A stretch of DNA of 64,000 bases, from contig JAQTPC010000002.1 in the NCBI GenBank assembly GCA_028713005.1, forward strand, positions 36,643 to 100,642. Reading direction: 5' to 3'. Below the pieces are notes generated by a model that ran no database searches, was not told the DNA's origin, and worked only from the letters and a program-made list of their open reading frames with translations. The position numbers and the translations under genes are program-made. Source of the DNA: Minisyncoccota bacterium (GTDB lineage: Bacteria > Patescibacteriota > Minisyncoccia > Phycocordibacterales > PALSA-1337). This document shows positions 1 through 64,000 of the stretch, in pieces (position 1 is the stretch's first letter; each line of letters begins with the position of its first letter).

Positions 1-389
1 GTGATTTTTGTGCTCGTACAAATATACGGTTTGATTCGCCCACCTTTTCATTTTCTGTCCAGATTTGTTCGGTGATCGGTTTGTCAGGGTGGAGTATTTC
101 GATAATGCCTTTTTTGATACCGCTACCGTATATGCCGTCTTCGGGATAGGCAACGGCATGTGCGTAATGGATCTTGATCGGTGAAAAATTTTGATATTCG
201 ATCTGGTAAATAACCAGAACGTGATCTCGATCAGAATTATCCGGCCCACCGACCATGGTGATGATGTCTCCCGGCTCAACTTTGTCTACCGCGACTGCCT
301 GACTATTTTTATCATGTGCAAACGTTGCTACGTCACAGTTCTCTATTGGTCGCAACGCGCATCGTATCTTTCCGATAATGCCGTGGCAA
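1..389 (-). CDS. 3'-part (frame B) of a minus-strand gene running off the window start. The product ends ...GDIITMVGGPDNSDRDHVLVIYQ...HYAHAV... and is possibly NlpC/P60-like. It may be the frameshifted continuation of the 344..745 ORF.
   Basis: Hand translation of the minus strand. The frame is open from a TTG at 389 to position 1. GDxxxxxxG...H[VI]xIY is reminiscent of the NlpC/P60 His region. This ORF is absent from the supplied ORF track because it is open-ended. Confidence 0.3.
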
Positions 390-745
390 TTAATGAAATG
401 TATATGCTTGTCGAGGCTACCTTTTTTTAGTTCTTGGCTTTGCGAGTTTAAAACATAATACGTGAAAGCTGAGCAATCAATACCGATGTTATTATCAGTC
501 AATGTTTTTTTGAGCAGTTCACCAGTAACAGTAGATATATCGACATGGTCTTTGAGCATCAAGCCTTTTATCTCTTCAAATATCTCTTGAGGACTTCCTT
601 TACCAGCAAGTGCACGTAAGGCTGCGCGAGTACGGAGTGTTTTGTTATTAAAATACGGGATAGAACAGACAGCCTCACCTATTTTGAAGTTAAGATATTG
701 ATCGATGACAGTTAAAGCATGGTTTCCTAGAGTCTTGGTATTCAT
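344..745 (-). CDS. Hypothetical protein, 133 aa (MNTKTLGNHALTVIDQYLNF...GIDCSAFTYYVL...). It may be the N-terminal part of a frameshifted NlpC/P60-like gene.
   Basis: Hand translation: ATG is the revcomp of 743..745 and the stop TAG is the revcomp of 344..346. It contains a 'DCSAF' Cys motif. It is not present in the supplied ORF track. Confidence 0.35.
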
Positions 746-772
746 AAGACGATTATAACATTGATCATTGTG

Positions 773-2032
773 TTATTGGACATTGAGTATTTCTAAAATC
801 TCCTTTCCGCGCTTGTTGAATCTACCATGCGTCTCCATGATGCCGAGTATGCTTTGGATGCGGAGTAAATCAGCATTCTCGTCAATGTTGGGATACAAGA
901 TGGTCTGATGACCTAATGTAGTAAGTGCGTTTATCTGCTTATCAGAAATACTTTGGGTGATACGAGTGACACGCTGGATGATTTGTGATCCATCATTGAT
1001 TGGAATGATTGCGGCACCTCGAGGTTCAACCTCAAGGTTGAACCTCGAGGTAAGCGCCTTCAAATGTGCCTCAAATATAGTTTGACCATCGACACCAAGC
1101 TCGCGGTTTTTTTGCTGTAGCTGAGATTCGTACGTAGTAGATGCGGGTTGACGCGCATTTATTTCGATCAAGAATATTTTGTTTAGTTCATCGTCACGCA
1201 TGACGTCGATCCCAAAGAGACCTCTCCAACCATCTGACTGCAATTTTTTTGCAATATCTGTTGCCATAGATTCTATGACACCGATCTCATCTTCGTTTAG
1301 AAGGGAATGGGTGAGCGACCAATCATTTCCAATGGTTGTAAATAGGTTTTCTGTAAAAGGGGGGATACCGGTAATTTGATAGCTAATATTACCAAGGTAT
1401 ATAGTTGCATCATCAACAACAACATTAAGAGTAAATGAAGGACCATGAACATATGAAGTGACACGCGCCAATCTTTCGGGAAATTTTTCTTGTACCGCAT
1501 TGAGCTCATCGTTTGAATTGACCAACGTCGTACCAAGGCCAGTGTGACTATGTGCCCACTGGATGATCAGAGGTTTCTTGCTCCAAATAATATCCTTTGC
1601 AGTGATGAGTGAGTGGGGAGGTAGATATGTGTTACCAAGTGCGCCGAGATATTCTACCTGTGTCATTTTATTTTCAATTTTCTCTGCCAGCACACTTGAA
1701 GGGTTCACTAAGTTCCAGTTATTCTTTTTGCATATTTCTTCTATCTGAGAAGTGTTTTTGAATACGATGATTGAGATATTTTCTGCACCCATATCTTCGA
1801 TGAGTGAGTGGAGCGCTTTGTTGTCGAGCAATTCACGTGTGTCCAAAAGATCACCATCTTCTCTGGTTGTTTCTATGAGATGAATGAAATCAGGATATGA
1901 TTTTTTGATTGATTCTGCATATGCGGTTTTATTTGCCACGATATAATAGTCGGCGCTTGGTTGCACACCTAAAGCGCGTTCGATGTCGCGCGTTACATAG
2001 AGTATTACAGGGGATTTTACCGGTTTTGCCAT
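773..2032 (-). CDS. ATP-grasp domain protein (ligase-like)
   Basis: 419-aa ORF. The motif '...GIDVMRDDELNKIFLIEINARQPAS' is typical of the ATP-grasp C-terminal Mg/ATP-binding region. Confidence 0.45.
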   Translation of the reverse strand: MAKPVKSPVILYVTRDIERALGVQPSADYYIVANKTAYAESIKKSYPDFIHLIETTREDGDLLDTRELLDNKALHSLIEDMGAENISIIVFKNTSQIEEICKKNNWNLVNPSSVLAEKIENKMTQVEYLGALGNTYLPPHSLITAKDIIWSKKPLIIQWAHSHTGLGTTLVNSNDELNAVQEKFPERLARVTSYVHGPSFTLNVVVDDATIYLGNISYQITGIPPFTENLFTTIGNDWSLTHSLLNEDEIGVIESMATDIAKKLQSDGWRGLFGIDVMRDDELNKIFLIEINARQPASTTYESQLQQKNRELGVDGQTIFEAHLKALTSRFNLEVEPRGAAIIPINDGSQIIQRVTRITQSISDKQINALTTLGHQTILYPNIDENADLLRIQSILGIMETHGRFNKRGKEILEILNVQ

Positions 2033-2060
2033 AGAGCCAGTTTACTGTTAAAGTGCTTTC

Positions 2061-2759
2061 ATGTCTACACTTTCTATTATAGGAACCCCTATTGGCAATC
2101 TTGAGGACATTACTCTCCGAGCTCTCAAAGTGCTTGGAAGCTCTGATCTCGTCTTGTGCGAAGATACTCGCATGACTAAACGGCTTTTTGATCGTCACGG
2201 CATATCAGTACCAACTAAGTCGTATCACATGCATAGTAAGCTCTCTCGTGTCGATGAAATCATCACTTTGCTCAAAGCAGGAAAAAACATTGCGCTTGTA
2301 TCTGATGCTGGAACTCCGGGCATATCAGATCCGGGTTCAGAGCTCGTTTCAAGGATCAGAAAGGAGTGCATCACAGAAATATCTGCAGGTGAATTGAAGA
2401 TAGAAGCAATTCCTGGTCCATCAGCACTGACATCTGCGCTTTCAATTGCTGGAGTGCCCTGCGCCGATTTTACTTTTCTTGGTTTTTTACCTCATAAAAA
2501 GGGTAGAGAGACGTTATTTAAAGAAATCACAGCTTCAGAGCGAACAATGGTATTCTATGAATCGCCGCATCGTATTTTAAAAACACTTGATTCACTCGTT
2601 GAACATCTTGATACTGCAAAAAAAGTAACTGTTTGTCGTGAACTTACAAAGATTTTTGAAGAAGTAGTCGCTGGCAGCGCCCAAGAAGTGAAAGCGTATT
2701 TTGAAACACATACAGATAAAGTCCGCGGAGAATTTGTTGTTATTGTGAGTAGAGAATAG
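2061..2759 (+). CDS. rsmI: 16S rRNA (cytidine1402-2'-O)-methyltransferase RsmI
   Basis: N-terminus 'LSIIGTPIGNLEDITLRALKVL...LVLCEDTR' is the RsmI/tetrapyrrole-methylase-fold signature. Length 232 aa. Confidence 0.85.
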   Translation: MSTLSIIGTPIGNLEDITLRALKVLGSSDLVLCEDTRMTKRLFDRHGISVPTKSYHMHSKLSRVDEIITLLKAGKNIALVSDAGTPGISDPGSELVSRIRKECITEISAGELKIEAIPGPSALTSALSIAGVPCADFTFLGFLPHKKGRETLFKEITASERTMVFYESPHRILKTLDSLVEHLDTAKKVTVCRELTKIFEEVVAGSAQEVKAYFETHTDKVRGEFVVIVSRE

Positions 2760-2765
2760 TTCTGA

Positions 2766-2795
2766 GTCCGCGCTTAAAGGACGTTGCGCGGACAT
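2766..2795. repeat. 30-nt palindromic element GTCCGCGCTTAAAGGACGTTGCGCGGACAT, copy 1. It has an 8-bp GC-rich stem and a 12-nt loop.
   Basis: Exact reverse-complement copy at 41844..41873. Both copies lie between convergent gene ends. Confidence 0.6.
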
Positions 2796-2807
2796 GATTC
2801 CGCGGAA

Positions 2808-2836
2808 TCAAAAGCCGCAGGTGTCATACTGCGGCG
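2808..2836 (-). terminator. Rho-independent terminator for the minus-strand gene 2839..3303
   Basis: Hairpin GCCGCAG-N8-CTGCGGC. On the minus strand it is followed by TTTT (AAAA at 2810-2813 on the plus strand). Confidence 0.5.
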
Positions 2837-2838
2837 TG

Positions 2839-3303
2839 TTATTTTGATAGTTTACGAGCCAGTGAAATAAATTCAATGACATCGCATATGTCTTCATCTC
2901 GAGTTGAAACGATAGCCAATCCATCGCTAAACTGCATGATGAGCGTTTGACCGCACTCTTTTTCCAAAAGAACTTTGTGTGGGCTCACCAAGGTAAATGG
3001 CGGCCAACGATCAGAGAACCGAATCATGGGGTCACCAGATTTAACGAGTCCGTGATCAAGTTCAATTTCAGCCAGAATAGCTTCTTGTGGAGTGTATTCA
3101 GCCATCGGTTCGACGCGAAGCTTGCATTCATCTCCGTTGTCGATAGATATGCTGGACAGAAGTCCGATGAACCACTTTTGTTTTTTGTAAATCCGCACAA
3201 CCACCTCTTTTGTTTGGGTAGTTAAGAACGGATCGAGCATCTCTTTTGTAAGAGGAATAGAATCGTTGATTTTCATATCCGTTTCTTGTTGCGTTTTTAA
3301 CAC
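2839..3303 (-). CDS. hypothetical protein
   Basis: 154-aa ORF with no recognisable motifs. It is flanked by a terminator. Confidence 0.45.
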   Translation of the reverse strand: MLKTQQETDMKINDSIPLTKEMLDPFLTTQTKEVVVRIYKKQKWFIGLLSSISIDNGDECKLRVEPMAEYTPQEAILAEIELDHGLVKSGDPMIRFSDRWPPFTLVSPHKVLLEKECGQTLIMQFSDGLAIVSTRDEDICDVIEFISLARKLSK

Positions 3304-3424
3304 TTCCTTCTGGTGCTATGGTATCACTATGGGGTATATTCGTAAAACTCATATATCGTCTGCGCTCGGATTTTACGTAAGCAAGCTTCCGTAAATCCTC
3401 ACTTGACGCTATAATGGCAACACT

Positions 3425-3751
3425 ATGTCAAAACGCCAATTAATTATTTTATTCGCTGCTCTTATTATTCTTCTCGCTTTGATCTCAGGTTTTCCTTCTT
3501 TCTGGAAATCTACTCTCGATATTGTCCTCGCTGGACTGATCATCTTTGTTGCTTACACGACAACCAAGCAATCAAATAATTCAAATAAAAGATCCGTCAA
3601 TGCGCCTTATGTCGATGCTCATGGTGGCGTAACATCAGCACCAGCATTTCGTGCTCCATCTGAATCAGTAAAAAAAGAACCTGTATTGCCCGTGGATGAA
3701 ATAACAACAGTGGCTTCAAGTGAAGTAACTAATCCCGTTCCTAACGCCTAA
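3425..3751 (+). CDS. small membrane protein (one hydrophobic N-terminal helix, Ser/Thr/Pro-rich tail)
   Basis: 108-aa ORF. Its stop overlaps the next gene's start (ATGA overlap). Confidence 0.45.
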   Translation: MSKRQLIILFAALIILLALISGFPSFWKSTLDIVLAGLIIFVAYTTTKQSNNSNKRSVNAPYVDAHGGVTSAPAFRAPSESVKKEPVLPVDEITTVASSEVTNPVPNA

Positions 3752-4986
3752 TGAATATTTGGGAGTACAGTGCAAAAGCTCAGATAGCAACGGTCATAAT
3801 AATTGCCTTTATTCTTGTTATCGCCGGTGTTTCATTTGCATGGATTTTGCCACTTGGCAAAGTTTCATACTCAGATCAAGTTTCAGGGGTAGCCACGACT
3901 ACAATTGCTACGACGACGCTAGAGATCGCCTCCTCAACACCTGTTTTTGTAGTAACGCATATTACTACGCCTCAACCGGTTAGAGCGGCATATTATACGA
4001 GTTGGGCGGCAGGTACCCCCTCATTCAAAAAGAAGATGTTTGAACTTATTGAAGGTACAGAGCTCAATAGTCTCGTTATCGATGTAAAAGACTATAGTGG
4101 ACGCATTAGCTTTCCAATGAATGATCCAGAAATAAAAAAAGTCGGTTCAGTTCAGGTTCGTATTCCTGAGATAAAAGAAATGATAGGGAAATTGCATGAA
4201 AAGGGTATATATGTGATCGGACGTGTTGCTGTTTTCCAGGACCCATTCATTGTCAAAGTTCATCCAGAATGGGCAGTGCTCGATAAACGTACGGGTAAAC
4301 AGTGGAAAGATTCTGGCGGAGCATATTGGGCAGATCCCTACAATAAAGAAATGTGGAAATATACAGTAGCTATTGCCAAAGAAGCGTACGCAGTTGGTTT
4401 TGATGAGATCAATTTTGATTATGTACGCTACCCATCTGATGGAGCACTCGATAGCGCACTATTTAGCAAGCCGGCAAGTACCACGAAAGCAGCTGCAATG
4501 AAAGAATTTTTTGTGTTTGTGCATGGTGAAATGTCGGCACTCGGTATACCAACCTCAGCTGATATATTCGGTCAGGTAACAAGTGACAAAGGTGATATGG
4601 GTATCGGTCAGCATTTTGAAAGTGTGTTGCCTTACTTTGATTACGTAAGTCCGATGGTCTATCCGTCACACTATATATCAGGATTTTTGAATTATACAAA
4701 ACCAGCTGAACATCCCTATGAGGTAGTGAAGTATGAAATGGATATTGCTGTTGCGCGTGCCATCGCTGCTTCATCAAGTCCTGACAAGATACGTCCTTGG
4801 CTTCAAGCTTTTGATCTTGGTGCCGTGTATACGCCCGCAATGGTCCATACTCAGATGCAAGCAACAGCGGATGCTGGTGCAAATGGATGGTTACTCTGGA
4901 ATGCAGGAAGTGTGTACAACAGAGCTTTTGTTCTACCATACGTTCATGCTACAACGACCGCAAAAGCTCCTTTGAAGTCTCTGTAG
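3751..4986 (+). CDS. putative glycoside hydrolase-like protein (DUF4015/GHL-type) with an N-terminal TM anchor
   Basis: The motif 'FDEINFDYVRYPSDG' matches the family signature as I recall it. 411 aa. Confidence 0.5.
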   Translation: MNIWEYSAKAQIATVIIIAFILVIAGVSFAWILPLGKVSYSDQVSGVATTTIATTTLEIASSTPVFVVTHITTPQPVRAAYYTSWAAGTPSFKKKMFELIEGTELNSLVIDVKDYSGRISFPMNDPEIKKVGSVQVRIPEIKEMIGKLHEKGIYVIGRVAVFQDPFIVKVHPEWAVLDKRTGKQWKDSGGAYWADPYNKEMWKYTVAIAKEAYAVGFDEINFDYVRYPSDGALDSALFSKPASTTKAAAMKEFFVFVHGEMSALGIPTSADIFGQVTSDKGDMGIGQHFESVLPYFDYVSPMVYPSHYISGFLNYTKPAEHPYEVVKYEMDIAVARAIAASSSPDKIRPWLQAFDLGAVYTPAMVHTQMQATADAGANGWLLWNAGSVYNRAFVLPYVHATTTAKAPLKSL

Positions 4987-5146
4987 TCACCTCTATGTTT
5001 TAGGTTATTCACAGGTGTGAGAGTGTACTTGCACTTTTTTATAATAGTGGTACTATTTCTATCCGGAGTAAGTAGCATGGGGTTTGAGGCTATCACCTCG
5101 ACATGCGAAAGCAAACTAAAAAAGAACATTAAGGAGAAATAAAGTT

Positions 5147-5395
5147 ATGGCACGAAAATCAATCGATCCAGTTGAAAAACTGGCAGTAAAGATTGGCGAT
5201 TCATCCCAGGTTTCTGGGAAGAAGACGTTTGTGACGCTACTCAATGCCGCAGGACAGCCCTACACTGATGCACTTGAAGTTAGCAGTTTTGCTGAAACAG
5301 TTGACCGTATCAAGGCTTCGCTTCGCGAGTTGCCGCGGCCGATTCTTGAGCAGTTGATGCAAAAGCACAACGTTCGTGTGAATGTCACAGCCTGA
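5147..5395 (+). CDS. small hypothetical protein (82 aa)
   Basis: Good RBS: AAGGAG 8 nt upstream of the ATG. It is followed by a strong terminator hairpin. Confidence 0.5.
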   Translation: MARKSIDPVEKLAVKIGDSSQVSGKKTFVTLLNAAGQPYTDALEVSSFAETVDRIKASLRELPRPILEQLMQKHNVRVNVTA

Positions 5396-5429
5396 CATTC
5401 GTTACGCATTATAACCTTTAGTATTATGC

Positions 5430-5462
5430 AACCCGACGTTGGAGGACGTCGGGTTGTTTTTT
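5430..5462 (+). terminator. Rho-independent terminator
   Basis: AACCCGACG-TTGGAGGA-CGTCGGGTT followed by GTTTTTT. It lies inside the 5' end of the track ORF 5426..7552, so that gene most likely starts at ATG 5495. Confidence 0.65.
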
Positions 5463-5494
5463 GTGTTATACTTATCCCAAACACCGTTATTTAT

Positions 5495-7552
5495 ATGGAC
5501 GACAACCGCGTTACATATTTCGCTGAGACTGATGCCCGCAACAAACGGGTTAAGTTTGGCATCAAGTCTATCGATCGCACCAAGCACGTCTATGTGATTG
5601 GTAAAACAGGTATGGGTAAATCTACTCTACTTGAAAATATTGCAGTGCAAGATATCCAGAACGGTGCGGGCATGGCCTTCATCGATCCGCACGGGAAGAC
5701 CGCAGATCTCCTCCTTGAATACGTTCCAAAAGAACGCATTCGCGATGTCATCGTCATTGCACCTTTTGATACTGATTTTCCTATTTCATTTAATGTTCTC
5801 GAAAGTGTCGACCCAAAGAAGCGTCACCTTGTCGTCGGAGGATTGATGAGCACCTTCAAAAAGATTTGGGAAGATGCATGGTCAGCGCGCATGGAATATA
5901 TTTTGACGAACACACTACTCGCTCTCCTTGAAGTACCGAATACAACTCTACTCAGTGTGAATCGTATGCTTTCTGACAAGGCCTATAGAAATGAGATCGT
6001 TGCTCAGGTTCAAGATCCATCTGTCAAAGCTTTTTGGGTAAAGGAGTTCGCTAACTATACTGAACGTATGGCAGCTGAAGCAGTGCCAGCTATCCAAAAC
6101 AAAGTCGGTCAGTTCACTGCAAACCCTCTCATCCGAAACATGATCGGTCAGCCGGTTTCATCGTTTGATTTCCGTAAGGCGATGGATGAAAACAAGATCA
6201 TTATCATTAACCTTTCAAAGGGTCGTATTGGTGATGAAAATATGAAGCTCCTCGGAGGACTACTCGTTACCAAGATTTATCTTGCTGCAATGTCGCGCGC
6301 CGATGTGCCTGATCGTGTGGTCAAGATGTTGCCGCACTTCTATCTTTTTGTGGATGAATTTCAAAACTTCGCCAATGCTTCATTCTCTGACATTCTCTCA
6401 GAGTCTCGCAAGTATAAACTCAATCTCACCATTGCTCACCAATATATCGAGCAGATGGATGAAAATGTGAGCGCTGCGGTATTCGGTAACGTGGGTACAA
6501 TGATCGTATTTCGTGTCGGTGCTACTGATGCTGAGGCACTTGAAAAAGAGTTTGCTCCTCAGTTCACAATGGAAGATCTGGTGAACCTCGGCCAGTTCCA
6601 GATGTATCTCAAGCTCATGATCAATGGTCTTACTTCTGCACCATTTTCTGCGACGTCGATGGGTCCGATTCCTCAAGGCAAGGTGTCATACGTCAAAGAG
6701 ATCATTGATGCATCACGTGAGCAGTTCGCACGACCACGTGAAGTGGTCGAGGAAATCATCGCCAAGTTCCATGAACCTACACCTGCTCCAAAAAAGGAAC
6801 CAAGTGCAACTAAAGCTCCGCTTACGGGAGATCTACGAAAACCAGAGCAAAAAATTGTTGCACAAAGTATGCCAGCAACTACTCCTAAAGTTAGTGTAGA
6901 AGTAAAACCAATGTCTGTGCAGACGCCAAAGCCAGAGCAAAAACCTATTTCAAGTGAAATAAAACCTGTAGTCAAAACCGATGCACCAGCAAAATTTGTG
7001 CCTCCCGTGAGAGCGACAGCGCCATCACCTTTGCTCAAGGACACTCTTGCCAAACTTGCTGCCCAGCCACGACCGGCTCCAGTAGTAAAAATGGTTGCAC
7101 CTATTGTTCAAAAATCTGATACAGCGTCTGTGCCTACAGCTCATCAACCATTTAAAAAGGCTTTTGCTACTGTTGCACCAGCGCAATCGACATCAATACC
7201 AAATCCTGTGCAAATAAATACTCAAGTGCCAGCTGTAAAACCAGTATCTCTCTCTTCGCTTCAAAAACCAAATCTTGTATCGCCAGTTTCACCTGCATCA
7301 CCTCGACTTGATCCAAAAGCACAGACTCCGCAAAATGTCAGTCAATTAAAAAATGCATTGGCTGCAGCTCTTGCGAGATCAAAACCTGTTGATGTCACTC
7401 AGGCGGTCCCGCAACCTGTTTCAGCTGAGGTAAACGCACCCGTTTCAGCACCAGTACCAGTGCGACCCCAAATAGAAGAGCAAAAGTCTCAGACAGAACA
7501 TCCACATGAAGTTTCTGAAGAGGTGCTCAAGAAGGTCTTGAAGATTGATTAA
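5495..7552 (+). CDS. TraD/VirD4/TrwB-like AAA+ ATPase (type IV coupling-protein family) with a roughly 250-aa Pro/Ala/Lys/Val-rich low-complexity C-terminal tail
   Basis: Walker A 'VIGKTGMGKST' followed by 'FIDPHGK' (the DPxG motif of coupling proteins). The start was re-set downstream of the terminator, at MDDNRVTYF. Confidence 0.55.
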   Translation: MDDNRVTYFAETDARNKRVKFGIKSIDRTKHVYVIGKTGMGKSTLLENIAVQDIQNGAGMAFIDPHGKTADLLLEYVPKERIRDVIVIAPFDTDFPISFNVLESVDPKKRHLVVGGLMSTFKKIWEDAWSARMEYILTNTLLALLEVPNTTLLSVNRMLSDKAYRNEIVAQVQDPSVKAFWVKEFANYTERMAAEAVPAIQNKVGQFTANPLIRNMIGQPVSSFDFRKAMDENKIIIINLSKGRIGDENMKLLGGLLVTKIYLAAMSRADVPDRVVKMLPHFYLFVDEFQNFANASFSDILSESRKYKLNLTIAHQYIEQMDENVSAAVFGNVGTMIVFRVGATDAEALEKEFAPQFTMEDLVNLGQFQMYLKLMINGLTSAPFSATSMGPIPQGKVSYVKEIIDASREQFARPREVVEEIIAKFHEPTPAPKKEPSATKAPLTGDLRKPEQKIVAQSMPATTPKVSVEVKPMSVQTPKPEQKPISSEIKPVVKTDAPAKFVPPVRATAPSPLLKDTLAKLAAQPRPAPVVKMVAPIVQKSDTASVPTAHQPFKKAFATVAPAQSTSIPNPVQINTQVPAVKPVSLSSLQKPNLVSPVSPASPRLDPKAQTPQNVSQLKNALAAALARSKPVDVTQAVPQPVSAEVNAPVSAPVPVRPQIEEQKSQTEHPHEVSEEVLKKVLKID

Positions 7553-7554
7553 AG

Positions 7555-8760
7555 GTGTGGGAGCATGAATATATGAAACCACGACGCATACTTATTTTTT
7601 CTTTTGCGTACTATCCTCGCTTTGTTGGCGGGGCTGAGGTTGCTATAAAGGAAATTACTGACCGCATATCATCTGAGACTATCGAGTTTGATCTCATTTG
7701 CCTTCGTCTTGATTCGCGCTTGCCGGCATTTGAGCGTATAGGAAATGTGAATATATATCGCGTTGGCTTTTCACAGCATAAAGAATTTTCAACAGATTCA
7801 TTGCCGTGGTATTTGCATATAAATAAATACTTGTATCTTTTTACTGGTGTACGAAAAGCTCTCTCGCTCAATCGTAAAAGACATTATGACGCTATCTGGT
7901 CGCTCATGGCTACCTATAGTTCATTTGCTGCAGTTATATTCAAGATACTCAAACCAAAAATTCCATTTATCTTCACATTGCAGGATGGTGACCCTATTCC
8001 ATATATAAAGCGAAAAGCATTACCGTTGTACCCATTATTTAAAATGATGTTCACGAGAGCTGATCACATACAGACTATCTCTACTTATCTCGCTGATTGG
8101 GCAAAAGATATGGGTGCGAAGTGCCCGATAACCGTCGTGCCAAATGCGGTTGATTTCAAGCTATTCTCGACAAAAGAATCTGTTGAAGAGCAGAATGTTT
8201 TGAAAGAAAAGCTCGGCAAAAAAGAAGGGGATATTTTTGTAATCACTACTTCTCGACTTGTAGTAAAAAATGCAGTAAATGATGTTATCGATGCACTTCA
8301 GTATTTACCAGCGAACGTAAGATTTATTGTGTTGGGTCAGGGGTATCAGGAAAAAATGCTCAAGGATCAATGTTCAATGCTCGAACTGAATGATCGTGTG
8401 AAATTCCTGGGCTATGTACCACACAAAGAAATGCCCAAATATCTCCACGTTTCAGATGTTTTCATTCGTCCTTCATTATCTGAGGGTTTCGGTAATTCAT
8501 TTATAGAAGCAATGGCTGCAGAAATACCAGTTATAGCTACGCCAGTTGGTGGTATCACAGACTTTCTCGTCGAAGGAGAAACAGGACTTTTTTGCGATGT
8601 GCACAGTCCGCGCAGTATTACCCAGAAGATAGAAAAATTGATCAGAGACAGAGAGTCGCGTGACTATATTGTCGCTCGCGCAAAAAAGATGGTTCAAGAA
8701 AAATATGAATGGAATGCTATTGTTGAACGTATGCAGGATATATTTCTCAGTATTGTATAG
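7555..8760 (+). CDS. glycosyltransferase family 4
   Basis: C-terminal 'EGFGNSFIEAMAAEIPVIATPVGGITDFLVEGETG' is the GT4 (EX7E) signature. Confidence 0.8.
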   Translation: MWEHEYMKPRRILIFSFAYYPRFVGGAEVAIKEITDRISSETIEFDLICLRLDSRLPAFERIGNVNIYRVGFSQHKEFSTDSLPWYLHINKYLYLFTGVRKALSLNRKRHYDAIWSLMATYSSFAAVIFKILKPKIPFIFTLQDGDPIPYIKRKALPLYPLFKMMFTRADHIQTISTYLADWAKDMGAKCPITVVPNAVDFKLFSTKESVEEQNVLKEKLGKKEGDIFVITTSRLVVKNAVNDVIDALQYLPANVRFIVLGQGYQEKMLKDQCSMLELNDRVKFLGYVPHKEMPKYLHVSDVFIRPSLSEGFGNSFIEAMAAEIPVIATPVGGITDFLVEGETGLFCDVHSPRSITQKIEKLIRDRESRDYIVARAKKMVQEKYEWNAIVERMQDIFLSIV

Positions 8761-8799
8761 CAAAGTACATAAGTCGAATTCGTAGTATAATTAGAAGAT

Positions 8800-9840
8800 A
8801 TGAAAATACTTATTGCATCTGGTATATACCCACCTGATATCGGCGGTCCTGCACAATACGCCCGTAATCTCTATGAAACATGGAAGGGCCGCGATCATGA
8901 TGTGAAGGTAGCTGCATATCGCTGGGAGCGAGCATTTCCTCCGCTCGTCAGGCATTTTTTGTATTTTCTCAAGATCATTCGCAAAGGTTGGAAGGCAGAC
9001 CTTATCCTTGTGCTCGACACATGGTCAGCTGCAGTGCCGACAATGCTCGCATGCTCACTTATGAGAAAAAAATACATTCTGCGTACTGGGGGTGATTTTT
9101 TATGGGAAACATACGCAGAGAGAACAGGTGACATGGTTTTATTCAATAACTTTTATGGAAAGGACAACGCAGCTGGTCCAGAGTTTATGGCAAAGTTGTC
9201 ATTTAAAGAGAGACTCGTATTCAAGCTCGGTGGAGCTGCACTTCGTCGTGCACAAGTAGTTATCTTCAGTACCCAGTGGCAAAAAAATATATTCGAACGG
9301 GCGTACAAAATCAACACAAAAAAAAGTGTCATCGTAGAAAATTATTGTGGTGCACGTATGGATATCATGGAGCCAGAAAATCGAACATTTTTGGCCAGTA
9401 CTCGCATCTTGAAATGGAAAAATATCGACCTCCTCAAAGAGGCCTTCGCTGAGGCTCAGGTTGAGGTCAAACGTCGCGGTTTGCCTGATATTGATATGGA
9501 TACGAGCAAAGCGATGTATTCGAACTTCGTTGAGCGTATGCACCGTTCATATGCAGTTATCCTCGCGTCACTTGGTGATATCAGCCCAAACATGATCTTT
9601 GATGCAGTCATGACGCGTACACCTTTTATTGTTACAAAAGAGATCGGTATCACTGACAGGATACAAGACGCAGCTATTTTTATTGATCCAAAAAACAAAC
9701 AGGATATTGTTGATAAGATTGTGTGGATGGCTGATCCTGCGAACCGTGCAGTGCAAGCAAAAAAAGTTCAGGCACTACCATTTATGCATTCATGGGAGGA
9801 CATTGCTCGTGAGATCTTGGAGATCGGTAAGAAAAAATAG
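8800..9840 (+). CDS. glycosyltransferase (GT4-like, GT-B fold)
   Basis: N-terminus 'MKILIASGIYPPDIGGPAQYARNL' is typical of GT4 enzymes. Confidence 0.6.
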   Translation: MKILIASGIYPPDIGGPAQYARNLYETWKGRDHDVKVAAYRWERAFPPLVRHFLYFLKIIRKGWKADLILVLDTWSAAVPTMLACSLMRKKYILRTGGDFLWETYAERTGDMVLFNNFYGKDNAAGPEFMAKLSFKERLVFKLGGAALRRAQVVIFSTQWQKNIFERAYKINTKKSVIVENYCGARMDIMEPENRTFLASTRILKWKNIDLLKEAFAEAQVEVKRRGLPDIDMDTSKAMYSNFVERMHRSYAVILASLGDISPNMIFDAVMTRTPFIVTKEIGITDRIQDAAIFIDPKNKQDIVDKIVWMADPANRAVQAKKVQALPFMHSWEDIAREILEIGKKK

Positions 9841-9890
9841 CGATGCAAATTGCTAATGCATGCGAATGACGCGAATATAAACACTGAATT

Positions 9891-10925
9891 ATGGATAATA
9901 AAATGACAACAGGTAAACGGCTGCTAATGATATCGACTGATCGAAAGATGTTTGAGGAGAACAGCACGGTGCGTGCCCGTCAGGCAATTTATGCAAAAGA
10001 TTTTGAAGAAGTGCACATCATTATCTTTGCCAAAGGGAAGCATGAGACGCAAAAGGAAATTGTAGTCGCCCCAAATTGCTGGGCATATTCAACACAGTCT
10101 TTTTCAGCCCTGATGTATTCGATGGACGCCATTCGCTTTGCCAAATTTATTGTTTCAAAAAGAGGCATAACAGATATTACGTGCCAAGATCCTTTTCAGA
10201 CAGCTTCGGTAGGAGCTGCTCTTAAGCGACAATTTCCTCACGTTCACCTTGAATTACAAGTGCACACTGATATTGGCTCACCACACTTTACTTATACATT
10301 GGGGAATAAAATCAGAAAGACTCTGGCACTCTCATATCTCCCAAAGGCGGATCATGTGCGTGTCGTTTCAAATAAAATAAAGTCATACCTTATTGATGTG
10401 CTCAAAATTGCTGATGCAAAGATAGAGGTCAGACCTATAGTAGTTGATATTGGTACAATTAAAAATGCACCAATCATTCCTGGTGCAGATCTGCATAAAA
10501 AGTATTCTCAGTTTGAAAAGATTATTTTGATGGCATCGCGAATTGAGCCAGAAAAGAATACCAAGCTCGCTATTGATGCATTCAAAAAAGTCGTAGAAAA
10601 AATGCCAAAAGCAGGTTTGGTTATTGTTGGAGAGGGTTCTGAGGGTTCAAAATTAAAAGTGCAAAGTGAAAATTTGTCTCTAAAAAACTCTGTTATCTTT
10701 GAGTCATGGGCAGATCAGTCAACACTGTATTCGTACTATAAAACTGCTAATGTCTTCCTTGTCACTTCACTCTTTGAAGGGTATGGCATGACACTTGTGG
10801 AAGCGCATGCTGCTGGATGTAAGATCGTTTCAACTGATGTCGGTGTGGCCAGAGAAATTGGCGCAACTATTGTTCTCGATACTCCTCAAAGCGTTTCAGA
10901 GGGAATCATTGGAATTATCGGTTAA
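9891..10925 (+). CDS. glycosyltransferase family 4
   Basis: 'LFEGYGMTLVEAHAAGCKIVSTDVG' is the GT4 motif. Confidence 0.7.
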   Translation: MDNKMTTGKRLLMISTDRKMFEENSTVRARQAIYAKDFEEVHIIIFAKGKHETQKEIVVAPNCWAYSTQSFSALMYSMDAIRFAKFIVSKRGITDITCQDPFQTASVGAALKRQFPHVHLELQVHTDIGSPHFTYTLGNKIRKTLALSYLPKADHVRVVSNKIKSYLIDVLKIADAKIEVRPIVVDIGTIKNAPIIPGADLHKKYSQFEKIILMASRIEPEKNTKLAIDAFKKVVEKMPKAGLVIVGEGSEGSKLKVQSENLSLKNSVIFESWADQSTLYSYYKTANVFLVTSLFEGYGMTLVEAHAAGCKIVSTDVGVAREIGATIVLDTPQSVSEGIIGIIG

Positions 10926-10948
10926 AAAGCGTTATACTGCCGTTTATT

Positions 10949-11863
10949 ATGGCTGACATGACTAAACCCCTCATTGGATTTATCGGACAAGGCTGGATCG
11001 GTAAGAACTATTCGAACGACCTCGAAGCACGCGGATATACTGTCGTGCGTTATGGTTTGGAAGATGAATATAAAGCCAATAAGATAAAGATCAAGGATTG
11101 CGACATCGTATTTATCGCTGTACCAACGCCAACAACAAAAAAGGGCTTTGATGATAGTTATGTGCGTTCAGTACTGCCACTTATCGGAAAAGGGAAGATT
11201 GCAGTTATAAAATCAACCCTAATTGTTGGTTGCACAGAGCGTCTACAGAAGTCATTTAAAAATATTATTGTTACACACTCGCCAGAATTCTTGAGCGAAA
11301 AGACTGCTGCATATGACGCTGCTCATCCTGATAGAAATATCATTGGTATTCCAGTGAATAATAAAAAATACGTCGATGGGGCAAATCTCGTGTTGTCAGT
11401 CCTGCCATCAGCGCCATTTTCTCTTGTCTGTGATGCGTCTGAAGCTGAGCTCATCAAATATAGCCACAATGTGCATGGATACATTCAGGTTATATTCGCC
11501 AACATTCTCTATGATCTTGCACAGGAATTCTCGATGGACTGGGAAGTTCTTTTCAAAGCATTTTCTGCCAATCCGCTTATGGTTCCACGATATCTCCGTC
11601 CTGTGCATCAGAGCGGTCGCGGGGCAGGAGGCAATTGTTTTGTGAAAGATTTTGAGGCCTTCATCCGTCTCTTTGAGAGCAAGGTAAATGATAAGACGGG
11701 GATCGCAGCACTCAAAGCTATACGCAACAAAAATATCCAGCTTCTTGTCTCATCAGGAAAAGATCTAGAAAAAATCAAAGAGATGTACGGACTTAGTGCT
11801 ATTAGACGCCATCAGAAGAAATCATCGAAGCGCACGCCAGCAAAAAAGTCCGTTAAAAAATAA
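10949..11863 (+). CDS. nucleotide-sugar dehydrogenase family protein (UDP-glucose/GDP-mannose dehydrogenase-like). It is short, with a Lys-rich C-terminal tail.
   Basis: Rossmann 'GFIGQGWIGK' and catalytic-Cys motif 'GGNCFVKDF' (compare GGSCFPKD of UGDH). At 304 aa it lacks the usual C-terminal UDP-binding domain. Confidence 0.5.
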   Translation: MADMTKPLIGFIGQGWIGKNYSNDLEARGYTVVRYGLEDEYKANKIKIKDCDIVFIAVPTPTTKKGFDDSYVRSVLPLIGKGKIAVIKSTLIVGCTERLQKSFKNIIVTHSPEFLSEKTAAYDAAHPDRNIIGIPVNNKKYVDGANLVLSVLPSAPFSLVCDASEAELIKYSHNVHGYIQVIFANILYDLAQEFSMDWEVLFKAFSANPLMVPRYLRPVHQSGRGAGGNCFVKDFEAFIRLFESKVNDKTGIAALKAIRNKNIQLLVSSGKDLEKIKEMYGLSAIRRHQKKSSKRTPAKKSVKK

Positions 11864-12945
11864 TGAAACTCCTCATCCTCACGCAAAAGGTAGATAAGCT
11901 TGATCCGATCCTCGGTTTCTTTCATCGTTGGATAGAGGAGTTTGCGAAGCATGCAGAAAAGGTAACGGTTATAACTCTCAATGAAGGTATTCATCAATTA
12001 CCAGAGAATGTGATGGTTTTTTCACTGGGCAAATCAAAAGATCAGTATGTTGGATTCAAAGATAGAATAAAATTTGTCTTTAATTTTTATGGCTATATCT
12101 GGAGTGAGAGGAAAAATTACGATACTGTTTTCGTGCATATGAACCCAATATATGTTGTTTTTGGTGGTTTGTTTTGGAAGATAATGGGCAAGAAAATATC
12201 TATGTGGTATACGCACCGTGAAGTTGATCTGAAATTGCGTGTAGCTGAAGTATTCGCTGATGTTATTTTCACTGCTGCAAAAGAAAGCTTCAAATTACCA
12301 AGTAAAAAAGTAGTTGTTACTGGGCACGGTATCGATGTTGCTCAGTTTCTCAACATGCAGCGTTCAAAAGTGATCGGCACTGATCCTATCCGTTTATTGC
12401 ATGTCGGCCGCGTCACACAAATCAAAAATTGCGATACCCTCATCGAGGCCGCGAAGATTCTCGGAGAGTGCTGGAATAAGAAGTTTGAAATAGTTTTTGC
12501 GGGTAGTCCTGTCACTGATGCGGACCGGTCATATATGACTTCGCTTTCGTCGCTCATCTCTACCTATAAGCTCGATAATCAGATTAAGTTTATCGGTCAT
12601 GTAGCACCTTCAGATATCAATAAACAATATGCGGCGTGTGATGCGACGGTCAATCTCACGCCAACTGGCGGTATCGATAAAGCCGTGCTCGAATCGATGG
12701 CCTCAGGTGTGCCGGTGTTTTCTTCAAACCAAGCTTTTGTAAATTACTTTGATAGGTATGCTGAAAAGCTTATCTTCAACGAGCGTGATGCAGACGATCT
12801 GGCTCAAAAAATAATGGCATTGTTTGCAGGGGATTTGCAGACTGTGGGCGCTAATCTGCAAAAGATAGCCGAAGAGAAGGCGGATATCGGTGTGCTTATA
12901 CATACTATCTCTGATAAACTGACTTTGTTATGGAAAAACAAGTAA
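11863..12945 (+). CDS. glycosyltransferase family 4
   Basis: GT-B architecture. The C-terminal half has 'ESMASGVPVF' (the EX7E-like region). Confidence 0.65.
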   Translation: MKLLILTQKVDKLDPILGFFHRWIEEFAKHAEKVTVITLNEGIHQLPENVMVFSLGKSKDQYVGFKDRIKFVFNFYGYIWSERKNYDTVFVHMNPIYVVFGGLFWKIMGKKISMWYTHREVDLKLRVAEVFADVIFTAAKESFKLPSKKVVVTGHGIDVAQFLNMQRSKVIGTDPIRLLHVGRVTQIKNCDTLIEAAKILGECWNKKFEIVFAGSPVTDADRSYMTSLSSLISTYKLDNQIKFIGHVAPSDINKQYAACDATVNLTPTGGIDKAVLESMASGVPVFSSNQAFVNYFDRYAEKLIFNERDADDLAQKIMALFAGDLQTVGANLQKIAEEKADIGVLIHTISDKLTLLWKNK

Positions 12946-13550
12946 ATAAAGATCATTATAATTTTAAGGCATATTCTCATCTCGGCCGATGGGCGAGCTA
13001 TTTCTTTCAGCTCGAGCAAGTCTTTTCTTTTAATCCCGCATCTATCCTCGAAATCGGTGTCGGTGACCGCGTTTTTGGAGATTATATAAAAAATAATACT
13101 GATATCAAATATATCTCAGCTGATGTGGCCGAGGATCTCAAGCCTGATGTCGTTGCAAGTGTTACTGCGCTACCTTTCACAGATGGTGAGTTTGATGTTT
13201 CATGCGCCTTTGAAGTGCTTGAGCATATACCATTTGATTCATTTGAAGATGCATTGCGAGAGATGGCACGTGTATCAAAAAAAGCGGTGATCATCAGCCT
13301 TCCTCACTTTGGGCCATCATGTGAACTTTCATTTAAGATTCCTTTTATCAAGAGAGTAAAGCTTGCCTTTAAACTCCCGTTTCATCCAATCCATGCGTGG
13401 AACGGCGAGCACTATTTTGAGATTGGCAAAAAGGGTTATGAAGTCGGCGAGATACGCAACGTTTTGCGTAAGGATTTTGTCATCCAAAAAGATTTTGTGC
13501 CGTTTGAAAATCAGTACCATCATTTCTTCGTTCTCGTTCCTAAAAAGTAA
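12930..13550 (+). CDS. class I SAM-dependent methyltransferase
   Basis: Motif I 'ILEIGVGDRVFG' and 'LPFTDGEFDVSCAFEVLEHI'. Confidence 0.7.
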   Translation: MEKQVNKDHYNFKAYSHLGRWASYFFQLEQVFSFNPASILEIGVGDRVFGDYIKNNTDIKYISADVAEDLKPDVVASVTALPFTDGEFDVSCAFEVLEHIPFDSFEDALREMARVSKKAVIISLPHFGPSCELSFKIPFIKRVKLAFKLPFHPIHAWNGEHYFEIGKKGYEVGEIRNVLRKDFVIQKDFVPFENQYHHFFVLVPKK

Positions 13551-13561
13551 TCGTTACGCGT

Positions 13562-14593
13562 ATGAAAATAGCTTTCATTCCACCAAAGAAGAGAAGCGAG
13601 TATCTGACCAATACCGTGTTGGATGGTCTTTTGTGGCTGAAGCGTGATGGGGACGGCCCTGCATCTGGCATAGAGCTTGCTTTGCCGCCCGAGGAATATC
13701 TCTGCCCGTATGACCTCTCGCCGTATATATTGAACGAGGCTGAGTTTGATGCATTCGCGCGATCAGCCCACTTGATCATCCTGCCTTTTGGAAAAAATAC
13801 GACTAACTATGAACTCGCAGAAAAAATAGGGCGTTGGGATAAAACCGTCTTTGTTGATGGTGGTGAGTTGGGCAAGGATAGGCGTTACGACACTACCATC
13901 CGCGCTCAAGTCGAAGAGATGACCTATGATGGCTTCGGAAAAATATATGCTGACATGCTCTCAAAATGTGCATTGTATTTTAGACGTGAAAAGCCTTATA
14001 TTAAAGGCATTATTCCTTTACCTTTCGGTATTGAGTCGCGTTACTTGGTGCAATTTGATCCAACTAAAAAGAGGAATATCGATTTTTGTTGTATCTTTGG
14101 TCAGGATGAATATCCGATACTGAGACGCCATGCGACAAAAGTGCTTGAGAAATTTTGCAAGAAAAATGGCTTTATCTGTCAAACAAAAAAGACCAAGGGA
14201 TTTACTTTTGAAGATGATCAAAAAGTTGCAGGTAGAGATCCATTTTATGAGATCCTCTCACGTTCGAAAGTTGGTATATCGATCGGTGGTGGTGGCTTCG
14301 ACACGGCGCGCTTTTGGGAAATACTTGGCAATGATTGTATGCTTCTCACTGAGACTATCGACATATATGAAAAAGATAGCACTGCTCTCAACTATAAGGG
14401 AATCATTCAGTTTAAGGACCTAGTTGATTTTGAGGAGAAGCTTGTACAGGTCGCTGGTTTTCTCAAAAATGGCTATAATCAAACCGATAGATCAGGTGAG
14501 TATGCAGAGATCATCAAGATGCATTCAAGTAAGGCGCGTGCGATGACGGTATTAACTGAGGCAGAAAAAAAGGGTATTATTTCGCTTAATTAA
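13562..14593 (+). CDS. hypothetical protein, possibly an unclassified GT-B-like glycosyltransferase
   Basis: The call rests on glycan-cluster context, a size of 343 aa and a 'GISIGGGGFDT' glycine-rich segment. There is no firm motif. Confidence 0.3.
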   Translation: MKIAFIPPKKRSEYLTNTVLDGLLWLKRDGDGPASGIELALPPEEYLCPYDLSPYILNEAEFDAFARSAHLIILPFGKNTTNYELAEKIGRWDKTVFVDGGELGKDRRYDTTIRAQVEEMTYDGFGKIYADMLSKCALYFRREKPYIKGIIPLPFGIESRYLVQFDPTKKRNIDFCCIFGQDEYPILRRHATKVLEKFCKKNGFICQTKKTKGFTFEDDQKVAGRDPFYEILSRSKVGISIGGGGFDTARFWEILGNDCMLLTETIDIYEKDSTALNYKGIIQFKDLVDFEEKLVQVAGFLKNGYNQTDRSGEYAEIIKMHSSKARAMTVLTEAEKKGIISLN

Positions 14594-14598
14594 CATAC

Positions 14599-15384
14599 AT
14601 GACAACATCACCATACGATTGTGCAATAGTTATTCCTTCATGTGATTCGTATGAAGAAGCGTGGGGTCCTTTTTTTGGTTTCTTTTTCAAATATTGGCCT
14701 GATTGTCCATTTCCTATATATCTCATCACTGAAACAAAAAAGTTCGATGATGCTCGTGTACAGACCATAAATCTCGGCAAAGACTTTGGTTGGGCGAACA
14801 ACATGATCAAATCTCTTGCTATCATTCCAGAAAATAATTTTATTTATTTCTTGGAAGACGTCTTTATCATGAAAAAGGTAGATACAGCGCGTGTGATCTC
14901 ACTCCTCGATCTGCTCAAAAAAGACAATGTTTCATGTCTCCGCTTATTCCCGCTTCCAGGTCCGAGTACTGCATATGGAGACAGGAATGATCTTGGTATC
15001 ATTGCGGAAGATGCAGAGTATCGCGTCTCGACGATGCCAGCGATCTGGAATAAATCCGCTTTCAGTAGATTGCTCGTTGCAGGGGAGAATGCATGGCAGA
15101 TGGAGCTCGATGGTACAAAGCGTGCACACGTGATGAACGAACTTTTCCTGAGTGTTTGGCCTGGCGATGCCGTCATAGATATATTTGCCACTGCTATCAA
15201 ACGTGGACGTTGGCTCTATGATGCGGTTCAGTTGTGCCATAAAGAAGGTATCAGCGTCAGTCCAAAGAGACCAGTAGAGAGCTTCAATGAATACATCATC
15301 CGTAAGGCCTGCTATCTTCCTCTTATTGGTGGATTCTTCAGAGTAGGGCATCGTTGGTACCATTCTCGAGACAAAAAGAAATAG
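14599..15384 (+). CDS. hypothetical protein, possible GT-A-like nucleotide-sugar transferase
   Basis: 261 aa. The 'YFLEDVF' segment is DXD-like. Cluster context supports the guess. Confidence 0.3.
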   Translation: MTTSPYDCAIVIPSCDSYEEAWGPFFGFFFKYWPDCPFPIYLITETKKFDDARVQTINLGKDFGWANNMIKSLAIIPENNFIYFLEDVFIMKKVDTARVISLLDLLKKDNVSCLRLFPLPGPSTAYGDRNDLGIIAEDAEYRVSTMPAIWNKSAFSRLLVAGENAWQMELDGTKRAHVMNELFLSVWPGDAVIDIFATAIKRGRWLYDAVQLCHKEGISVSPKRPVESFNEYIIRKACYLPLIGGFFRVGHRWYHSRDKKK

Positions 15385-15413
15385 TTTTAAATAAACTTAA
15401 TTTGAAAAATAGA

Positions 15414-15454
15414 TAATAAAAAAGCATTCCTTGGAAGGAATGCTTCGTGTTTTG
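15414..15454. terminator. bidirectional Rho-independent terminator between convergent genes
   Basis: AAAAAAGCATTCC-TTGGAA-GGAATGCTTCGTGTTTTG. The A-run before and the T-run after mean it works in both orientations. Confidence 0.55.
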
Positions 15455-15470
15455 TGAATCAATACCGTGT

Positions 15471-16229
15471 TTACGGTAAATTCTTGTTGCTCAAGCGCGC
15501 TGCTTCGGTCATCATCGCAGTGCTGAGATCAATGCGCTGTTTGTCGCGTTTTCCTCGCATATCCGCATCGTCTTCGACAAGTTGTTCAGTCGGGTGAACA
15601 TAGTCCACGGTGACCGACTTAATCTCATAGCCGGCGTCGAGGAACCAGAGCATAGGGATAAATATGATTTCCCAGTTATCACCGTAGGAGCAGTTACCGT
15701 TCTTGCCATTGTAAACGGCCATCATCCGTGCTGCTTGAGGAGTCATGATGCGCGGACCAAAGAAGAGGTCCAGATCAGGCCGGTTCGTGGCATTCGCCAA
15801 CGCCCAGTTTCCGCGGTATTCCGAGAATTGCTGGTAGGCGGGATAGCCGTCCAGATTCTTCCGGCGCGGGATCACCACATCGGCTTCCTCGAAGATGATT
15901 TCATTGAGGCAGGGAACGAGCAATGGAACGAGTGTATATTTTTCCGGCTCAAGCCAGACGATAATGTCTGCGCCAGAGTCGATGCCTGCTCCGAGAGCTT
16001 GGCGGCGAGATGCTCCCATGCCAGAGGTTATCTGGTCGATGACAGTCGCACCAGCGTCTTGAAGTGCTTTCTTGAACTCCGCGCAAGGGCTGCCATCAAC
16101 GATGATGAGGTCATACCCATGCTCTACGCATGCCTGACATGTTTTGAGCGCGAGCTGAGCCCGCGTCTCGTGGATTGATTTGCTGAATGTCGTCGTCACA
16201 AGAACGACTTTTTTTGAATGAACCTTCAC
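15471..16229 (-). CDS. GT-A fold glycosyltransferase (GT2-like)
   Basis: 'VVLVTTTFSKS...DLIIVDGSP' resembles the GT2 N-terminal motif and the DDGS/DXD region. The gene is visibly more GC-rich than its neighbours. It is the only minus-strand gene in this stretch. Confidence 0.4.
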   Translation of the reverse strand: MKVHSKKVVLVTTTFSKSIHETRAQLALKTCQACVEHGYDLIIVDGSPCAEFKKALQDAGATVIDQITSGMGASRRQALGAGIDSGADIIVWLEPEKYTLVPLLVPCLNEIIFEEADVVIPRRKNLDGYPAYQQFSEYRGNWALANATNRPDLDLFFGPRIMTPQAARMMAVYNGKNGNCSYGDNWEIIFIPMLWFLDAGYEIKSVTVDYVHPTEQLVEDDADMRGKRDKQRIDLSTAMMTEAARLSNKNLP

Positions 16230-16389
16230 GGCATACCTTTCTGTTGTGTTTTTGCTGTGTCAGTTCGATGTCGTATCGAACTAAATTCAAATTACATTAT
16301 AGCATTTTATACATGCTATGTCAATAAATATGGCTAGATTTAAGGCTTTATTTCTGATATAGTACGAATCTAAACGCTTATATTTCCAC

Positions 16390-17451
16390 ATGAAAAAAGC
16401 TCTCATTACAGGCATTACTGGACAAGACGGATCATATCTCGCAGAGTTTCTCCTCGATAAAGGTTATGAAGTGCATGGACTTATACGTCGCGCATCATCA
16501 TTTAATACAGGTCGCTTGAGCCACATCTTCCAAGATCCGCATCAAAAAAATAAAAAACTTATCCTTCATTACGGTGATCTCTCTGATTCGAGTAATATTT
16601 CGCGCCTACTCGAAAAGATCCGTCCTGATGAGATCTACAACCTTGGTGCTCAGAGTCACGTTCGCGTCAGTTTTGATATACCTGAATACACAGGTGATAT
16701 CGTTGGTCTCGGTACGCTCCGCCTCCTCGATGCGATCAAGGATACACAGATAAAGACAAAGTTTTACCAAGCTTCATCGAGCGAGATGTTCGGCAAAGCT
16801 GTTGAACTGCCTTTAACAGAAAAGTCAGCATTTCATCCACGCTCACCATACGGTTGTGCAAAAGTTTTTGCGTATTGGACGACCAAGAACTATCGCGAGA
16901 GTTACGGTATCTTTGCGGTTAACGGCATCCTTTTCAATCACGAGTCTCCACGTAGAGGGGAGACCTTTGTGACACGTAAGATTACCCGTGGTCTTGCACG
17001 TATCAAGCTCGGTCTCGAACAAAAACTCTATCTTGGAAACCTCGATGCCAAGCGTGACTGGGGTCATGCGCAAGATTATGTTGAGGGTATGTGGCTCATG
17101 CTTCAAGCAAAAAAGCCTGATGATTACGTCCTTGCTCTCGGTGAGACGCACTCGGTCAGAGAGTTTGTTGAGCTTGCTGCAGCATGTTTAGATATTGATC
17201 TCATCTGGAAAGGTAAGGGTATAAAAGAAGTTGGTATAGATAAAAAGACAAAGAAAGTGATCATTGAGATTGATCCGCATTATTTCAGACCAGCGGAAGT
17301 AGATGTATTACTTGGTGACTCAAAGAGAGCGCGAAAAGAGCTTGGTTGGAAGCCAAAGATATCGTTCAAGAAATTGATTGAGCTCATGGTTGATGCTGAT
17401 ATGGAGAAGGAGTCAGGAAAAAAGAAGATTGTTCATACAAAGAAAAAATAG
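16390..17451 (+). CDS. gmd: GDP-mannose 4,6-dehydratase
   Basis: '[40 protein letters not shown]' is a near-canonical Gmd N-terminus. 353 aa. Confidence 0.9.
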
Positions 17452-17477
17452 TTTAATAGCTTAACTTTGAAATACTC

Positions 17478-18638
17478 ATGATCAAACTCGTCAAATCCAC
17501 TTTTTATAAAGAAAAAGAAACCAAGGAGTCTCTTGCGAAATTTATTCTTAATACAGAGATTATGAGTATGGGTGATGAGTGTAAAAAATTTGAGACAGCA
17601 TTTGCCAAAAAGCAAAAAAGAAAATATGCGCTACTCGTTTCAAGTGGTTCAATGGCAAACCAGGTGCTCATCCAGTCGGTGATGAATAGGGGTCTGCTCA
17701 AAAAGGGAGATAAGGTCGCTGTATCCGCCCTCACGTGGGCGACCAATATTATGCCACTACTCCAGCTTGGGCTTGAGCCGGTCATACTCGATGTTGATAT
17801 CGCTACATTTAACGTCTCATCAGTTGAGCTTGAAAAGCATATAAAAGGCATCAAGGCCTTTTTCATCACGAATGTGCTCGGCTTATGTGGCGATATGTCA
17901 GAGATAAAAAAAGTATGTGACAAACATAATGTGCTCTTGCTCGAAGATAACTGCGAATCGCTCGGCTCTGAAATTGACGGCAAGCTCCTCGGTAACTTTG
18001 GTCTTGCATCAACATTTTCATTTTTTGTCGGGCATCATCTCTCTACCATCGAAGGTGGCATGATATGTACTGACGATGACGATCTCTACAATATGCTTGT
18101 TATGGTGCGTGCGCATGGTTGGGATAGAAATCTCGCTCCTGAAACACAGCAAAAGCTCAGAAAAGAAGCGGGATGCGATGATTTTTATGCCAAGTATACG
18201 TTTTATGATCTTGCGTATAATGCTCGTCCAACAGAGATAACTGGTTTCCTTGGTAATTCTCAGCTCCCTTATCTTGATGAGATGATTACGAAGCGCGTTT
18301 CAAATTTTAAACGCTTTGCTGAAGCGGTGAATGCAAATGATGATTTTATGAAGATTGATCATGCCCATATCAATGCGGTTTCAAATATGGCTATGCCAAT
18401 CGTATGCAAGACGCCAGAAAAAGCCGAGATTTATAAAAAGAAATTTGCTGGTGCAGTCGAAATCAGGCCTGTCATTGCAGGTAATATGCTCAATCAGCCA
18501 TTTTACAAAAAATACGTACATAGCAGTGCTACATATCCGAACACTGACTTTGTACACCAAAATGGTTTTTATTTTGCCAACAATGCAGAATTAACAGAGG
18601 AAGAAGTCGACCTTATCGTAGCTTTATTGAATAAATAA
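17478..18638 (+). CDS. colD: DegT/DnrJ/EryC1 family PLP enzyme with His replacing the Schiff-base Lys. This is the signature of GDP-4-keto-6-deoxy-D-mannose 3-dehydratase (ColD).
   Basis: 'STFSFFVGHHLSTIEGGMICTDDDDLY' compared with my recollection of E. coli ColD 'FSFYYSHHIATMEGG'. The gene lies between gmd and an fcl-like gene. Confidence 0.65.
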   Translation: MIKLVKSTFYKEKETKESLAKFILNTEIMSMGDECKKFETAFAKKQKRKYALLVSSGSMANQVLIQSVMNRGLLKKGDKVAVSALTWATNIMPLLQLGLEPVILDVDIATFNVSSVELEKHIKGIKAFFITNVLGLCGDMSEIKKVCDKHNVLLLEDNCESLGSEIDGKLLGNFGLASTFSFFVGHHLSTIEGGMICTDDDDLYNMLVMVRAHGWDRNLAPETQQKLRKEAGCDDFYAKYTFYDLAYNARPTEITGFLGNSQLPYLDEMITKRVSNFKRFAEAVNANDDFMKIDHAHINAVSNMAMPIVCKTPEKAEIYKKKFAGAVEIRPVIAGNMLNQPFYKKYVHSSATYPNTDFVHQNGFYFANNAELTEEEVDLIVALLNK

Positions 18639-18639
18639 T

Positions 18640-19578
18640 ATGAAAAAAGATTCAAAAATATATGTGGCAGGTCATACAGGTTTGGTCGGTAGTGCCGTGG
18701 TGAGAAAGCTACAAGCTGAAGGCTATGCCAGTGTTGTTACACGTACACGTAAAGAGCTTGACCTCTTGGACACAAAAGCAGTTGATCATTTTTTTTCAAT
18801 AGAAAAACCTGAGTATGTCATCGATGCAGCTGCACGAGTCGGTGGCATCAAAGCAAACATGACGTTTCCTGCAGAGTTTCTCTATGAAAATCTTCAAATA
18901 CAGAACAATCTCATTTGGTCAGCACACAAACATGAGGCAAAAAAATTCTTATTCCTCGGTAGTTCATGCATATATCCTCGCAGTGCCCTACAACCGATGA
19001 AAGAAGAGTATTTTCTCGACGGCAAACTTGAACCTACAAATGAAGGATATGCTCTCGCAAAAATCTCAGGCATGAAGCTCTGTGAAAAGATCAATACAGA
19101 GTATAAAAAAGATTTTATCTCATGCATGCCGACTAACATCTACGGTCCTCATGATAATTTTAGCGAGGAGTCGTCACACGTCATCCCGGCACTTATCCAG
19201 CGTTTACATAAAGCAAAACTCGCAGGTGATGCTGAAGTAGTCATTTGGGGTAGTGGTATTAGTCGACGTGAATTTTTATACGTAGATGATTTGGCTGAGG
19301 CTATTGTATGGCTTATGGAGAACTATGATCAAAAAGAATTTTTGAACATAGGCACAGGCGAGGACGTATCTATCAAAGAATTGGCTACGCTCATAAAAGG
19401 GATTGTGGGCTATGAAGGTAAACTGGTATTCGATACGACTAAGCCGGATGGTATGCCCAAGAAACTTCTCGATGTTTCAAAGCTCACCGCTCTCGGTTGG
19501 CAGTCAAAGACAAAGCTTGAAAATGGGCTTAAGCAAAGCTACGCTTGGTTTTTGGAATACGGACAGAAACAAAAATAA
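18640..19578 (+). CDS. GDP-L-fucose synthase family epimerase/reductase (Fcl). In this context it is probably GDP-L-colitose synthase, ColC.
   Basis: 'IYVAGHTGLVGSAVVRKL' NAD(P)-binding N-terminus. 312 aa, consistent with an SDR-extended Fcl. Confidence 0.75.
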   Translation: MKKDSKIYVAGHTGLVGSAVVRKLQAEGYASVVTRTRKELDLLDTKAVDHFFSIEKPEYVIDAAARVGGIKANMTFPAEFLYENLQIQNNLIWSAHKHEAKKFLFLGSSCIYPRSALQPMKEEYFLDGKLEPTNEGYALAKISGMKLCEKINTEYKKDFISCMPTNIYGPHDNFSEESSHVIPALIQRLHKAKLAGDAEVVIWGSGISRREFLYVDDLAEAIVWLMENYDQKEFLNIGTGEDVSIKELATLIKGIVGYEGKLVFDTTKPDGMPKKLLDVSKLTALGWQSKTKLENGLKQSYAWFLEYGQKQK

Positions 19579-19603
19579 CGTAAATCATGATAGTATAGCC
19601 TCT

Positions 19604-20284
19604 ATGAATACTTCTACTCCTGACAGCAGATTTGACCCTGTGGCGACATCAAAGACGTTCAATAGGATATTGGATAGCCTATCTCTGCGTGACACAAAAA
19701 CCCTTGACCTCGGTTGCGGCTGGGGCGAATATCTCGTGAAGTTCGGCACTGGAAGCGTCGGTGTTACGACGACGCTCGCTGAGGTCGAATATGGCAAGAC
19801 TCACAATCTCAATATCGTAAAAGGGAATGTGGAGCTTATCGATACTCTCGGTCTCGACAAGTCTTTTGGGGCGATCTGGGCAAATAACCTTTTTGAGCAC
19901 TTACTCGCGCCACATGCGTTTCTGATAAGGCTCAAGAGCATTACGAAGCCTGAGGGTCTGCTTATCCTCGGTGTTCCGGTCATCCCTGTTATACCTGCCA
20001 TGATGAAGATCGGTAAGTTCCGTGGTGCGTTGGCAGTTGCACATGTCAATTTCTTCACTCGAGAAAGTTTGAAGTTGAGTGTTGAACGTGCGGGCTGGAA
20101 AGTATCAGCTGTCCGTCCATTTATCTTTTCAAATACATTGCTCGATATAGTTGCAAGTTATTTTGCGCCACACCTCTATGTTGTTGCACGAAATAATGCC
20201 GATTTTAAATATGATTCAAAGAAATTGAAAGAATGGAAAGACGATCTTCACTACAAGGGTATCCTCGATATCACTGGGCAATGA
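19604..20284 (+). CDS. class I SAM-dependent methyltransferase
   Basis: 'TLDLGCGWGEYLVKFG' is motif I. The track ORF starts upstream inside fcl, so I re-set the start to ATG 19604 (MNTSTPD). Confidence 0.6.
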   Translation: MNTSTPDSRFDPVATSKTFNRILDSLSLRDTKTLDLGCGWGEYLVKFGTGSVGVTTTLAEVEYGKTHNLNIVKGNVELIDTLGLDKSFGAIWANNLFEHLLAPHAFLIRLKSITKPEGLLILGVPVIPVIPAMMKIGKFRGALAVAHVNFFTRESLKLSVERAGWKVSAVRPFIFSNTLLDIVASYFAPHLYVVARNNADFKYDSKKLKEWKDDLHYKGILDITGQ

Positions 20285-21405
20285 AAATTCTCTATTTACA
20301 GAATATAAGACTGCCTACAGAAAAAGCGCATGGTCTGCAGGTTATGGAAACATGTCACTCATTGGCCTTCGTAGGACATGAGGTTAGTTTGGTTATAGGT
20401 TCATATCTGTCGCTTGATGAAAATGCGATTTTTGGTTCATATAATATAGAAAAGAATTTTTCACTTAAAAAAGTTCCCGTGAGTTTCGGTCGACAAAATC
20501 CCGAGTACACGGGCTTTTTGATGAAGTCTATCATATATGTCTATAATGCATGGAAATCATACGGAAAGAGCTCGTTTGATATTGTCTATACGCGTGACAC
20601 GTTGACCGCGGTCGTTTTCTCTGTGTTCGGTAAAAAAGTATTTTATGAGATCCATGATGTGCGTCACAGTTTGCTCCAGAGGCTGGCATTAAAGAGGGCG
20701 ATAGGAGTGGTCAGTATTACTCGTGGCTTGGTAGATTATTGTGAAAGTATTGGGATAAAGAAAGAGAAAGTTTGCATTGCTCCAGATGCAGTTGATTTGG
20801 TTGAATTTCAGATCAAAGATACAAAGAGCGAGTGCAGAGCAAAACTCGGCTTGCCTCAAAATAAAAAGATCGTTCTCTATACGGGACATCTCTATTCATG
20901 GAAAGGGGCGGATACGCTCGCTCAGTCAGCGCAGTTTCTAGATGAAAATACAGTGGTTACTTTTGTTGGCGGACATGACTACGATATTGAAGTGTTCAAG
21001 AAGCGTTTTGCTGATGCTCGTATATCAGTGCTTGGACGCAAATCTCATGACCTCATGCCGTACTATATGAAGGCTGCTGATGTGCTGGTTCTGCCTAATA
21101 GCGCCAAAGAAGATATATCGCGTCTCTATACATCGCCAATAAAGCTATTTGAGTATATGGCTAGTGGTCAGCCGATTGTTGCGTCAGATTTACCATCACT
21201 TCGCGAAGTGCTCAATGAAAAGAATTGTACATTTTTTGCTCCCGATGACGCATCGTCGCTTGCAGACTCTATAAAGAAAATATTGGCTAATCAGGAGTCA
21301 GTAGATATACGAGCCAAGCAAGCTTTGATTGATGTGCAGGAGTATACATGGCAAAAACGAGCACAAAAGATTATTGATTTCATCAAGACTATCAAACATG
21401 ATTAA
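20281..21405 (+). CDS. glycosyltransferase family 4
   Basis: 'MKILYLQNIRLPTEKAHGLQV' at the N-terminus and 'EYMASGQPIVASDLPSLREVL' at the C-terminus. The start overlaps the upstream stop. Confidence 0.7.
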   Translation: MKILYLQNIRLPTEKAHGLQVMETCHSLAFVGHEVSLVIGSYLSLDENAIFGSYNIEKNFSLKKVPVSFGRQNPEYTGFLMKSIIYVYNAWKSYGKSSFDIVYTRDTLTAVVFSVFGKKVFYEIHDVRHSLLQRLALKRAIGVVSITRGLVDYCESIGIKKEKVCIAPDAVDLVEFQIKDTKSECRAKLGLPQNKKIVLYTGHLYSWKGADTLAQSAQFLDENTVVTFVGGHDYDIEVFKKRFADARISVLGRKSHDLMPYYMKAADVLVLPNSAKEDISRLYTSPIKLFEYMASGQPIVASDLPSLREVLNEKNCTFFAPDDASSLADSIKKILANQESVDIRAKQALIDVQEYTWQKRAQKIIDFIKTIKHD

Positions 21406-22102
21406 AGACCCAGCATTTTATAATAAAGAAAGCATGCAGTATTCTGCAAAGCGCTATCCAGCAGTAGCTACAAACTACGTTCAATTTTTCTTTAAGAGGA
21501 GACTCAGTTTGACTCTCTCACAAATGAGAGGATTATTTGGTGGGAGTAACAACCTCAGTCTCCTCGAGATCGGTTGTGCAGATGGTGTGGTGATGCGTGA
21601 TATACAGCAAAAATTACCCGCTGTATTTTCGAGTATGACTGGAATCGATACTGCCAAAGATATGATTGTTACCGCAGCTACATTAGACAGTACTCATAAG
21701 ATGAAATTTTATGTTCGTGGTGAAGAGCCAATTCAGACTTATGATGCAGTCGTTGAGGTTGGTGTAGTTAACTATGCTGATTTTGATACCGAGCTCGCAT
21801 ATGCCCGCGATCATCTCAAAGCAGGACAAGTATATATACTTTCTATAGCAGGGAAGGGTTCGCTCAATGCTCGTCTCGGTGACGGCGTCGGGTATAATAA
21901 TTTTTTATCTTACTCAGAATATCAAACTAAAATACGTGCATTATTTGATATTAAAAAAACGATTCCTGTCGGTCTGCGTATACCATTTATGTGGCGCGTA
22001 CCTTTTGTGGCACGTCTCATTCAACCAATCGCTGAAATTATGCTTTCTCGAATCGTGCCAAATCTCTTTCACGAAAAAATCTATATCTTGAGAAAACGTT
22101 AG
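21398..22102 (+). CDS. class I SAM-dependent methyltransferase (putative)
   Basis: 'LLEIGCADGVVMRDIQQKL' is motif I. The start was re-set to ATG 21398, which overlaps the upstream stop by 8 nt. Confidence 0.5.
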   Translation: MIKDPAFYNKESMQYSAKRYPAVATNYVQFFFKRRLSLTLSQMRGLFGGSNNLSLLEIGCADGVVMRDIQQKLPAVFSSMTGIDTAKDMIVTAATLDSTHKMKFYVRGEEPIQTYDAVVEVGVVNYADFDTELAYARDHLKAGQVYILSIAGKGSLNARLGDGVGYNNFLSYSEYQTKIRALFDIKKTIPVGLRIPFMWRVPFVARLIQPIAEIMLSRIVPNLFHEKIYILRKR

Positions 22103-23013
22103 AGTTGAATCCATGATTCAGGTATGAGGTCATGTGCAATGGTCTTTGGGTCACCGAAGCGCTGTTTCGGGGCTATGACGATCTTTTGAGGGTTGGTATT
22201 GAGCCATGCGCCCCACCAGCTATATGAGCTCTTTGCGATGATGTTATGTGTACAAGAGCTCATGATAATGAGCTCTTCATAGTCGGGGATATTATACTCA
22301 GATACATATACTGCATCAGGGCTAAAGTTCATATTATTTTTTACCCACTCTATCTCATCAGAAAATACAAAGACGCGGAGTGGGGCACCGTTTGTTTTTT
22401 CTTTTATATACTCAAGCGCTCCCGAATAATATTCACGCGTTAAATCACCGTGCTTTTTGAGTAAAGCAGGATCATTCACTTGATCGCCACGACGGATATG
22501 GATCGATACTGAAAGAGATGATTCAATCATTTTTTCAAGTTCAGCTCCTCTATCTGAGAGTGGTTTTTTGAGCTGAAAATCACTTTTGATTGTTGTTTCA
22601 AATTGTTTGAAATATTTTTCACTTTGCCATACGCCAGAAAGATAGCAATCATGATCAATCTGCATGACCTCAGGTATAAAGTCGAAGCCAGGCTCAAGGA
22701 TGATCTTTCTTTTTTGGAGTGGTTTGATCGATTCGATGAATCTAAATCCTTTGCGAATAATCTTTGAAAATACGTCCTGTTTTATAGGGTTTGGAATACC
22801 TGTTTTTATGAAGTTACTATCTGTAGCGATGAGCTGTTCGATATGTTGAATATTAAAATGGGGAAGTTTGAATGAACGATTAGGTTCGATGTTGAGGCCA
22901 TAAAAGTGCGTATCAAGCTTGAGTTCAGTATTGTGTGCAAGCGATAGCGCTCGCCCTAGAGCGTACTGAAAGAGTTGGTTGCCTATGCCTCCTGATATGC
23001 GAATAATAATCAT
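22099..23013 (-). CDS. GT11 family glycosyltransferase (alpha-1,2-fucosyltransferase family; candidate colitosyltransferase)
   Basis: 'MIIIRISGGIGNQLFQYALGRAL' matches GT11 motif I (GGLGNQMFQYA). The start was re-set to an internal Met, so the gene abuts the upstream stop. Confidence 0.65.
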   Translation of the reverse strand: MIIIRISGGIGNQLFQYALGRALSLAHNTELKLDTHFYGLNIEPNRSFKLPHFNIQHIEQLIATDSNFIKTGIPNPIKQDVFSKIIRKGFRFIESIKPLQKRKIILEPGFDFIPEVMQIDHDCYLSGVWQSEKYFKQFETTIKSDFQLKKPLSDRGAELEKMIESSLSVSIHIRRGDQVNDPALLKKHGDLTREYYSGALEYIKEKTNGAPLRVFVFSDEIEWVKNNMNFSPDAVYVSEYNIPDYEELIIMSSCTHNIIAKSSYSWWGAWLNTNPQKIVIAPKQRFGDPKTIAHDLIPESWIQL

Positions 23014-23014
23014 A

Positions 23015-24670
23015 TTAGTTGAAATATTTTTTGTATGCTTCTTTATTTTTGAGGATGAATAAAGGGAGGTCACTCTCATCTTTCCAGAAGGCGAATTTTC
23101 TTCCGACAAAATCTTTGTTGTCAGACATCATCTGTTCGATCTTTGATTTTATCTCTGTATTGTTAAATTCCTGGTGTCCATATGATTCAATCTTTTTTCT
23201 GATCTGATCCGCACCGCCCATGTTGGTGAAATGCCAACCGCCATTTTTAACATAGGTATATGAAGTCTTTTTCTCAGACCGGAGGTCGTTGAGGTAGCTA
23301 TCTTTTATAATCTTATATTTTGCAACAAGAGGGCCAATCCATGATTCGCTTGAACGATTGTTGAGATAGTACGCATACATATACTGCTTCAGGCGATATA
23401 TCCTATTTTGTGTATAGTCTACTTTAGCATCAGGATTCCATATCTCATCCACGTCAGAGACGTAGCAGATATCATCATCATTGAGACCTACGAGGGCTTT
23501 TTTAATTGATTCTTTTTGGTAGAGCTCTTTTGTCCAATCGACGCCATTTTCTCCGGTAACGCTGTGAGCAAAGACATCTTCAGTAATCTTTTTGTCTATT
23601 TCGTCAGTGTATTTTTTGGCATCAAATTTAGCTTTCAGTTCATCGGTCGTAGCTGCTGCATCCGCTACTACATAATGGATTATTTTATCTTTCCACTGAG
23701 CAAAGCGCTCTTTATTTTCCGCAAAGTATAATGGCTTTGGCATACCAGAAAATGTCTTTGGTGCTTCAACGATAACAAAATAATCGACATGTGGATCGAG
23801 TATATTCAAACGGATCTCAAGTAGATCAAGCTCATTAAAAAATGTGAATATGTCGTAGACTTTGATCTTTTCTCTATAGGCGCTACTTGTTTTGTTGGGC
23901 GCAAGTTGATTTTTGATCGACGAAAGCTCTCGCTTAAGGAATCTCTTTATACCACGCGACTCATAGCGCAGTTTCCCGTGTACCTTGTTTGAATATTTTT
24001 TTATTGAAGTTATTTTTTTCTCTGCTGATTGTATGATTCCCGCGAGGCCTTGTTTTTTAGCATGAAATCCAAAGGGGCGAGGATATGAATCGTCACATAC
24101 TTTTTCTCTACTAAATATTGAAGCGACCGATACAGGTGCGAACTTAACCCCGTTTTCTTCAAGTACTTTTCGATAATAGACACAGAGATTTCCGTCCTCA
24201 TTAAAATAACCCGTACCGTTGTCAGTGAAAGGTAGATTGAGTTTTGCTGGCACCTCAAGGAGTTTTTTGCTTCTGAGTGAGAATCCTCCATTACCAACGC
24301 GAACATTAACACCTTCTTTGGTGAAATGAAGATTTTTTGGCCACGGTGCGCCAATATAGTCATAGCTGAGAAATTCATCTCGCCATTCTTTTGGTCGGAT
24401 CACGTAACCATCGTATTGGACGACCAGAGCAAAATCTGTGTGTATGTAATCCTTGAGCTTATACAGCATGAAATCGCTATAACCCTTATAATCGAGCTTT
24501 TCGATTGTTATGACCTTGATACCTTCTTTCTCCAAAGATATCTTTTCGTGTGTCAGTAACAATGCCTCACTAAAACGTATTCCTACCATGCTCTTTTTGA
24601 GTGCAGTGATAGTCTCAGGTATTCGTATGCTTGATACAGCAACGAGTGTTACATGTGGCAGGTCTTTCAT
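23015..24670 (-). CDS. two-domain glycosyltransferase-like protein. The N-terminal domain is unknown (possibly DUF5672-like). The C-terminal domain is GT17-like.
   Basis: 'YDIFTFFNELDLLEIRLNILDPHVDYFVIVEAPKTFSGMPKPLYF' resembles the Glyco_transf_17 core as I recall it (FNxELDLLExRL...VDxFVIVES..TF.G.pKP). Confidence 0.45.
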   Translation of the reverse strand: MKDLPHVTLVAVSSIRIPETITALKKSMVGIRFSEALLLTHEKISLEKEGIKVITIEKLDYKGYSDFMLYKLKDYIHTDFALVVQYDGYVIRPKEWRDEFLSYDYIGAPWPKNLHFTKEGVNVRVGNGGFSLRSKKLLEVPAKLNLPFTDNGTGYFNEDGNLCVYYRKVLEENGVKFAPVSVASIFSREKVCDDSYPRPFGFHAKKQGLAGIIQSAEKKITSIKKYSNKVHGKLRYESRGIKRFLKRELSSIKNQLAPNKTSSAYREKIKVYDIFTFFNELDLLEIRLNILDPHVDYFVIVEAPKTFSGMPKPLYFAENKERFAQWKDKIIHYVVADAAATTDELKAKFDAKKYTDEIDKKITEDVFAHSVTGENGVDWTKELYQKESIKKALVGLNDDDICYVSDVDEIWNPDAKVDYTQNRIYRLKQYMYAYYLNNRSSESWIGPLVAKYKIIKDSYLNDLRSEKKTSYTYVKNGGWHFTNMGGADQIRKKIESYGHQEFNNTEIKSKIEQMMSDNKDFVGRKFAFWKDESDLPLFILKNKEAYKKYFN

Positions 24671-24674
24671 ATGA

Positions 24675-25703
24675 TTACTGTAGCATATCGCCGTTCATGA
24701 GCTTTCTCAAGCGTATGTAACTTCGTCTGAGGAACATCTTTTTTATATCGATCACTGCCCTAAATGTGGATGATTCTTTTCTTAATGTGTGAAAGATACG
24801 CACATTTTCTCTTATCTTATTTTTTAAAGAGGGTTGATAGGTTGTAGTACCCGAATATATGTTGGTATGTGAGGATGTGTAGGTTTTTAATTCCTTCTGA
24901 CATTCATCATAGGTTTGCAATGCACCAGTGCGGTCTTGATACATCCAGCCTGTGGTGAGGCTATACCCGGGACACCAAAATCCATCTGATATATTGTGAC
25001 GTGCCCAGTATTTTGGTGCGATGCAGTATTTGAGATTTTGGGAAAGCCAGGCAGGGAACCAGGCAAAGCTCGAGTTAGAGAGTATGAGGTAGTGAGCATT
25101 TTTTATCACCGCATAATCTTTACCGATGTTAAAGTGATGTATTTCGAGGTCAGGAAAGAATGTTTTTGCAGTAGCCGGGTCTTCGGTGATGACGATAAAT
25201 CTGAACCTTGGATGTATCTTTTTCATATGATCCATCGCATGTCTCCAGTAGCTCGGTGGGAGCAAAAGCTCTTTTTCGCTGACATAGCCGCTTCCTCGAA
25301 AATTGACGATGCATATGTCGTCGCTGGCAAAATCCTTAAAATCGGCCTCAGGTTTGACTGCGAGCCATTCGCGTATCTCATCTTTTCTATGAGCGATATA
25401 TCGTTCATCCTGCATGATGCCATCTATTTTTGTATCGTCGGCGACATTCATCAGACCCTCATCATAAATACGTATATCTGCGCCGTTCAGTGGATGTAAA
25501 AGTTCTTTTTCCTGGTAATGAAATGTGGGGTTTTTGAGTACAGTTTTGCCAAGGTCAAGATTCAAAAAATCAGCACCTTTGAATACTTCAGGTGATTGTA
25601 TGCCAAAATCATAACCTTTATCTTTGGCAATACTTCGAGTGACTACATAGCACCAGAGTTGGTTGCCGAGTCCTTGTCCTTTGTAAAATTGCGTCGTTAT
25701 CAT
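24675..25703 (-). CDS. GT11-like glycosyltransferase (second fucosyl/colitosyl-transferase family member)
   Basis: N-terminal 'FYKGQGLGNQLWCYVV' resembles GT11 motif I. Confidence 0.4.
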   Translation of the reverse strand: MITTQFYKGQGLGNQLWCYVVTRSIAKDKGYDFGIQSPEVFKGADFLNLDLGKTVLKNPTFHYQEKELLHPLNGADIRIYDEGLMNVADDTKIDGIMQDERYIAHRKDEIREWLAVKPEADFKDFASDDICIVNFRGSGYVSEKELLLPPSYWRHAMDHMKKIHPRFRFIVITEDPATAKTFFPDLEIHHFNIGKDYAVIKNAHYLILSNSSFAWFPAWLSQNLKYCIAPKYWARHNISDGFWCPGYSLTTGWMYQDRTGALQTYDECQKELKTYTSSHTNIYSGTTTYQPSLKNKIRENVRIFHTLRKESSTFRAVIDIKKMFLRRSYIRLRKLMNGDMLQ

Positions 25704-25707
25704 AGTA

Positions 25708-27183
25708 TTACTTAATTTTTCGGAGTATCACGCATTCATCACGGAGTTCTTGCTTGAAATGGTATTTTTCTATTGCACTATAAAATGCGGCGCTCGAGCC
25801 GGGTTTCATCCGGTCATGAAGTTCGATAATGAGTATGTTGACCTTGCTCAACCATGAGTCACAATTTCCCGAAAAGAGTTCTTTTTCAGCACCTTCTATA
25901 TCTAGTTTTAAAATATCGATCTCAGCATATCCTGACATCTTGAGCACATCATCAATAGTGATTGCTTCAACGACATTGTCACCACCAGATTGTGCTTCTG
26001 TAGTAGTGAATGCCCATTCGCCTAGACCACTATCATTAACGGCTAACTTAGTTGTTTTATTCCATAAACCTTTTTTAAGAGGATGAATGAGAGGATATCG
26101 AGATACATTTTTCTGTAATGTACGGAAGTTTGTATTTTCTGGTTCAATGGCAAATATTTTTGCGGTAGGAAACTGCTTTGCAAAAAAGACAGATGTGTAG
26201 CCAACATTAGCGCCACCATCGATGATGAACTTTGGTTGTATAGTGCCATAATCTATGCCGTATTGTTTTTCGATGAAAACCTGCCTGATAACCGCTGCGT
26301 CAGAAGTATTGAAACGTACGATAAGTGGGAAGAAAGTAATACGATACTTAATCGTTGTTAAGATGTGCAGAGTAGTCTTTTTTGTCGCTAGATACCATGA
26401 GCGCATGCCTGAATTTGTGTTTCGTTTGATGAATTCTTTTATTTGTCTCTTGTACCTTTTAAGCTTGTAAGTAATGAGTTTCTGCCAAAAACCAGATATA
26501 TTGTATTTCTTAAGTATATAGCGGTATTCATTCTCTCGTATTTTCTCTTTGCTTGAATTGCCCATCTGGTTTCCATGGACACGGATGACGACGTTTACAT
26601 CATTTAATATCTTGGGTGCACCATAGCGTTCGTAGTATCTCTTATAAAAATCGAGATCCTGCCACCATATGAGATTAGTATCAAATAAAACAGGGTTATC
26701 ATTTCGTAGTGTCGCTACCGAAGGTGCACTGATAGTGTTTTTGAAGAGTATTTTCTCATCATTATATGTAGGAAAGAAAGGACGATAAAATGTCTCTCCA
26801 TCCTTAGATGAAATACTTGCAGTAAGGAGCCAACGGTCTTTTTCAAGATCAAAGTTCTGTGCGATTTCTTCAAGTGCTTTTGGATGATAGAGAAAATCAT
26901 CGAGGAAAAGTATCTTAATCAATTTTCCTGTAGCGTGCTTGATGGCATTATTATTGTTATCGGACGGCGTTGCCTCTGGCTTTTCTCTGAAATAATGGAT
27001 ATCGAGACTGTTACTGTATTCTTTGCATACTTTGTCTATCTCATCGTTTTTTGATTGGTCAGATATGACTACGTCAAAATCAGTGAATGTTTGCAATATA
27101 AGCTTGTCAAAACTGAATCGCAAAAAATCTGCACCTTTACCACCCATTTCATATGTAGATATACAGATGCTGATTAGTTTCAT
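25708..27183 (-). CDS. bifunctional GT2 glycosyltransferase / FkbM-family methyltransferase
   Basis: N-terminal 'ISICISTYEMG...DFDVVISDQS' is GT2-like. C-terminal 'IDGGANVGYTSVFFAKQFPTAKIFAIEPENTNF' is the FkbM methyltransferase signature. Confidence 0.6.
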   Translation of the reverse strand: MKLISICISTYEMGGKGADFLRFSFDKLILQTFTDFDVVISDQSKNDEIDKVCKEYSNSLDIHYFREKPEATPSDNNNNAIKHATGKLIKILFLDDFLYHPKALEEIAQNFDLEKDRWLLTASISSKDGETFYRPFFPTYNDEKILFKNTISAPSVATLRNDNPVLFDTNLIWWQDLDFYKRYYERYGAPKILNDVNVVIRVHGNQMGNSSKEKIRENEYRYILKKYNISGFWQKLITYKLKRYKRQIKEFIKRNTNSGMRSWYLATKKTTLHILTTIKYRITFFPLIVRFNTSDAAVIRQVFIEKQYGIDYGTIQPKFIIDGGANVGYTSVFFAKQFPTAKIFAIEPENTNFRTLQKNVSRYPLIHPLKKGLWNKTTKLAVNDSGLGEWAFTTTEAQSGGDNVVEAITIDDVLKMSGYAEIDILKLDIEGAEKELFSGNCDSWLSKVNILIIELHDRMKPGSSAAFYSAIEKYHFKQELRDECVILRKIK

Positions 27184-27189
27184 GATGTT

Positions 27190-27975
27190 CTATTTTGCCT
27201 TGGAACCACCAGTCTTTTGCTTTGCCCACGTAAGTTCAGAAACACGCTTCCACATAAATCGAACCTTGCGGCGTGTTCTGTCGAGGAGACGTGGCATATC
27301 AACTACATATGTAGAACCTTCGATTTTTGCAGGGTATTTTTTTATAAATACAATGCTGCGGTATAGGTGCATAAATTGGATAGCATCTTCCCACCATGAA
27401 AGCACGGTTTTATTGTTGAGGTGATAAGCGTCAGTTGCATCGAGCGCATGATTTCCGGTGCCCGATTTGCCAGATGAATTAACATAATCAACCAACTCCT
27501 TGATCTTATCGATGAATACAGGTTCGCCCGCGCCATGTGTCTTTCCCCAGTAACACATATGGAGATCTTCGACGACATAGATGCCATCGGGTTTCAGGAG
27601 AGGAAAGAGGCAATCAAAACTTGCTTTCATATCAGGATTTCGGTGACTACCGTCGTCGATGATGATATCGAATGGGCCATGCTTTTTGTTGATCATGGCG
27701 AGAAATGCAGGATCGCTTTGGTCACCTTTTTCAGTATATATCCTCTCTTGTTCAAGCTCTTTGCAATCTTCTATATCTGCACCAACTAGTTTTGCTTTAA
27801 TGAAGTATTCTTTCCAGGTGAGGAGTGAGTGTCCATTGGCGATGCCTATCTCAAGAATTGTTATAGGCTTATCGCGAAGTGCTTCAAAATAGGCAGCATA
27901 CAGCTTTGTATAGTTGTGTTTTCTGCTTGATTTGTCTGTACCGTATTTCAGTGCGATCTCATCGAGTGTCTTCAT
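27190..27975 (-). CDS. SAM-dependent methyltransferase (TylF/MycF-like sugar O-methyltransferase family, putative)
   Basis: 'KYGTDKSSRKHNYTKLYAAYF...ILEIGIANGHSL' is the Methyltransf_24-like pattern. Confidence 0.5.
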   Translation of the reverse strand: MKTLDEIALKYGTDKSSRKHNYTKLYAAYFEALRDKPITILEIGIANGHSLLTWKEYFIKAKLVGADIEDCKELEQERIYTEKGDQSDPAFLAMINKKHGPFDIIIDDGSHRNPDMKASFDCLFPLLKPDGIYVVEDLHMCYWGKTHGAGEPVFIDKIKELVDYVNSSGKSGTGNHALDATDAYHLNNKTVLSWWEDAIQFMHLYRSIVFIKKYPAKIEGSTYVVDMPRLLDRTRRKVRFMWKRVSELTWAKQKTGGSKAK

Positions 27976-29588
27976 AGAAGTGAATTGATTAGTGTTTGTA
28001 TTTTCGCATTGCGCTCTTCACGATTGCGGAGCGTTTTCCAGCCTGAGGAGCCAAATAAATGCATCCAATCACCGAGGTATTCTATCATATCTACTGAAGG
28101 ATCCATGACCTTGGTTTTCGGGGTACCCGCGTCAGTAATTGCTACATATGATGAGACAGGAAATTCGATTTTTGTCTTATCGAGCTTTGAATACAAATGC
28201 TTCCAGTTCATGCCTCCTGTATCCACACCGACCCCACCAATTTTTCCGTTCATAAAGTTTGGCTGTACTACGGCGTTACTTTTAAAGAAACAAAATCCAG
28301 CCCACAAGTACCATAGATTATTTTTTCTGATCTGTAGATGCCCAAATATTGATTGTGCATCAAGTATAGATATGACACCTGTTTTTTTGATAGGGAAGAT
28401 ATCGTGATCAAGAAAGCCAAAATAGTGAGCGTTTCTCTTATTAAAATAATTTTTATATATCCAGTTGAGCGACGAGCCGTGCGATGCTGATCGAGTGAGA
28501 TAGTTTTTTGGAAGTTTTACATAGGCTATTTTTTCTGCCGCGCATAGTCTTTTTATCTCCTCAGCTTTGTCTGTATCAGTTGAATTGTCGAATACGGTAT
28601 AAAAATAGGGATCAGTGATATTTTTTCGTATGAGCTTTATTTGCCAAGCGATTACTTCAGGTTTATTGAAGGCGACTGTAGCAAGATCGAGAATATTTTT
28701 ATCCTTTAACTGACTATTGGTACAGTTGATATGTTCACAGACGTCAAAGCTAACTTTATAAAATTCATACTCTTTCTTTCTTAAATATATTTTTTTGTAT
28801 AAGTAGGAAACGGTGTTAGTGATTCTTTTTACTACATATGTGCATAGTGGCAATACATAGAGTGGATGCAAAAATGCAAGTTTCTTGATAAGAAAATGAA
28901 AGTACATTTTCTGTATTTGCGCGAGTTCTATGGCATGCACTCTACCTTCATAATAGGTACTTAGTTGGTTGGCATGAATTCTTTTTTGGGTAAGCACCTG
29001 TGGAATGTTAGCGATGTGTAGTCCACTCATGATTGCTCGTACGTAAAAATCATATTCATTTTCATAGCGATATGTATCTGCATACGTCACATTCTTTTCT
29101 TTAATATCCTGTGCACGGATGATTGCAGTTGTAGATTCAATCTGGTTACCCAAAAGCATGGCAGCCATCGTAGTATCAGATACAGGATCACATACGTCTT
29201 TATTTTTTGATCCAAATAACGAGACCAATGTTCCTGAAATGGAAACCTTTGGATTGGTATCCATAAACGCTACTTGGGTTTTGATTCGCTCCGACAGACT
29301 GATATCATCAGCATCCATCCTGGCAATATATTTTCCTTTAGACACATTCAGCCCTTTATTTAATGAAGTGACAATGCCGCGATTCACCTCGTTTTCAAGG
29401 TAGTGAATACGGTAGTCTGTGTAGGACTTTATGATTTCTTTTGTTCGATCAGTTGAACCGTCATTTATAATGATAAGTTCAAAATTTGAAAAAGTTTGAG
29501 AGAGAATACTATCGACCGCCTCTTTTATGTATGTTTCGCCGTTGTAAACGGGGAGAATGATCGATACGGCTGGTTGTATGTGTGCCAT
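27972..29588 (-). CDS. glycosyltransferase family 2 with an extra C-terminal domain
   Basis: 'VSIILPVYNGETYIKEAVDSILSQTFSNFELIIINDGSTD' is the canonical GT2 N-terminus. 538 aa. Confidence 0.75.
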   Translation of the reverse strand: MAHIQPAVSIILPVYNGETYIKEAVDSILSQTFSNFELIIINDGSTDRTKEIIKSYTDYRIHYLENEVNRGIVTSLNKGLNVSKGKYIARMDADDISLSERIKTQVAFMDTNPKVSISGTLVSLFGSKNKDVCDPVSDTTMAAMLLGNQIESTTAIIRAQDIKEKNVTYADTYRYENEYDFYVRAIMSGLHIANIPQVLTQKRIHANQLSTYYEGRVHAIELAQIQKMYFHFLIKKLAFLHPLYVLPLCTYVVKRITNTVSYLYKKIYLRKKEYEFYKVSFDVCEHINCTNSQLKDKNILDLATVAFNKPEVIAWQIKLIRKNITDPYFYTVFDNSTDTDKAEEIKRLCAAEKIAYVKLPKNYLTRSASHGSSLNWIYKNYFNKRNAHYFGFLDHDIFPIKKTGVISILDAQSIFGHLQIRKNNLWYLWAGFCFFKSNAVVQPNFMNGKIGGVGVDTGGMNWKHLYSKLDKTKIEFPVSSYVAITDAGTPKTKVMDPSVDMIEYLGDWMHLFGSSGWKTLRNREERNAKIQTLINSLL

Positions 29589-29609
29589 ATATGTATAGGG
29601 TAACTAAGT

Positions 29610-30884
29610 CTACTTATTTTTGAATGTGTAGGAGATGATGTTGCTTGGAAAATCTTTGCCCGGTTGAAGGCGGAAGTTGAACTTCTCAATATCAGTTGTA
29701 GTAACTTCGAACTGTACGATATTTTCGAGCACGTCGCGGTTTGATCCTGCGGCAATGAGCCATACCGTGATCGAGTATCTGCCTGCCTTGAGATTGATGG
29801 GCGCTGTCTCGCAGATGATAGTTCCATGAGAGGGGATATGCTCACCGAGTGTTTCGGCTGAGATGGCACTGTCTATAAAGAGTACTCTTTTTTGAGTCAA
29901 TTCATCGGTCACGATGATGTTGATCTGAGGATCGATGATGTCACCTTTGGTATCATTTGCATACTCAAGTTTGAAATGGAGACGGCTGTCACTTTTGACT
30001 GGACCACCACCAATAGCGGAAACATCGATACCTTTGAAATGAGGGCCTTTTTTATCTGCACGGTTAGCGAGTTTTTCTGTTGCCTCCTTGCCACCAATGA
30101 TCGGTTGTCCGTTGAGATATGCATCGATGATCTCCTTTGTCTCGCCGATCTGCTTGATTGTGCCACCTTCAAGCCAAATAGTTTTTTTACAGAGTCGTTC
30201 AACTGCTGCCATATTATGACTGACGAAGAGGATGGTACGTCCTTCTTTTTGTGTCACTTCCTGCATCTTACCAAGACATTTTTTCTGGAATTCTGCATCG
30301 CCGACAGCGAGTACTTCATCGACGATGAGGATATCTGGTTCCATATGTGCAGCAACAGAGAAGGCGAGACGGACATACATGCCACTCGAATAGCGCTTTA
30401 CCGGTGTATCGAGGAATCTGTCGACGCCGGCGAACTCAACTATCCGATCGAACTTTTTTGCAATTTCTGTGCGTTTCATGCCGAGGATAGCGCCATTCAA
30501 AAATATATTTTCACGACCAGTGAGCTCAGGGTGGAAGCCAGTACCAACTTCAAGGAGGGAGCCAACACGTCCGCGGAGGATGATCTCGCCCTCGGTTGGA
30601 GGAGTGATCTGGGAGAGTATCTTGAGGAGAGTTGATTTTCCTGCACCATTGCGTCCGATGATGCCGATGACTTCACCTTTTTGTACGTCAAAACTGACAT
30701 TGCGTAATGCCCAGAAATCTTCACGACTCTCCATGCCAGTAACTTGGCGAGCTTTTTTTGCAAGAAATGCAAATGGCTTTTTTATGATGCCTGCAAGTAC
30801 ATCACGGAGTGCTACGTAGCGGCCACGCTCATGGTTGATGAGATATTTTTTGCCGACGCCTTTGACTTCGATGATAGGATTCAT
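29610..30884 (-). CDS. wzt: polysaccharide ABC exporter ATP-binding protein Wzt/TagH-type with a C-terminal carbohydrate-binding domain
   Basis: Walker A 'GIIGRNGAGKSTLLKIL', signature 'YSSGMYVRLAFS' and a roughly 170-aa C-terminal extension. Confidence 0.85.
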   Translation of the reverse strand: MNPIIEVKGVGKKYLINHERGRYVALRDVLAGIIKKPFAFLAKKARQVTGMESREDFWALRNVSFDVQKGEVIGIIGRNGAGKSTLLKILSQITPPTEGEIILRGRVGSLLEVGTGFHPELTGRENIFLNGAILGMKRTEIAKKFDRIVEFAGVDRFLDTPVKRYSSGMYVRLAFSVAAHMEPDILIVDEVLAVGDAEFQKKCLGKMQEVTQKEGRTILFVSHNMAAVERLCKKTIWLEGGTIKQIGETKEIIDAYLNGQPIIGGKEATEKLANRADKKGPHFKGIDVSAIGGGPVKSDSRLHFKLEYANDTKGDIIDPQINIIVTDELTQKRVLFIDSAISAETLGEHIPSHGTIICETAPINLKAGRYSITVWLIAAGSNRDVLENIVQFEVTTTDIEKFNFRLQPGKDFPSNIISYTFKNK

Positions 30885-30901
30885 ATAGGTGATTGGAAAT
30901 G

Positions 30902-31789
30902 TTATACGACGTCAGCAAAGTAGCGTTCGACTTTCTTGAACATATAAACTCCAATGAAGAGTAACACTGCACAACCGACGACAGAAATGCCGATCTGAAG
31001 CCAGTTGACTTGAGCGGTGCCCAAGAGGACGGCACGAGCATTGTTGACGACGCCGGTCATCGGGTTGAGAGCGAGGAATTTTGAGTAGTGGCCAGCGATA
31101 GAACCAGGATAAATAACAGGGGTGATGAATATAAGGAGCTGGATGAAGTATGGCAGAATATAGCGAACATCACGATACTTTACGTTGATTGCTGCAAGAA
31201 ATAGTCCAAGGCCTTCAGCGCACATAGCGGTGATAATGAGGAGAATAGGAATCACTATGATAGCTTGCCAGCTTGGGGTGATGTGGTAATAAAACATCAT
31301 GCCTGCGAGGATAATAGAGGCAATAGAAAAATCGACAAATTTGGTGATGACAGTTGTGATTGGGATGATAAGGCGAGGGAAGTAGACTTTGGTGATGATG
31401 GCTTGATTGGCTATGAGGGCACCACTGACTTCGCTCAAAGAATCAGAGAAAAGTTGCCAGAAAAGAAGTCCGGTGTAAACAAAGATCGGATACGGAACAT
31501 TGTCAGAAGGGATCTTTGCGAGGCCGCCAAAGAAAACTGAAAAGATGACCATAGCTACAAATGGTTGGATGATAGCCCAGAGAGCGCCGATCATCGTCTG
31601 TTTGTAGCGCACTTTAAGATCGCGCCAGCTAAAGAAGTAGAGAAGCTCGCGATATACCCATATTTCTTTGAGATCTTTGAGGTGGAATAGCTTCTTTGGG
31701 CGTATGACCGTAATAGCAGTTGGTTGGGGGCTAGACATGAAGTCCATACTAGCATAAAGAAATATTCTTGTTGAGTATTTACCTGACAT
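30902..31789 (-). CDS. wzm: ABC-2 type polysaccharide exporter permease Wzm
   Basis: Six predicted TM helices. 'WRDLKVRYKQTMIGALWAIIQP' is the typical ABC-2 permease start. It lies immediately upstream of wzt. Confidence 0.8.
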   Translation of the reverse strand: MSGKYSTRIFLYASMDFMSSPQPTAITVIRPKKLFHLKDLKEIWVYRELLYFFSWRDLKVRYKQTMIGALWAIIQPFVAMVIFSVFFGGLAKIPSDNVPYPIFVYTGLLFWQLFSDSLSEVSGALIANQAIITKVYFPRLIIPITTVITKFVDFSIASIILAGMMFYYHITPSWQAIIVIPILLIITAMCAEGLGLFLAAINVKYRDVRYILPYFIQLLIFITPVIYPGSIAGHYSKFLALNPMTGVVNNARAVLLGTAQVNWLQIGISVVGCAVLLFIGVYMFKKVERYFADVV

Positions 31790-31801
31790 TAAGTATGATG
31801 T

Positions 31802-34075
31802 ATGGATTATAGATATATTAATCAGTTTTTAATTCAGCACTTACCTATGTCTCTCAAATCCATTACACGGTTTTTCATGCTTGCGCCAGTCTTCCTGATT
31901 CCTCTGTTTGTTCTTTTTCCAACACCACATACACCGTTTGAGATATCAAATTTCTTTTTCTTTCCTTTTATCACGGGCAAAGCGTTCTATTTCCGCATTC
32001 TCGTCGAGATAGCATTTGCAGGTTGGGTCATCCTTGCATGTCTTGATGCAAAGTATCGTCCAAAGATAAATGCGCTCACGCTCGGTGTCACTGCATTTGC
32101 CCTCATCACCCTCGTAGCCGATCTCCTTGGCGTGAATCCACTCCGTAGTCTCTGGTCAAACTTTGAGCGTATGGAAGGTTGGATAGTCATCGCTCATCTC
32201 TGGATGTTCTTTATTGTCATGGCACATGCATTTGGATTGCCGGAAACCGGCAAGAAGCTCTGGCGCAACTGGATGAATGTTTCTCTTGTGACTGCGCTTA
32301 TCGTGGCATGTTATGGTTTTGCTCAGCTATTCGGCTGGACAGATATCCACCAAGGATCAGTTCGTATAGATGCTTCGCTCGGTAATGCAGCGTATATGGC
32401 TATCTATATGTTGATCAGTACTGGTTTTGCTGTGTATCTTTTCTTGGAATCAAAAGTTCGCCGTGCTACCACAAATATCTTTGATCTCACTGTTCTCGAA
32501 TGGCTCTATGCGATAGCGGCAATCGTTTTCTCTTTCCTCCTCTTTGAAACAGCTACTCGTGGTACTGCATTTGGTTTGATTGGAGGCGTAATGCTTGCCC
32601 TCTTTTTGTATGCGATCTTCGCTGGATCAGCAAAGAAAACATCACGCATTGTCGCTGGCAGTATTATCGTTGGTATCATCATTCTTGGTGGTATCATCTG
32701 GCTCGCACGTGATTCTCATTTTGTTCAAAATAACGCAGCTCTCAACCGTCTAACCTCTATCACACTCACTGAGATACAGACGCAAGGTCGTGCCTACATC
32801 TGGCCAATGGCAGTGAAGGGTTCTCTTGAACGTCCAGTCCTCGGTTGGGGTCAAGAAAATTTCAACTATATCTTTAACGCCAACTATAACCCTGCCATGT
32901 ACAACCAAGAGCAGTGGTTCGATCGTGCTCACAGCGTGTATCTCGATTGGCTTGTTGCTTCAGGATTTGTTGGTTTGTTAGCGTATCTCGCTCTCTATGT
33001 ATTTTTCTTGATGGCAGTGTGGAAGTCTACGCTTACAGTCGCAGAAAAAAGTGCACTCACTGGTCTCCTTGTCGGTTACGCTATTCACAATATCTTTGTA
33101 TTCGATAACCTTGCGAGCTATGTCTCATTCTTTGCTCTTCTCGGTCTTGGCGCTTCGCTTACTCCTGCAAAAGTTGAAGGTGTACCAAAGCCACCAAAAG
33201 AGATCGGTCCGGATATGATCGAATACGTTATAGCGCCAGTCGTTATCATCATTTTGCTCGGTGGACTCTATATGTTCAATATACGTCCAATCCAAGAGAA
33301 CACCCGTCTCATTACTGCGCTTCGGGCATGTGGTGGTGCTTCACTTCCTGATGTGACGTTATTCCAGCGTGCACTTGATAGTGGTTCATATGTTGGAAAA
33401 CAAGAGATCCGTGAACAGATATTCTCATGCGCAGCAAATGTTATCAGTGCACAGCAACTCCCAAATACAACGAAGCAAGCATTCTTTGACCTCGCAACTA
33501 CTGCTATCACTGATCAAATCGCCACTAGTCCGCTCGACGCACGTGTTTACACGCTCGGCGGATCATTCCTTGAACAGGTTGGTGCATATAGTCAGGCAGT
33601 TCCATTCTTGGAAAAGGCTCATGATCTGTCACCAGCAAAACAAACTATCGCATTTGCTCTTGCAACCGCATATATCAATATCAATCAATATGATAAGGCA
33701 CTTGCTCTACTCAAACAGGCGTATGAATCAGCAACTGAAAATGCTGATGCACAGTCAGGTTATCTCACTGCTCTCATCATCGCCGGCAAAGAAACTGATG
33801 CAAAGAAAATTTTTGCTGATCAGCCGGGATTATTCAACACTGAACGTGTTGCCCAGGCGTACGCTCTTGCAAAGCAGTATGACAAGTCTATTGCCGCGTA
33901 TAAGTCACTCATTGGAACAAGTACTGATCAAGTAAATATGCAGTTTAGAATGGCTCAAGTTCAGTACAGTGCCGGTAGAATATATGATGCAGTAGCTACG
34001 CTTCAAGCTATCGAAAAGGCTCATCCTGAATACAAGACTCAGATTGACCAGGCAATCAAGCAGGTTCAAAAATAG
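31802..34075 (+). CDS. Wzy_C (O-antigen ligase/polymerase-like) polytopic membrane protein with a C-terminal TPR-repeat domain
   Basis: About 12 TM helices. 'RAHSVYLDWLVASGFVGLLAYL' is the Wzy_C core. The C-terminal 250 aa are Ala-rich, TPR-like repeats. Confidence 0.7.
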   Translation: MDYRYINQFLIQHLPMSLKSITRFFMLAPVFLIPLFVLFPTPHTPFEISNFFFFPFITGKAFYFRILVEIAFAGWVILACLDAKYRPKINALTLGVTAFALITLVADLLGVNPLRSLWSNFERMEGWIVIAHLWMFFIVMAHAFGLPETGKKLWRNWMNVSLVTALIVACYGFAQLFGWTDIHQGSVRIDASLGNAAYMAIYMLISTGFAVYLFLESKVRRATTNIFDLTVLEWLYAIAAIVFSFLLFETATRGTAFGLIGGVMLALFLYAIFAGSAKKTSRIVAGSIIVGIIILGGIIWLARDSHFVQNNAALNRLTSITLTEIQTQGRAYIWPMAVKGSLERPVLGWGQENFNYIFNANYNPAMYNQEQWFDRAHSVYLDWLVASGFVGLLAYLALYVFFLMAVWKSTLTVAEKSALTGLLVGYAIHNIFVFDNLASYVSFFALLGLGASLTPAKVEGVPKPPKEIGPDMIEYVIAPVVIIILLGGLYMFNIRPIQENTRLITALRACGGASLPDVTLFQRALDSGSYVGKQEIREQIFSCAANVISAQQLPNTTKQAFFDLATTAITDQIATSPLDARVYTLGGSFLEQVGAYSQAVPFLEKAHDLSPAKQTIAFALATAYININQYDKALALLKQAYESATENADAQSGYLTALIIAGKETDAKKIFADQPGLFNTERVAQAYALAKQYDKSIAAYKSLIGTSTDQVNMQFRMAQVQYSAGRIYDAVATLQAIEKAHPEYKTQIDQAIKQVQK

Positions 34076-34154
34076 TTTGCACGTTATCCTCGCTGTAGTA
34101 TAATTGCATCGTGAGTACCCTAGGTGGGCACTCTCCAATAAATGTCTCGCAAAG

Positions 34155-34178
34155 TGCTGCCCTCGGCAGCCTTTTGCG
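34155..34178 (+). terminator. Rho-independent terminator after the Wzy_C-TPR gene
   Basis: GCTGCC-CTC-GGCAGC followed by CTTTTGCGTT. Confidence 0.45.
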
Positions 34179-34191
34179 TTGTTGGGGTGTA

Positions 34192-34249
34192 ATCCGCGCA
34201 GGGTAGGCCTGCGCAAAACTTGCGTAGGCCTACCCTGCGCGGATATAAT
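34192..34249 (+). promoter_or_regulatory. GC-rich 23-bp-arm inverted repeat (34192..34214 / 34222..34244). It overlaps a sigma70-like promoter (-35 TTGCGT 34220..34225, 18-nt spacer, -10 TATAAT 34244..34249) upstream of murB. It is a candidate operator.
   Basis: ATCCGCGCAGGGTAGGCCTGCGC / GCGTAGGCCTACCCTGCGCGGAT with one mismatch. The -10 element sits immediately 3' of the repeat. Confidence 0.4.
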
Positions 34250-34380
34250 GAATACAGATTGCACCAAATGACGGCGGGCGGCTGTACTCACATTATATTT
34301 AGACATATTATTTGGAGCTCACACCCGCTCGCCATCATTGGGTACAATTGCCACATCTCTGGATGTGCTCATTATCATCA

Positions 34381-35418
34381 ATGATTTTTCAAGAGAACAT
34401 TTCTTTAGCTCAATATACGACATTTAAGATCGGCGGTTCAGCTCGATTTTTTTGTTTAGTGGCGAGTATAGATGAGTTAAAAGAAGCCTTTGAGTTCGCA
34501 CAAAAAAAGAGCGTGCCATTTTTTGTACTCGGTGGAGGTTCAAATTTACTCATCTCAGATGAAGGGTTTCATGGCTTGGTCATAAAGATGGAGATCAGAG
34601 GGAAGAAGATAGGAGATAGAAGTCAGAAGTTAGAAGTCGCAACAGTTTCTGCTGGTGCTGGTGAGATGTGGGATGAATTTGTAGAGTGGACGCTTGTAAA
34701 TGGTTTCAATGGTTTAGAAAATTTGTCAGCGATTCCTGGAACAGTTGGGGCCGCGCCTGTGCAGAATATTGGCGCTTATGGTACTGAAGTAGGCCAATTC
34801 ATTTCGACAGTGCATGCATTTGATACCCATACAATGAAGGAGATTGAATTGAATGCTCGTGATTGCCATTTTGGATATAGGAATAGCATGTTCAAACATG
34901 AGAAGGGTAGATACATCATTACACATGTTGATTTCGCTTTGAGAAACGACGGAAAGGTGAATGTTGAGTACAAAGATTTGAGAAACTATTTTAACGACCA
35001 AGTAACTATAACCAATAGCCAAATCACACCACTACAAGTTCGTGAGGCGGTGATTGATATTCGCTGGAATAAATTGCCTGATTGGAATACGTGGGGTACG
35101 GCCGGATCATTCTTCAAGAACCCTATTGTCACACAGGAGAAGTTTGATGAGTTGAAAGTGAAGTATCCGGGTATGCCGAGCTTCCCTGAAGCAAGTGGAG
35201 GTATCAAAATTCCTCTTGGTTGGATACTCGATAATGTCTGTCAACTCAAAGGTGTCATGACTGGTGGTGTGGGGACGTATGAGAAACAGGCATTGGTTAT
35301 TATCACTAAGCCGGGAGCTAAAGCATTAGAGGTTGTTGCTTTTACGCAGGATCTGATGAAGCAAGTAAAGGAAGCAACTGGAATCATGATTGAAGCTGAG
35401 GTGGAATGGGTGAACTAA
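34381..35418 (+). CDS. murB: UDP-N-acetylenolpyruvoylglucosamine reductase
   Basis: 'FKIGGSARFFCLVASIDELKEAF...FFVLGGGSNLLISDEG' is the MurB FAD-binding domain. The start was re-set to ATG 34381. Confidence 0.85.
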   Translation: MIFQENISLAQYTTFKIGGSARFFCLVASIDELKEAFEFAQKKSVPFFVLGGGSNLLISDEGFHGLVIKMEIRGKKIGDRSQKLEVATVSAGAGEMWDEFVEWTLVNGFNGLENLSAIPGTVGAAPVQNIGAYGTEVGQFISTVHAFDTHTMKEIELNARDCHFGYRNSMFKHEKGRYIITHVDFALRNDGKVNVEYKDLRNYFNDQVTITNSQITPLQVREAVIDIRWNKLPDWNTWGTAGSFFKNPIVTQEKFDELKVKYPGMPSFPEASGGIKIPLGWILDNVCQLKGVMTGGVGTYEKQALVIITKPGAKALEVVAFTQDLMKQVKEATGIMIEAEVEWVN

Positions 35419-35574
35419 ACGAGGTTAGACCTTGATATTGACATTTACTCGAAAAAGCGTAGTTTTTAGACTAGGTTTGCTCGTTGTAAACCTCTTCCGA
35501 GAGGAAGAACATAAAACAATACGTCTCCGAGAGGAGATTGCAGAGAATGGTCCGAGAGGATCAGAAAGGCTAGT

Positions 35575-36381
35575 ATGAAAAAAATAAATGAAGCGGTATC
35601 TATTGAAAATGTTACTGATAAAAAAGTGCTCACGGAAGTGGTTGATTTACTTACGTTGCCCAGGGCGTATACAGATACATCTTCTGATGCAAAAACTTCC
35701 CGAGCTGTTGTATTGAAATATATACTTAGCTCGTATGGTTCACATGAAGAGTTGGTTGACGCGGTGAAAGACTCCATCAGCAACTTTTTGCTTGCAACGT
35801 ATTCGCCACTGGAGATTGCTGACGCTATAAAAGCGTGGGGATTCATTTTTCCCAAAGAAACCGTTTCTATTTTGAATGGACTAAGGAACATCAATCACGG
35901 GGTTCTGAGAAATAGTCAGCATAATGCCGAAGGTCTGCTTCTTGGGAGTTTTGAAATCATTAAATTCAAACCCGCCAAAGACAATAACATGTTATCGGCA
36001 CTGGAAAAATATCTTGGTTACAACCTTGCGGCAGGATTTTGGAAGTCACCGAAATGCACCGTAACTCCAGCTGTTTCTGGGCGTTTATCTCAAGCGATGT
36101 CTGACTTCACCGAACGGGCATGGCTTGTTCCAGATGATACCTACGAGTGCCTAAGGAGCTGTGTCGCGTTGGTTGTTGACATGCAGCCGCAACCTCTATT
36201 GCCCACTGAATTTCTGAAGATACGACATGATCTTCATGAAGTTTTAATTCGTGAATTTACTGCTAAACTACTTCTTTCAGCAACACCCTATTACCGTTGG
36301 CTGATTATGAAGGATGGTCTGGCTTCTGCGGTAGTCCAGTTTACAGAAGATGCATGCAAGGGTGCTTCTGTCGGCAAATAA
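35575..36381 (+). CDS. hypothetical protein
   Basis: 268-aa ORF with no motif recognised. Confidence 0.4.
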
Positions 36382-36469
36382 TCTGATCTTTAATCATGTT
36401 TCCTCACACCCACGCGCCTTGGCGTATGGGTTTTTTTATTGGTCAGAATGTGCTAAAGTGCCTGTTACT

Positions 36470-39070
36470 ATGTCTATTTTCAGCAAACTATTTGGAGGCA
36501 ATCATACTGCATCAGTAAAGAAATTTGAGCCTATGGTGGCGCAGATAAACGCTTTTGAACCTACTATCCAGAAACTGTCAGATACAGAACTCAAAGAAAA
36601 GAGTTTTAGTTTCAGAAAACGTCTCCAGGAAGCTAAAACAAGAGAAGAAGAAAATAAGATCCTTGAAGAAATCCTTCCTGAAGCTTTTGCATTGGTCCGC
36701 GAAGCGGGTCGTCGTACGCTTGGTCAACGCCATTTCGACGTACAGCTCATTGGTGGCATGGTTCTCAACTCAGGTGGTATTGCCGAGATGCGTACCGGTG
36801 AAGGTAAAACTCTCGTTGCCACACTTCCTGCCTACCTCAATGCACTCTCAGGAAAAGGTGTGCATGTCGTCACCGTCAACGACTACCTCTCACGTCGTGA
36901 TGCTGCATGGATGGGTCAGATCTATCACGCTCTTGGCTTGTCTGTTGCAGTCATCAATCACGAAAGTTCATTTGTATATGATCCTGCTCATCGCACCGCA
37001 GAAGAAGATAAGACCGAAGATGAGCTCGGTTCATTCAAGGTGGTCCATGAGTTCTTGCGTCCTGTCACACGCCGTGAGGCTTATGCTGCTGATATCACCT
37101 ATGGTACGAACAATGAATTTGGCTTCGACTATCTCCGCGATAACCTCGAATACGATCCCGCAAAGCTTCGTCAGCGTGAACCAAACTACGTCGTCGTGGA
37201 TGAGATTGACTCAATCTTGATCGACGAAGCGCGCACCCCACTTATCATCTCTGCGCCAACTCGTGATGCTGAGAGTGTGTACAAGCAGTTTGCATCACTT
37301 ACTTCTACATACAAAAAAGATGAGGACTTCACTGTTGATGAAAAGAAAAAGGCTATACAGCTCCTCGGTCCTGGTATAGAAAAAGCTGAGAAGGCACTTG
37401 GCATCACCAATCTCTATACTGATGTAGGTATAAAGTTTGTGCATCATCTCGAAACCGCTGTTCGTGCAAAGGCACTCTATAGCATGGACGTCGACTATGT
37501 TGTGAAGAACAATGAGATCGTTATTGTCGATACATTCACTGGTCGTCTCCAGCCAGGACGTCGTTGGTCAGAAGGATTACATCAGGCTATAGAAGCAAAA
37601 GAAGGGGTGATGATCCAACAAGAATCACGTACCTATGCATCTATCACATTCCAAAACTTTTTCCGTATGTACCAAAAGCTCTCAGGTATGACAGGTACTG
37701 CGTCTACTTCGAGTGAAGAATTTTTTAAAGTATACGGCCTCAGTGTGTACCAAGTTCCGACAAACAGAACAGCGGTGCGTATCGATAGTCAGGATCAGAT
37801 CTTCCAGACAGAGATCGGCAAGTTCAAAGCTATCGCACGTAAAGTTAAAGAGCTCCATAGTAAAGGTCAACCAGTTTTGATCGGTACTGTTTCTATTGAG
37901 AAAAACGAATTACTCTCTCAATTTTTGAAGAGTGAAGGTGTGCCACATGAGATGCTCAATGCAAAGAACCATGAACGTGAAGGTGAGATCGTGGCTCAGG
38001 CTGGTAAAAAAGGAGCAGTAACTATCGCTACCAACATGGCTGGTCGTGGTGTGGACATCAAGCTAGGTGGTAATCCAAATACTCCTGCTTTGTATGAAGA
38101 GATAAAGACAGCCGGCGGTCTCTTTGTCCTCGGTACGGAGCGCCATGAAGCACGTCGTATCGATGATCAGTTGCGTGGTCGTGCAGGACGTCAGGGTGAC
38201 CCTGGTGAGACACAGTTTTTCGTCTCACTTGAGGATTCACTCATGCGCGTCTTTGCTTCAGATACTCTCAAGTCAATGATGGGCAAACTCGGCGTCAAAG
38301 AAGATGAGCCTATCCAGCACAGTATCATCTCAAAGTCTCTCGAGAATGCACAAAAGAAGATCGAAGGATTCAACTTCGACTCACGTAAGCATGTCTTGGA
38401 GTTCGATGATGTCATCAACAGTCAGCGTACGAGTATCTACGGCAAGCGTCGTAAGCTCTTGCTCGGTTCAGTTGATGAGGTGGAGAAGGAATTGAATGAA
38501 ATTATTGGAGGAAATTCAGTGAAGATTGATGATCAAGTAACGACCATGCCTAACGGCAAGCAGGTAACCGATGAACAAAAAGCTACTCAAGAAATCGTGG
38601 CGAAGAAAATTTCTGAATTCGGTCGCGAGGATTTCCTCAACGCTATTCGCATCGTCCTTCTCCAGACAATCGACATGTACTGGGTTGAACACCTCGAAGT
38701 GATGGACTATACACGTTCAAGTGTGAACCTCCGTGCGTATGGTCAGCGTGACCCGCTCGTTGAATATAAGAAAGAAGGCCTGAGACTATTCCGTGAAATG
38801 AACACTGCTATCCGTGATCAGTTCATCCGTATTTTGCCAAATATTGTGCCTGTAAATAGTTCCTCAACAAAAAATGGTGCTTCAGTGAATGGGATAAAAG
38901 ACGCTGAGTTCAAAGAGATTCACGAGAATGCCCGAGTGATCGGTGGTGGGGATGGTTCAAGTAAGGGTGGCAATTCTCAGGTCAAAAGCGCTCCTGAAGT
39001 CGGTAGAAATGATCCTTGTCCTTGTGGTTCAGGTAAGAAATATAAGAAGTGCCATGGGGTGGGGAAGTAA
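36470..39070 (+). CDS. secA: preprotein translocase ATPase SecA
   Basis: '[38 protein letters not shown]' is the DEAD motor. The C-terminal '[14 protein letters not shown]' is the zinc-binding tail. The start was re-set to ATG 36470. Confidence 0.92.
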
Positions 39071-39462
39071 TAATACCTACTGCTATCAATCCTCGTCTGA
39101 TTTCCTCCAATCCCTGAAGTCCAACCCTTCGGATAACCGGTATTTTCCATCCCTTGACAGTTTTTGTTGCTGATGGGTTGTTGCACCAAGCAAAGAACTG
39201 TTCGACTCGGAATTCAGAATTGTAACTCCAGGGTAGTTTATTCCAAACTTGTGATGAGACGCCGGGCAATTCATGCACCCCTCTCCCTAGCCATTCTTTC
39301 TGCTTCTTTTTCATTCAGATCCTTATTTTGAGTGTTCGTTTTTAGAAAAAAAAGGCCTACGCTACAAGTAGAATCATATTAGTCTTATATATCTTGTCAA
39401 GTTTGTTCTAGGTATGTCTAAGTTACTGGGCATTTGTTATTATTAACTTATTCTGAAATAAC

Positions 39463-39675
39463 ATGATTAAACTGGGTATCTACATACACTATAAAGGAAA
39501 TGAGTATGAGGTGATTGGTATTGCCAAGCATAGTGAGACCCTCGAAGACATGGTCGTGTATCAAGCGCAGTATGGCGATAAAGAAACATGGGTCCGTCCG
39601 CTCAAGATGTTCACTGAGGAAGTTGAGGTTAGTGGTAAGAGGGTACTGAGGTTTGCTTTCATCGGAGAAAAATAA
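39463..39675 (+). CDS. DUF1653 domain protein
   Basis: 'YIHYKGNEYEVIGIAKHSETLEDMVVYQAQYGDKETWVRPLKMF' matches the DUF1653 pattern. Confidence 0.55.
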   Translation: MIKLGIYIHYKGNEYEVIGIAKHSETLEDMVVYQAQYGDKETWVRPLKMFTEEVEVSGKRVLRFAFIGEK

Positions 39676-39887
39676 TGAAAAAGAAATCAGGAAAATTAAA
39701 AGGAACACTTTCCGTCGAACATCTGCATCATTTTCGTTGCGGATCATGTGACAAATGGTGGTCTATCGGTGATCCATCTATTGCTCTGCCTGGAAAACAA
39801 TCAGTGACGAAAAGAGAGTGGTTTTGTCCGTGGTGTGGAGAAAAGAATATCTTTGGCGATGGTAAGGAGATAAAGAGGGAGTTTTAA
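39675..39887 (+). CDS. small zinc-ribbon protein (CxxC...CxxC)
   Basis: 'FRCGSCDKWW' and 'FCPWCGEKN'. The start overlaps the upstream stop. Confidence 0.4.
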   Translation: MKKKSGKLKGTLSVEHLHHFRCGSCDKWWSIGDPSIALPGKQSVTKREWFCPWCGEKNIFGDGKEIKREF

Positions 39888-40036
39888 GTAGAATAAACAA
39901 TTCAAAACATTTTTAAATGACTGGGAAGTTGTGTGGCTTTTTTACTTTGATACAATTTATGCATATTTTCTTCTCTCTGCCTAAGAAGCAAAATGGTGAG
40001 GTTCGTTTATTAAGTTCGTTAACATGATAAATATAT

Positions 40037-40381
40037 ATGACTGAAAATAGTGCGCAAATGATAGTTGAAAAGCTTGAGGTTATTATTAACAATAAAATCA
40101 ATTCTCTAGACATTTCGATTAGTAAAAGGATTGATTCACTTGAAAATAGGATGGATGATCGTTTCGTTGTCCTTGAGGCGAAGTTCATAACCAGACTCGA
40201 AAAGGAAATAGGAAATCTTGCAGATGCTACAGGGAAAGGGTTTGCTGAGCAAGATCGAAAGATTGATGCTCTCCGAGATGAGTTAAAGGATGAGATGAAA
40301 CTTGGTTTCTCACTCGTTGACCATAAAATATCTTCTCTACAAGAATTTTATGCTTCAAAAAACGCATATCGGTTCGCCTAA
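40037..40381 (+). CDS. hypothetical coiled-coil protein
   Basis: 114-aa ORF with heptad-like Leu/Ile/Glu/Lys spacing. Confidence 0.35.
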   Translation: MTENSAQMIVEKLEVIINNKINSLDISISKRIDSLENRMDDRFVVLEAKFITRLEKEIGNLADATGKGFAEQDRKIDALRDELKDEMKLGFSLVDHKISSLQEFYASKNAYRFA

Positions 40382-40429
40382 CCTTTAAAACTAGATAAAA
40401 GTGAGAAAGTGTGTTATCGTCTAGTCCTA

Positions 40430-41449
40430 ATGGCATTCATCGACGAAATACAATTCCATGCGAAAGCGGGCCGAGGCGGCGACGGTGTCGTCCGTTGGCG
40501 TCATGAACGTGGAAAAGAATTCTCTGGCGCAGCCGGTGGCAATGGTGGTAAAGGTGGAGACATCTATGTTCGTGCTGTCCGTGATATCAATATTCTCGCA
40601 CGCCACAAAGTGGTAAAGGAATTCAAATCTCGCAGTGGTGATGAAGGGCAGAATTGGAGCCGTCAGGGCGCATCGGGGGAAGATTTTTATATCGAACTCC
40701 CGATTGGCTCTGTTATCCGCAATCTCCAGACAGATCGCGTCGTCGAACTCGTTGAAGATGGTCAAGTCTCAAAACTCCTCCACGGTGGTCGTGGTGGTGT
40801 TGGCAATGAACACTTCAAGGCTTCAACGAATGTCACTCCGATGCAATCAACTCCAGGTATGCCTGGTGAAGAAGCTGACTTTGTCGTCGAGCTAAACCTC
40901 ATTGCTGATGCAGGTCTCATCGGTCTTCCAAACGCTGGCAAATCGAGTCTTTTGAATGCGCTCACACGTGCCAATGCAAAAGTGGCAAGTTATGCCTTTA
41001 CCACACTCGATCCAAACCTCGGTGCACTCGCTGGTGGATATGTCCTCGCAGATATCCCAGGTCTTATCGAAGGTGCCTCAGAAGGTAAAGGTCTTGGTCA
41101 TAAATTCCTCAAGCACGTAAAACGTACCAAGATTCTTCTTCATCTCGTTTCTCTTGAAAATAAAGCACTTATTGGAACCTACAAAACTGTTCGCAAGGAG
41201 CTTGAAAAGTACGGTCATGGTCTCACTGATAAAAAGGAAATTCTTATACTCAGTAAAACGGATACAGTCACCGGTACACCAAAAGAAGTTGCTAAGAAAA
41301 TAAAAGACGCAAAGACTGCACTTAAGAAATACAATAAAAACATTTTGGAAGTCTCTATCCTCGATGATGCATCGCTCAAGAAGCTCGCTGATCAGATCGT
41401 GGTGCTTATTCGTCAGCAACAGGAAGAAGATGCAAAGACTGCAGAGTAG
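40430..41449 (+). CDS. obg: GTPase Obg/CgtA
   Basis: 'FIDEIQFHAKAGRGGDGVVRWRHEKGKEFSGAAGGNGGKGGDIYV' is the Obg fold. G1 'GLPNAGKSSLL'. The start was re-set to MAFIDE. Confidence 0.88.
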   Translation: MAFIDEIQFHAKAGRGGDGVVRWRHERGKEFSGAAGGNGGKGGDIYVRAVRDINILARHKVVKEFKSRSGDEGQNWSRQGASGEDFYIELPIGSVIRNLQTDRVVELVEDGQVSKLLHGGRGGVGNEHFKASTNVTPMQSTPGMPGEEADFVVELNLIADAGLIGLPNAGKSSLLNALTRANAKVASYAFTTLDPNLGALAGGYVLADIPGLIEGASEGKGLGHKFLKHVKRTKILLHLVSLENKALIGTYKTVRKELEKYGHGLTDKKEILILSKTDTVTGTPKEVAKKIKDAKTALKKYNKNILEVSILDDASLKKLADQIVVLIRQQQEEDAKTAE

Positions 41450-41466
41450 TTTGCATTCGGGCAATT

Positions 41467-41787
41467 TTGGCGCTAGAGTTATTTTCCAGAGAAAGGAAAA
41501 CTATGAAAGAGATTGAATATGATTCGGAAACCCTAACGAGGATGTTTCCAGATTTAAAGAAGGCGATTGAAAACAAGGACTTTAAAGTCATTAAAGTGCA
41601 AGCAGACGAAAGCACTCCAACTTTCACCATTGCACGGTTCCCGAACATGAGCATCTGTTCACCAGATGTTCTCACGATAGACAGGATCTGCACAATACTT
41701 TTCAGTGATATTAAGTTTGCAGATATCGCTTCAAGACCGTATGGATTACTTGGTATCGAGTTCGTGTCCAAGTCCTGTCCACGTTAA
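41467..41787 (+). CDS. hypothetical protein
   Basis: 106-aa ORF followed by a terminator. Confidence 0.4.
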   Translation: MALELFSRERKTMKEIEYDSETLTRMFPDLKKAIENKDFKVIKVQADESTPTFTIARFPNMSICSPDVLTIDRICTILFSDIKFADIASRPYGLLGIEFVSKSCPR

Positions 41788-41802
41788 TCGTTCGTAGTCT
41801 CA

Positions 41803-41829
41803 CCGCGCCGATACCCTCGGCGCGTTTTT
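41803..41829 (+). terminator. Rho-independent terminator
   Basis: CCGCGCCGA-TACCC-TCGGCGCG followed by TTTTT. Confidence 0.55.
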
Positions 41830-41843
41830 AATTTAGCGAAATT

Positions 41844-41873
41844 ATGTCCGCGCAACGTCCTTTAAGCGCGGAC
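41844..41873. repeat. 30-nt palindromic element, copy 2 (the exact reverse complement of 2766..2795)
   Basis: ATGTCCGCGCAACGTCCTTTAAGCGCGGAC. Confidence 0.6.
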
Positions 41874-42710
41874 GCGGTATTCGTTCAAGATATTCATCGC
41901 CATAGTCTCGTAGAATCTCGGTAGTTCTTCAAGGAACTCTGTTGACGTAAAACAGGTCATCTGCCTTGCGTATCGTATCGAAAGGCGGGAGTGTCGGAGG
42001 ATCTTTCTGGCTACTCGAGGTGAGACAGTGGCATTGAAGGCTTTCCTATATTCACGTACAGACCTATCTTTGCCAATAGTTTCTATAAGCCACTGTGTGA
42101 CAAGGGTATGTTGACCTTTCTTCATGTCTTCCGGCCAGTCGAGTGCGTCGTCAGAGAGTTGGCGAGCGCCGAGAAGATGATGAAAATATTTCTGGCATAA
42201 CTTGATGTTCTTGATCTCGACACGAACACTCATGAGCAGTGAAAGCAAGGGTACTGATACCGCGAGTGATTTAAGTATATATTTTTGTTTAACATTCAAA
42301 TTGTTTGTTTGGGATTCTGCATATTCCATCATACTTATCTTTCCAATCAGTTTACTTTTTTCTTTATCTGAAAGATGCAGTGCGCCTATATGTTCATCGA
42401 TGATTGGTCGAAGGGTTGAGAACATGTTTAAGTGCGTAACATCAAGCATTTTCTCATCCTGTATCTGATCAAATAAAGTCCATATTGTCCATCCTACCAG
42501 TCCGATAGCTACAGTTAGATCGGGGTTATTTCTGCCAGTATCAATTTTGAATTTTTTAGTAAACAACGAGCATGCTCGGTGAGGTAGTAATACGATATTG
42601 CTGATATTTTTCTTTTGTATTGTTTTATATAACTCGCATTTAATATGTAGCCACTGCACATGAGCAACAATGTACGGACTATTTTTGATTAGTTTGATTG
42701 CTTCTTTCAC
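41862..42710 (-). CDS. hypothetical protein with a single DDxxD motif (LSDDALDW), possibly an isoprenoid-synthase-like fold
   Basis: 282 aa. It is the last gene of the regulator-kinase-hypothetical minus-strand operon. Confidence 0.35.
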   Translation of the reverse strand: MKEAIKLIKNSPYIVAHVQWLHIKCELYKTIQKKNISNIVLLPHRACSLFTKKFKIDTGRNNPDLTVAIGLVGWTIWTLFDQIQDEKMLDVTHLNMFSTLRPIIDEHIGALHLSDKEKSKLIGKISMMEYAESQTNNLNVKQKYILKSLAVSVPLLSLLMSVRVEIKNIKLCQKYFHHLLGARQLSDDALDWPEDMKKGQHTLVTQWLIETIGKDRSVREYRKAFNATVSPRVARKILRHSRLSIRYARQMTCFTSTEFLEELPRFYETMAMNILNEYRVRA

Positions 42711-44190
42711 TGATTGGGATAGTTATTGTGATAGATGTGCCAAAACCTTTTTTGCTTTTAACATCAAGCGAACCGCCGAGTTCATTTTTTACGATTGAAT
42801 ATGTGTTCATAAGACCTATTCCAGTGCCTCCTGATTTTGTTGTTTTGGGATGAGTAAATAATCTTTGTGTCTGCAACTCATCCATACCACATCCATTGTC
42901 AGAGACAGTGATACGAGCTGATCCTGATACTGCCTCTGCATCAACACAAACACATCTTTCTGTTGAAAAATCTTGCTCTGATTTATCTTGAGAACAGGCA
43001 TCGATTGCATTTGAAAGTATATTGATCAGTATCTGATGTATACGTAGTGGGTGGGCAAGCACCATGATCGGCTCTTCGACATGTATATCAATGTGCACAT
43101 GTGAGCGACGTGCGCTGTACGCTAAGATGTCTCTCGCTATTATTATTTCCTTGTATATATCAGCAGTAGAATAATCATCTGTCTTTGTTGGGCATATATG
43201 ATGTCGAGCGCTTTCCATAAAGGACTTCATTCTCTGTGAAGCAGATAAGGTTTTCTTGATCATTTCTTGTATAGCATCAGTCGAGTATTTTTCTGAATTT
43301 GTGCTCACTTCTTCCATGTATAGGCTCATAGAAGAAAGTGGGCTCATCATGTCATGAATCACCCCTTGCGCCAGTTCACCCACTTTGACTACGTGCTCGA
43401 TCTCAGAGAGTCTTTTTTCTTGATTGACGATTAGCTGCTCTGTACGTTCACTGACTCGTTGTTCAAGTGTGTCACGCTCGACTTGCAAAAGCTTTTCTGA
43501 CCTACGGGCGCGCTGGAGGGAAGCATCTATCTCTCTGTTTGAAAGCCATGCGATAAAGCTGATAAATAAGAACATGACCGAATAGGTAATCACGTCAGTT
43601 ACGCTTATTTCATCAAGTCGCCAGTCAGGAACATTGAGACGGATTGCTTCATGTATGCCGAGTATGGCTAAGCTCCCAATCATGATTCCTGCAGTGATAA
43701 ATCCTGCTGTAGAGTTGATAAGTACATTTGCGATAACAATTACGAGTACTGTCAATAGAAGCGTTTCGGGTAAGCTCGCACCCCATTTCCATCCAGTATA
43801 AATTGTTCCAACTGCATTTATTATCAAAAGGTAATTAGAGGAAATTTTCCAGTAGCCTTTCTTTGATAGGTAGAGTAACGTTGCATATAGAATAATAATC
43901 AGTGTAAAGAACACAGGATTCATGCCCGCATATCCTTCTACGTGCACCGCATTCCAAATGAGTGTCGTACCAAGAATACAAAGTGCTATCAGCGAAAGGA
44001 CAAGAATAATATTGAGTATGTACTCACGACGTCTGTCATCTTCGTTTAGCGAAATCGGTTTAATTATTTCTTTAAATCTTGATAAACACACCATCGCACG
44101 AGTTATCCGTACTCGTGCGATGAGCCTTATTTTCTCTACTGCCTGAATAGGGAATGAAGGCATGTGTGCTTTAACTATTCCATGGAGCAT
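42679..44190 (-). CDS. sensor histidine kinase (membrane N-terminal domain, HisKA plus HATPase_c)
   Basis: H-box 'VIHDMMSPLSSM', N-box 'ILINILSNAIDAC' and G-boxes 'DNGCGMD...GGTGIGL'. Confidence 0.75.
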   Translation of the reverse strand: MLHGIVKAHMPSFPIQAVEKIRLIARVRITRAMVCLSRFKEIIKPISLNEDDRRREYILNIILVLSLIALCILGTTLIWNAVHVEGYAGMNPVFFTLIIILYATLLYLSKKGYWKISSNYLLIINAVGTIYTGWKWGASLPETLLLTVLVIVIANVLINSTAGFITAGIMIGSLAILGIHEAIRLNVPDWRLDEISVTDVITYSVMFLFISFIAWLSNREIDASLQRARRSEKLLQVERDTLEQRVSERTEQLIVNQEKRLSEIEHVVKVGELAQGVIHDMMSPLSSMSLYMEEVSTNSEKYSTDAIQEMIKKTLSASQRMKSFMESARHHICPTKTDDYSTADIYKEIIIARDILAYSARRSHVHIDIHVEEPIMVLAHPLRIHQILINILSNAIDACSQDKSEQDFSTERCVCVDAEAVSGSARITVSDNGCGMDELQTQRLFTHPKTTKSGGTGIGLMNTYSIVKNELGGSLDVKSKKGFGTSITITIPISERSNQTNQK

Positions 44191-44387
44191 ATGCTCCGTC
44201 GTTCTTTAGATCGAGAGGTCGGGTGCTCTGATCTTTAGATAATACGCGCATCATTGGTGGTAACATCATCATATTAATAATTGTTATGTCGACACATAAC
44301 TGCATCAAGCATATCAAGCGGTGATAAAGGACCCGTGAATAAATTCTCAAGAAACGATAAAGTTTATGAGTAAATGAGTCCATTTAT

Positions 44388-45083
44388 TTATTTGCCAAAC
44401 CGAGCCAATTTTTGAGGAGTATCCATGATATATCCGTGGCCAGGTATGTTTGCAATGAGATCTTTCTTGTTTCCAGTATTTATTTTCTTTCTCAAGTTAC
44501 GGATATGCGCCTCAACTGTATTTGAGAATGGGTCGCTATCAGCCGTCCAGACATGTTCCATGAGAGTGCTTCTAGATACGATGATGCCTTGATGTCTCAT
44601 CATATATTCAAGCAATGCAAATTCTTTTCTCGTTAGATGAACATGTATCCCTGATCTGATGGCACTATGAGAACTGAGGTCAAGAGTAAGGTCATCAATC
44701 GTTAGTTGATCATTTCTGACGGTTGGTGTTCTGCGTGACACAGCTTTTATGCGCGAACGAAGCTCTGTCATTGAAAATGGCTTTACTACATAATCATCAG
44801 CACCACTGTCTAGTGCCTGAACTTTTGTCTCAACACTGCCATTCACTGATACAAAGATAATCGGGGTAGCTTTTCCGGCGCCACGAATATCACTACATAC
44901 CGTCAATCCATTTTTCCCGGGTAGTGAGTGGTCTAGTATAACGCAATCATAATCATAACTACGACCAAGGAATGAGCCCTCGGTGCCGTTATTTGCTATA
45001 TCAACTGCGTGCGTATCAGCTTGGAGTCCAAGTCGTAACGCATCTGAAATTAAAGGATCATCTTCAACAAGTAAAATTTTCAT
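44388..45083 (-). CDS. OmpR-family response regulator
   Basis: 'MKILLVEDDPLISDALRLGL' receiver domain plus a C-terminal winged helix 'LTRKEFALLEYMMRHQGIIVSRSTLMEHVW'. The start was re-set to an internal Met. Confidence 0.8.
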   Translation of the reverse strand: MKILLVEDDPLISDALRLGLQADTHAVDIANNGTEGSFLGRSYDYDCVILDHSLPGKNGLTVCSDIRGAGKATPIIFVSVNGSVETKVQALDSGADDYVVKPFSMTELRSRIKAVSRRTPTVRNDQLTIDDLTLDLSSHSAIRSGIHVHLTRKEFALLEYMMRHQGIIVSRSTLMEHVWTADSDPFSNTVEAHIRNLRKKINTGNKKDLIANIPGHGYIMDTPQKLARFGK

Positions 45084-45194
45084 GGCGCTAGTATAACAAA
45101 TAATAAAAGCACAGTACAAATATATTTGACAACCCCCCCTCTTAAAGTTACAGTTTCCTCGTATTTGTTCCCAAACATTCCAATAAAAGGAATT

Positions 45195-45605
45195 ATGAAA
45201 ACTCAAAAGAAAAGTAAACCGCATGTGAACGTGGGCGTCATCGGACACTTTCATGCCCGTGACGATTTGTTCGTTTCAGCAATCCTGGCATGCATCGGGC
45301 ACTCAGAACGTGGCGATGTGATCCTGGTTGTCCCTGAGGATACGACGGATGAACAGTTGAAGGGCATGATTAAGGAATGTGTTAATTTGCATTCTCTTGT
45401 CGTTACACCCATTTCGTCGCCCCCAGACACAGCTACGATTAAGGCCAGTCTTGCAGGGATTCTCGAGTCCATCCAGAAGCTTCCTGCTCCGGTTCCTGCA
45501 TATCAAGGAACTCCCTGGCCCCCACTTAAAAAACGTGTGCCACTGAAGTATCTTCCTGGACACAAACACCGTGTCAGTATCCATTCATCCCGCGCTCGTC
45601 GATAA
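45195..45605 (+). CDS. degenerate EF-Tu G-domain-like protein (P-loop and NKxD motifs lost)
   Basis: 'KPHVNVGVIGHFHARDDL' compared with EF-Tu 'KPHVNVGTIGHVDHGKTTL'. Later 'ILVVPEDTTDEQL' compared with 'IVFLNKCDMVDDEEL'. The region is relatively GC-rich. Confidence 0.35.
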   Translation: MKTQKKSKPHVNVGVIGHFHARDDLFVSAILACIGHSERGDVILVVPEDTTDEQLKGMIKECVNLHSLVVTPISSPPDTATIKASLAGILESIQKLPAPVPAYQGTPWPPLKKRVPLKYLPGHKHRVSIHSSRARR

Positions 45606-45657
45606 TGCCATTATCGACGGTGCGGTTTTTTATTTGTATATGATATAGAATAGCTAC

Positions 45658-45909
45658 ATGACTCTCTTCAAAGATAAGATCTTCAGTATCGTCAAGAAAA
45701 TTCCAAAGGGTAAAACCATGACTTATAAAGAGGTTGCACTGAAAGCTGGTAGACCTCGGGCTTTTCGTGCTATCGGTAATATTTTGAATACAAACTATGA
45801 CCCAAAGATACCCTGTCATCGAGTAGTCCGAAGTGATGGTAAAACTGGTGGCTGGAATAGGGGAATGAAGCAAAAAGCTGAATTACTCAAAAAGGAGAAA
45901 GGTAATTGA
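45658..45909 (+). CDS. MGMT-family winged-helix DNA-binding domain protein (6-O-methylguanine-DNA methyltransferase C-terminal domain-like, stand-alone)
   Basis: 'TMTYKEVALKAGRPRAFRAIGNILNTNYDPKIPCHRVV' includes the PCHRV active-site motif. Confidence 0.6.
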   Translation: MTLFKDKIFSIVKKIPKGKTMTYKEVALKAGRPRAFRAIGNILNTNYDPKIPCHRVVRSDGKTGGWNRGMKQKAELLKKEKGN

Positions 45910-45930
45910 CTAGTTTTTGATTACATTGTA

Positions 45931-46404
45931 GTGTTGCTTCAGAAAAGGAACATTATGAATCAAAGAAATATTATTGAGGTTACGCAGCAGATTATCTATG
46001 CGAAACCTGTTGGTGTTGAGTCAAATGACAGCATGGTCGGTCTGATTGACCCTCAAGACATCACAAGCCGTATCTGCGAGCGTATCTTGGATGGGCAACG
46101 CGTTAAAGTGTATGAGATCACTAGTGATGAACTCGAGGCATTCATCGAGGGCCGTATTCATGGCAGTCTGAAGATCAATACGTATCTTGGGTCGTTGGGA
46201 GAAAAAGTGATCGTGCGAGCATTGCTCGGCATCAAGTCAGGGGACGTCACTGTAAAGCGAGAGCTCGATAAAGTGATTGCTAACCGTCTCATTGCACTCA
46301 GACTGGCATCAAGGCCTTCTCGTGAAGAACACAAATCACCCCGTTCAAAAAAGCCACATCGCCGTCCGATTAAGCGAGTTCTCGTATTTAATTACAGCAA
46401 GTGA
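45931..46404 (+). CDS. hypothetical protein
   Basis: 157-aa ORF with a basic C-terminal tail. Confidence 0.35.
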   Translation: MLLQKRNIMNQRNIIEVTQQIIYAKPVGVESNDSMVGLIDPQDITSRICERILDGQRVKVYEITSDELEAFIEGRIHGSLKINTYLGSLGEKVIVRALLGIKSGDVTVKRELDKVIANRLIALRLASRPSREEHKSPRSKKPHRRPIKRVLVFNYSK

Positions 46405-46469
46405 ACTCGCACTATTACTATCACCCGTCGTCTTTTATGGCGACGGTTTTTTTATGTTAAAATACTCCC

Positions 46470-47240
46470 ATGTCTGACTTCTACAACCCTCGCCGAACAC
46501 GCAATGTTTTTGACCCGAAGAGCACTGAATACTTCAAAGCCAGTCGCTCAAAGATCGACCTTTTCCTGAATTGTCCATTGTGTTACTACCTCGATGCGCG
46601 TCTCGGTGTGGCTCGTCCTCCCGGTTTTCCATTTTCACTCAACTCTGCCGTCGATACGCTTCTCAAAAAAGAGTTCGACATCCTCCGTGAAAAGAAGCGT
46701 CCTCATCCGCTCATGCATGCTTTTGGTGTGCGTGATGTGATCCCGTTTGCGCATGAAGACATGGATATCTGGCGCTCAAACTTCAAAGGCATCACGTACC
46801 TTGATCCTGAAACTAACTTGCTCATCACCGGTGCAGTAGATGATGTTTGGATAAACGAAAAAGGTGAGCTTATCATCGTCGACTACAAATCAACTAGTAA
46901 GGAAGAAAAAGTGACCCTCGATAAAGAGTGGCAGATCGGCTATAAGCGCCAGATGGAAGTGTATCAATGGCTGTTCCGCAAGAATGGATTTGAGGTTTCA
47001 CCAACAGGGTACTTCGTCTACTGTAATGGCAAGACTGATGTGAAGTCATTTGATGCGAAGCTTGAGTTCGATATTGATCTTATTCCATACACCGGCAACC
47101 CTGATTGGATCGAACCATTGCTTCCAAAAATGAAGACCTGTCTTATGAGTGAAAAGCCCCCAAAACCAAATGCTGAGTGCGACTATTGTCGTTACCGTAA
47201 GGCTGCCCGAGATGTGCAAGAAGAGCAAAAGAAGGGGTAG
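46470..47240 (+). CDS. PD-(D/E)XK nuclease with a 4-Cys cluster (Cas4/RecB-nuclease-like), stand-alone
   Basis: N-terminal 'CPLCYY' and C-terminal 'CDYCRY'. 'GAVDDVW...GELIIVDYKST' supplies the D...E.K catalytic motifs. Confidence 0.55.
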   Translation: MSDFYNPRRTRNVFDPKSTEYFKASRSKIDLFLNCPLCYYLDARLGVARPPGFPFSLNSAVDTLLKKEFDILREKKRPHPLMHAFGVRDVIPFAHEDMDIWRSNFKGITYLDPETNLLITGAVDDVWINEKGELIIVDYKSTSKEEKVTLDKEWQIGYKRQMEVYQWLFRKNGFEVSPTGYFVYCNGKTDVKSFDAKLEFDIDLIPYTGNPDWIEPLLPKMKTCLMSEKPPKPNAECDYCRYRKAARDVQEEQKKG

Positions 47241-47246
47241 GTGTGT

Positions 47247-47543
47247 TTACTTTGGCGAAACCTCAAAACTGTCCACGATAAGTTTCGTCACCTTTTCAAT
47301 ATCTTTTGTATAAATAAATACATATTGAACAGCTCCATTGCCACGAACCACAGCCTTCACTCCTCCACTTATTGGCAAAAATTTTATATCACGTCTGCCA
47401 CCAGACACGTGTCTGATTTCTCCGAGACTGATTTTAGTAACTTCAGGAAGTCTGGTTATGAGATTCACCACTTCAGCAGATGCGTCAGTTGTTGTGCCAT
47501 GACTGCTGGTTATTTTGCCACCGAGCTTGGGAGTTATTGCCAT
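47247..47543 (-). CDS. small hypothetical protein (weak SpoVS-like resemblance)
   Basis: 98-aa ORF ending '...KLIVDSFEVSPK'. The resemblance is weak. Confidence 0.25.
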   Translation of the reverse strand: MAITPKLGGKITSSHGTTTDASAEVVNLITRLPEVTKISLGEIRHVSGGRRDIKFLPISGGVKAVVRGNGAVQYVFIYTKDIEKVTKLIVDSFEVSPK

Positions 47544-47548
47544 GATTT

Positions 47549-50500
47549 TTACAACACCTTCACCCTCTCCAAGATAAAACCTTTCTCATCATTGCGACTA
47601 TTCACGGTCGCCTTGATAGCCAAACACTTATCAATGACGAGATGTGCGGCAAACTCCTTGTACGATCTAGGAAATACAACTACCTCCGCTGAACCAGAAA
47701 AGTCAGCGACAGTCATGAAAGCCATGGTCTCATTTTTCTTGGTTTGGATCGGGCGTATAGCAGTGACGATGACAGCGACCACGACCGCATCACCATCTTT
47801 CTTTGTATCTAAAGCCTTTTTTATATTGATATCACTCTTTGTGATCGCATCGCGATATTTTTCGAGAGGATGACCAGAGAGGTACAAGCCGAGCAATTCT
47901 TTTTCCCAGGCAAGACGGTCTTTCATATCTATCGGAGGCACGGGGAGGAGCTTGAGGGCAGGCACTGAAGCACTGTCTGACATCATGCCGAAGAGTGAGG
48001 TTTGATCGCTGTGACCAGCGCCACTTTCTTTGTTGTATGCGAGCAGGAGATCGAGGTTGCCGAGGAGTACTGCACGGTCTTCGCCAAAACAATCGAGTGC
48101 ACCAGCTTTGATGAGTGATTCGAGTGATTTTTTATTGAGATTTCTATCCTTGATACGTTCGAGGAAACTTGAGAGAGAGGTGAATGGACCATTTTTCTTA
48201 CGTTCATCGATGATAGTGGTTGCTATGCCTTGACCGAAGTTTTTGATAGTGACTAGTCCAAAACGGATACGAGACTTTTCGCCATCTTTGATGACGGTAA
48301 ACTGACTGAAGCTTTCATTGACATCAGGTGGCAATACAGGGATCTCCATACGCTTACACTCTTCAATAGTCTCAGCAACTTTTTCTACTTCACCCGACTC
48401 TGATGAAAGCACTGCTGATAGATATATCTCAGGGAAATGTGCTTTGAGGTATGCGGTGATGTAAGCTACGCGACCGTAGGATACTGAGTGAGCTTTGTTA
48501 AAACCGTACGCTGCGAACGGCTCAATCCATTTCCAGACTTCTTTTGCTTTCTTTGGTGACCATTTGCTATGGCTGATACATCCTTCGATGAATTTCTCCT
48601 TCTGCTTCGCCATCTCCTCAGGGATCTTTTTACCGACAGCTTTACGGAATTTGTCCACTTCACCCCACGAGTAACCGGCGATGAGGTGCGCCATCATGAG
48701 GAGGTCATCTTGATAGACGAGGATGCCGTATGTCTTGTCGAGGATCTTTTCGAGCATCGGGTCGAGGTACTGGATGAGAGAACGATCGTGCTTGCGGGCG
48801 ATATAGTCAGGGATGAAGCCGATAGGTCCCGGACGGTAGAGCGCCACCATAGCATTGATATCGTGGATGGTGGTCGGCTTGAGGTCTTTGAGGAAGCGCG
48901 TCATGCCATCGCCGTTCAACTGGAAGAGGTCAGCGGTCTCTCCGCGCGCGAGCATCTCGAATGTTTTTGTATCATCGACGGGAATGGTGTCATAGTCGAC
49001 AGTGACTCCTTCGATGCTTTTGATACGATCGATAGCATCAGCGATGATGGTGAGGTTTTTGAGACCAAGGAAGTCAAACTTGAGCAGACCTGCCTCTTCG
49101 ATCGAGTACATATCGTACTGACTGATGATCTTGCCTTCACCTTTTGGATCGAACTGGAGCGGAGTAAAGTCAGTGAGAGCCGTAGGGGCAATAACAACAC
49201 CGGCAGCATGGACACCGATATGACGTGCACATCCTTCGATCTTCATGGCCATATCGATGATGCGACGAGTGTCAGGTTCGGTGTCATACATTGTCTTGAG
49301 GTCAGGTGTTTCAGTGAGAGCACGTTCGATTGTCATGGCGAATCCTTGTGAACCCATAGGGATCATCTTGGAGATGCGGTCACCGGTCGCTACAGGAAAA
49401 CCAAGCGCACGAGCAACGTCGCGGACTGAACCACGTGCTGCCATAGTTCCGAATGTACCGATCTGGGCCACTTTCTCTGCGCCGTACTTTCTGCGAACAT
49501 AGTCAATCATCTCATCACGACGATCATCAGCATAGTCCATATCGATATCAGGAGCAGAAGGACGATCAGGGTTAAGGAAACGCTCGAAAGGAATCTCGTA
49601 CTCTATAGGGTTGATATTGGTGATACCAGAGAGATATGTCACCAGAGAACCGGAGACGGATCCACGAATGTTAGAGAGAATACCATTCTCTTTTGCAAAA
49701 CGAAGGAGGTCCGCTACTACGAGGAAGTACGGTGCATATCCTTTGTCGCGGATGACTTTGAGCTCATACTCGGCGCGTTTGACGAGCTCTGGAGTTTGTT
49801 CAAGTCCACGTACAGGAAATCCTTCGTATACGAGATGTTTGAGTTCATCATCAGGTGTACGTCCACTTTCTACAATAAATGCAGGGAAGACCCATTTACC
49901 AAGTTCCATTTCAAAGTTACAGCGATCAACTATCTTTGCAGTATTTTCTAGCGCTTCAGGCATATCTCGGAAGAGTTCTTCTGCTCGTTCGCCAGAGATA
50001 AAAGAAAAATCATCTTCGTCATTCTCAGACATACGGTCAGATGAGTCACTGTGACTGTTGACGCGGACGAGCGTTTCGCGCGCCAGGCGGTCATCTGGCA
50101 CCATATAGTAGACATCATGAGCTGCCATGATGGGAATGTTTTGACTCTTGGCAAAACTAGCTAGTGTCGCCATGTTAGCTTCGTGACCGTCCATCTCTGG
50201 GTGGTGAGTGATCTCTATGTAGAGGCGGTCTCCGAAAACCTTTTTATACCATTCTGCAATCTCTTTTGCTTTGTCCTGATTTCTACCTTTGAGTGCCTGG
50301 ACGATGTCGCCAGAGAATGAGGGTGAAATGCAAATAAGACCTTCATAATATTTTTCAAGTAACTCACGGTCGATGCGAGGTTTATAGTAAAAACCTTCGA
50401 GGTGGGAGAGGGTGACGAGATGAACGAGGTTACGGTAGCCAGTTTCATTCATGGCGAGGAGGACGAGACGAGTGCGACGATTGTCGATACCGGCTTGCAT

Positions 50501-50731
50501 ATCTTTGCGTCCGCGGACAGCCATGAAGAAGTCGACACCAATGATCGGTTTGATTTCTGCCTTCTTTGCTGCTTTAAAAAACTCGATAGCACCATAGAGG
50601 TTACCGGCATCAGTGAGAGCGAGCGCCTTCATACCAAACTCGACAGCCTTATCTACCAGTTCGTCCACTTTTGGGAGGGCGGAGAGGAGAGAGTAGTGTG
50701 AGTGGGTGTGGAGGTGGGAGAAGCGGGACAT
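47549..50731 (-). CDS. dnaE: DNA polymerase III alpha subunit
   Basis: 'MSRFSHLHTHSHYSLLSALPKVDELV' PHP domain, 'GLLKFDFLGLKNLT' and the fingers/palm motifs. The start was re-set to MSRF (ATG revcomp 50729..50731). Confidence 0.92.
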   Translation of the reverse strand: MSRFSHLHTHSHYSLLSALPKVDELVDKAVEFGMKALALTDAGNLYGAIEFFKAAKKAEIKPIIGVDFFMAVRGRKDMQAGIDNRRTRLVLLAMNETGYRNLVHLVTLSHLEGFYYKPRIDRELLEKYYEGLICISPSFSGDIVQALKGRNQDKAKEIAEWYKKVFGDRLYIEITHHPEMDGHEANMATLASFAKSQNIPIMAAHDVYYMVPDDRLARETLVRVNSHSDSSDRMSENDEDDFSFISGERAEELFRDMPEALENTAKIVDRCNFEMELGKWVFPAFIVESGRTPDDELKHLVYEGFPVRGLEQTPELVKRAEYELKVIRDKGYAPYFLVVADLLRFAKENGILSNIRGSVSGSLVTYLSGITNINPIEYEIPFERFLNPDRPSAPDIDMDYADDRRDEMIDYVRRKYGAEKVAQIGTFGTMAARGSVRDVARALGFPVATGDRISKMIPMGSQGFAMTIERALTETPDLKTMYDTEPDTRRIIDMAMKIEGCARHIGVHAAGVVIAPTALTDFTPLQFDPKGEGKIISQYDMYSIEEAGLLKFDFLGLKNLTIIADAIDRIKSIEGVTVDYDTIPVDDTKTFEMLARGETADLFQLNGDGMTRFLKDLKPTTIHDINAMVALYRPGPIGFIPDYIARKHDRSLIQYLDPMLEKILDKTYGILVYQDDLLMMAHLIAGYSWGEVDKFRKAVGKKIPEEMAKQKEKFIEGCISHSKWSPKKAKEVWKWIEPFAAYGFNKAHSVSYGRVAYITAYLKAHFPEIYLSAVLSSESGEVEKVAETIEECKRMEIPVLPPDVNESFSQFTVIKDGEKSRIRFGLVTIKNFGQGIATTIIDERKKNGPFTSLSSFLERIKDRNLNKKSLESLIKAGALDCFGEDRAVLLGNLDLLLAYNKESGAGHSDQTSLFGMMSDSASVPALKLLPVPPIDMKDRLAWEKELLGLYLSGHPLEKYRDAITKSDINIKKALDTKKDGDAVVVAVIVTAIRPIQTKKNETMAFMTVADFSGSAEVVVFPRSYKEFAAHLVIDKCLAIKATVNSRNDEKGFILERVKVL

Positions 50732-50875
50732 GGGGGAAGTATAGCAAAATTTACGGAGCTTAATTACTTGACGATACGTGATGTAAGATGGTAAAAACAA
50801 GCTAGTGCGAGCGCTGTGACGAGCCTATGCTCGGTAGAATAATACGCGAATACGTATCATCCCTGTGATGACGGT

Positions 50876-50940
50876 TCTCGGCCTATCAGTTAGTTGGCGG
50901 GGTAAAAGCCCACCAAGACTACGACGGGTAGCTGGTCTTA
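50876..50940 (+). other. 16S rRNA-like fragment (similar to the helix 11-12 region)
   Basis: TCTCGGCCTATCAGTTAGTTGGCGGGGTAAAAGCCCACCAAGACTACGACGGGTAGCTGGTCT compared with bacterial 16S '...GCCTATCAGCTTGTTGGTGGGGTAA.GGC.CACCAAGGCGACGACGGGTAGCCGGCCTGAGAGG', recalled from memory. Confidence 0.3.
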
Positions 50941-50979
50941 GATGCAGACTGGTCAAATACAGCATAATCGACATGCACT

Positions 50980-51025
50980 AACCCTACCCGCAAAATTCTA
51001 GATAGCGGGTAGGGTTTCTTATTTG
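50980..51025 (+). terminator. terminator-like hairpin in the dnaE-rnhB divergent spacer
   Basis: AACCCTACCCGC-N13-GCGGGTAGGGTT followed by TCTTATTTG. Confidence 0.35.
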
Positions 51026-51059
51026 TATATGTGTTGTATTATGGCTTTATTATCCAGAT

Positions 51060-51686
51060 ATGAGTTTTTCCAAACCCCAATTCCTCATTGGCATAGATGA
51101 AGTCGGTCGTGGTCCTATCGCTGGACCGGTGGCAGTTGCTGCTTTTTGTATTCCGATTAAAAACCTCATAAAAGTTCGTCGAATTTTCAAAGGTGTCAAA
51201 GAATCAAAACAATTATCTGAACAACAGCGTGAAGGATGGTTTGGCATCATTCAGCAAAGTAAAAAGCTTCGATTAGTGGATTTTGCTGTCACGTTTCAAA
51301 GCGAGAAGGTTATAGATACAAAAAGGTTGTCATTTGCGATCAAGAATGCACTCAAGATTTCATTAAATAAAGTTGTGGCTAATTCAGCTCGTAAGAAATT
51401 AAAAGTCCGTTCAGACTCATTTCAAATTCTTCTCGACGGTGGTCTGAAAGCGCCCATAGAATTCACCAATCAAAAAACGATCATTAAAGGTGATGAAAAG
51501 GAATTGGTTATTGCACTTGCCTCTATTTGTGCAAAAGTACTTCGTGATAGAAAGATGAACCTCTTGGCGAAAAAATATCCTCAATATGGATTTGAGAAAC
51601 ATAAGGGATATGGGACTCGTGCTCATTATGCAGCTATCAAAAAATACGGCATCCTCGCACTTCATAGAAAATCTTTTCTAAACTAA
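51060..51686 (+). CDS. rnhB: ribonuclease HII
   Basis: 'LIGIDEVGRGPIAGPVAVAA' is the RNase HII active-site start. 208 aa. Confidence 0.85.
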   Translation: MSFSKPQFLIGIDEVGRGPIAGPVAVAAFCIPIKNLIKVRRIFKGVKESKQLSEQQREGWFGIIQQSKKLRLVDFAVTFQSEKVIDTKRLSFAIKNALKISLNKVVANSARKKLKVRSDSFQILLDGGLKAPIEFTNQKTIIKGDEKELVIALASICAKVLRDRKMNLLAKKYPQYGFEKHKGYGTRAHYAAIKKYGILALHRKSFLN

Positions 51687-52162
51687 ATAACAAATACCAA
51701 GAAGATTATAAGAAAGACGATTGCCAAAATAATATTTATAACTATTCCTGTTACTGTTCCAAAAACTCCAACGGTCGCTGCTTTGATAGCGTGAGTATGA
51801 CTTTGTTTGCGTATCAATTCGCCGATAGTGATACCGATGAATAAGCCGACAAATCCGCCGAATAATGGAAAGATGATAGTACCGATGATTGCACCTGCTA
51901 TGCCATAGAGAAATGTTTTACCACGTGCACCGCCATAGTGTGCACCGAGTATACCGGCGAGCTGGTCGATGATTACAGAACAAATAGCTATGATGCCGAG
52001 GACGAGGAGCTCCTTTGTGCTGAGACGGGTGAAATGATCGATGAAGCCATAGATAAGTGCGATGATAAAGAGATAGGGTATACCGGGCAGCATAAAGGCA
52101 ATCGAGACGATGCCAGGAAGCATGAGCAAGGCGGCGATGATGATGAGGGTTGTGGTGATCAT
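51683..52162 (-). CDS. DUF456-like small membrane protein (4 TM helices)
   Basis: Hydrophobic '...LPGIPYLFIIALIYGFIDHF...'. The start was re-set to MITTT. Confidence 0.4.
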   Translation of the reverse strand: MITTTLIIIAALLMLPGIVSIAFMLPGIPYLFIIALIYGFIDHFTRLSTKELLVLGIIAICSVIIDQLAGILGAHYGGARGKTFLYGIAGAIIGTIIFPLFGGFVGLFIGITIGELIRKQSHTHAIKAATVGVFGTVTGIVINIILAIVFLIIFLVFVI

Positions 52163-52330
52163 GGGATTAATTATAGCAGAACGGAATCTTGCTTTGGCTA
52201 TGGTGAATCTCGCCCTACGGGCACAGTACAGGTCTCGTATTTTCTCAGAGCATAGCTCCTCGAAAATATACTCGACCTTTTCGATTCCCACCCGTGAGTC
52301 GCGCAGGCGACTCACTCCCGGTCCATTCAA

Positions 52331-52357
52331 AAATCTGCATTAAGCAGATTTTTTCAT
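52331..52357. terminator. bidirectional terminator hairpin downstream of the tRNA pair
   Basis: AAATCTGC-ATTA-AGCAGATTT followed by TTTT. Confidence 0.4.
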
Positions 52358-52358
52358 G

Positions 52359-52443
52359 TGCCCGGGGTGGGAATCGAACCCACACGGTCTTGCGACCACA
52401 AAATTTTAAGTCTTGCGTGTATAACCAATTTCACCACCCGGGC
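52359..52443 (-). tRNA. tRNA-Leu (anticodon UAA), 85 nt with a long variable arm. No CCA is encoded.
   Basis: Hand-folded. Acceptor GCCCGGG/CCCGGGC, anticodon loop CTTAAAA, T-loop GGTTCGATTCC. Confidence 0.8.
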
Positions 52444-52509
52444 GGATGTATTCAATAGTTTACAGCTAAAAGTGTAAAGTGCAAATTAGATGTGAGCTAC
52501 TGAATTTTG

Positions 52510-52584
52510 TGGAGGCCACGGGGAGAATCGAACTCCCGCATATTCCTTTTGCAGAGGAACGAATTACCACTTTTCTACGTGGCC
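52510..52584 (-). tRNA. tRNA-Cys (anticodon GCA), with encoded CCA
   Basis: Hand-folded. Acceptor GGCCACG/CGTGGCC, anticodon arm TTCCT-CTGCAAA-AGGAA, T-arm GGGAG-TTCGATT-CTCCC. Confidence 0.8.
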
Positions 52585-52634
52585 GTGCGAACACTCTATC
52601 ATTTTATAGAGGAATCGTCTAACGCTATTTGATG

Positions 52635-52970
52635 CTACTTATTCTCAACTTGGCGCTCAATCTCATCGATACGTTGTCTGTTTTTCTCGCCAACATCGAT
52701 AGCGACTTCAAAGAAAGGTACACGCATCATACGCGCATGTTCTTGAACATATTCACGAAAATCACGTAAACGACGAGTAAAGAAATCCAGCGCAGCTTGT
52801 TCTTGATTTTCAGGAAGGACGGTAAAGAGTATTTTTGCTTTTGACGCTCGTGAGAAAAGCTCAACACTCGTGATGGTGATAAGGGAAGTACGGTTTGATT
52901 CGCGCATGAGAAATTCACTCGCAAGCTCGCGAAGTATCTCTTTTGTTCGGTTTTCAGTTTGATCAGACAT
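52635..52970 (-). CDS. rbfA: ribosome-binding factor A
   Basis: 111 aa. The pattern '...ITITSVELFSRASKAKILFTVL...' fits RbfA. It lies immediately downstream of infB, the conserved infB-rbfA arrangement. Confidence 0.75.
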   Translation of the reverse strand: MSDQTENRTKEILRELASEFLMRESNRTSLITITSVELFSRASKAKILFTVLPENQEQAALDFFTRRLRDFREYVQEHARMMRVPFFEVAIDVGEKNRQRIDEIERQVENK

Positions 52971-52998
52971 ATTCGTTTAATCTTTATCTTAATTATTT

Positions 52999-54555
52999 TT
53001 ATATTTTCTCGATGGTACGGACTGCTTCGATCTTGTCGCCAACGGCTATTTCCATCTTTGATTCAACCATCATGCCGCACTCAAAACCAATCGCTACTTC
53101 ATCTACTCGCTTCTTCTGACTCTGGAGCTCGCGGATCTTGCCACGACCGATCTCATTTTCACGACGGATGATACGGACTTCTGCTCCAGAAGCAAGAACA
53201 CCTTCCTGCACTTTACCGCCGATAACTTGGCGATCCTTCTCTTTTGAAAATACAGCGAGTATCTTTGCGCGACCAAGCATTTCTTCAATGTACTCTTTTG
53301 GAATCTTTGAAGTAAAGATGTCTTGAACATATTGAATAAGTTCGTAAATGATTTTGAAGTTTTTTACGTTTATTGGAGTAGCAGCACGCTCAATCATAGC
53401 TGCAGCTTTTTTGTCTGGATCAGCATTGAAGCCAATGATAATGATATGTGGATCACCGATAGCGATTTTGACATCGTTTTCATTTATCTCACCGAGACCT
53501 TCTGAAACGATCTTTAATTTCACTCTGTCGTGAGTGATTTTGATGAGCTCGTGCTTGATACCTTCGAGACTGCCGATGACGTCGGTTTTGATGATGACCG
53601 GAATAGTAACTACTTCCAAAGTGCCATCAGTTGGAATAGTGACAACAGGGACTTCCTCAGCTTTTGCTGCTTGAGACTTTATTTTCTCAGTACGTACGTA
53701 TTCTTCACTTATTTTCTCAGCCTCTTTTTTATTTGAAATAGTGACAAAGGGAAGTCCACAGGCAGGAATCTTGCTCCAACCGAGGATCATGACCGGCATG
53801 CCGGCTATACCACTCTCTATTTTTTCTCCTTTAAAGTTATTGATGAAACGGACAGGTGCGAACGCGTCTCCTGAAACAACGAATGTTCCTGTAGTAAGCG
53901 TACCGTTCTTAATAAGGAGCGTAGCTGATATACCTGAACGAGCACTGCGTTCTGTTTCGATGATGACACCGCCTGCAGGATCACTCGGGTTGCTCTTGAG
54001 ATCTGATATTTCAGTGACGAGCATAATCATATCGAGAAGGTCAGAGACACCAGTTCCTTTGAGAGCAGAAATCTCAACGCATGGTATGTCACCACCCCAA
54101 CCTTCGACATAGATTTCTTTTTCACCGAGACTTTCTTTTGTCTTATTTACATTCGCATTTGGCTTGTCGATCTTGTTTATAGCAACGATGAAGGGAATGT
54201 TTTGATCCTTAATATTTTTGTACGCTTCCATCGTTTGTGGTTTGACGCCATCTTCTGCTGAGACGACGAGGATGGCAACATCTGCTGCTTGAGCACCGCG
54301 TTCGCGGATAGAACAGAATGCTGCATGACCAGGTGTGTCGAGGAAGGTCAGCATACTCTTTTTTCCTTCTGCTGTTATATGCTCTACCTGATATGCGCCG
54401 ACGTGTTGAGTGATACCACCTGCTTCGCCAGCTACAATGTTCGACTTGCGGATATAGTCGAGGAGAGTGGACTTTCCATGGTCAATATGACCCATGATGA
54501 CTACCACAGGAGGGCGATTGGTCACATTTTGAGTTGTAGGGGTAGGTTTTGCCAT
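52999..54555 (-). CDS. infB: translation initiation factor IF-2 (minimal form, 518 aa)
   Basis: 'VVIMGHIDHGKSTLLDYIR' is G1, 'DTPGH' is G3 and 'NKIDK' is G4. The C-terminal beta-barrels are present. Confidence 0.9.
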   Translation of the reverse strand: MAKPTPTTQNVTNRPPVVVIMGHIDHGKSTLLDYIRKSNIVAGEAGGITQHVGAYQVEHITAEGKKSMLTFLDTPGHAAFCSIRERGAQAADVAILVVSAEDGVKPQTMEAYKNIKDQNIPFIVAINKIDKPNANVNKTKESLGEKEIYVEGWGGDIPCVEISALKGTGVSDLLDMIMLVTEISDLKSNPSDPAGGVIIETERSARSGISATLLIKNGTLTTGTFVVSGDAFAPVRFINNFKGEKIESGIAGMPVMILGWSKIPACGLPFVTISNKKEAEKISEEYVRTEKIKSQAAKAEEVPVVTIPTDGTLEVVTIPVIIKTDVIGSLEGIKHELIKITHDRVKLKIVSEGLGEINENDVKIAIGDPHIIIIGFNADPDKKAAAMIERAATPINVKNFKIIYELIQYVQDIFTSKIPKEYIEEMLGRAKILAVFSKEKDRQVIGGKVQEGVLASGAEVRIIRRENEIGRGKIRELQSQKKRVDEVAIGFECGMMVESKMEIAVGDKIEAVRTIEKI

Positions 54556-54725
54556 GGTATTGAAGAGAAACTGGGTGGGCCAAGAGGTGCGCGAGAGATG
54601 GCCTATACAGGTAAAAGAGTGTACCAGAATATGGCTTGTTTGACAATGTTTTTTCCGAGTGGTAATGTCGGGCTAAAGAGTGGTTAATGCAAACAACTAA
54701 ATAAAAAATTGAGAAAGATAAAATT

Positions 54726-55064
54726 ATGATTCGTATTGATATCTTCTATTCTGATAACGCTGGTGACCCCGTTCTCACTTTTGGGCAAGTTCAAGCCTTT
54801 TACGAAGCGCTGAAAAGTAAACCCCCGTTTGGAGGTTTTGATCAAAAGCTGAGCGTAAATATGATCAAGTGCGAGGCTCGCTTCGGCCAGCAAGCTAACG
54901 GCATTTCCGTCAATCTTAAAACAGTAGTCATGAAGAATTCACGAGAATTTGTCCTGATTTGGGTGATGGAGGCTTGTCGCTCGCACTTACTGGTCTCCTG
55001 CGGTGAAAAAAGACCGATCTATATTTATTACGCAAATACGCAACAGGAGGTCTGTCTCAATTGA
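54726..55064 (+). CDS. hypothetical protein
   Basis: 112-aa ORF. Confidence 0.3.
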   Translation: MIRIDIFYSDNAGDPVLTFGQVQAFYEALKSKPPFGGFDQKLSVNMIKCEARFGQQANGISVNLKTVVMKNSREFVLIWVMEACRSHLLVSCGEKRPIYIYYANTQQEVCLN

Positions 55065-55140
55065 TTTGGTTCTAACTTAAAGAAGGATGCCTAACCGCAC
55101 ACTTCTTTTTTATTTGACGGTGACGAAATTTTTCGTCACC

Positions 55141-55620
55141 CTATTTTAGTCCCTCCTTCGCCTTCTCCAACGCCTCACGTTCCTCATCTGACAACTCATA
55201 TTCAGACCCATGACCCTTTACTGGTTTTGAAAAGACACTGACATGTTCGCGCGAGTAGAGGCTTGAGACAACAACTCCATCGCCCTCTTCGGTGAGAAAT
55301 GCTGTTGCAAAACTTTGATTACCTCCGCCACCATTGCCTTTGAATGGATTGAAACGAACAGTGTGGACTGACTGCACACTCTTTTTGAGGCGCTTTTCTA
55401 CAGTAGCGAGATATCCCTCCAATTCTTTTTTAAATGATTGGAGCTCATTGAGATCAGATGAGACAGAAGTAAGTGAATCACCGATATGGTTTGAATCTAC
55501 ACCAACGAGGAATTTTTTGAGCTTAAGGTACATCATGATTACCAATACCAAAAGCACGATAGTGAAAAGAGAAAGAATAATAATGGCGATCCAGGTAGGG
55601 TTTGAAAGGATTGATTGCAT
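55141..55620 (-). CDS. hypothetical membrane-anchored protein
   Basis: N-terminal TM 'WIAIIILSLFTIVLLVLVIMMYL'. The start was re-set to an internal Met because the track ORF extends upstream. Confidence 0.4.
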   Translation of the reverse strand: MQSILSNPTWIAIIILSLFTIVLLVLVIMMYLKLKKFLVGVDSNHIGDSLTSVSSDLNELQSFKKELEGYLATVEKRLKKSVQSVHTVRFNPFKGNGGGGNQSFATAFLTEEGDGVVVSSLYSREHVSVFSKPVKGHGSEYELSDEEREALEKAKEGLK

Positions 55621-55978
55621 GAGGGGATTATAACATGCTAGTTTATTCTTTAAAGGATCTTTATGGCAAAAATAAAAACTATAAGAACTCGTCACTGGAC
55701 ACCTAGTCCACTTCGGTTTGGTTTGTCATTGGGGAATGTGTTTACTCCTCAAATCAACATGTCTCCCAGCAATCCATTTTTTGGTTTACCCACGAATGGT
55801 CACAATGGATATCATTTGATTGGTTCACGGGGACATTTACATCGCCCTAAACGCAGTTTATTCAATCGCAAGTTCGGCCAGAAATAATTTTCTTAGTTTC
55901 TCTTTCAATCGTCACACATTCTGTGGCGACTTTTTTTTATCTCGATAATGAGCTATATTACAACACATAGAAACCATT

Positions 55979-57160
55979 ATGTTCAAATCCCGTATATATC
56001 TCGATTACGCCTCACTGACCCCTATAGATCCTCGCGTCACTCGCGAGGTTAAAGCGTATTCGTCATTCTCATATGCCAACCCATCTTCACTCTACAAAGA
56101 AGGGGTGAATGCAAAGAAAGCTTTGGCAGAAGGACGTCAAAAAGTTGCTGACTACCTCCATGCTCATGCTGATGAGATCATTTTTACCAGCGGGGGCACT
56201 GAAGCAAATGCACTTGCCCTTGAAGGTGTCGGGCGCGCGGCAGTTCGTGCCGGTTTCGTAGATCCGATAAATAGTATCAAGCCGCACTATATTATTTCAT
56301 CAATCGAACATTCTTCTATCATCGAGACAGCGAACATGCTGGAAAAACATGGCTGTGAAGTGACGAGACTATCAGTCGACCAGAACGGCACCATCTCGCT
56401 CGATGAACTCAAAAAATCTATCAAGCCGAATACAGTCCTTGTTTCGATCATGATGGTCAACAATGAGATTGGTTCAATTCAACCTATAAAAGAGATTGCA
56501 AAAATTGTAAGAGATATGCGCAAATCCCGAGGCACTGATTCTAAGTATCCACTCCTGCACACTGACGCTGCGCAGGCTCTCTATGAAGAGATAAATATGC
56601 AAAATCTTGGTGTGGACCTTCTAACACTCGATGGAAGCAAAGTATATGGTCCACGTGGTATTGGTGCGTTGTATGTACGTAGAAATACACCAATCGAAGC
56701 GATTATTCTTGGTGGTGGACAAGAAAGTGGTTTGAGATCTGGTACAGAAAATATTCCCGGGATTATGGGGTTTGCGAAGGCGTTAGAATTAAAACAAAAG
56801 GAAAGAGGGAAAGAAGGAAAGAGTGAAAGTGAACGAGTTGCAAAACTACGCACATATTTTATTGATGAAATAAAGAAAGTTCGATCAGATATCAAGGTTA
56901 ATGGTGATTTAAGTAATTCAGCACCTCATATTGTAAACATCTCAATTCCTGGTATAGATAATGAATTTCTCTTATTTAAACTTGATGCAAAAGGCATAGC
57001 GTGCTCGACAAAAAGTTCATGTTTACGCGATGAAGATGAGTCATATGTTTTGAAATCAATTGGTGCAAATAGTGCCACGTCACTCCGCTTTTCATTTGGT
57101 CGTTGGACGACATTTGGCGACATAAAGAGGGCTATCAAGATAATCAGGCTTGCACTATAA
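55979..57160 (+). CDS. iscS: cysteine desulfurase (class V aminotransferase, IscS/NifS family)
   Basis: 'IIFTSGGTEANALALEG' and the PLP-lysine region 'LDGSKVYGPRGIGALYV'. Confidence 0.8.
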   Translation: MFKSRIYLDYASLTPIDPRVTREVKAYSSFSYANPSSLYKEGVNAKKALAEGRQKVADYLHAHADEIIFTSGGTEANALALEGVGRAAVRAGFVDPINSIKPHYIISSIEHSSIIETANMLEKHGCEVTRLSVDQNGTISLDELKKSIKPNTVLVSIMMVNNEIGSIQPIKEIAKIVRDMRKSRGTDSKYPLLHTDAAQALYEEINMQNLGVDLLTLDGSKVYGPRGIGALYVRRNTPIEAIILGGGQESGLRSGTENIPGIMGFAKALELKQKERGKEGKSESERVAKLRTYFIDEIKKVRSDIKVNGDLSNSAPHIVNISIPGIDNEFLLFKLDAKGIACSTKSSCLRDEDESYVLKSIGANSATSLRFSFGRWTTFGDIKRAIKIIRLAL

Positions 57161-57192
57161 GTCATATTCTGATACTATCCCTTTCTACACAT

Positions 57193-57555
57193 ATGCTTAT
57201 CATCAGATTACAGAGAACAGGCCGCAAGCACGAACCAACCTTCCGTGTTGTTTTGACTGATTCAAAGAACGGTCCAAAGAGTGGCAAGTACCTCAAGAAC
57301 CTTGGTTGGTACGATAGTCGCCTCAAGAACAAGGCTGATCAGCTCGATACAGAGGCTATCAAGAAGTGGGTTAAGGATGGTGCAAAGCTCTCAGATACTC
57401 TCCATAACTTCCTCGTTTCTCAGAAAGTTATCACTGGCAAGAAGGTTAATGTTCTCCCAAAGAAGACTCCTATAAAGAAAGATGTTCCGCCTGAGGCAGC
57501 AAAGCCTGCAGAAGCAGCACCAGCCCCCGCTCCAGAACCAGCTCCAGTTGCATAG
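57193..57555 (+). CDS. rpsP: 30S ribosomal protein S16 with an Ala/Pro-rich C-terminal extension
   Basis: 'MLIIRLQRTGRKHEPTFRVVLTDSKNGPKSGKYLKNLGWYD' compared with the canonical 'MVKIRLARHGAKKRPFYRIVV'. The start was re-set. Confidence 0.8.
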   Translation: MLIIRLQRTGRKHEPTFRVVLTDSKNGPKSGKYLKNLGWYDSRLKNKADQLDTEAIKKWVKDGAKLSDTLHNFLVSQKVITGKKVNVLPKKTPIKKDVPPEAAKPAEAAPAPAPEPAPVA

Positions 57556-57599
57556 TTTCAGAAAGGCGCTTAGGCGCTTTTTTGTTATACTGAGTTTAT

Positions 57600-58373
57600 A
57601 TGAATAAAGTATTTATACCGCGTATTGAATTTCAAGACTTTCCCTTAGAAAAAGAATCTGAGTTATTTGTATATTTTCTGAGTGAAAAAAGATGGATTTC
57701 GCTTTTTGAAAAAGTGTACCCGACATTGTGTGAGTCACTTAGGAATGTGAATGATAAAGAGCGCGCGACCCTTATTTGTAAAGATTTTATACGAACATTT
57801 AGAGAGTCAAATAAAGATACTATTCAAACATCAACAGCTCAGCTTCAGACAAAATGGAGTGTATTAAGTGTAGATTTTCTGAAGAATATAGCTGAGCATT
57901 TCCAAACTGACTGGCCAAGGGATAAAGAAGCTATTGCAGGATATATTTCAATTCTTCCTGTTTACCCACGTTTTTTGGATACATACTCATTTTGTGTGGG
58001 GTATAAAGACACCTCTGCTGCCATTGAAACTGTCGCTCATGAAATACTTCATTTTCTGTGGTTTAAGAAATGGAGTGAAGTTTTCCCGGAAGCATCTTCG
58101 AAAGAATTTGAATCACCGCATTTGGTTTGGAGATTGAGTGAGATTATGGATCCGATCATATTACAGTGTCATCCGATGATTAGAGAGTTGATTAAGCCGA
58201 AAAAGTGGGGATATTCATCATTTGCTTCGATTAAAATAGGTGGTGTAAGCATGACTGATCATTTTAAGAAATTATATCTAGATAGTGTCGGCGCAGGTGA
58301 TTCATTTGAAGGTTTTCTGGTAAAAGCACTGAAAGAGGCAGAAAAATATAAAGAGATTATCTCAACTTTTTAA
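57600..58373 (+). CDS. hypothetical protein with an HExxH motif (AHEILHF), a putative metal-dependent hydrolase
   Basis: 257-aa ORF. It is inserted between rpsP and the KH-domain gene. Confidence 0.35.
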   Translation: MNKVFIPRIEFQDFPLEKESELFVYFLSEKRWISLFEKVYPTLCESLRNVNDKERATLICKDFIRTFRESNKDTIQTSTAQLQTKWSVLSVDFLKNIAEHFQTDWPRDKEAIAGYISILPVYPRFLDTYSFCVGYKDTSAAIETVAHEILHFLWFKKWSEVFPEASSKEFESPHLVWRLSEIMDPIILQCHPMIRELIKPKKWGYSSFASIKIGGVSMTDHFKKLYLDSVGAGDSFEGFLVKALKEAEKYKEIISTF

Positions 58374-58470
58374 GTATTACTTTTTAACCTTGCGTCAAAT
58401 CATTCCTTTGCTAGAATAGTTATAGTACAGCGAACTGTACACCTTACAAATATAAGATAAGAAAGAATAT

Positions 58471-58821
58471 ATGAACGCAGACCAGCAGTTCCTCGAATAC
58501 GTCATCAAAGCATTAGTAGATGTTCCTGATCAGGTAAAGATCGTTCGCACAGTCGATGAGATGGGTGTTCTCCTCACTCTCGAAGTTGGCGCAGCAGATA
58601 TGGGCAAGATCATCGGTCGTCAGGGCAATACCGCAAAGTCTATCCGCACACTCCTCCGTGTTGTCGGTATGAAGAACAACAGTCGTGTGAACCTCAAGAT
58701 CAATGAGCCAGTCGGTGGTCTCAAGTCAGCAGAACGTATGGCAGCAGCGGCTCCAACATTGTCACCAACTCCTACCTCAAAGACTCTTGATGAGGCTATG
58801 GCAGATCTTAAGCTCGAGTAA
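58471..58821 (+). CDS. KH-domain RNA-binding protein (YlqC/UPF0109-like)
   Basis: 'DMGKIIGRQGNTAKSIRTLL' is the KH GXXG loop. This is its classic position between rpsP and trmD. Confidence 0.7.
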   Translation: MNADQQFLEYVIKALVDVPDQVKIVRTVDEMGVLLTLEVGAADMGKIIGRQGNTAKSIRTLLRVVGMKNNSRVNLKINEPVGGLKSAERMAAAAPTLSPTPTSKTLDEAMADLKLE

Positions 58822-59225
58822 ACTGCAAACGGAAATTAGAATAATCGCAACAGAAAGTCGGCTCAGTGCCGATTTTTTGTTTGGGTGAGAATATGATAAA
58901 ATGCTTCTCCACTGTTCTTTCGGTAGCCGTAATATATTTGTTTGAATGTCATCAAAAAGGAGGAATATGATACACAAAAAAGCGTTTCGTCTGTCACATA
59001 AATTGTTCTTTACTACACTCAGTAATGCACATTACGTTTTTCCACCGATCGTAAAGGCTCTGGTGAGATGGATGTGATCCATGAGTGAGTCGAATAGATA
59101 CAATCGCAACCTGTGCACAAATTTTGTGTACAGGTTTTTCTTAAACAGGGCCGATTTTCAAAAGAGTATATTTTACCCAAATAAAAATTGCATGAGGTAA
59201 GTCATGCAATTGCGTGTTCCCCGTC

Positions 59226-59819
59226 TCAATTTTTCGGGGCACTGTTTTCAACTTCGTTTGGTGGTTCGACAACTAAACTATGGGGTAAACGTTTAGCGAT
59301 TACTGCAGCATTTTGGACCACAATCTCAACTCTTGGGCTACCATCGCCACGAGTGCCCGTTTCGCAAAACTCATATGATGCCGGCTGAGCTATGAGCGGC
59401 TCAGTTGCATAATAGAGATTTGGGACCAGGATGTGGTCGAGTTCCTTGCAGGTGAATCTGCTTTTGAAGTAGAGGACAACTTCGGCGAGTGCACGTTCAA
59501 TCAATTCATTTTCAGCAACGCCACGACTAAAGCTAATGATAGGGCCTGGCTGTAACTTGCTTGCATCCCACTGGATTTCGTTAGTGATGCACAACTTTTC
59601 ATCTTCAAAACCAAGAATTTGTTTTTGGTCGTGTAGTCGTTCATTGACGATGTGATAGAGCACGGTTAACCCGTTTTCATTTTCAGTTTCGTCTTTTGAC
59701 TGCAAAGACGCCCTGACGAATTCCTTTTTTTCGTGGTCGCTGGAATCATTCCAGTGTTGGACAAAGATCGCTATGCAAAAACTGCCGAGCGCACTGATAG
59801 GAGTCATTGTTGGTGTCAT
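59226..59819 (-). CDS. hypothetical protein
   Basis: 197-aa ORF. It lies antisense within the rpsP-trmD neighbourhood. Confidence 0.35.
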   Translation of the reverse strand: MTPTMTPISALGSFCIAIFVQHWNDSSDHEKKEFVRASLQSKDETENENGLTVLYHIVNERLHDQKQILGFEDEKLCITNEIQWDASKLQPGPIISFSRGVAENELIERALAEVVLYFKSRFTCKELDHILVPNLYYATEPLIAQPASYEFCETGTRGDGSPRVEIVVQNAAVIAKRLPHSLVVEPPNEVENSAPKN

Positions 59820-59919
59820 AGTTCTATTCCTTCCTCTTTGAATCTAGGCGATGCGGATGATAGCGTCAATCTTGTCTAAAGCATGAAAATGTAGTATACA
59901 TGAATATACAATTACCTTT

Positions 59920-60693
59920 ATGTCAAAGCCTATTTTAGCTAAAAATTCACCTAAAAAAGTGACGCCAATCACATTTCACATCATCTCTTTATTCCCAGAG
60001 GTTGTTGAACCATATGTGAACTCATCTATCTTGAAGCGTGCACAAGAAAAGGGAATGATTGCCCTTAAATATTACAATCCACGTAATTTTGTCGTTGGTA
60101 AAGATGGCAAGATAGCAAAGGATCTTGAAGTGCTCACATATTCAGAAAAGCGCGTGGATAATCGCCCCTACGGTGGTGGTCCTGGTATGGTCATTGAGGC
60201 ATTACCGATGATACGTGCGATCGAGGAAGCAATTGGAAAGAAAATAAAAAGCGCCAAGACAAAATCAAAAGTGAAGATCGTATTCTTTAGTCCTGTGGGC
60301 AAACAATTCTCAAATATAATAGCTGAAACATTTAAAAAATATACTGACATTGTATTCGTGTGCGGTCGTTATGAAGGTATCGATGCACGCGTGAAGAAAG
60401 CGTTTCCAATGGTAGATATTTCGGTTGGTCCGTATGTTCTTACAGGGGGTGAACTACCCGCAATGATTATGATTGATACCATTACTCGTCGTATTCCAGG
60501 TGTTCTCGGTGATCATGATTCGGTTGAGGAAAATCGTGTTGCAAGCCCTGATGTGTATACTCGTCCTGAGGTTATTGAATATAAAAAGAAGAAATACAGA
60601 GTCCCAAAAGTCCTTTTGAGCGGTAATCACAAGGACATGGAGGAGTGGAAAACAGCGATTCGAGCGGGTGGAGGTGAGAAAAAACAAAGATAG
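59920..60693 (+). CDS. trmD: tRNA (guanine37-N1)-methyltransferase
   Basis: 'ITFHIISLFPEV' and 'RPYGGGPGMVI' are the SPOUT/TrmD signatures. Confidence 0.9.
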   Translation: MSKPILAKNSPKKVTPITFHIISLFPEVVEPYVNSSILKRAQEKGMIALKYYNPRNFVVGKDGKIAKDLEVLTYSEKRVDNRPYGGGPGMVIEALPMIRAIEEAIGKKIKSAKTKSKVKIVFFSPVGKQFSNIIAETFKKYTDIVFVCGRYEGIDARVKKAFPMVDISVGPYVLTGGELPAMIMIDTITRRIPGVLGDHDSVEENRVASPDVYTRPEVIEYKKKKYRVPKVLLSGNHKDMEEWKTAIRAGGGEKKQR

Positions 60694-61034
60694 CTTGACA
60701 GATAAGGCTCAACCTGATAGTCTCTTTGTAACTTCGCAGATTGAGTTCTGCCTACACGCGGAGGATTACAAAGGCTTAAAATTGATCCTACCAGTGCACA
60801 TCACACTCCGAGCAGTGCGTATGTCATAACCGTCCTCAAAAAACGGGATTTTTGCATGCATGGTGCATCGATCAGGTTTGATTTTAAGAAGTGTGTAGTT
60901 CGAGAAAAGTAAATAGTAGCAAAAGGAAAATAGGGAAAGATCACGTTGATGTTTTTCCTTATTTCCGTTCTGTCATTATTTATTTTGTCGTTTTAATAAG
61001 AGTGTAATTTATTAGGTCACTAATTTTTATCAAT

Positions 61035-64000
61035 ATGCCCAACTCACCTTTGATTCACACGACAGGTCCACGTCCAAAGAAGTATTTTTCACGATATCAG
61101 GCTCCACTCACAGAGATGCCAAACTTGGTTGAGTCACAGCTCACCTCTTTTGCTGCACTTCTTGAACACGGTTTCGGAAATCTCCTTAAAGAGTTTTCTC
61201 CGATCAAAGACTACGCAGAAAAGAAGTTCGAGCTCTCAATGGGTGGCATTGAACTTGTTTTGCCAAAGTTCGATGAGCACTATGCCAAGGTCAACAAGCT
61301 GAACTACGAAGGTCAGATCAAGGTTAAGGTTCATCTCAAGAACAAGACACTCAACGTAGAAAAAGAACAAGAAATGTTCTTGGCTGATATTCCACTCATG
61401 ACCGATCACGGTACATTCATCATCAACGGTGTAGAACGTGTCATCGCTCCTCAGCTCGCTCGTTCATTCGGTATCTTCTTTACTTCAAACGAAGTAAAGG
61501 GTAAGAACTATTTTGGTGCAAAAGTTATCCCAGCTCGTGGTGTATGGATGGAAATTGAGATGGATACAGATGGTACTATCCTCTGCCGTATCGACCGTAA
61601 GCGTAAATTCCCGATCACATCACTCATGCGTGTCCTGGGTGCAACTTCAAATGACTCTATCTCTGATCTCTTTAGGGGAAACCCTGAAGCTAAGAAAGTT
61701 ATTGATCTCACTCTCGCTAAGGATCATGCAAAGACAATCGATGAAGCATACATGGAGATCCATAAGCGTCTCCGTGATGGTGATCTCGCTACAGCTGAGA
61801 ATGCACGTTCATTCATCCAGTCAATTTTGAAAGCAGATCGTTATGATATATCACGTGTCGGTCGTTTCCGTTTCAATAAACGTTTTGCAAAGTCTATGGA
61901 AGAAAAGGAACTCGAACGTCGCACTATCTCTCTCGATGACGTCGTAACCACAGTCAGTCATATCGTTACGTTGGCCAACACGCCTGACATGCAGCCTGAT
62001 GACATCGACCACCTCGGCTCACGTCGCGTCCGTTACGTTGGCGAGCTCCTCGAACAGCGTATCCGTCTTGGTTTGACCCAGATGAAGCGTAACATTCAGG
62101 ACAAGATGTCGACTGTTGAACCAGATGTTACTTTGCCTGTTTCATTTATTTATCCACGTCCACTTCAAGCTCGTATCAAGGAGTTCTTTACTACAAACCA
62201 GTTGTCTCAGTTCATGCAGCAGGAGAACGTTCTCGGTGAGATCGAGCATCTCCGTACGCTCACTGCTCTCGGTCCCGGCGGTCTCTCCCGTGAACGTGCA
62301 GGTTTCGAAGTCCGTGACGTGCATCCATCTCACTATGGTCGCCTTTGTCCTATCCATACACCAGAAGGTCCAAACATTGGTCTCGTGCTCCGTCTCACCA
62401 CATATGCTCGTATCAATGAGTTCGGTATGATCGAAACTCCCTATGCAAAGGTAAAAGGTGGTGTTGTTACCAAGGAGATTCTTTATTTGAATGCTCTCGA
62501 AGAAGAAAACTTCCGTATCGCTCATGCTGCTACTCCCTATGATGCAAACGGAAAGATCGCAGGCAACGAGGTTGAGGTTCGTATCAACGGACGCCCAGCT
62601 CTCGCTACGGCAAAAGAAGTCGACTATATCGACATCGCTACTAACCAAGCCTTTTCTATTGCCACATCACTTATTCCATTTTTGAACCATGACGATGCGA
62701 ACCGTGCATTGATGGGATCGAACATGCAAAAGCAGGCAACACCATGTCTCATTCCTGAAGCTCCTGTTGTTGCAACAGGCATGGAAGCAAAAGCAGTCAT
62801 TGATACAGGTCGTGTCATCGTCGCAAAAGAAGATGGCGAAATCACCTATGTTGATGCAAAGAAAGTCACCTTCAAGTCAAAAAAGACAGGTAAGAGTCAT
62901 GATTACAATCTTGTACTCTTCTCACGTACAAACGGCTTTACCGCTTTCCACCAGCGCCCTATCGTTTCAGTTGGTGACAAGGTAAAGAAGGGTGATATCC
63001 TCGTCGACACATCAACTTCTGACAAGGGCGAGATCGCTCTCGGTCACAACGCTCTTGTAGCTTTCATGTCATGGTCTGGTGCAAACTACGAAGATGCGAT
63101 CATTCTCTCAGAGCGTGTCGTCAAAAATGCAAAGTGGAGTTCTATCCATATCGAAGAATTCGTCGTCAACGTTCGTGATACAAAGCTCGGTCCAGAAGTT
63201 ACGACATGTGATATTCCAAACGTCGGTGAAATCAAGCTCAAGAACCTCACCGAAGAAGGCATCGTCCGCATCGGCGCAGAAGTTCGTCCTGGTGACATCC
63301 TCGTCGGTAAGATCAGTCCAAAGGGTGAGACGCAGTTGACCCCTGAAGAGCGCCTCCTCCGTTCTATTTTCGGAGAAAAAGCTCGTGACGTGAAGGATAC
63401 CTCAAAGCGCATGGAAAACGGCAAGCGTGGTCGCGTCATTTCAGTCAAGATATTCTCACGCGAAAAGGGTGACAAGCTCGAGTCTGGCATCATCAAGAAG
63501 ATTTATATTGAAGTCGCTCAGGTCCGTAACGTATCAGTTGGAGACAAGATGGCAGGACGTCACGGTAACAAAGGTGTTATCTCAAAGATTCTCCCAGAGG
63601 AAGATATGCCTTACATGGCAGACGGTACTCCAGTTGACGTGATCCTCACACCGCTCGGTGTTCCATCTCGTATGAACCTTGGCCAGATCTTGGAACTCCA
63701 CCTCGGTCTCGCTGCTCACACACTCGGTTATCAAGCTATCGTTCCTCCTTTCATGGGAGCTACAGATGAAGAGATCAAGGCAGAGCTCGTCAAAGCCGGA
63801 TACGATGCTTCAGGAAAGATGACTCTCCGCGATGGTCGCACTGGTGAATATTTCCAGCAGCCAGTCGCTGTCGGTTACATGTATATCCTCAAGTTGCACC
63901 ACATGGTTGAAGACAAGATACATATGCGTTCTATCGGTCCCTACTCTCTCATCACACAGCAGCCTCTCGGTGGTAAGGCACAAGGTGGAGGTCAGCGTTT
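61035..64000 (+). CDS. rpoB: DNA-directed RNA polymerase beta subunit (5' part; continues beyond the window)
   Basis: Hand translation from ATG 61035: 'MPNSPLIHTTGPRPKKYF...FIINGVERVIAPQLARSFG...'. Later '...GDKMAGRHGNKGVISKI...' with no stop to the window end. It is absent from the ORF track because it is open-ended. Confidence 0.92.
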   Translation, partial: MPNSPLIHTTGPRPKKYFSRYQAPLTEMPNLVESQLTSFAALLEHGFGNLLKEFSPIKDYAEKKFELSMGGIELVLPKFDEHYAKVNKLNYEGQIKVKVHLKNKTLNVEKEQEMFLADIPLMTDHGTFIINGVERVIAPQLARSFGIFFTSNEVKGKNYFGAKVIPARGVWMEIEMDTDGTILCRIDRKRKFPITSLMRVLGATSNDSISDLFRGNPEAKKVIDLTLAKDHAKTIDEAYMEIHKRLRDGDLATAENARSFIQSILKADRYDISRVGRFRFNKRFAKSMEEKELERRTISLDDVVTTVSHIVTLANTPDMQPDDIDHLGSRRVRYVGELLEQRIRLGLTQMKRNIQDKMSTVEPDVTLPVSFIYPRPLQARIKEFFTTNQLSQFMQQENVLGEIEHLRTLTALGPGGLSRERAGFEVRDVHPSHYGRLCPIHTPEGPNIGLVLRLTTYARINEFGMIETPYAKVKGGVVTKEILYLNALEEENFRIAHAATPYDANGKIAGNEVEVRINGRPALATAKEVDYIDIATNQAFSIATSLIPFLNHDDANRALMGSNMQKQATPCLIPEAPVVATGMEAKAVIDTGRVIVAKEDGEITYVDAKKVTFKSKKTGKSHDYNLVLFSRTNGFTAFHQRPIVSVGDKVKKGDILVDTSTSDKGEIALGHNALVAFMSWSGANYEDAIILSERVVKNAKWSSIHIEEFVVNVRDTKLGPEVTTCDIPNVGEIKLKNLTEEGIVRIGAEVRPGDILVGKISPKGETQLTPEERLLRSIFGEKARDVKDTSKRMENGKRGRVISVKIFSREKGDKLESGIIKKIYIEVAQVRNVSVGDKMAGRHGNKGVISKILPEEDMPYMADGTPVDVILTPLGVPSRMNLGQILELHLGLAAHTLGYQAIVPPFMGATDEEIKAELVKAGYDASGKMTLRDGRTGEYFQQPVAVGYMYILKLHHMVEDKIHMRSIGPYSLITQQPLGGKAQGGGQR

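Follow-up and report, generated by a model that had tools for sequence, protein, structure and literature searches.

The cluster between positions 7555 and 34075 of the window (the whole 64,000-nucleotide stretch that was analysed) raises the question of what glycan an ultra-small bacterium, represented by a Paceibacteria MAG, assembles there and to what that glycan is finally attached. In the best explanation, which we regard as fairly probable on the strength of sequence comparison and structure models, positions 7555-31789 of this Patescibacteria genome are a variable surface-glycan biosynthesis island, and the adjoining Wzy_C-TPR gene encodes a conserved glycan ligase with a non-LPS acceptor.

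Gene content, folds, conserved residues, synteny, and exporter interchange were computed directly. Pfam and NCBIfam searches recovered the ORFs and domains at the positions given in the first-pass annotation, with small corrections only (Table 1). The view of the region as an ABC-transporter-dependent glycan assembly locus was upheld, and the cluster is a genuine gene set for making a methylated surface glycan. No initiating phosphoglycosyltransferase, Wzx, Wzz, or LCP protein was detected among the ~48 window ORFs scanned, and the three ORFs beginning at 13562, 14599, and 15471 (the last on the minus strand) had no significant family match.

Table 1. Features of the glycan island, the Wzy_C-TPR gene, and its flank
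Position	Strand	Feature	Evidence
7555-8760	+	GT4 glycosyltransferase	Pfam Glycos_transf_1 139 bits, Glyco_transf_4 54 bits
8800-9840	+	GT4-like, sub-threshold	Glyco_transf_4 27.6 bits (cut-off 28.5); no NCBIfam match
9891-10925	+	GT4 glycosyltransferase	Glycos_transf_1 99.8 bits
10949-11863	+	Short nucleotide-sugar dehydrogenase-like, 304 aa	UDPG_MGDP_dh N-terminal 62.8 bits, central 44.1 bits
11863-12945	+	GT4-type glycosyltransferase	Glycos_transf_1 67.5 bits
12930-13550	+	SAM methyltransferase	Methyltransf_11 37.2 bits
13562-14593	+	Protein without assignment	Faint GT-B C-terminal likeness (Glyco_trans_1_2, E 0.039 only)
14599-15384	+	Protein without assignment	No match in Pfam or NCBIfam
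15471-16229	-	Putative ORF, possibly GT-A-like	Only NCBIfam dolichyl-phosphate hexose transferase, E 0.0068
16390-17451	+	Gmd	TIGR01472 573.6 bits (cut-off 415)
17478-18638	+	ColD-type GDP-4-keto-6-deoxymannose 3-dehydratase	E 1.4e-64 to E. coli ColD 2GMS
18640-19578	+	ColC/Fcl-type GDP-sugar epimerase-reductase	NF047922 Fcl 466 bits, just below cut-off 500
19403-20284	+	SAM methyltransferase; start probably downstream of 19578	Methyltransf_23 51.7 bits
20233-21405	+	GT4 glycosyltransferase	Glycos_transf_1 75.9 bits
21329-22102	+	SAM methyltransferase	Methyltransf_12 31.1 bits
22099-23109	-	GT11 (fucosyl/colitosyl-type) transferase	PF01531 97.4 bits
23015-24670	-	DUF5672 + GT17-like protein	PF04724 91.8 bits, PF18922 76.5 bits
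24675-25703	-	GT11-like, sub-threshold	PF01531 22.2 bits (cut-off 23.9)
25708-27183	-	GT2-FkbM methyltransferase fusion	GT2 (residues 5-135) 49.9 bits; FkbM (322-459) 60.6 bits
27190-27975	-	Weak class-I methyltransferase, Methyltransf_24-like	25.2 bits (cut-off 26.3)
27972-29588	-	GT2, 538 aa, adjoins transporter	PF00535 125.4 bits
29610-30884	-	Wzt ATPase with C-terminal β-sandwich domain	ABC_tran 85.4 bits; Wzt_C 27.2 bits
30902-31789	-	Wzm ABC-2 permease	PF01061 54.1 bits
31847-34075	+	Wzy_C-TPR membrane protein, candidate WaaL-fold glycan ligase	Wzy_C 68.6 bits (cut-off 31.7)
34312-35418	+	murB, housekeeping flank anchoring the Wzy_C-TPR gene	FAD_binding_4 + MurB_C

Both GT2 enzymes that had been proposed, one free-standing and one fused to an FkbM methyltransferase (TIGR01444, 86 bits), were confirmed, as was the single GT17-like protein, and the free-standing GT2 keeps its position beside the exporter in locus L004. 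The counts of the other glycosyltransferases needed trimming: four of the five or more GT4s are solid but the fifth, at 8800, lies under the Pfam thresholds, leaving one or two weak, and only the first of the two GT11-like proteins is a firm match. At least five methyltransferases had been predicted, and five were found (at 12930, 19403, and 21329, in the FkbM domain of the fusion, and, weakly, at 27190). The last of these had been described as TylF-like; it is methyltransferase-like, but its match, to Methyltransf_24, is weak. No homologue of it was detected in 80 related loci, and the DNA alignment of the window to L004 passes over it. The Methyltransf_23 protein has 94% amino acid identity to its counterpart in L004.

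The proposed GDP-colitose-type branch was supported, with the gmd-colD-colC order of the E. coli O55 pathway, a Gmd equivalog, and a ColD that matches its E. coli counterpart far better than it does the perosamine synthases (only about 1e-27). The diagnostic catalytic histidine of ColD is kept at the His188 position (alignment context GHH versus SHH). Unlike in O55, the locus contains neither manB nor manC, and by sequence the third enzyme may equally be ColC or a GDP-fucose synthase, the two being indistinguishable. The supposed UGDH-like dehydrogenase has the N-terminal and central UGDH domains, but the protein is short, its C-terminal UGDH domain was not matched in Pfam, and its TIGR03026 score of 114 bits falls short of the required 189.8.

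The exporter most resembles the O-antigen ABC transporter WzmWzt of Aquifex aeolicus (7K2T, 8DKU), which gave the best sequence and fold match for Wzt, including the C-terminal β-sandwich. Full-length A. aeolicus Wzt was matched by sequence with an E value of 2.2e-66, and in Foldseek full-length Wzt (E 2.5e-38) came out ahead of entries containing only the NBD (1e-26). The Wzt_C match is under the Pfam cut-off of 30.4 bits (E 4.4e-6), but the fold supports the domain: residues 281-394 were modelled by AF2 as a seven-stranded β-sandwich. The carbohydrate-binding domain claimed for Wzt was thus borne out as a fold, with binding as a prediction. Taken alone, however, the C-terminal domain is only marginally similar to 6O14/8DKY (profile E 0.5-0.8). 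Median identity is 73% for the ATPase domain versus 31% for the C-terminal domain, and the modelled, variable β-sandwich probably recognises some feature of the exported chain. Wzm scores 85.9 bits with the galactan Wzm/RfbD model, under that model's cut-off.

The most probable start of the Wzy_C-TPR gene is 31847, not 31802, which gives a 742-residue protein identical to NCBI MDD5165099.1. Its description as a Wzy_C membrane protein fused to TPR repeats was correct. Thirteen hydrophobic segments correspond to 13 predicted transmembrane segments, which, with an N terminus rich in Lys and Arg and a Lys-rich loop ahead of TM13, place the TPR domain outside. This domain is a conserved 240-residue superhelix, predicted to be extracytoplasmic, and structurally it comes closest to protein-binding TPRs, for example the one in O-GlcNAc transferase. 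Cys-495 and Cys-528 are invariant. The modelled protein has a WaaL-like fold and the catalytic Arg/Arg/His of WaaL and PglL. At the sequence level the membrane domain matched no solved structure, and its alignment to WaaL is statistically weak (hhalign probability 7.7%). The PglL-specific motif PF15864 (PglL_A) was not detected.

Relatives of Wzy_C-TPR are present in at least 579 species genomes; homologues number more than 3100, and the best 120 listed are nearly full length. At the median, homologues are 53% identical to the window protein; the corresponding figures are 55% for MurB and 70% for SecA, and they correlate. Wzy_C-TPR diverges at a MurB-like rate, whereas the island genes turn over completely. 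The gene usually lies upstream of murB-secA and borders a hypervariable glycan island, with murB downstream in 51 of 64 loci. Four alternative exporters neighbour it in the relatives (Wzm/Wzt, two Wzx/MOP types, and a PglK-like ABC transporter). One of these classes was found within 3 kb upstream in 50 of 60 loci and none in the other 10; two classes never shared the same 3 kb (0/60). In roughly one third of loci, the window among them, Wzm/Wzt adjoins orthologues of 79% to 53% identity. In a 79%-identical relative, a Wzx-type gene substitutes for Wzm/Wzt in place, with the flanks still collinear. The Wzy_C-TPR gene is therefore a vertically inherited core gene of the lineage, syntenic with murB-secA and combined with four exporter classes, and not the cluster-specific end gene of the pathway for which it had been taken.

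This interchange also bears on the idea that a terminal O-methyl cap, added by a methyltransferase such as the GT2-FkbM fusion, stops the chain and is read by the Wzt C-terminal domain, an idea we hold to be possible but somewhat doubtful. Wzt does bear the β-sandwich, its far greater variability than that of the ATPase domain is expected for glycan-specific recognition, and the fusion and an extra methyltransferase adjoin the transporter. In V. cholerae O1, the terminal sugar of an O antigen exported by an ABC transporter is methylated by the FkbM-like RfbT/WbeT, which also counts for a cap. Geobacillus, where WsaE accompanies Wzm/Wzt, offers a further precedent (PMC2943079). The reading is weakened by the close relative, which retains most of the glycosyltransferase and methyltransferase genes (Methyltransf_23, GT4, Methyltransf_12, both GT11-type, GT17-like, and both GT2) but exports through a Wzx-type flippase lacking a Wzt-like C-terminal domain. 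Methyltransferases, FkbM among them, accompany every exporter class, five methyltransferases exceed what a cap requires, and Pfam found no WbdD-like kinase domain in the window ORFs.

We infer the lipid carrier, ligase activity, and acceptor, and any methyl cap, within the following scheme. Gmd, ColD, and ColC/Fcl would supply GDP-colitose and/or GDP-fucose in the cytoplasm, where some 10 glycosyltransferases and the five methyltransferases would build a methylated glycan, presumably on undecaprenyl phosphate, the initiating enzyme being encoded elsewhere. The finished chain would leave through Wzm/Wzt, the Wzt β-sandwich probably reading a feature of it. At the outer face of the membrane the divergently transcribed neighbour, Wzy_C-TPR, most likely moves the exported lipid-linked glycan en bloc to an acceptor other than LPS; it probably attaches whatever chain the neighbouring variable cluster exports. 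The CPR bacteria described so far, which are few, are monoderm (PMC8871954), which makes an LPS core an unlikely acceptor here, in agreement with the earlier argument that there would be no LPS core to ligate to. The TPR domain, with its predicted extracytoplasmic position, speaks for a protein such as an S-layer protein or pilin, and we consider a protein acceptor plausible.

Ligation instead to a membrane glycolipid, giving a lipoglycan or lipoteichoic-acid-like polymer and not a glycoprotein, appears unlikely, although it has real points in its favour. TacL of the monoderm Streptococcus pneumoniae, a Wzy_C-family enzyme, ligates an undecaprenyl-diphosphate-built polymer to a glycolipid (PMC5727136). 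A lipid acceptor suits the WaaL fold and catalytic residues equally well, and would agree with the absence of the PglL_A motif, of an S-layer or pilin gene among the ~48 window ORFs scanned, and of any acceptor-like family recurring beside the gene in 80 related loci. Against it, TacL and WaaL are only ~400 residues long, whereas the superhelix here is conserved, predicted to lie outside the membrane, and structurally closest to protein-binding TPRs; neither TacL nor WaaL is known to have a TPR domain. It is improbable that the arrangement reflects mere conserved synteny, with a murB-tied cell-wall role (attachment of a peptidoglycan-linked glycan, or another envelope process) in which the island glycan is not processed. 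Most improbable is a Wzy-type polymerase joining flipped repeat units: the Wzy_C domain is also found in Wzy polymerases, many relatives have next to the gene a Wzx-type flippase, with which Wzy normally works, and in locus L001 the 10 kb upstream contain no further polytopic candidate for Wzy, but beside Wzm/Wzt, where chains are finished in the cytoplasm, a polymerase is unnecessary, Wzy enzymes are glycan-specific and fast-diverging while this protein evolves like MurB amid complete turnover of the island, and no Wzz gene was found in the window ORFs.

As a conserved candidate ligase beside a variable island, Wzy_C-TPR can be compared with four known systems. It differs from WaaL (Cupriavidus metallidurans 7TPJ; E. 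coli K-12) in the lack of a sequence-level match, in its 13th transmembrane segment and external TPR domain, and in a host lineage described as monoderm, where a lipid A-core acceptor is unlikely. With the PglL/PilO(TfpO) protein O-oligosaccharyltransferases of Gram-negative bacteria it shares the Wzy_C domain and the conserved Arg/Arg/His triad; those enzymes have relaxed glycan donor specificity and likewise act downstream of flippases of differing kinds, but neither PF15864 nor an adjacent pilin gene was detected here and the host is a monoderm Patescibacterium. TacL is a Wzy_C enzyme of a monoderm that serves a non-LPS acceptor, as Wzy_C-TPR would, although it has 397 residues and its acceptor is a glycolipid (PMC5727136). 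In Geobacillus stearothermophilus NRS 2004/3a and Paenibacillus alvei, the slg clusters include an initiating WsaP, whereas neither an initiating enzyme nor an S-layer protein gene was found in the window, and here the putative transferase is a lineage-wide core gene beside murB with four alternative exporter classes. Compared by description, these S-layer glycan clusters nevertheless resemble the locus in their monoderm host, Wzm/Wzt exporter, methyltransferase-glycosyltransferase fusion (WsaE), and Wzy_C-family O-oligosaccharyltransferase, to which the TPR domain is C-terminally fused (WsfB) or next to which it is encoded (WsaA/WsaB) (PMC2943079).

The glycan-assembly locus was confirmed by an ORF listing combined with Pfam and NCBIfam scans. 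It consists of three transcription blocks, the last beginning at the gene for Wzy_C-TPR, a membrane protein and glycan ligase candidate that adjoins a variable island of surface-glycan biosynthesis genes. The two GT2s named in the first-pass annotation were recovered, one of them fused to an FkbM methyltransferase, as were a GT17-like protein and five methyltransferases, the fusion among them. Other entries held in part. Four of the "five or more" GT4s are solid whereas the fifth falls under threshold, and one of the two GT11-like genes is solid whereas the other scores below its cut-off. The UGDH-like gene matches the N-terminal and central UGDH domains but is short and scores well under its model; it directly abuts the next gene, and may either have decayed or encode another enzyme. 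The label "TylF-like" was not upheld, the methyltransferase in question matching Methyltransf_24 alone and below cut-off. Coordinates are collected in the table.

Features of the glycan locus and its flanks, in window coordinates
Feature	Position	Strand	Assignment (bits vs cut-off where two values are given)
DUF4015 putative glycosyl hydrolase	3751-4986	+	327.6 bits
TrwB/VirD4-like type IV coupling-protein ATPase, 708 aa	5426-7552	+	
First transcription block	7555-22102	+	
GT4 (four genes)	7555; 9891; 11863; 20233 (starts)		Solid Pfam assignments
Fifth GT4 candidate	8800-9840		Under threshold
UGDH-like gene, 304 aa	10949-11863	+	114 vs 189.8
Methyltransferases	12930; 19403; 21329 (starts)		Solid
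ORFs	13562; 14599		No significant family match
Putative gene, 252 aa	15471-16229	-	No significant family match
Second transcription block	22099-31789	-	
GT11-like	22099-23109		Solid, 97 bits
DUF5672+GT17-like protein	23015-24670		
GT11-like, second	24675-25703		22.2 vs 23.9
GT2-FkbM methyltransferase fusion	25708-27183		Solid
Methyltransferase formerly "TylF-like"	27190-27975		Methyltransf_24, 25.2 vs 26.3
GT2, 538 aa	27972-29588		Solid
Wzt	29610-30884		Solid
Wzm	30902-31789		Solid
Wzy_C-TPR	31847-34075	+	Wzy_C, 68.6 vs 31.7; TPR
murB	34312-35418	+	
ORF between murB and secA, 268 aa	35575-36381	+	
Unannotated ORF	41862-42710	-	
Histidine kinase	42679-44190	-	
Response regulator	44388-45254	-	

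Three ORFs of the plus block gave no significant family match, relaxed Pfam thresholds included. The 252-aa ORF, of doubtful gene status, lies on the opposite strand within this block and faintly resembles dolichyl-phosphate hexose transferases (E 0.0068). The minus-strand glycosyltransferase block (22000-30000) has the lowest G+C of the window, 0.39 versus ~0.43-0.45 on either side, which is compatible with horizontal cassette exchange. No initiating polyprenyl-phosphate glycosyl-1-phosphate transferase of the WecA, WbaP or WsaP type was found among the scanned window ORFs; E. coli WecA is encoded outside the glycan locus and, by analogy, the initiating enzyme may be encoded elsewhere in the genome. 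Immediately upstream of the locus is the DUF4015 putative hydrolase, which may act on surface or host polysaccharide. The gene for the coupling-protein ATPase stops 3 bp short of the first glycosyltransferase and shares its strand; one related locus (L021) has a homologue 7 kb downstream of Wzy_C-TPR.

The GDP-colitose trio claimed earlier is well supported in its gmd-colD-colC arrangement, but its last enzyme is indistinguishable from Fcl. Gmd is an equivalog-level NCBIfam match (573.6 bits). The DegT-family protein matched E. coli ColD with an E-value of 1.4e-64 and perosamine synthases with ~1e-27. Where ColD has His188 this protein also has a histidine, in a column identified from 3B8X, whose aligned sequence has N there. 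The locus has the combination characteristic of GDP-L-colitose biosynthesis, namely Gmd together with a PMP-dependent 3-dehydratase, ColD, carrying His in place of the usual Lys. The third gene scored 466 bits on the GDP-fucose synthase (Fcl) model, slightly below the cut-off of 500. Two GT11-type transferases would fit the transfer of either colitose or fucose.

Adjacent genes encode the Wzm permease (PF01061, 54.1 bits) and the Wzt ATPase (PF00005, 85.4 bits). Wzt aligned with full-length Aquifex aeolicus Wzt over residues 54-396 (E 2.2e-66). Its C-terminal 165 residues alone found no match in the PDB by phmmer, being too divergent, and a profile of this domain gave marginal matches to the isolated A. 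aeolicus domain (6O14 and 8DKY, E 0.5-0.8). For this reason the evidence on fold is drawn from the full-length model. An AlphaFold (AF2) model built on an alignment of 53 sequences places seven β-strands at residues 281-394 with pLDDT 82-92, and in Foldseek full-length Wzt structures (E 2.5e-38, 423 columns) ranked ~12 orders of magnitude above entries with the NBD only. Pfam Wzt_C hit the protein at E 4.4e-6, its 27.2 bits lying below the cut-off of 30.4, and PF14524 is present in most Wzt homologues. The C-terminal extension therefore models as the β-sandwich (jelly-roll) domain proposed from the first reading. Across homologues the median identity is 73% for the ATPase domain versus 31% for the C-terminal domain, a pattern that would be expected of a module reading a variable glycan.

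The description of Wzy_C-TPR as a Wzy_C-family membrane protein fused to TPR repeats was confirmed. The Wzy_C domain sits inside a 12-TM WaaL-type fold, as in the WaaL family; the membrane domain, searched by itself as a profile, had no match among PDB sequences. The segment H362-S-x9-G373-x-x-G376 fits H[NSQ]x9Gxx[GTY], the ligase motif in the literature on V. cholerae WaaL. Family-invariant R238, R315 and H362 align with R215, R288 and H338 of E. coli K-12 WaaL in a statistically weak profile-to-sequence alignment (probability 7.7%, E 0.0045). These WaaL residues are reported to be important for function, and their conserved PglL counterparts are R224, R298 and H349 (PMC3643930). Hydropathy analysis predicted 13 membrane segments. 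Given an N terminus rich in Lys and Arg and a loop rich in Lys ahead of the 13th segment, the TPR region of 240 residues is predicted to be outside the membrane, sharing that face with the catalytic loop. C495 and C528, both invariant and in this outer region, would fit a putative extracytoplasmic disulfide.

These features bear on the acceptor. An LPS core is unlikely because CPR bacteria, in the few cases described, are monoderm (PMC8871954). The 64 kb of the genome covered by the window contains neither lpx nor waa genes. We favor a protein acceptor, both because the TPR superhelix is predicted to be external and is structurally closest to protein-binding TPRs, the O-GlcNAc transferase one among them, and because of precedent: WsfB and PglL have a C-terminal TPR, and WsaB has an adjacent TPR protein, WsaA (PMC2943079). 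A glycolipid acceptor, as used by the pneumococcal Wzy_C enzyme TacL (PMC5727136), is nevertheless a serious rival to protein. The PglL_A motif PF15864, which separates PglL from WaaL (PMC3643930), had no match at E ≤ 0.01; no pilin or S-layer gene was found among the window ORFs scanned; and no acceptor-like (pilin-like) family recurred among the conserved neighbors of Wzy_C-TPR in 80 homologous loci from relatives.

Wzy_C-TPR is identical to the 742-aa protein MDD5165099.1, from a 103-kb contig of a Candidatus Pacebacteria/Paceibacterota MAG, which NCBI labels "O-antigen ligase family protein"; Wzt is likewise labeled "polysaccharide ABC transporter ATP-binding protein". The 757-aa ORF has no exact database match because the annotated start lies 15 codons later, and the true start is probably at 31847. 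A homologue search returned more than 3100 homologues, the best 120 of which have at least 94% query coverage and 51-100% identity and, wherever a source is named, come from Patescibacteria. A further scan, motif-based and limited to a single genome per species, yielded relatives in at least 579 genomes. Searches of the available literature for the O-antigen ligase family or O-antigen in Patescibacteria (CPR, Parcubacteria, Saccharibacteria) turned up no relevant paper, and neither did a search for LCP enzymes in Patescibacteria.

The first-pass annotation had taken Wzy_C-TPR for the end gene of the pathway. It is instead a conserved core gene with a MurB-like rate and murB synteny. Over the 46 loci containing all three proteins, Wzy_C-TPR has a median identity of 53% to its window counterpart, versus 55% for MurB and 70% for SecA, and the identity of Wzy_C-TPR correlates with those of MurB and SecA (Spearman 0.62 and 0.67), so that in its evolution it resembles a housekeeping gene passed on vertically. 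Among 64 loci with sufficient flanking sequence, 51 have murB no more than 5 kb downstream, and the genes that usually come after it are secA, a NUDIX gene, DUF1653 and obg. Island genes other than Wzm/Wzt are each recognizable (at least 40% identity over half the length) in at most four of the 80 loci.

Many loci (L010, L015-L017 and others) come from MAGs whose record title is "uncultured Candidatus Saccharibacteria bacterium"; by Wzy_C-TPR, MurB and SecA, however, they group with genomes labeled Paceibacteria, and the titles may be generic submission names. Between murB and secA is an ORF with no Pfam match; the close relative L001 (also entered as L004) has a 264-aa ORF at this position. 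A relaxed Pfam search of this conserved ORF gave nothing useful, and the DNA alignment with L001 leaves out its interval. A histidine kinase and a response regulator lie ~8-11 kb downstream of Wzy_C-TPR; L004 and L005, both close relatives, retain the segment 41862-45254 together with the unannotated ORF that it includes.

All ORFs within 6 kb of Wzy_C-TPR in the 80 loci were clustered with no preselection of families, and the cluster representatives were then annotated. Four exporter classes were found upstream of Wzy_C-TPR, mostly divergently transcribed: Wzm/Wzt in 22 loci (median distance 167 bp for Wzm and 1184 bp for Wzt), a Wzx-type Polysacc_synt protein of ~423 aa in 16 (85 bp), a second MOP-type flippase of ~510 aa in 10 (121 bp; for example L031, 612-2126) and a PglK/MsbA-like fused ABC transporter of ~594 aa in 10 (582 bp; for example L075, 6120-7916). 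Exactly one class lies within 3 kb upstream in 50 of the 60 loci whose upstream sequence extends for 3 kb or more. Three more loci have Wzm/Wzt farther off or downstream, and one has two classes within 6 kb. The exchange is seen most clearly in L004, the closest relative found, whose Wzy_C-TPR and SecA are 79% and 92% identical to those of the window. Its DNA aligns collinearly with that of the window between the methyltransferase at ~19.8 kb and the two-component system at ~44 kb, bar Wzt/Wzm: in place of window 29100-31767 (against L004 8111-9941) it has a single Wzx-type flippase gene, in the same slot between the conserved 538-aa GT2 and Wzy_C-TPR. Methyltransferases were tested for tracking with Wzm/Wzt across the loci and do not track with it.

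On the mechanism judged most likely, the island would assemble a methylated glycan containing deoxyhexose on a lipid carrier, Wzm/Wzt would export the lipid-linked glycan, and Wzy_C-TPR would pass it en bloc to an acceptor on the outside of the membrane. The reading of the first-pass annotation is partly supported; it is retained for an ABC-dependent cluster with a WaaL-fold ligase candidate, but not for the place of Wzy_C-TPR at the end of the pathway.

It had also been proposed that a terminal methyl cap is read by the Wzt C-terminal domain. This is reasonable by analogy with WsaE and its Wzm/Wzt; the GT2-FkbM fusion and an extra methyltransferase beside the transporter point the same way, and the variability of the Wzt C-terminal domain adds a little. 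The alignment with L004 DNA leaves out the extra methyltransferase gene, and the L004 GT2 is unfused. Against this, L004, with its Wzx-type exporter, retains most of the same glycosyltransferase and methyltransferase genes, FkbM and other methyltransferases occur with every exporter class, and five methyltransferases suggest internal O-methylation. Window scans found no WbdD-like kinase domain. We regard the cap as possible, while leaning somewhat against it.

That Wzy_C-TPR is instead a Wzy polymerase, extending the glycan, ranks low. Wzy works together with a Wzx flippase, usually also with Wzz, and is specific to a single repeat unit. No Wzx or Wzz was found among the window ORFs scanned, and ABC exporters and Wzx are equally frequent partners of Wzy_C-TPR orthologues. 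A ligase is preferred because the same orthologue is paired both with ABC exporters, which deliver finished chains, and with three kinds of flippase, and because its sequence stays conserved while the glycan genes of the island turn over. WaaL and PglL, which accept many donors, behave in this way and Wzy does not. Accidental adjacency of Wzy_C-TPR and the island was considered and likewise ranked low.

The locus itself is an ordinary polysaccharide gene cluster, the main genes of which NCBI already annotates as such. What is added here is the pattern across genomes, with a conserved ligase candidate by murB, at the edge of a hypervariable island, and interchangeable exporters. One conserved enzyme in hundreds of species beside a fast-changing island is likely to be the last step in surface-glycan display. 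A wider proposal, which we put forward tentatively and with some doubt, is that Paceibacteria, and perhaps many Patescibacteria, share a lineage-wide surface glycosylation in which a conserved, donor-promiscuous Wzy_C-TPR would place the glycan of the neighboring island on surface proteins or on some acceptor other than LPS, perhaps even peptidoglycan, while exporter modules are freely swapped. If true, ultra-small monoderm cells would have their own counterpart of O-antigen diversity, with a bearing on attachment to hosts and evasion of phages. Patescibacteria, most of them uncultured, are abundant and dependent on hosts, and almost nothing is known of their surface chemistry. Wzy_C-TPR is a clonable target offering a direct experimental handle on their surface glycobiology, and Wzy_C-TPR followed by murB is a genomic marker for finding glycan islands. 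Should the enzyme accept many donors, it could also serve glycoengineering.

By its defining features, the locus is an ABC-dependent glycan cluster with a putative WaaL-fold ligase. We do not call Wzy_C-TPR WaaL because a lipid A-core acceptor is unlikely, and it differs from PglL in failing the PF15864 test and in having no pilin-like gene adjoining. WsaB and WsfB combine a Wzy_C protein having a fused or adjacent TPR with a Wzm/Wzt glycan cluster (PMC2943079), and Wzy_C-TPR shares both this architecture and the Wzm/Wzt setting, a likeness of described architecture. The closest known system is the S-layer glycan cluster of Geobacillus and Paenibacillus, which has in common with the locus a monoderm host, Wzm/Wzt, a methyltransferase-glycosyltransferase fusion and a Wzy_C transferase whose TPR is part of the same protein or encoded by an adjacent gene.

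Follow-up and report, generated by a model that had tools for sequence, protein, structure and literature searches.

Three consecutive plus-strand genes in a Paceibacterota (CPR) bacterium probably constitute a co-transcribed branch for the synthesis of GDP-L-colitose (3,6-dideoxy-L-xylo-hexose), which would feed a surface-glycan cluster. The genes lie at positions 16390-19578 of the 64,000-nt stretch of DNA analysed here (the window), and are predicted from sequence comparison to encode GDP-mannose 4,6-dehydratase Gmd (ORF1), a His-type 3-dehydratase of the ColD kind (ORF2) and an Fcl-derived epimerase/reductase (ORF3) (Table 1). The profile matches of all three ORFs are strong and well beyond chance.

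Table 1. Features of the predicted colitose locus and of the surrounding glycan cluster (positions in the window)
Feature	Position	Strand	Basis or remark
Divergent intergenic region 5' of gmd	16230..16389	.	Contains a perfect sigma-70-like promoter at 16324..16296, minus strand
ORF1, Gmd, 353 aa	16390..17451	+	TIGR01472, Pfam GDP_Man_Dehyd, identity to E. coli Gmd
ORF2, predicted GDP-4-keto-6-deoxy-D-mannose 3-dehydratase, 386 aa, His-type, Fe-S-free	17478..18638	+	ColD as best match, Cys motif absent
Codon of predicted catalytic His186 (= ColD His188)	18033..18035	+	Schiff-base Lys position of sugar aminotransferases
ORF3, Fcl-derived epimerase/4-reductase, 312 aa, predicted GDP-L-colitose synthase	18640..19578	+	NF047922, identity to Fcl, clade
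Class I SAM methyltransferase, ~226 aa from probable ATG	19604..20284	+	Pfam Methyltransf_23
GT4 glycosyltransferase	20233..21405	+	Pfam Glycos_transf_1
Methyltransferase	21329..22102	+	Pfam Methyltransf_12
GT11 glycosyltransferase, candidate colitosyl- or fucosyltransferase	22099..23109	-	Pfam Glyco_transf_11, 97 bits
Weak GT11-like protein	24675..25703	-	Pfam Glyco_transf_11, 22.2 bits, below cut-off
Wzt (ABC ATPase with Wzt_C carbohydrate-binding domain) and Wzm (ABC-2 permease), predicted glycan exporter	29610..31789	-	
Wzy_C (O-antigen-ligase-like) membrane protein with TPR repeats, candidate ligase/oligosaccharyltransferase	31802..34075	+	

Gene order and the two flanking enzymes

ORF1 and ORF2 are separated by 26 nt, and ORF2 and ORF3 by 1 nt. 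An earlier note on this DNA had equated the arrangement with the textbook operon of E. coli O55, but in O55 colD and colC are found past gnd and apart from gmd, so the contiguous gmd-colD-colC order is not the literal O55 layout. Upstream of gmd, no plus-strand promoter scoring at least 9/12 was found in the divergent intergenic region, and the minus-strand sigma-70-like promoter there points toward the neighbouring ORF. Since promoter-like sites were no more numerous than the shuffled expectation, we make no claim about the start of transcription. The GC composition gave no sign of a recent transfer of the trio.

ORF1 scored 573.6 bits against the TIGR01472 gmd model, above the curated equivalog cut-off of 415, matched Pfam GDP_Man_Dehyd with 502 bits and shared 61% identity with E. 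coli Gmd. By these comparisons ORF1 is a bona fide Gmd, as the earlier note had proposed, and its predicted product is GDP-4-keto-6-deoxy-D-mannose.

The affiliation of ORF3 is less simple. Against the GDP-L-fucose synthase model NF047922, ORF3 scored 466.1 bits, below the equivalog cut-off of 500, while the controls E. coli Fcl (GMER/WcaG; 1bsv) and E. coli O55 ColC (WbdJ) scored 550.9 and 304.4 bits, respectively. ORF3 is 53% identical to Fcl and 42% to ColC, and ColC, with 39% identity to Fcl, is further from Fcl than ORF3 is. The prediction of an Fcl-type enzyme downstream of the dehydratase was thus borne out, but the ColC role assigned to it has to be qualified, because the nearest characterised relative of ORF3 is not ColC and, judged from sequence, ORF3 is not a ColC orthologue. 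S108, C110, Y137, K141 and H180 of ORF3 match S107, C109, Y136, K140 and H179 of E. coli Fcl, which, following the GMER literature, we take to be the Ser/Tyr/Lys triad of the SDR family and the Cys/His pair for epimerisation. The SDR fold and these catalytic residues are likewise shared with ColC, and the position after Gmd in a GDP-sugar operon is shared with Fcl. Ile151 of ORF3 takes the place of Fcl Tyr150, and ColC also has Ile and Leu at two of the clade-signature positions. As these signature residues number only three and are mostly conservative, they are too weak to argue for a change in specificity.

Neighbour-joining trees were built from Fcl-like loci that had been chosen solely by similarity to the Fcl-like gene. 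A dehydratase gene was present in 30 of the 34 informative loci of the ORF3 clade, but in 4 of the 26 loci of the sister clade, which contains E. coli Fcl and also the plain gmd-fcl pairs. The ORF3 clade was recovered with a Jaccard index of at least 0.9 in 35 of 40 bootstraps, and exactly in none of the 40.

ORF3 could simply be Fcl, to which it is more similar than to ColC. The locus would then be chiefly a GDP-L-fucose operon, with Gmd and a true Fcl, in which the dehydratase diverts part of the intermediate; either a bifunctional reductase would yield both GDP-fucose and GDP-colitose, or another enzyme would produce a different or O-methylated 3,6-dideoxyhexose. We consider this unlikely, though it deserves more weight than the other alternatives. 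The identities and model scores above are in its favour, as are the methyltransferase genes located after the trio in the window and in relatives. In some relatives, moreover, the dehydratase is paired with an SDR of quite another kind. On the other hand, the Fcl-like clade of ORF3 is nearly always coupled to a dehydratase, with plain gmd-fcl pairs falling into its sister, and the spacing between ORF2 and ORF3 suggests coupled expression. The fucose-operon and colitose readings are partly compatible, in that colitose would still be made. We keep the colitose reading for the trio, in which ORF3 is predicted to act in the ColC role and may also retain GDP-fucose synthase activity. Any ColC-like role of ORF3 would have arisen from Fcl independently.

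A predicted His-type dehydratase without the Fe-S motif

ORF2 matched Pfam DegT_DnrJ_EryC1 (PF01041) with 214 bits and contains SFFVGHHLSTIEGGM at nt 18018-18062. In a HMMER alignment with E. coli ColD, the GHH of this segment pairs with the SHH of ColD, whose first His is His188 according to the mutant entries 3b8x (H188N) and 2r0t (H188K). His186 of ORF2 is therefore aligned with ColD His188, and also with His220 of E1. In all 124 family representatives examined, the Schiff-base column held His, never Lys, in agreement with the earlier reading of this motif. The residue had also been called the hallmark of ColD; this goes too far, as His replaces Lys in E1 and SpnQ as well (PMC8987622). Further residues of the PLP/PMP site are common to ORF2 and ColD (D157, E160, S181, R217, N248, R250 and R330), but the Arg and Asn residues among them cannot discriminate between nucleotides because they are also conserved in E1.

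The likeness to ColD (WbdK; E. coli O55/Yersinia pseudotuberculosis; 2gms, 3b8x, 2r0t, 3gr9) extends to the DNCES, SxHH and RAHGW-R-NL motifs, the length (386 aa for ORF2, 388 aa for ColD) and Gmd as the upstream enzyme, whereas Gly185 of ORF2 stands where ColD has Ser187. The best PDB sequence match of ORF2 was ColD 2gms (1.4e-64), and the scores were 221 bits for ColD, 167 for E1, 100 for perosamine synthase (Per) and 66 for ArnB. When a predicted model of ORF2 (pLDDT 84.9) was used for a Foldseek search, the top 12 matches were all ColD, with TM scores of 0.82-0.85 over the common DegT/aspartate-aminotransferase fold. ORF2 thus matches Per and ArnB far less well than these 3-dehydratases, and neither of the refuting observations named in the earlier note, a Lys at the Schiff-base position or a grouping with Per/ArnB, was made. 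Moreover, RAHGWDRNLAPE in ORF2 replaces the 12-residue Cys-rich segment of E1 and resembles RAHGWTRNLPKK of ColD. The four-Cys [2Fe-2S] motif of E1/SpnQ was not found in ORF2: RAHGWDRNLAPETQ, the stretch aligned with this part of E1, contains no Cys, and 0-1 Cys occur in this region across the ORF2 clade. The absence of the E1 Cys cluster favours ColD-type chemistry. Together, residues and fold place ORF2 among the His-type members of the ColD/E1/SpnQ superfamily and suggest a ColD-like mechanistic class.

The assignment to ColD holds for the class and not for the lineage. ORF2 shares just 33% identity with ColD and 31% with E1, and in a neighbour-joining tree it falls into a third clade apart from both. 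Characterised ColDs share 62-67% identity with one another, and some of them act on heptose substrates even so (PMC10440746). By sequence, ORF2 is not a ColD orthologue, and with such identities and a separate clade its GDP specificity rests on synteny. Among 80 species-representative genomes carrying the ORF2 subfamily, 58 had gmd at the locus, 42 had an Fcl-like gene and 23 showed exactly the trio gmd-dehydratase-fcl. For loci with an ORF2 homologue of at least 60% identity, the values were 14 of 16 for gmd and 14 of 16 for the Fcl-like gene. Wherever an adjacent 4,6-dehydratase was present, it was of the Gmd type, and the sampled loci without gmd showed no genes of a CDP or dTDP pathway. 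Taking the coupling with gmd as a proxy, we tentatively predict GDP-4-keto-6-deoxy-D-mannose as the substrate of ORF2.

Public annotation gives ORF2-type enzymes either as generic aminotransferases or as the CDP-sugar enzyme E1, and both names imply alternatives to a ColD-type dehydratase. The first is an E1/SpnQ-type 3-dehydrase acting on CDP- or dTDP-4-keto-6-deoxyglucose, on the way to an abequose/paratose/tyvelose-type or trideoxy sugar. E1 (RfbH/AscC/DdhC, CDP-6-deoxy-L-threo-D-glycero-4-hexulose 3-dehydrase, 3bcx) resembles the predicted ORF2 enzyme in being a PMP enzyme of the His type that acts on an NDP-4-keto-6-deoxyhexose by removing its C3 hydroxyl, and the identity of E1 to ORF2 is about that of ColD (32-33%). 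Relatives of ORF2 carry the JGI name 'CDP-6-deoxy-D-xylo-4-hexulose-3-dehydrase', and RfbH is the best NCBIfam match of ORF2. That match (204 bits), however, is far under the model's cut-off (423), and with the same model ColD reaches 263 bits. No ColD-specific NCBIfam model was among the matches, and ColD obtained only sub-threshold RfbH and PseC matches, so the weak RfbH match of ORF2 is uninformative. A Cys-rich insert holds the [2Fe-2S] cluster of E1, which requires the E3 reductase (PMC8987622), but ORF2 lacks the insert together with its cysteines, and an E3-type reductase, a CDP-glucose 4,6-dehydratase and a cytidylyltransferase are all missing from the window. In most relatives, as in the window, the neighbouring dehydratase is Gmd. 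Lacking the Cys motif and the E3 and CDP genes, an E1-type reading of ORF2 is improbable and was rejected. The second alternative, a sugar aminotransferase, perhaps GDP-perosamine-synthase-like and forming a 4-amino sugar, agrees with the DegT fold and with the name 'aminotransferase class V-fold PLP-dependent enzyme' of the identical NCBI protein MDD5165086.1, but was rejected as highly improbable on account of the invariant His at the Lys position, the much lower scores to Per and ArnB than to ColD, and the H188K change that ColD needed for the GDP-perosamine-bound/aminotransferase-like study (PDB titles; PMC8987622).

Proposed pathway and the surrounding glycan cluster

In the proposed colitose pathway, Gmd would convert GDP-mannose to GDP-4-keto-6-deoxy-D-mannose. 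ORF2 would use PMP to form a Schiff base at C4 and expel the C3 hydroxyl, with His186 taking over from the usual Lys as general acid/base. Since ORF2 has no Fe-S cluster, product release is expected to be hydrolytic, as in ColD, giving GDP-4-keto-3,6-dideoxy-D-mannose and ammonia, and PMP would be regenerated from glutamate. ORF3 may then catalyse the two steps of the predicted ColC role on GDP-4-keto-3,6-dideoxymannose, epimerisation at C5 via Cys110/His180 and NADPH-dependent reduction at C4 via Ser108/Tyr137/Lys141, to yield GDP-L-colitose. A similar order of steps, from a GDP-sugar 4,6-dehydratase to a PLP-dependent C3-dehydratase to epimerase and reductase, is found in the GDP-3,6-dideoxyheptose pathway of Campylobacter jejuni HS:5/HS:11, which, however, starts from GDP-glycero-manno-heptose, has the epimerase and the reductase as separate enzymes and uses dehydratases 62-67% identical to ColD, while the 4,6-dehydratase of the window is a canonical Gmd (PMC10440746).

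The branch had been described as complete, but a tblastn search of the 64-kb window for the E. coli proteins ManB, ManC and Gmm found no manB, manC or gmm. A ManC gene lies near the trio in one related locus (L004), and ManC was found in 4 of the 80 loci of the ORF2 subfamily.

The cluster around the trio, at about 7.5-34 kb of the window, is ABC-transporter-dependent and rich in methyltransferases. The methyltransferase directly downstream of ORF3 corresponds to a 226-aa gene call in an identical contig, and a homologue with 50% identity occupies the matching place in another related locus (L005). A Wzy_C/TPR-type protein is also encoded beside the trio in L005 and in one Streptomyces locus. 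The glycosyltransferases of the cluster would use colitose, and the best candidate for the transferase is the GT11 protein, which shares 35% identity with the GT11 enzyme encoded in the colitose O-antigen cluster of E. coli O55. The latter is presumably the colitosyltransferase WbgN, and its PGAP name is alpha-1,2-fucosyltransferase. To our knowledge, CPR bacteria do not have LPS, a further difference from the hosts of ColD, and the target of colitose would be a cell-surface glycoconjugate.

Distribution and biological meaning

Colitose is a rare sugar, known experimentally from the O-antigens of a few Gram-negative genera. A genome census nevertheless treats it as phylogenetically widespread and highlights that it is missing from the archaeal TACK group (PMC7725333), and a colitose branch was inferred in a verrucomicrobial symbiont with a tiny genome (PMC8204192). 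Our searches for literature on colitose with Patescibacteria/CPR and on GDP-L-fucose with Patescibacteria found nothing relevant. The earlier note knew of no description of colitose in this kind of low-GC, small-genome lineage; the trio, however, is no oddity of the lineage and proved widespread in CPR and elsewhere. The ORF2 clade, which usually adjoins gmd, was found in no fewer than 581 stretches from species-representative genomes, and its hosts include many CPR phyla as well as Streptomyces, Chitinophaga and proteobacterial MAGs. The chemistry is textbook. As the trio is common in CPR, the result is sensibly viewed as a re-annotation rather than a new kind of system.

On a broader scale, we see even chances that ORF2 represents a third, Fe-S-free clade of His-type 3-dehydratases, coupled to a colitose synthase that derives from Fcl independently of enterobacterial ColC, that colitose or a methylated derivative is common in the glycans of monoderm-like CPR bacteria and occurs also in Streptomyces and Chitinophaga, and that databases mislabel the key enzyme. 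If so, a systematic mis-annotation would be corrected for thousands of proteins now called 'aminotransferase' or 'CDP-...-3-dehydrase E1'. The trio is also present in cultured Streptomyces and Chitinophaga strains, in which the chemistry can be tested; carriers of homologues include Streptomyces sp. NPDC093261 (locus L021) and Chitinophaga sp. SYP-B3965. The surface chemistry of ultra-small episymbiotic bacteria probably mediates their attachment to hosts, and, if the reading is true, many of these bacteria would carry a 3,6-dideoxyhexose in their surface glycans.

Active site and fold of the dehydratase

The genes for a Gmd (ORF1), a DegT/DnrJ/EryC1 protein (ORF2) and an Fcl-like protein (ORF3) were found where the earlier note had placed them (see table), with intergenic gaps of 26 nt (ORF1/ORF2) and 1 nt (ORF2/ORF3) and a level GC content throughout the region. 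With ColD, ColC, Fcl and Gmd of E. coli O55:H7 CB9615 as reference proteins, ORF1 showed 61% identity to E. coli Gmd, and it scored 573.6 bits against TIGR01472 (cut-off 415) and 502 bits against Pfam GDP_Man_Dehyd, bearing out the claim of a canonical Gmd beside the dehydratase.

In ORF2, which contains SFFVGHHLSTIEGGM, a GHH motif aligned to the SHH of ColD, whose first His is His188 according to the mutant PDB entries 3b8x (H188N) and 2r0t (H188K). This alignment puts His186 of ORF2 (nt 18033-18035), and no Lys, at the position of the Schiff-base Lys. The same column is His in all 124 sequences of a family alignment, drawn by searching 1.84 billion cluster representatives, in which D157, S181, N248, R250 and R330 are almost invariant. 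When ORF2 was searched against all PDB sequences, the top match was E. coli O55 ColD (2gms, 1.4e-64, 221 bits), followed by E1 (3bcx, 167 bits), perosamine synthase (100 bits) and ArnB (66 bits). Likewise, a Foldseek search of the PDB with the AlphaFold model (mean pLDDT 84.9) returned ColD for all of the top 12 matches (TM 0.82-0.85), with E1 at ranks 16th-17th. With His rather than Lys in the active site and no placement with the aminotransferases Per/ArnB, the GDP-colitose reading of the earlier note withstood its refutation tests. Residues 185-191, the predicted catalytic His-His loop, form the sole model segment with a pLDDT below 50.

The His, present in ORF2 as claimed, is not the unique hallmark of ColD that it was taken for, since E1 and SpnQ share it; they are set apart from ColD by a four-Cys [2Fe-2S] motif and reductase dependence (PMC8987622). 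The Fe-S-bearing segment of E1 aligned to VRAHGWDRNLAPETQQKLRK in ORF2, which therefore lacks the motif; ColD reads IRAHGWTRNLPKKNKVTG there. ORF2 shares 33% identity with ColD by BLASTP, and a common alignment gave 32% for ORF2/ColD, 31% for ORF2/E1 and 32% for ColD/E1. Characterised ColD-type enzymes, including the heptose-acting C. jejuni enzymes, share 62-67% identity (PMC10440746), and a neighbour-joining tree placed ORF2 in a separate clade, away from the ColD clade and E1. ORF2 thus appears ColD-like in every feature testable here, yet outside the characterised ColD group, so its nucleotide specificity must be read from gene context.

Distribution and neighbours of the dehydratase subfamily

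Gene neighbourhood is the chief evidence for a GDP-sugar substrate of ORF2. In a scan covering one genome for each GTDB species, at least 581 stretches were found to encode the subfamily. Among the best 80 of these, Gmd (at least 50% identical, within 6 kb) was nearby in 58, an Fcl-like gene occurred in 42, and the exact order gmd-dehydratase-fcl in 23; for loci at least 60% identical to ORF2, each of the two genes was found in 14 of 16. Genes flanking the dehydratase in sampled loci that lack gmd encode glycosyltransferases, a Gmd-family dehydratase, a NUDIX protein and SDRs; none encodes a CDP- or dTDP-sugar enzyme. In two relatives inspected singly, Saccharimonadales L004 and Parcubacteria L005, the trio is followed by methyltransferases, and ManC lies near it in the former.

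CPR carriers of the subfamily include Saccharibacteria, Paceibacteria, Berkelbacteria, Peregrinibacteria/Peribacteria, Uhrbacteria, Vogelbacteria, Dojkabacteria and WWE3; the module is widespread in CPR and no quirk of this one genome. Outside CPR, the subfamily was found in Streptomyces and Chitinophaga isolates, proteobacterial MAGs and one archaeal MAG. Cultured isolates with the subfamily at 55-57% identity are Streptomyces spp. (L021, L022, L025, L031, L032) and Chitinophaga sp. SYP-B3965 (L070). In Streptomyces L021, gmd lies ~1.5 kb upstream of the dehydratase and an Fcl-like gene immediately downstream. With its Wzy_C protein, nucleotide-sugar dehydrogenase and UDP-GlcNAc 2-epimerase, this locus is of polysaccharide type rather than an obvious natural-product cluster.

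Seven Peribacteria/Peregrinibacteria loci (L028, L035, L040, L046, L055, L062, L079) combine dehydratase and gmd with another SDR that shares only 22-32% identity with the Fcl-like enzyme, and in Sulfuricaulis (L050) the dehydratase is partnered by a Gmd-family protein with just 42% identity to the window Gmd. The products of these loci may be other 3,6-dideoxy sugars, of different C4/C5 configuration or heptose type.

The Fcl-like reductase

Identity of ORF3 to the E. coli enzymes is 53% for Fcl and 42% for ColC, and Fcl and ColC share 39% with each other. On the GDP-L-fucose synthase equivalog model it scored 466 bits, slightly under the cut-off of 500, compared to 551 for E. coli Fcl, ~470 for two CPR homologues and 304 for ColC. 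ORF3 has the full catalytic Ser/Tyr/Lys set and the Cys/His pair for epimerisation, so these residues do not tell Fcl from ColC. We therefore turn to upstream genes in 80 metagenomic loci picked solely by ORF3 similarity. The dehydratase was found in 30 of 34 informative loci of ORF3's neighbour-joining clade, versus 4 of 26 in the sister clade holding E. coli Fcl, where gmd was directly upstream in 13; recovery of the split was approximate (Jaccard at least 0.9 in 35 of 40 bootstraps, exact in none). This difference places ORF3 in an Fcl-derived lineage travelling with the dehydratase and supports a ColC-like role, which would have been gained independently of enterobacterial ColC; leftover GDP-fucose synthase activity is possible. 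ORF2 and ORF3 are distant relatives, not orthologues, of ColD and ColC.

Residue 151 is Ile in 68 of 71 sequences of the dehydratase-coupled clade and in E. coli ColC, versus Tyr or Phe in ordinary Fcl (E. coli Tyr150); Leu81 of ORF3 is a similar shared difference. This sharing may reflect convergence.

Glycan cluster and annotation

The trio lies within a ~27 kb glycan cluster with several GT4 and GT2 genes, a second, weak GT11-like gene, a GT17/DUF5672 protein, Wzm and at least six methyltransferase ORFs, five of them tabulated; one methyltransferase is an FkbM-type domain fused to GT2. The gene content looks like the signature of an ABC-transporter-dependent, capped polymer, the cap possibly being methylation, and the methyltransferases and the Wzt carbohydrate-binding domain would fit methylated residues or a methyl cap. 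CPR bacteria are not known to have LPS, so a wall-linked polymer or a glycoprotein presumably serves as acceptor, to which the Wzy_C protein is a candidate for attaching the glycan. Wzy_C proteins also occur near the trio in Parcubacteria L005 (16064-17161) and Streptomyces L021 (1868-3292), fused to TPR repeats in the CPR cases. No manB, manC or gmm was found within the 64-kb window.

Features of the trio and its surroundings
Feature	Position	Strand	Description
Coupling ATPase	5426-7552	+	VirD4/TraG/TrwB-like, 708 aa
Glycan cluster	7555-34075		contains the trio
Dehydrogenase-like ORF	10949-11863	+	304 aa
Methyltransferase	12930-13550	+
252-aa ORF	15471-16229	-	no family match
Promoter	16296-16324	-	TTGACA, 17 nt spacer, TATAAT, TG extension
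ORF1	16390-17451	+	353 aa, Gmd
ORF2	17478-18638	+	386 aa, DegT/DnrJ/EryC1 protein
ORF3	18640-19578	+	312 aa, Fcl-like
Methyltransferase	19604-20284	+
Methyltransferase	21329-22102	+
GT11	22099-23109	-	35% identical to GT11 of E. coli O55 colitose O-antigen cluster
Methyltransferase	25708-27183	-
Methyltransferase	27190-27975	-
Wzt	29610-30884	-	C-terminal Wzt_C carbohydrate-binding domain
Wzy_C + TPR membrane protein	31802-34075	+	O-antigen-ligase-like

For the dehydrogenase-like ORF, the match to nucleotide-sugar dehydrogenases (TIGR03026) is confined to the central part, profile positions 72-303 of 413, and scores 114 bits against a cut-off of 189.8. The ORF has neither the dinucleotide-binding start at the N-terminus nor the C-terminal domain, and the gene may have been degraded or truncated. 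The perfect sigma-70-type promoter is directed away from gmd, toward the 252-aa ORF, whose lone match (dolichyl-phosphate hexose transferase, E = 0.007) is at chance level. The coupling ATPase lies immediately upstream of the cluster; a type IV secretion system is reported for Patescibacteria in a preprint (bioRxiv 10.1101/2025.01.22.634366).

The comparison with the textbook E. coli O55 operon held for the gene set but not for its arrangement: in O55, gmd, manC, manB and GT11 lie between galF and gnd and colD and colC beyond gnd, apart from gmd, whereas the contiguous gmd-dehydratase-fcl order is the window's. Our literature search found no paper tying colitose, and nothing relevant tying GDP-fucose, to Patescibacteria or CPR. 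Genome-level colitose predictions outside enterics already exist: the branch was inferred for a verrucomicrobial endosymbiont with a tiny genome (PMC8204192), and a census of 12,939 genomes named colitose alongside fucose, noting absence only for TACK archaea (PMC7725333).

An identical protein to ORF2 from a Candidatus Paceibacterota MAG (MDD5165086.1) is named 'aminotransferase class V-fold PLP-dependent enzyme' by NCBI, and relatives, of which thousands share 60-72% identity, are named 'CDP-6-deoxy-D-xylo-4-hexulose-3-dehydrase' by JGI. Homology, active-site features and the conservation of synteny, rather than chemistry, make a GDP-L-colitose branch the best explanation of the trio, a reading we consider probable. 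Its practical value lies in a corrected annotation and in culturable carriers, Streptomyces and Chitinophaga, for direct testing.

Follow-up and report, generated by a model that had tools for sequence, protein, structure and literature searches.

The genes between positions 25,708 and 30,884 of the window (the whole 64,000-nucleotide stretch of DNA that was analysed) probably form the export and late-assembly part of a surface-glycan pathway that depends on a Wzm/Wzt ABC transporter, in a Paceibacteria (CPR) bacterium; this judgement, somewhat better than even, covers the best explanation as a whole. The system is of a known kind, with an export operon that is ordinary-looking for ABC-transporter glycans and a cap-reading Wzt domain that is genuine. 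Under the mechanism we propose, the glycan would grow in the cytoplasm, attached to a polyprenol carrier, as the cluster's glycosyltransferases add GDP-derived sugars of the 6-deoxy or 3,6-dideoxy hexose class (fucose and/or colitose) together with others. Methyltransferases genetically paired with single glycosyltransferases would O-methylate it at several positions, and the jelly-roll carbohydrate-binding domain (CBD) of Wzt would most likely bind a structure at the non-reducing end, such that only finished chains are exported. The last step would be the glycan's transfer by a Wzy_C-TPR enzyme onto an acceptor at the surface of the CPR cell; judging from lineage only, this cell presumably has a single membrane, and the acceptor is most likely a pilus or S-layer protein.

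The export operon and its surroundings

From wzm to the last GT11 gene, the cluster is one tight operon, all on the minus strand, and its domain calls in profile searches lie far beyond chance. It opens with wzm (30902..31789, minus strand), encoding an ABC-2 permease of 295 aa (PF01061 ABC2_membrane, E 2e-14), whose identity is 99% in the related loci L002-L004 and 61-81% across the scored loci of related Patescibacteria. Next in transcription order is wzt (29610-30884, minus strand), whose product of 424 aa has an ABC_tran domain of the Wzt/TagH type with a C-terminal extension and is encoded beside the ABC-2 permease. There follow GT2X (27972..29588, minus strand), a dual glycosyltransferase of 538 aa; a MycE/TylE-like sugar O-methyltransferase of 261 aa (27190..27975, minus strand); GT2::FkbM (25708..27183, minus strand), a glycosyltransferase-methyltransferase fusion of 491 aa; and three more glycosyltransferases. 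Since all of these genes lie on the minus strand in this order, two genes separate wzt from the fusion, which lies third downstream and not, as the preliminary description had it, directly upstream of the exporter; the components listed there are real, but the gene order was wrong, as was the TylF label given to the methyltransferase. GT2X was missing from that account of the cluster.

The three final genes encode GT11w (24675..25703, minus strand; 342 aa), with a weak, sub-threshold GT11-like match (PF01531, 22.2 bits); a DUF5672 + GT17-like protein of 551 aa (23015..24670, minus strand; PF18922, E 2.5e-21; PF04724, E 5.8e-26); and a GT11-family transferase of the fucosyl/colitosyl type (22099..23109, minus strand; PF01531, E 1.2e-27), whose real start probably lies near 23013 because homologues align from query residue 33. 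GT11w is a conserved clade-core gene, with orthologues 53-91% identical in L002, L086, L088, L089, L090 and L005; its fusion partner is FkbM in L090 and GT17 in L005. The DUF5672 + GT17-like protein is also clade-core, and is kept in L002, L086, L088 and L089.

Divergent from the operon is the gene for a Wzy_C membrane protein with C-terminal TPR repeats (31802..34075, plus strand; PF04932, E 6.8e-19; TPR_19, E 4.6e-16), which is syntenic with wzm-wzt in related loci. The protein is of the O-antigen-ligase/O-oligosaccharyltransferase type, with an architecture described for WsfB and PglL (PMC2943079), and is the probable enzyme for moving the exported glycan onto its acceptor. Genes for a Gmd, a ColD-like dehydratase and an Fcl/ColC-like synthase (16390..19578, plus strand; GDP_Man_Dehyd, E 1e-150) would together supply GDP-6-deoxyhexose and probably GDP-colitose; ColD (2gms, E 1.4e-64) is the closest match to the DegT protein, which has His-His at the catalytic position, and the GDP-L-fucose synthase profile gives 466 bits, short of its cutoff of 500. 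Pfam further identifies a class-I methyltransferase, MT23 (19403-20284, plus strand), a GT4 (20233-21405, plus strand) and a second class-I methyltransferase, MT12 (21329-22102, plus strand); the last two are separate here and form a fused GT4::MT12 of 621-642 aa in L005 and L086.

Synteny of SecA, MurB, Wzy_C-TPR, wzm and wzt extends to named Paceibacterota/Parcubacteria MAGs, whose SecA is 60-68% identical. The host is a tiny-genome Paceibacteria/CPR bacterium. No initiating phosphoglycosyl transferase (Bac_transf or WecA-type) is found among the window ORFs scanned; Bac_transf adjoins the locus in the related L090 and L091. The arrangement had been called notable in such a lineage, but CBD-type Wzt proteins are common in Patescibacteria/CPR assemblies; the literature searched contains no discussion of them in Patescibacteria.

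The carbohydrate-binding domain of Wzt

The ATPase domain of Wzt (residues 1-257; 30114..30884, minus strand; ABC_tran, E 6.9e-24) has readable Walker A (GRNGAGKST), signature (YSSGM) and Walker B (ILIVDE) motifs, and a variable linker (residues 258-285) joins it to the CBD (residues 286-424; 29613..30029, minus strand). The Pfam Wzt_C family (PF14524) matches the C-terminus weakly, at 27.2 bits where the gathering score is 30.4, and the assignment therefore rests on the structure model and on alignment to PDB entries; a precomputed Wzt_C match is present in many close Wzt homologues. In the AlphaFold monomer model (pLDDT 91.1) the extension has a beta-sandwich (jelly-roll) fold, and its best 17 Foldseek matches in the PDB are all solved Wzt CBDs (8dky, 6o14, 8dku, 7k2t, 5hno, 5hnp and 2r5o; E 1.5e-8 to 8e-6, TM 0.57-0.76), from Aquifex, Raoultella terrigena and E. 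coli O9a. The last of these, which the preliminary description had proposed for comparison, is represented by 2r5o at a TM of about 0.63. Residues 54-396 also align end to end with full-length Aquifex Wzt (PDB 8dku/7k2t; E 2e-66 for 8dku), and every related Wzt examined has a C-terminal extension. On these grounds of fold, alignment and retention in homologues, the suggested C-terminal binding domain is real. A further mark of the family, apart from the binding of a non-reducing-end cap, is dimerisation through exchanged C-terminal strands.

The CBD diverges much faster than the ATPase domain. It is 90% identical between the window and L002-L004, and in one relative, on the contig with P0124 and P0069, it has been swapped: the ATPase domains are 83% identical there, the CBDs only 14%. 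Of the Aquifex methyl-pocket residues L300, T346, A348 and W362, sequence alignment indicates that only T346 is kept (T373 here); W362 is replaced by V385 and A348 by W375, a Trp specific to this subgroup. As this pocket is not kept, the CBD is uninformative on the chemistry of the cap.

CBDs of this type bind terminal caps and are needed for the export of capped chains (PMC9445017), and every studied CBD-type Wzt provides a basis, by analogy, for gating at a non-reducing-end cap (PMC9445017). Since the C-terminal region of Wzt is neither disordered nor absent in homologues, and the FkbM domain does not lack SAM-binding residues, cap-gated export is a sound inference and a reasonable prediction here. 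It is also the part that stands of the earlier proposal, in which a methyl cap both stops growth and licenses export; the cap may or may not be a methyl group, and its assignment to GT2::FkbM is not a sound inference.

Candidate enzymes for the cap

GT2::FkbM is the fusion it was said to be, with significant matches to both domains: Glycos_transf_2 (PF00535) at residues 5-135 (E 4.6e-13) and FkbM at residues 322-459 (PF05050, E 2.7e-16), the latter above cutoff for both PF05050 (60.6 bits; 22.7) and TIGR01444 (86 bits; 37.7). Its model (pLDDT 92.9) contains a GT-A domain (residues ~1-210) that resembles K4CP, WrtF and SpsA, a basic linker of three helices (213-283) and an FkbM Rossmann methyltransferase (~290-491), in which the four SAM motifs DGGANVGY, AIEPE, LKLDIEGAE and IIELHDR are intact when aligned with the family consensus. 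Only four full-length clusters in the protein collection have this architecture, which is best read as a module in which a sugar is added and then methylated. Fusions of glycosyltransferases to methyltransferases recur in more than one form (GT2::FkbM, GT11w::FkbM, GT2::DUF5672::FkbM, GT2::class-I MT and GT4::MT12), and we count this in favour of a functional coupling of the two activities.

It is possible, though we regard it as doubtful, that this module is the chain terminator, adding and methylating the last sugar to give a methyl cap that stops polymerisation, is read by the CBD and defines chain length. The fusion is intact, at 61-90% identity, in all five related loci with this operon type, yet one of its occurrences (61% identical) is on the P0124/P0069 contig, beside the unrelated, swapped CBD. 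Of its two halves, GT2 belongs to the clade core and lacks an FkbM partner in L089 and L090. FkbM is joined in L090 to another glycosyltransferase, GT11w; it stands alone in L005 and is missing from L089, where Wzt has a CBD all the same. Such a role has a precedent in WsaE, a glycosyltransferase-methyltransferase fusion that ends a chain (PMC2943079), and methyl caps are read by the CBD of Aquifex; furthermore, L002-L004 have the fusion and the 90%-identical CBD, and lack the other candidate methyltransferase. The predicted defined length, however, fits poorly with a linker of only about 70 residues and with a model in which a long coiled-coil ruler is not seen.

Methylation would also be a poor unique signal unless its position were distinctive, which counts against it as the mark of a cap: five or more methyltransferase genes or domains are present in the cluster, most of them paired with a glycosyltransferase, so that methylation is probably spread along the glycan and widespread at internal positions. 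Among these is the 261-aa methyltransferase, which is translationally coupled to GT2X, with a 4-nt overlap between its start and the GT2X stop. A TylF-like identity is rejected for this protein, which has no TylF (PF05711) match in Pfam at E <= 0.01 and only sub-threshold matches to Methyltransf_24/23/31; its relatives by phmmer are TylE (8ia9, E 1.2e-31) and MycE (3ssm, E 7.6e-31), both sugar 2'-O-methyltransferases. It consists of the catalytic domain only, with aligned DDGSH (D107-D108-G-S-H111) and VEDL (E136-D137) motifs; the DDGSH and EDL motifs of MycE are its metal ligands and catalytic base. The gene is found in L086 and L088 (73-75% identical) and is absent from L002, L003 and L004.

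GT2X begins with a GT2 domain (residues ~1-230), matched by PF00535 over residues 9-126 (E 2.7e-36); a helix, hydrophobic or basic, separates it from a divergent GT-A-like C-domain (286-538), which has no Pfam match even at E <= 1. This C-domain has 183 relatives at E <= 0.001, and those listed are mostly standalone hypothetical proteins of ~240-300 aa; D49-x-S51 and D109-H110-D111 are invariant in the family, 16 of whose 59 members weakly match PF00535. It is a member of an uncharacterised family that seems to resemble the GT-A fold. Among the loci compared, GT2X is present only in the window, L002-L004, L086 and L088, and these loci have a CBD with W375 that is at least 46% identical to that of the window. 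The CBD subtype tracks GT2X, not GT2::FkbM, although this covariation is carried by the one discordant contig (P0124/P0069), where a 300-aa gene with no Pfam match could be a relative of the GT2X C-domain.

This distribution, together with a position directly after wzt like that of wsaE and a C-domain from an uncharacterised, apparently GT-A-like family, tentatively suggests that GT2X makes the cap, or the cap-bearing polymer, with optional modification by the MycE-like methyltransferase, in a split equivalent of the trifunctional WsaE. Some known terminators add a unique sugar, as WbbB and GT137 do with their Kdo caps, but a pair of glycosyltransferase modules is just as typical of polymerases, and the MycE-like gene is dispensable in L002-L004. 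If GT2X has this role, GT2::FkbM and the three glycosyltransferases after it would assemble a core or adaptor that is conserved and methylated internally. For the making of the cap, then, we give GT2::FkbM a minority share of the probability and most of the remainder to GT2X, with or without the MycE-like methyltransferase. It is very improbable that the CBD instead binds internal repeats, tethers the polymer or only modulates the ATPase, with chain length uncontrolled or set by enzyme stoichiometry: the unconserved pocket residues of characterised CBDs and the lack of a ruler in GT2::FkbM would be consistent with this, but all three structurally solved CBD types come from terminal-cap systems, and the fast divergence and swapping of the CBD, compared with the ATPase domain, are characteristic of a ligand site that determines specificity.

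Comparison with known systems

The 261-aa methyltransferase shares a homologous catalytic domain, with DDGSH and EDL motifs, with MycE and TylE (3ssm, 8ia9), and a 6-deoxyhexose hydroxyl is the likely common class of substrate; it lacks their N-terminal auxiliary domain of ~155 residues, and belongs to a polysaccharide cluster where theirs is a macrolide pathway.

For cap-gated export, the models are the proposed Geobacillus S-layer system, E. coli O8/O9a, R. terrigena/K. pneumoniae O12 and Aquifex. E. coli O8/O9a and K. pneumoniae O3/O5 (WbdD + Wzt-CBD) have ABC-transporter-dependent export and a C-terminal jelly-roll CBD on Wzt, as here, and methylation is among the known terminating modifications. 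In cap-dependent pathways of the O9a type, chains are ended by a dedicated enzyme that carries a coiled-coil molecular ruler (PMC11231755), and CBD specificity co-varies with the terminator. No equivalent is seen here of WbdD, in which a long coiled-coil ruler accompanies a kinase and a class-I methyltransferase, and which has no glycosyltransferase domain; the O8/O9a-type product is attached to lipid A-core in a diderm. The CBD fold also matches that of R. terrigena/K. pneumoniae O12 (5hno), where the terminator WbbB, like GT137 of K. pneumoniae O4, is a glycosyltransferase module in a multi-module protein and a model for GT2X as cap maker (PMC11231755). These terminators add beta-Kdo and have coiled-coil rulers, whereas no coiled coil is seen in the modelled fusion here and no Kdo-pathway family was found among the proteins scanned. 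The best match to Wzt in sequence and structure, over both domains, is Aquifex aeolicus WzmWzt (7k2t, 8dku, 8dky), where the ligand of the CBD is the 3-O-methyl sugar that caps a deoxyhexose polymer (PMC9445017); apart from T346/T373 its methyl pocket differs, with W375 here in place of A348.

The closest analogue is the Geobacillus S-layer glycan (slg) cluster. The locus here is of a CPR lineage, which slg is not, and is known from its genes alone; the slg sugars derive from dTDP-rhamnose and those here would derive from GDP-mannose (gmd, colD, fcl/colC); and where slg has one trifunctional WsaE, FkbM-type and MycE-type methyltransferases are here spread over several glycosyltransferase-methyltransferase pairs. 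The slg-type gene set of Wzy_C + TPR, wzm-wzt, multi-domain glycosyltransferase/methyltransferase genes and nucleotide-sugar genes is present here in one locus. Clusters of this type in monoderm bacteria also have an S-layer or other protein as the glycosylated acceptor and an initiating phosphoglycosyl transferase, the second of which is not found among the window ORFs scanned. In Geobacillus stearothermophilus NRS 2004/3a and Paenibacillus alvei (wsaA/wsaB, wzm, wzt, wsaE), as here, a Wzy_C oligosaccharyltransferase with a TPR element adjoins wzm-wzt (PMC2943079) and multi-domain glycosyltransferase/methyltransferase genes lie directly after wzt (PMC2943079); a monoderm context and a deoxyhexose-rich polymer would be further common features. 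In slg, the multi-domain enzyme makes a 2-O-methyl cap (PMC2943079), which is proposed to end growth and to be read by Wzt (PMC2943079).

A Wzm/Wzt export operon and the carbohydrate-binding domain of Wzt

The genes between positions 25708 and 30884 fall within a compact eight-gene operon; all eight genes lie on the minus strand and are separated by only 4-21 nt or overlap slightly. The exporter is transcribed first, as wzm (30902-31789; 295 aa, ABC2_membrane) and then wzt (29610-30884; 424 aa, ABC_tran with a weak Wzt_C match). These are followed by GT2X (27972-29588; 538 aa), a dual glycosyltransferase in which the GT2 match covers residues 9-126 only; a MycE-like methyltransferase (27190-27975; 261 aa), a MycE/TylE homologue with sub-threshold class-I methyltransferase matches; GT2::FkbM (25708-27183; 491 aa), a glycosyltransferase-methyltransferase fusion with GT2 at residues 5-135 and FkbM at 322-459 (TIGR01444, 86 bits); GT11w (24675-25703; 342 aa), named for its weak GT11 match; a DUF5672/GT17 protein (23015-24670; 551 aa, PF18922 and PF04724); and GT11 (22099-23109; 336 aa, PF01531, E 1.2e-27). 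The three components singled out in the preliminary description, namely GT2::FkbM, a methyltransferase and a Wzt with an additional C-terminal domain, are all present, and the locus is a real, well-preserved Wzm/Wzt operon for glycan export in a Paceibacteria genome, complete with the C-terminal carbohydrate-binding domain (CBD) of Wzt. The gene order differs from that account: wzt is followed immediately by GT2X, which had been missed, and the fusion comes third after wzt in the direction of transcription, not just upstream of the exporter as had been stated.

The CBD (residues 286-424; 29613-30029 (-)) is well supported. In a phmmer search the full-length Wzt of Aquifex aeolicus (8dku/7k2t) aligns with residues 54-396, continuing through the CBD, at E about 2e-66, and the structure predicted for residues 255-424 from 72 homologues is a beta-sandwich with a mean pLDDT of 91.1. 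When this model was searched with Foldseek, the best 17 PDB matches were exclusively solved Wzt CBDs; the Aquifex structures 8dky and 6o14 gave TM 0.74-0.76 on target length, the Raoultella terrigena O12 structures 5hno and 5hnp were also matched, and E. coli O9a 2r5o, the comparison originally proposed, gave a TM of about 0.63. The C-terminal region is thus neither disordered nor lost among relatives, as the domain was found in all close Wzt homologues. By analogy, it can be soundly inferred that export would be gated by a cap. In the Aquifex CBD, a pocket of L300, T346, A348 and W362 accommodates the methyl group of the cap (PMC9445017). When the two Wzt sequences are aligned, W362 is replaced by V385 and A348 by W375, and because the pocket is unlike that of Aquifex, the CBD gives no indication of its ligand or of the cap chemistry.

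Wzt proteins of this type are routine in these genomes, since most of the best 120 relatives, inspected from eight thousand candidates at E <= 1e-20, are about 405-435 aa long and carry Wzt_C; every one of those 120 that has a lineage name belongs to the Patescibacteria. Our literature search found nothing naming Patescibacteria together with Wzt, and the matches listed in a broader search concern solely Gram-negative O antigens and capsules. An association between FkbM and CBD-type Wzt was sought over 85 Wzt loci (80 from a genome scan), nearly all of which encode a Wzt of at least 380 aa, leaving no control group that lacks a CBD. The FkbM HMM used was contaminated by misaligned DUF5672 sequences, so that it matched DUF5672/GT17 genes and missed a known fusion (in locus L090); as a rough figure, an FkbM-like gene lies within 10 kb in about a quarter of the loci (likewise 21/85 by tblastn).

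Genes that may track the carbohydrate-binding domain

In the model put forward in the preliminary description, GT2::FkbM caps the chain with a methyl group, which ends polymerization, licenses export via the CBD and gives the glycan a defined length. The fusion itself appears intact. Its FkbM motifs DGGANVGY, AIEPE, LKLDIEGAE and IIELHDR are all kept and match the consensus of about 30 aligned relatives, so the SAM-binding residues expected of the family are in place. In the model of the whole protein (pLDDT 92.9), a linker of three helices (residues 213-283) connects a GT-A domain to a Rossmann domain; a Foldseek search with this whole model was dominated by GT-A structures and was uninformative about the FkbM half. 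Proteins of exactly this architecture are rare (four clusters in the protein collection), although fusions of glycosyltransferases to FkbM generally recur. The GT2 half also has relatives that are joined to a class-I methyltransferase or to DUF5672, in the latter case either with FkbM or without it.

To identify which gene accompanies which CBD, eight related loci were scored against the window proteins, with GT2 here denoting an orthologue of the GT2 half of the fusion. In the window and in L002-L004, L086 and L088, wzt is followed by GT2X, GT2::FkbM and the core genes, and the CBDs are 46-91% identical to that of the window; the window, L086 and L088 additionally have the MycE-like gene after GT2X. 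L089 has GT2 without FkbM and then the core genes (CBD 41%), and L090 has GT2 without FkbM, a GT11w::FkbM fusion with a distant FkbM, GT17 and GT11 (CBD 39-41%). L005 encodes a GT11w::GT17 fusion, with FkbM free-standing elsewhere in the locus (CBD about 32%). The ERZ1426829 contig (P0124/P0069) has a standalone FkbM, a 300-aa gene, GT2::FkbM and the core, without GT2X, and its CBD is only 14-21% identical. The post-wzt core common to the clade is GT2, GT11w, DUF5672/GT17 and GT11, and, judged from these gene contents, FkbM is a module that moves with respect to this core.

Across these relatives identity is 75-84% in the ATPase domain (residues 1-257) but anywhere between 14% and 91% in the CBD, and by this measure, as in the comparison with P0069, P0003 and P0001, the CBD diverges much more rapidly. 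In P0069, the Wzt of the ERZ1426829 contig, the ATPase domain is 83% identical and the CBD 14%, a sign of domain replacement; the GT2::FkbM of this contig is 61% identical. GT2X is confined to loci with W375 and a CBD identity of 46% or more (the window, L002-L004, L086 and L088), and this tryptophan is conserved only in the subgroup nearest the window (the window and P0001-P0004), which includes all GT2X-containing loci. Because the ERZ1426829 contig keeps the fusion, lacks GT2X and has so divergent a CBD, the CBD subtype would appear to follow GT2X and not the fusion, a lead that comes from this single discordant contig. Given the mobility of FkbM and this lead, the assignment of GT2::FkbM as the terminator does not stand as it was worded.

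The C-terminal domain of GT2X (27972-28733 (-)) comprises about 250 residues. It matched no Pfam family even at E <= 1, and a profile of its family found no relative in the PDB. A total of 183 relatives were found at E <= 0.001. Standalone hypothetical proteins predominate among those listed, and the small number that carry a name are from Bacteroidia, Sumerlaeia, Methanomassiliicoccales and Neisseriaceae. Weak matches to PF00535 in 16 of 59 family members point to a GT-A fold, and the invariance of DxS and DHD motifs across the family alignment suggests that the domain probably represents a divergent, uncatalogued GT-A glycosyltransferase family. GT2X is thus probably a two-module enzyme. Two-module glycosyltransferases can act as polymerases or as terminators (PMC11231755).

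Methylation and chain length

The 261-aa methyltransferase had been described as TylF-like, but it has no match to PF05711 (TylF) at E <= 0.01; its homologues are TylE (8ia9) and MycE (3ssm; E about 1e-31 for both), and it retains the DDGSH and EDL motifs. MycE and TylE act in macrolide pathways, where they methylate the 2'-OH of a 6-deoxyhexose, and by homology the protein is a sugar O-methyltransferase of a family other than TylF. The gene is cleanly present or absent: L002-L004, which represent the closest relative in three independent assemblies, lack it, and there the gap between GT2X and GT2::FkbM is 15 nt by ORF call (L002) or 52 nt by gene calls (L002 and L003). As the CBD in these assemblies is nevertheless 90% identical to that of the window, the MycE-like gene is unlikely to set what the CBD reads.

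There are five methyltransferase genes or domains in the window and up to about seven in relatives, most of them paired with a glycosyltransferase. GT2::FkbM is one such pair in fused form, GT2X and the MycE-like gene overlap by 4 nt, and a GT4 gene (11863) overlaps the class-I methyltransferase gene MT11 (12930). A further GT4 gene and MT12 (Methyltransf_12), at 20233-22102 (+) with starts at 20233 and 21329, are adjacent and overlapping in the window and form a single fused protein of 621-642 aa in L005 (15218-17146) and L086 (15040-16905), one of several such pairings that recur in these loci. This pairing fits a glycan that is methylated at many residues. Methylation is then unlikely to be a unique cap signal, and the role of the cap may fall to one particular methyl group among them or to a distinct sugar. 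The proposal of a methyl cap cannot be kept in its original form, given five mostly glycosyltransferase-paired methyltransferases and a CBD pocket that differs from the methyl pocket of Aquifex.

Characterized terminators usually contain a long coiled-coil ruler (PMC11231755). The linker of GT2::FkbM is, by sequence and model, only about 70 residues of three very basic helices, and looks more like a membrane-association element. Nothing that we observed therefore predicts a defined chain length, and this part of the original model does not stand as it was worded.

Genomic setting and comparison with S-layer glycan clusters

The best Wzt relatives in species-representative genomes come from Parcubacteria/Paceibacterota, Saccharibacteria, Falkowbacteria and Azambacteria MAGs. 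The block of SecA, MurB, Wzy_C-TPR, wzm and wzt is syntenic with named Paceibacterota MAGs (SecA is 60-68% identical), on which basis a diderm LPS O-antigen locus was rejected, and the block from SecA to wzt is also syntenic with an 876-kb relative contig. Comparison of 31802-41449 (+) with L005, L006, L008, L009, L013 and L014 shows a conserved Paceibacteria position for the glycan locus, with Obg, SecA and MurB followed by Wzy_C-TPR divergent from wzm-wzt. Downstream of wzt, the glycosyltransferase and methyltransferase content differs among relatives, like an O-antigen serotype island. In L005, on the 876-kb contig, SecA appears split into several short ORFs (1520-4192), which could reflect frameshifts, assembly errors or a pseudogene in this long-read assembly. 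The translation initiation factor IF-2 (52999-54555 (-)), with its GTP_EFTU and IF-2 domains, has only 518 aa, fewer than is usual in bacteria.

Upstream, the plus strand encodes GT4 glycosyltransferases, three class-I methyltransferases and gmd-DegT-fcl (16390-19578). For the DegT protein the nearest match is ColD (PDB 2gms, E 1.4e-64), and a His-His pair takes the place of the catalytic lysine of aminotransferases, which suggests that the trio probably makes GDP-colitose (3,6-dideoxy-L-galactose), possibly with GDP-fucose alongside. Perosamine was rejected, as the enzyme is ColD-like and not Per-like. The window ORFs that were scanned yielded no initiating phosphoglycosyl transferase (Bac_transf or WecA/MraY type); in L090 and L091 a Bac_transf gene adjoins the locus. 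A 708-aa TrwB_AAD_bind/TraG-D_C/DUF87 protein (5426-7552 (+)), which in sequence resembles a type IV secretion coupling protein or a HerA ATPase, is encoded immediately before the cluster's first GT4 gene.

The CPR, or Patescibacteria, are tiny and mostly uncultured, and life in attachment to host cells is presumed for many of them, so that their surface chemistry likely matters for attachment; to our knowledge almost nothing is known of it. We consider improbable, though worth stating, a fuller reading in which these loci would be fixed-position, serotype-like hypervariable glycan islands of Paceibacteria (CPR) next to SecA-MurB, where the CBD is exchanged along with whichever gene immediately follows wzt (GT2X in this lineage), the Pfam-less, GT-A-like C-terminal domain of GT2X is a new class of chain-terminating (cap-adding) glycosyltransferase, and the many glycosyltransferase-methyltransferase pairs give the episymbiont a coat of deoxyhexose glycan with heavy O-methylation. 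The CBD could serve as a probe of the native glycan, and GT2::FkbM and GT2X are candidate capping enzymes for experimental work. The mechanism is already known; the value of these results lies in its extension to a CPR lineage and in the correction of the likely terminator gene.

These genomes use the standard Wzm/Wzt pathway with a CBD predicted to read a cap, in a layout like that of Gram-positive S-layer glycan clusters. The divergent 757-aa Wzy_C-TPR protein shares the architecture of the S-layer O-oligosaccharyltransferase WsfB and of PglL (PMC2943079). In the slg clusters wzt is followed by wsaE, which encodes a methyltransferase and two glycosyltransferase domains and makes a 2-O-methyl cap (PMC2943079), and the overall layout found here mirrors that of the slg clusters of Geobacillus and Paenibacillus.
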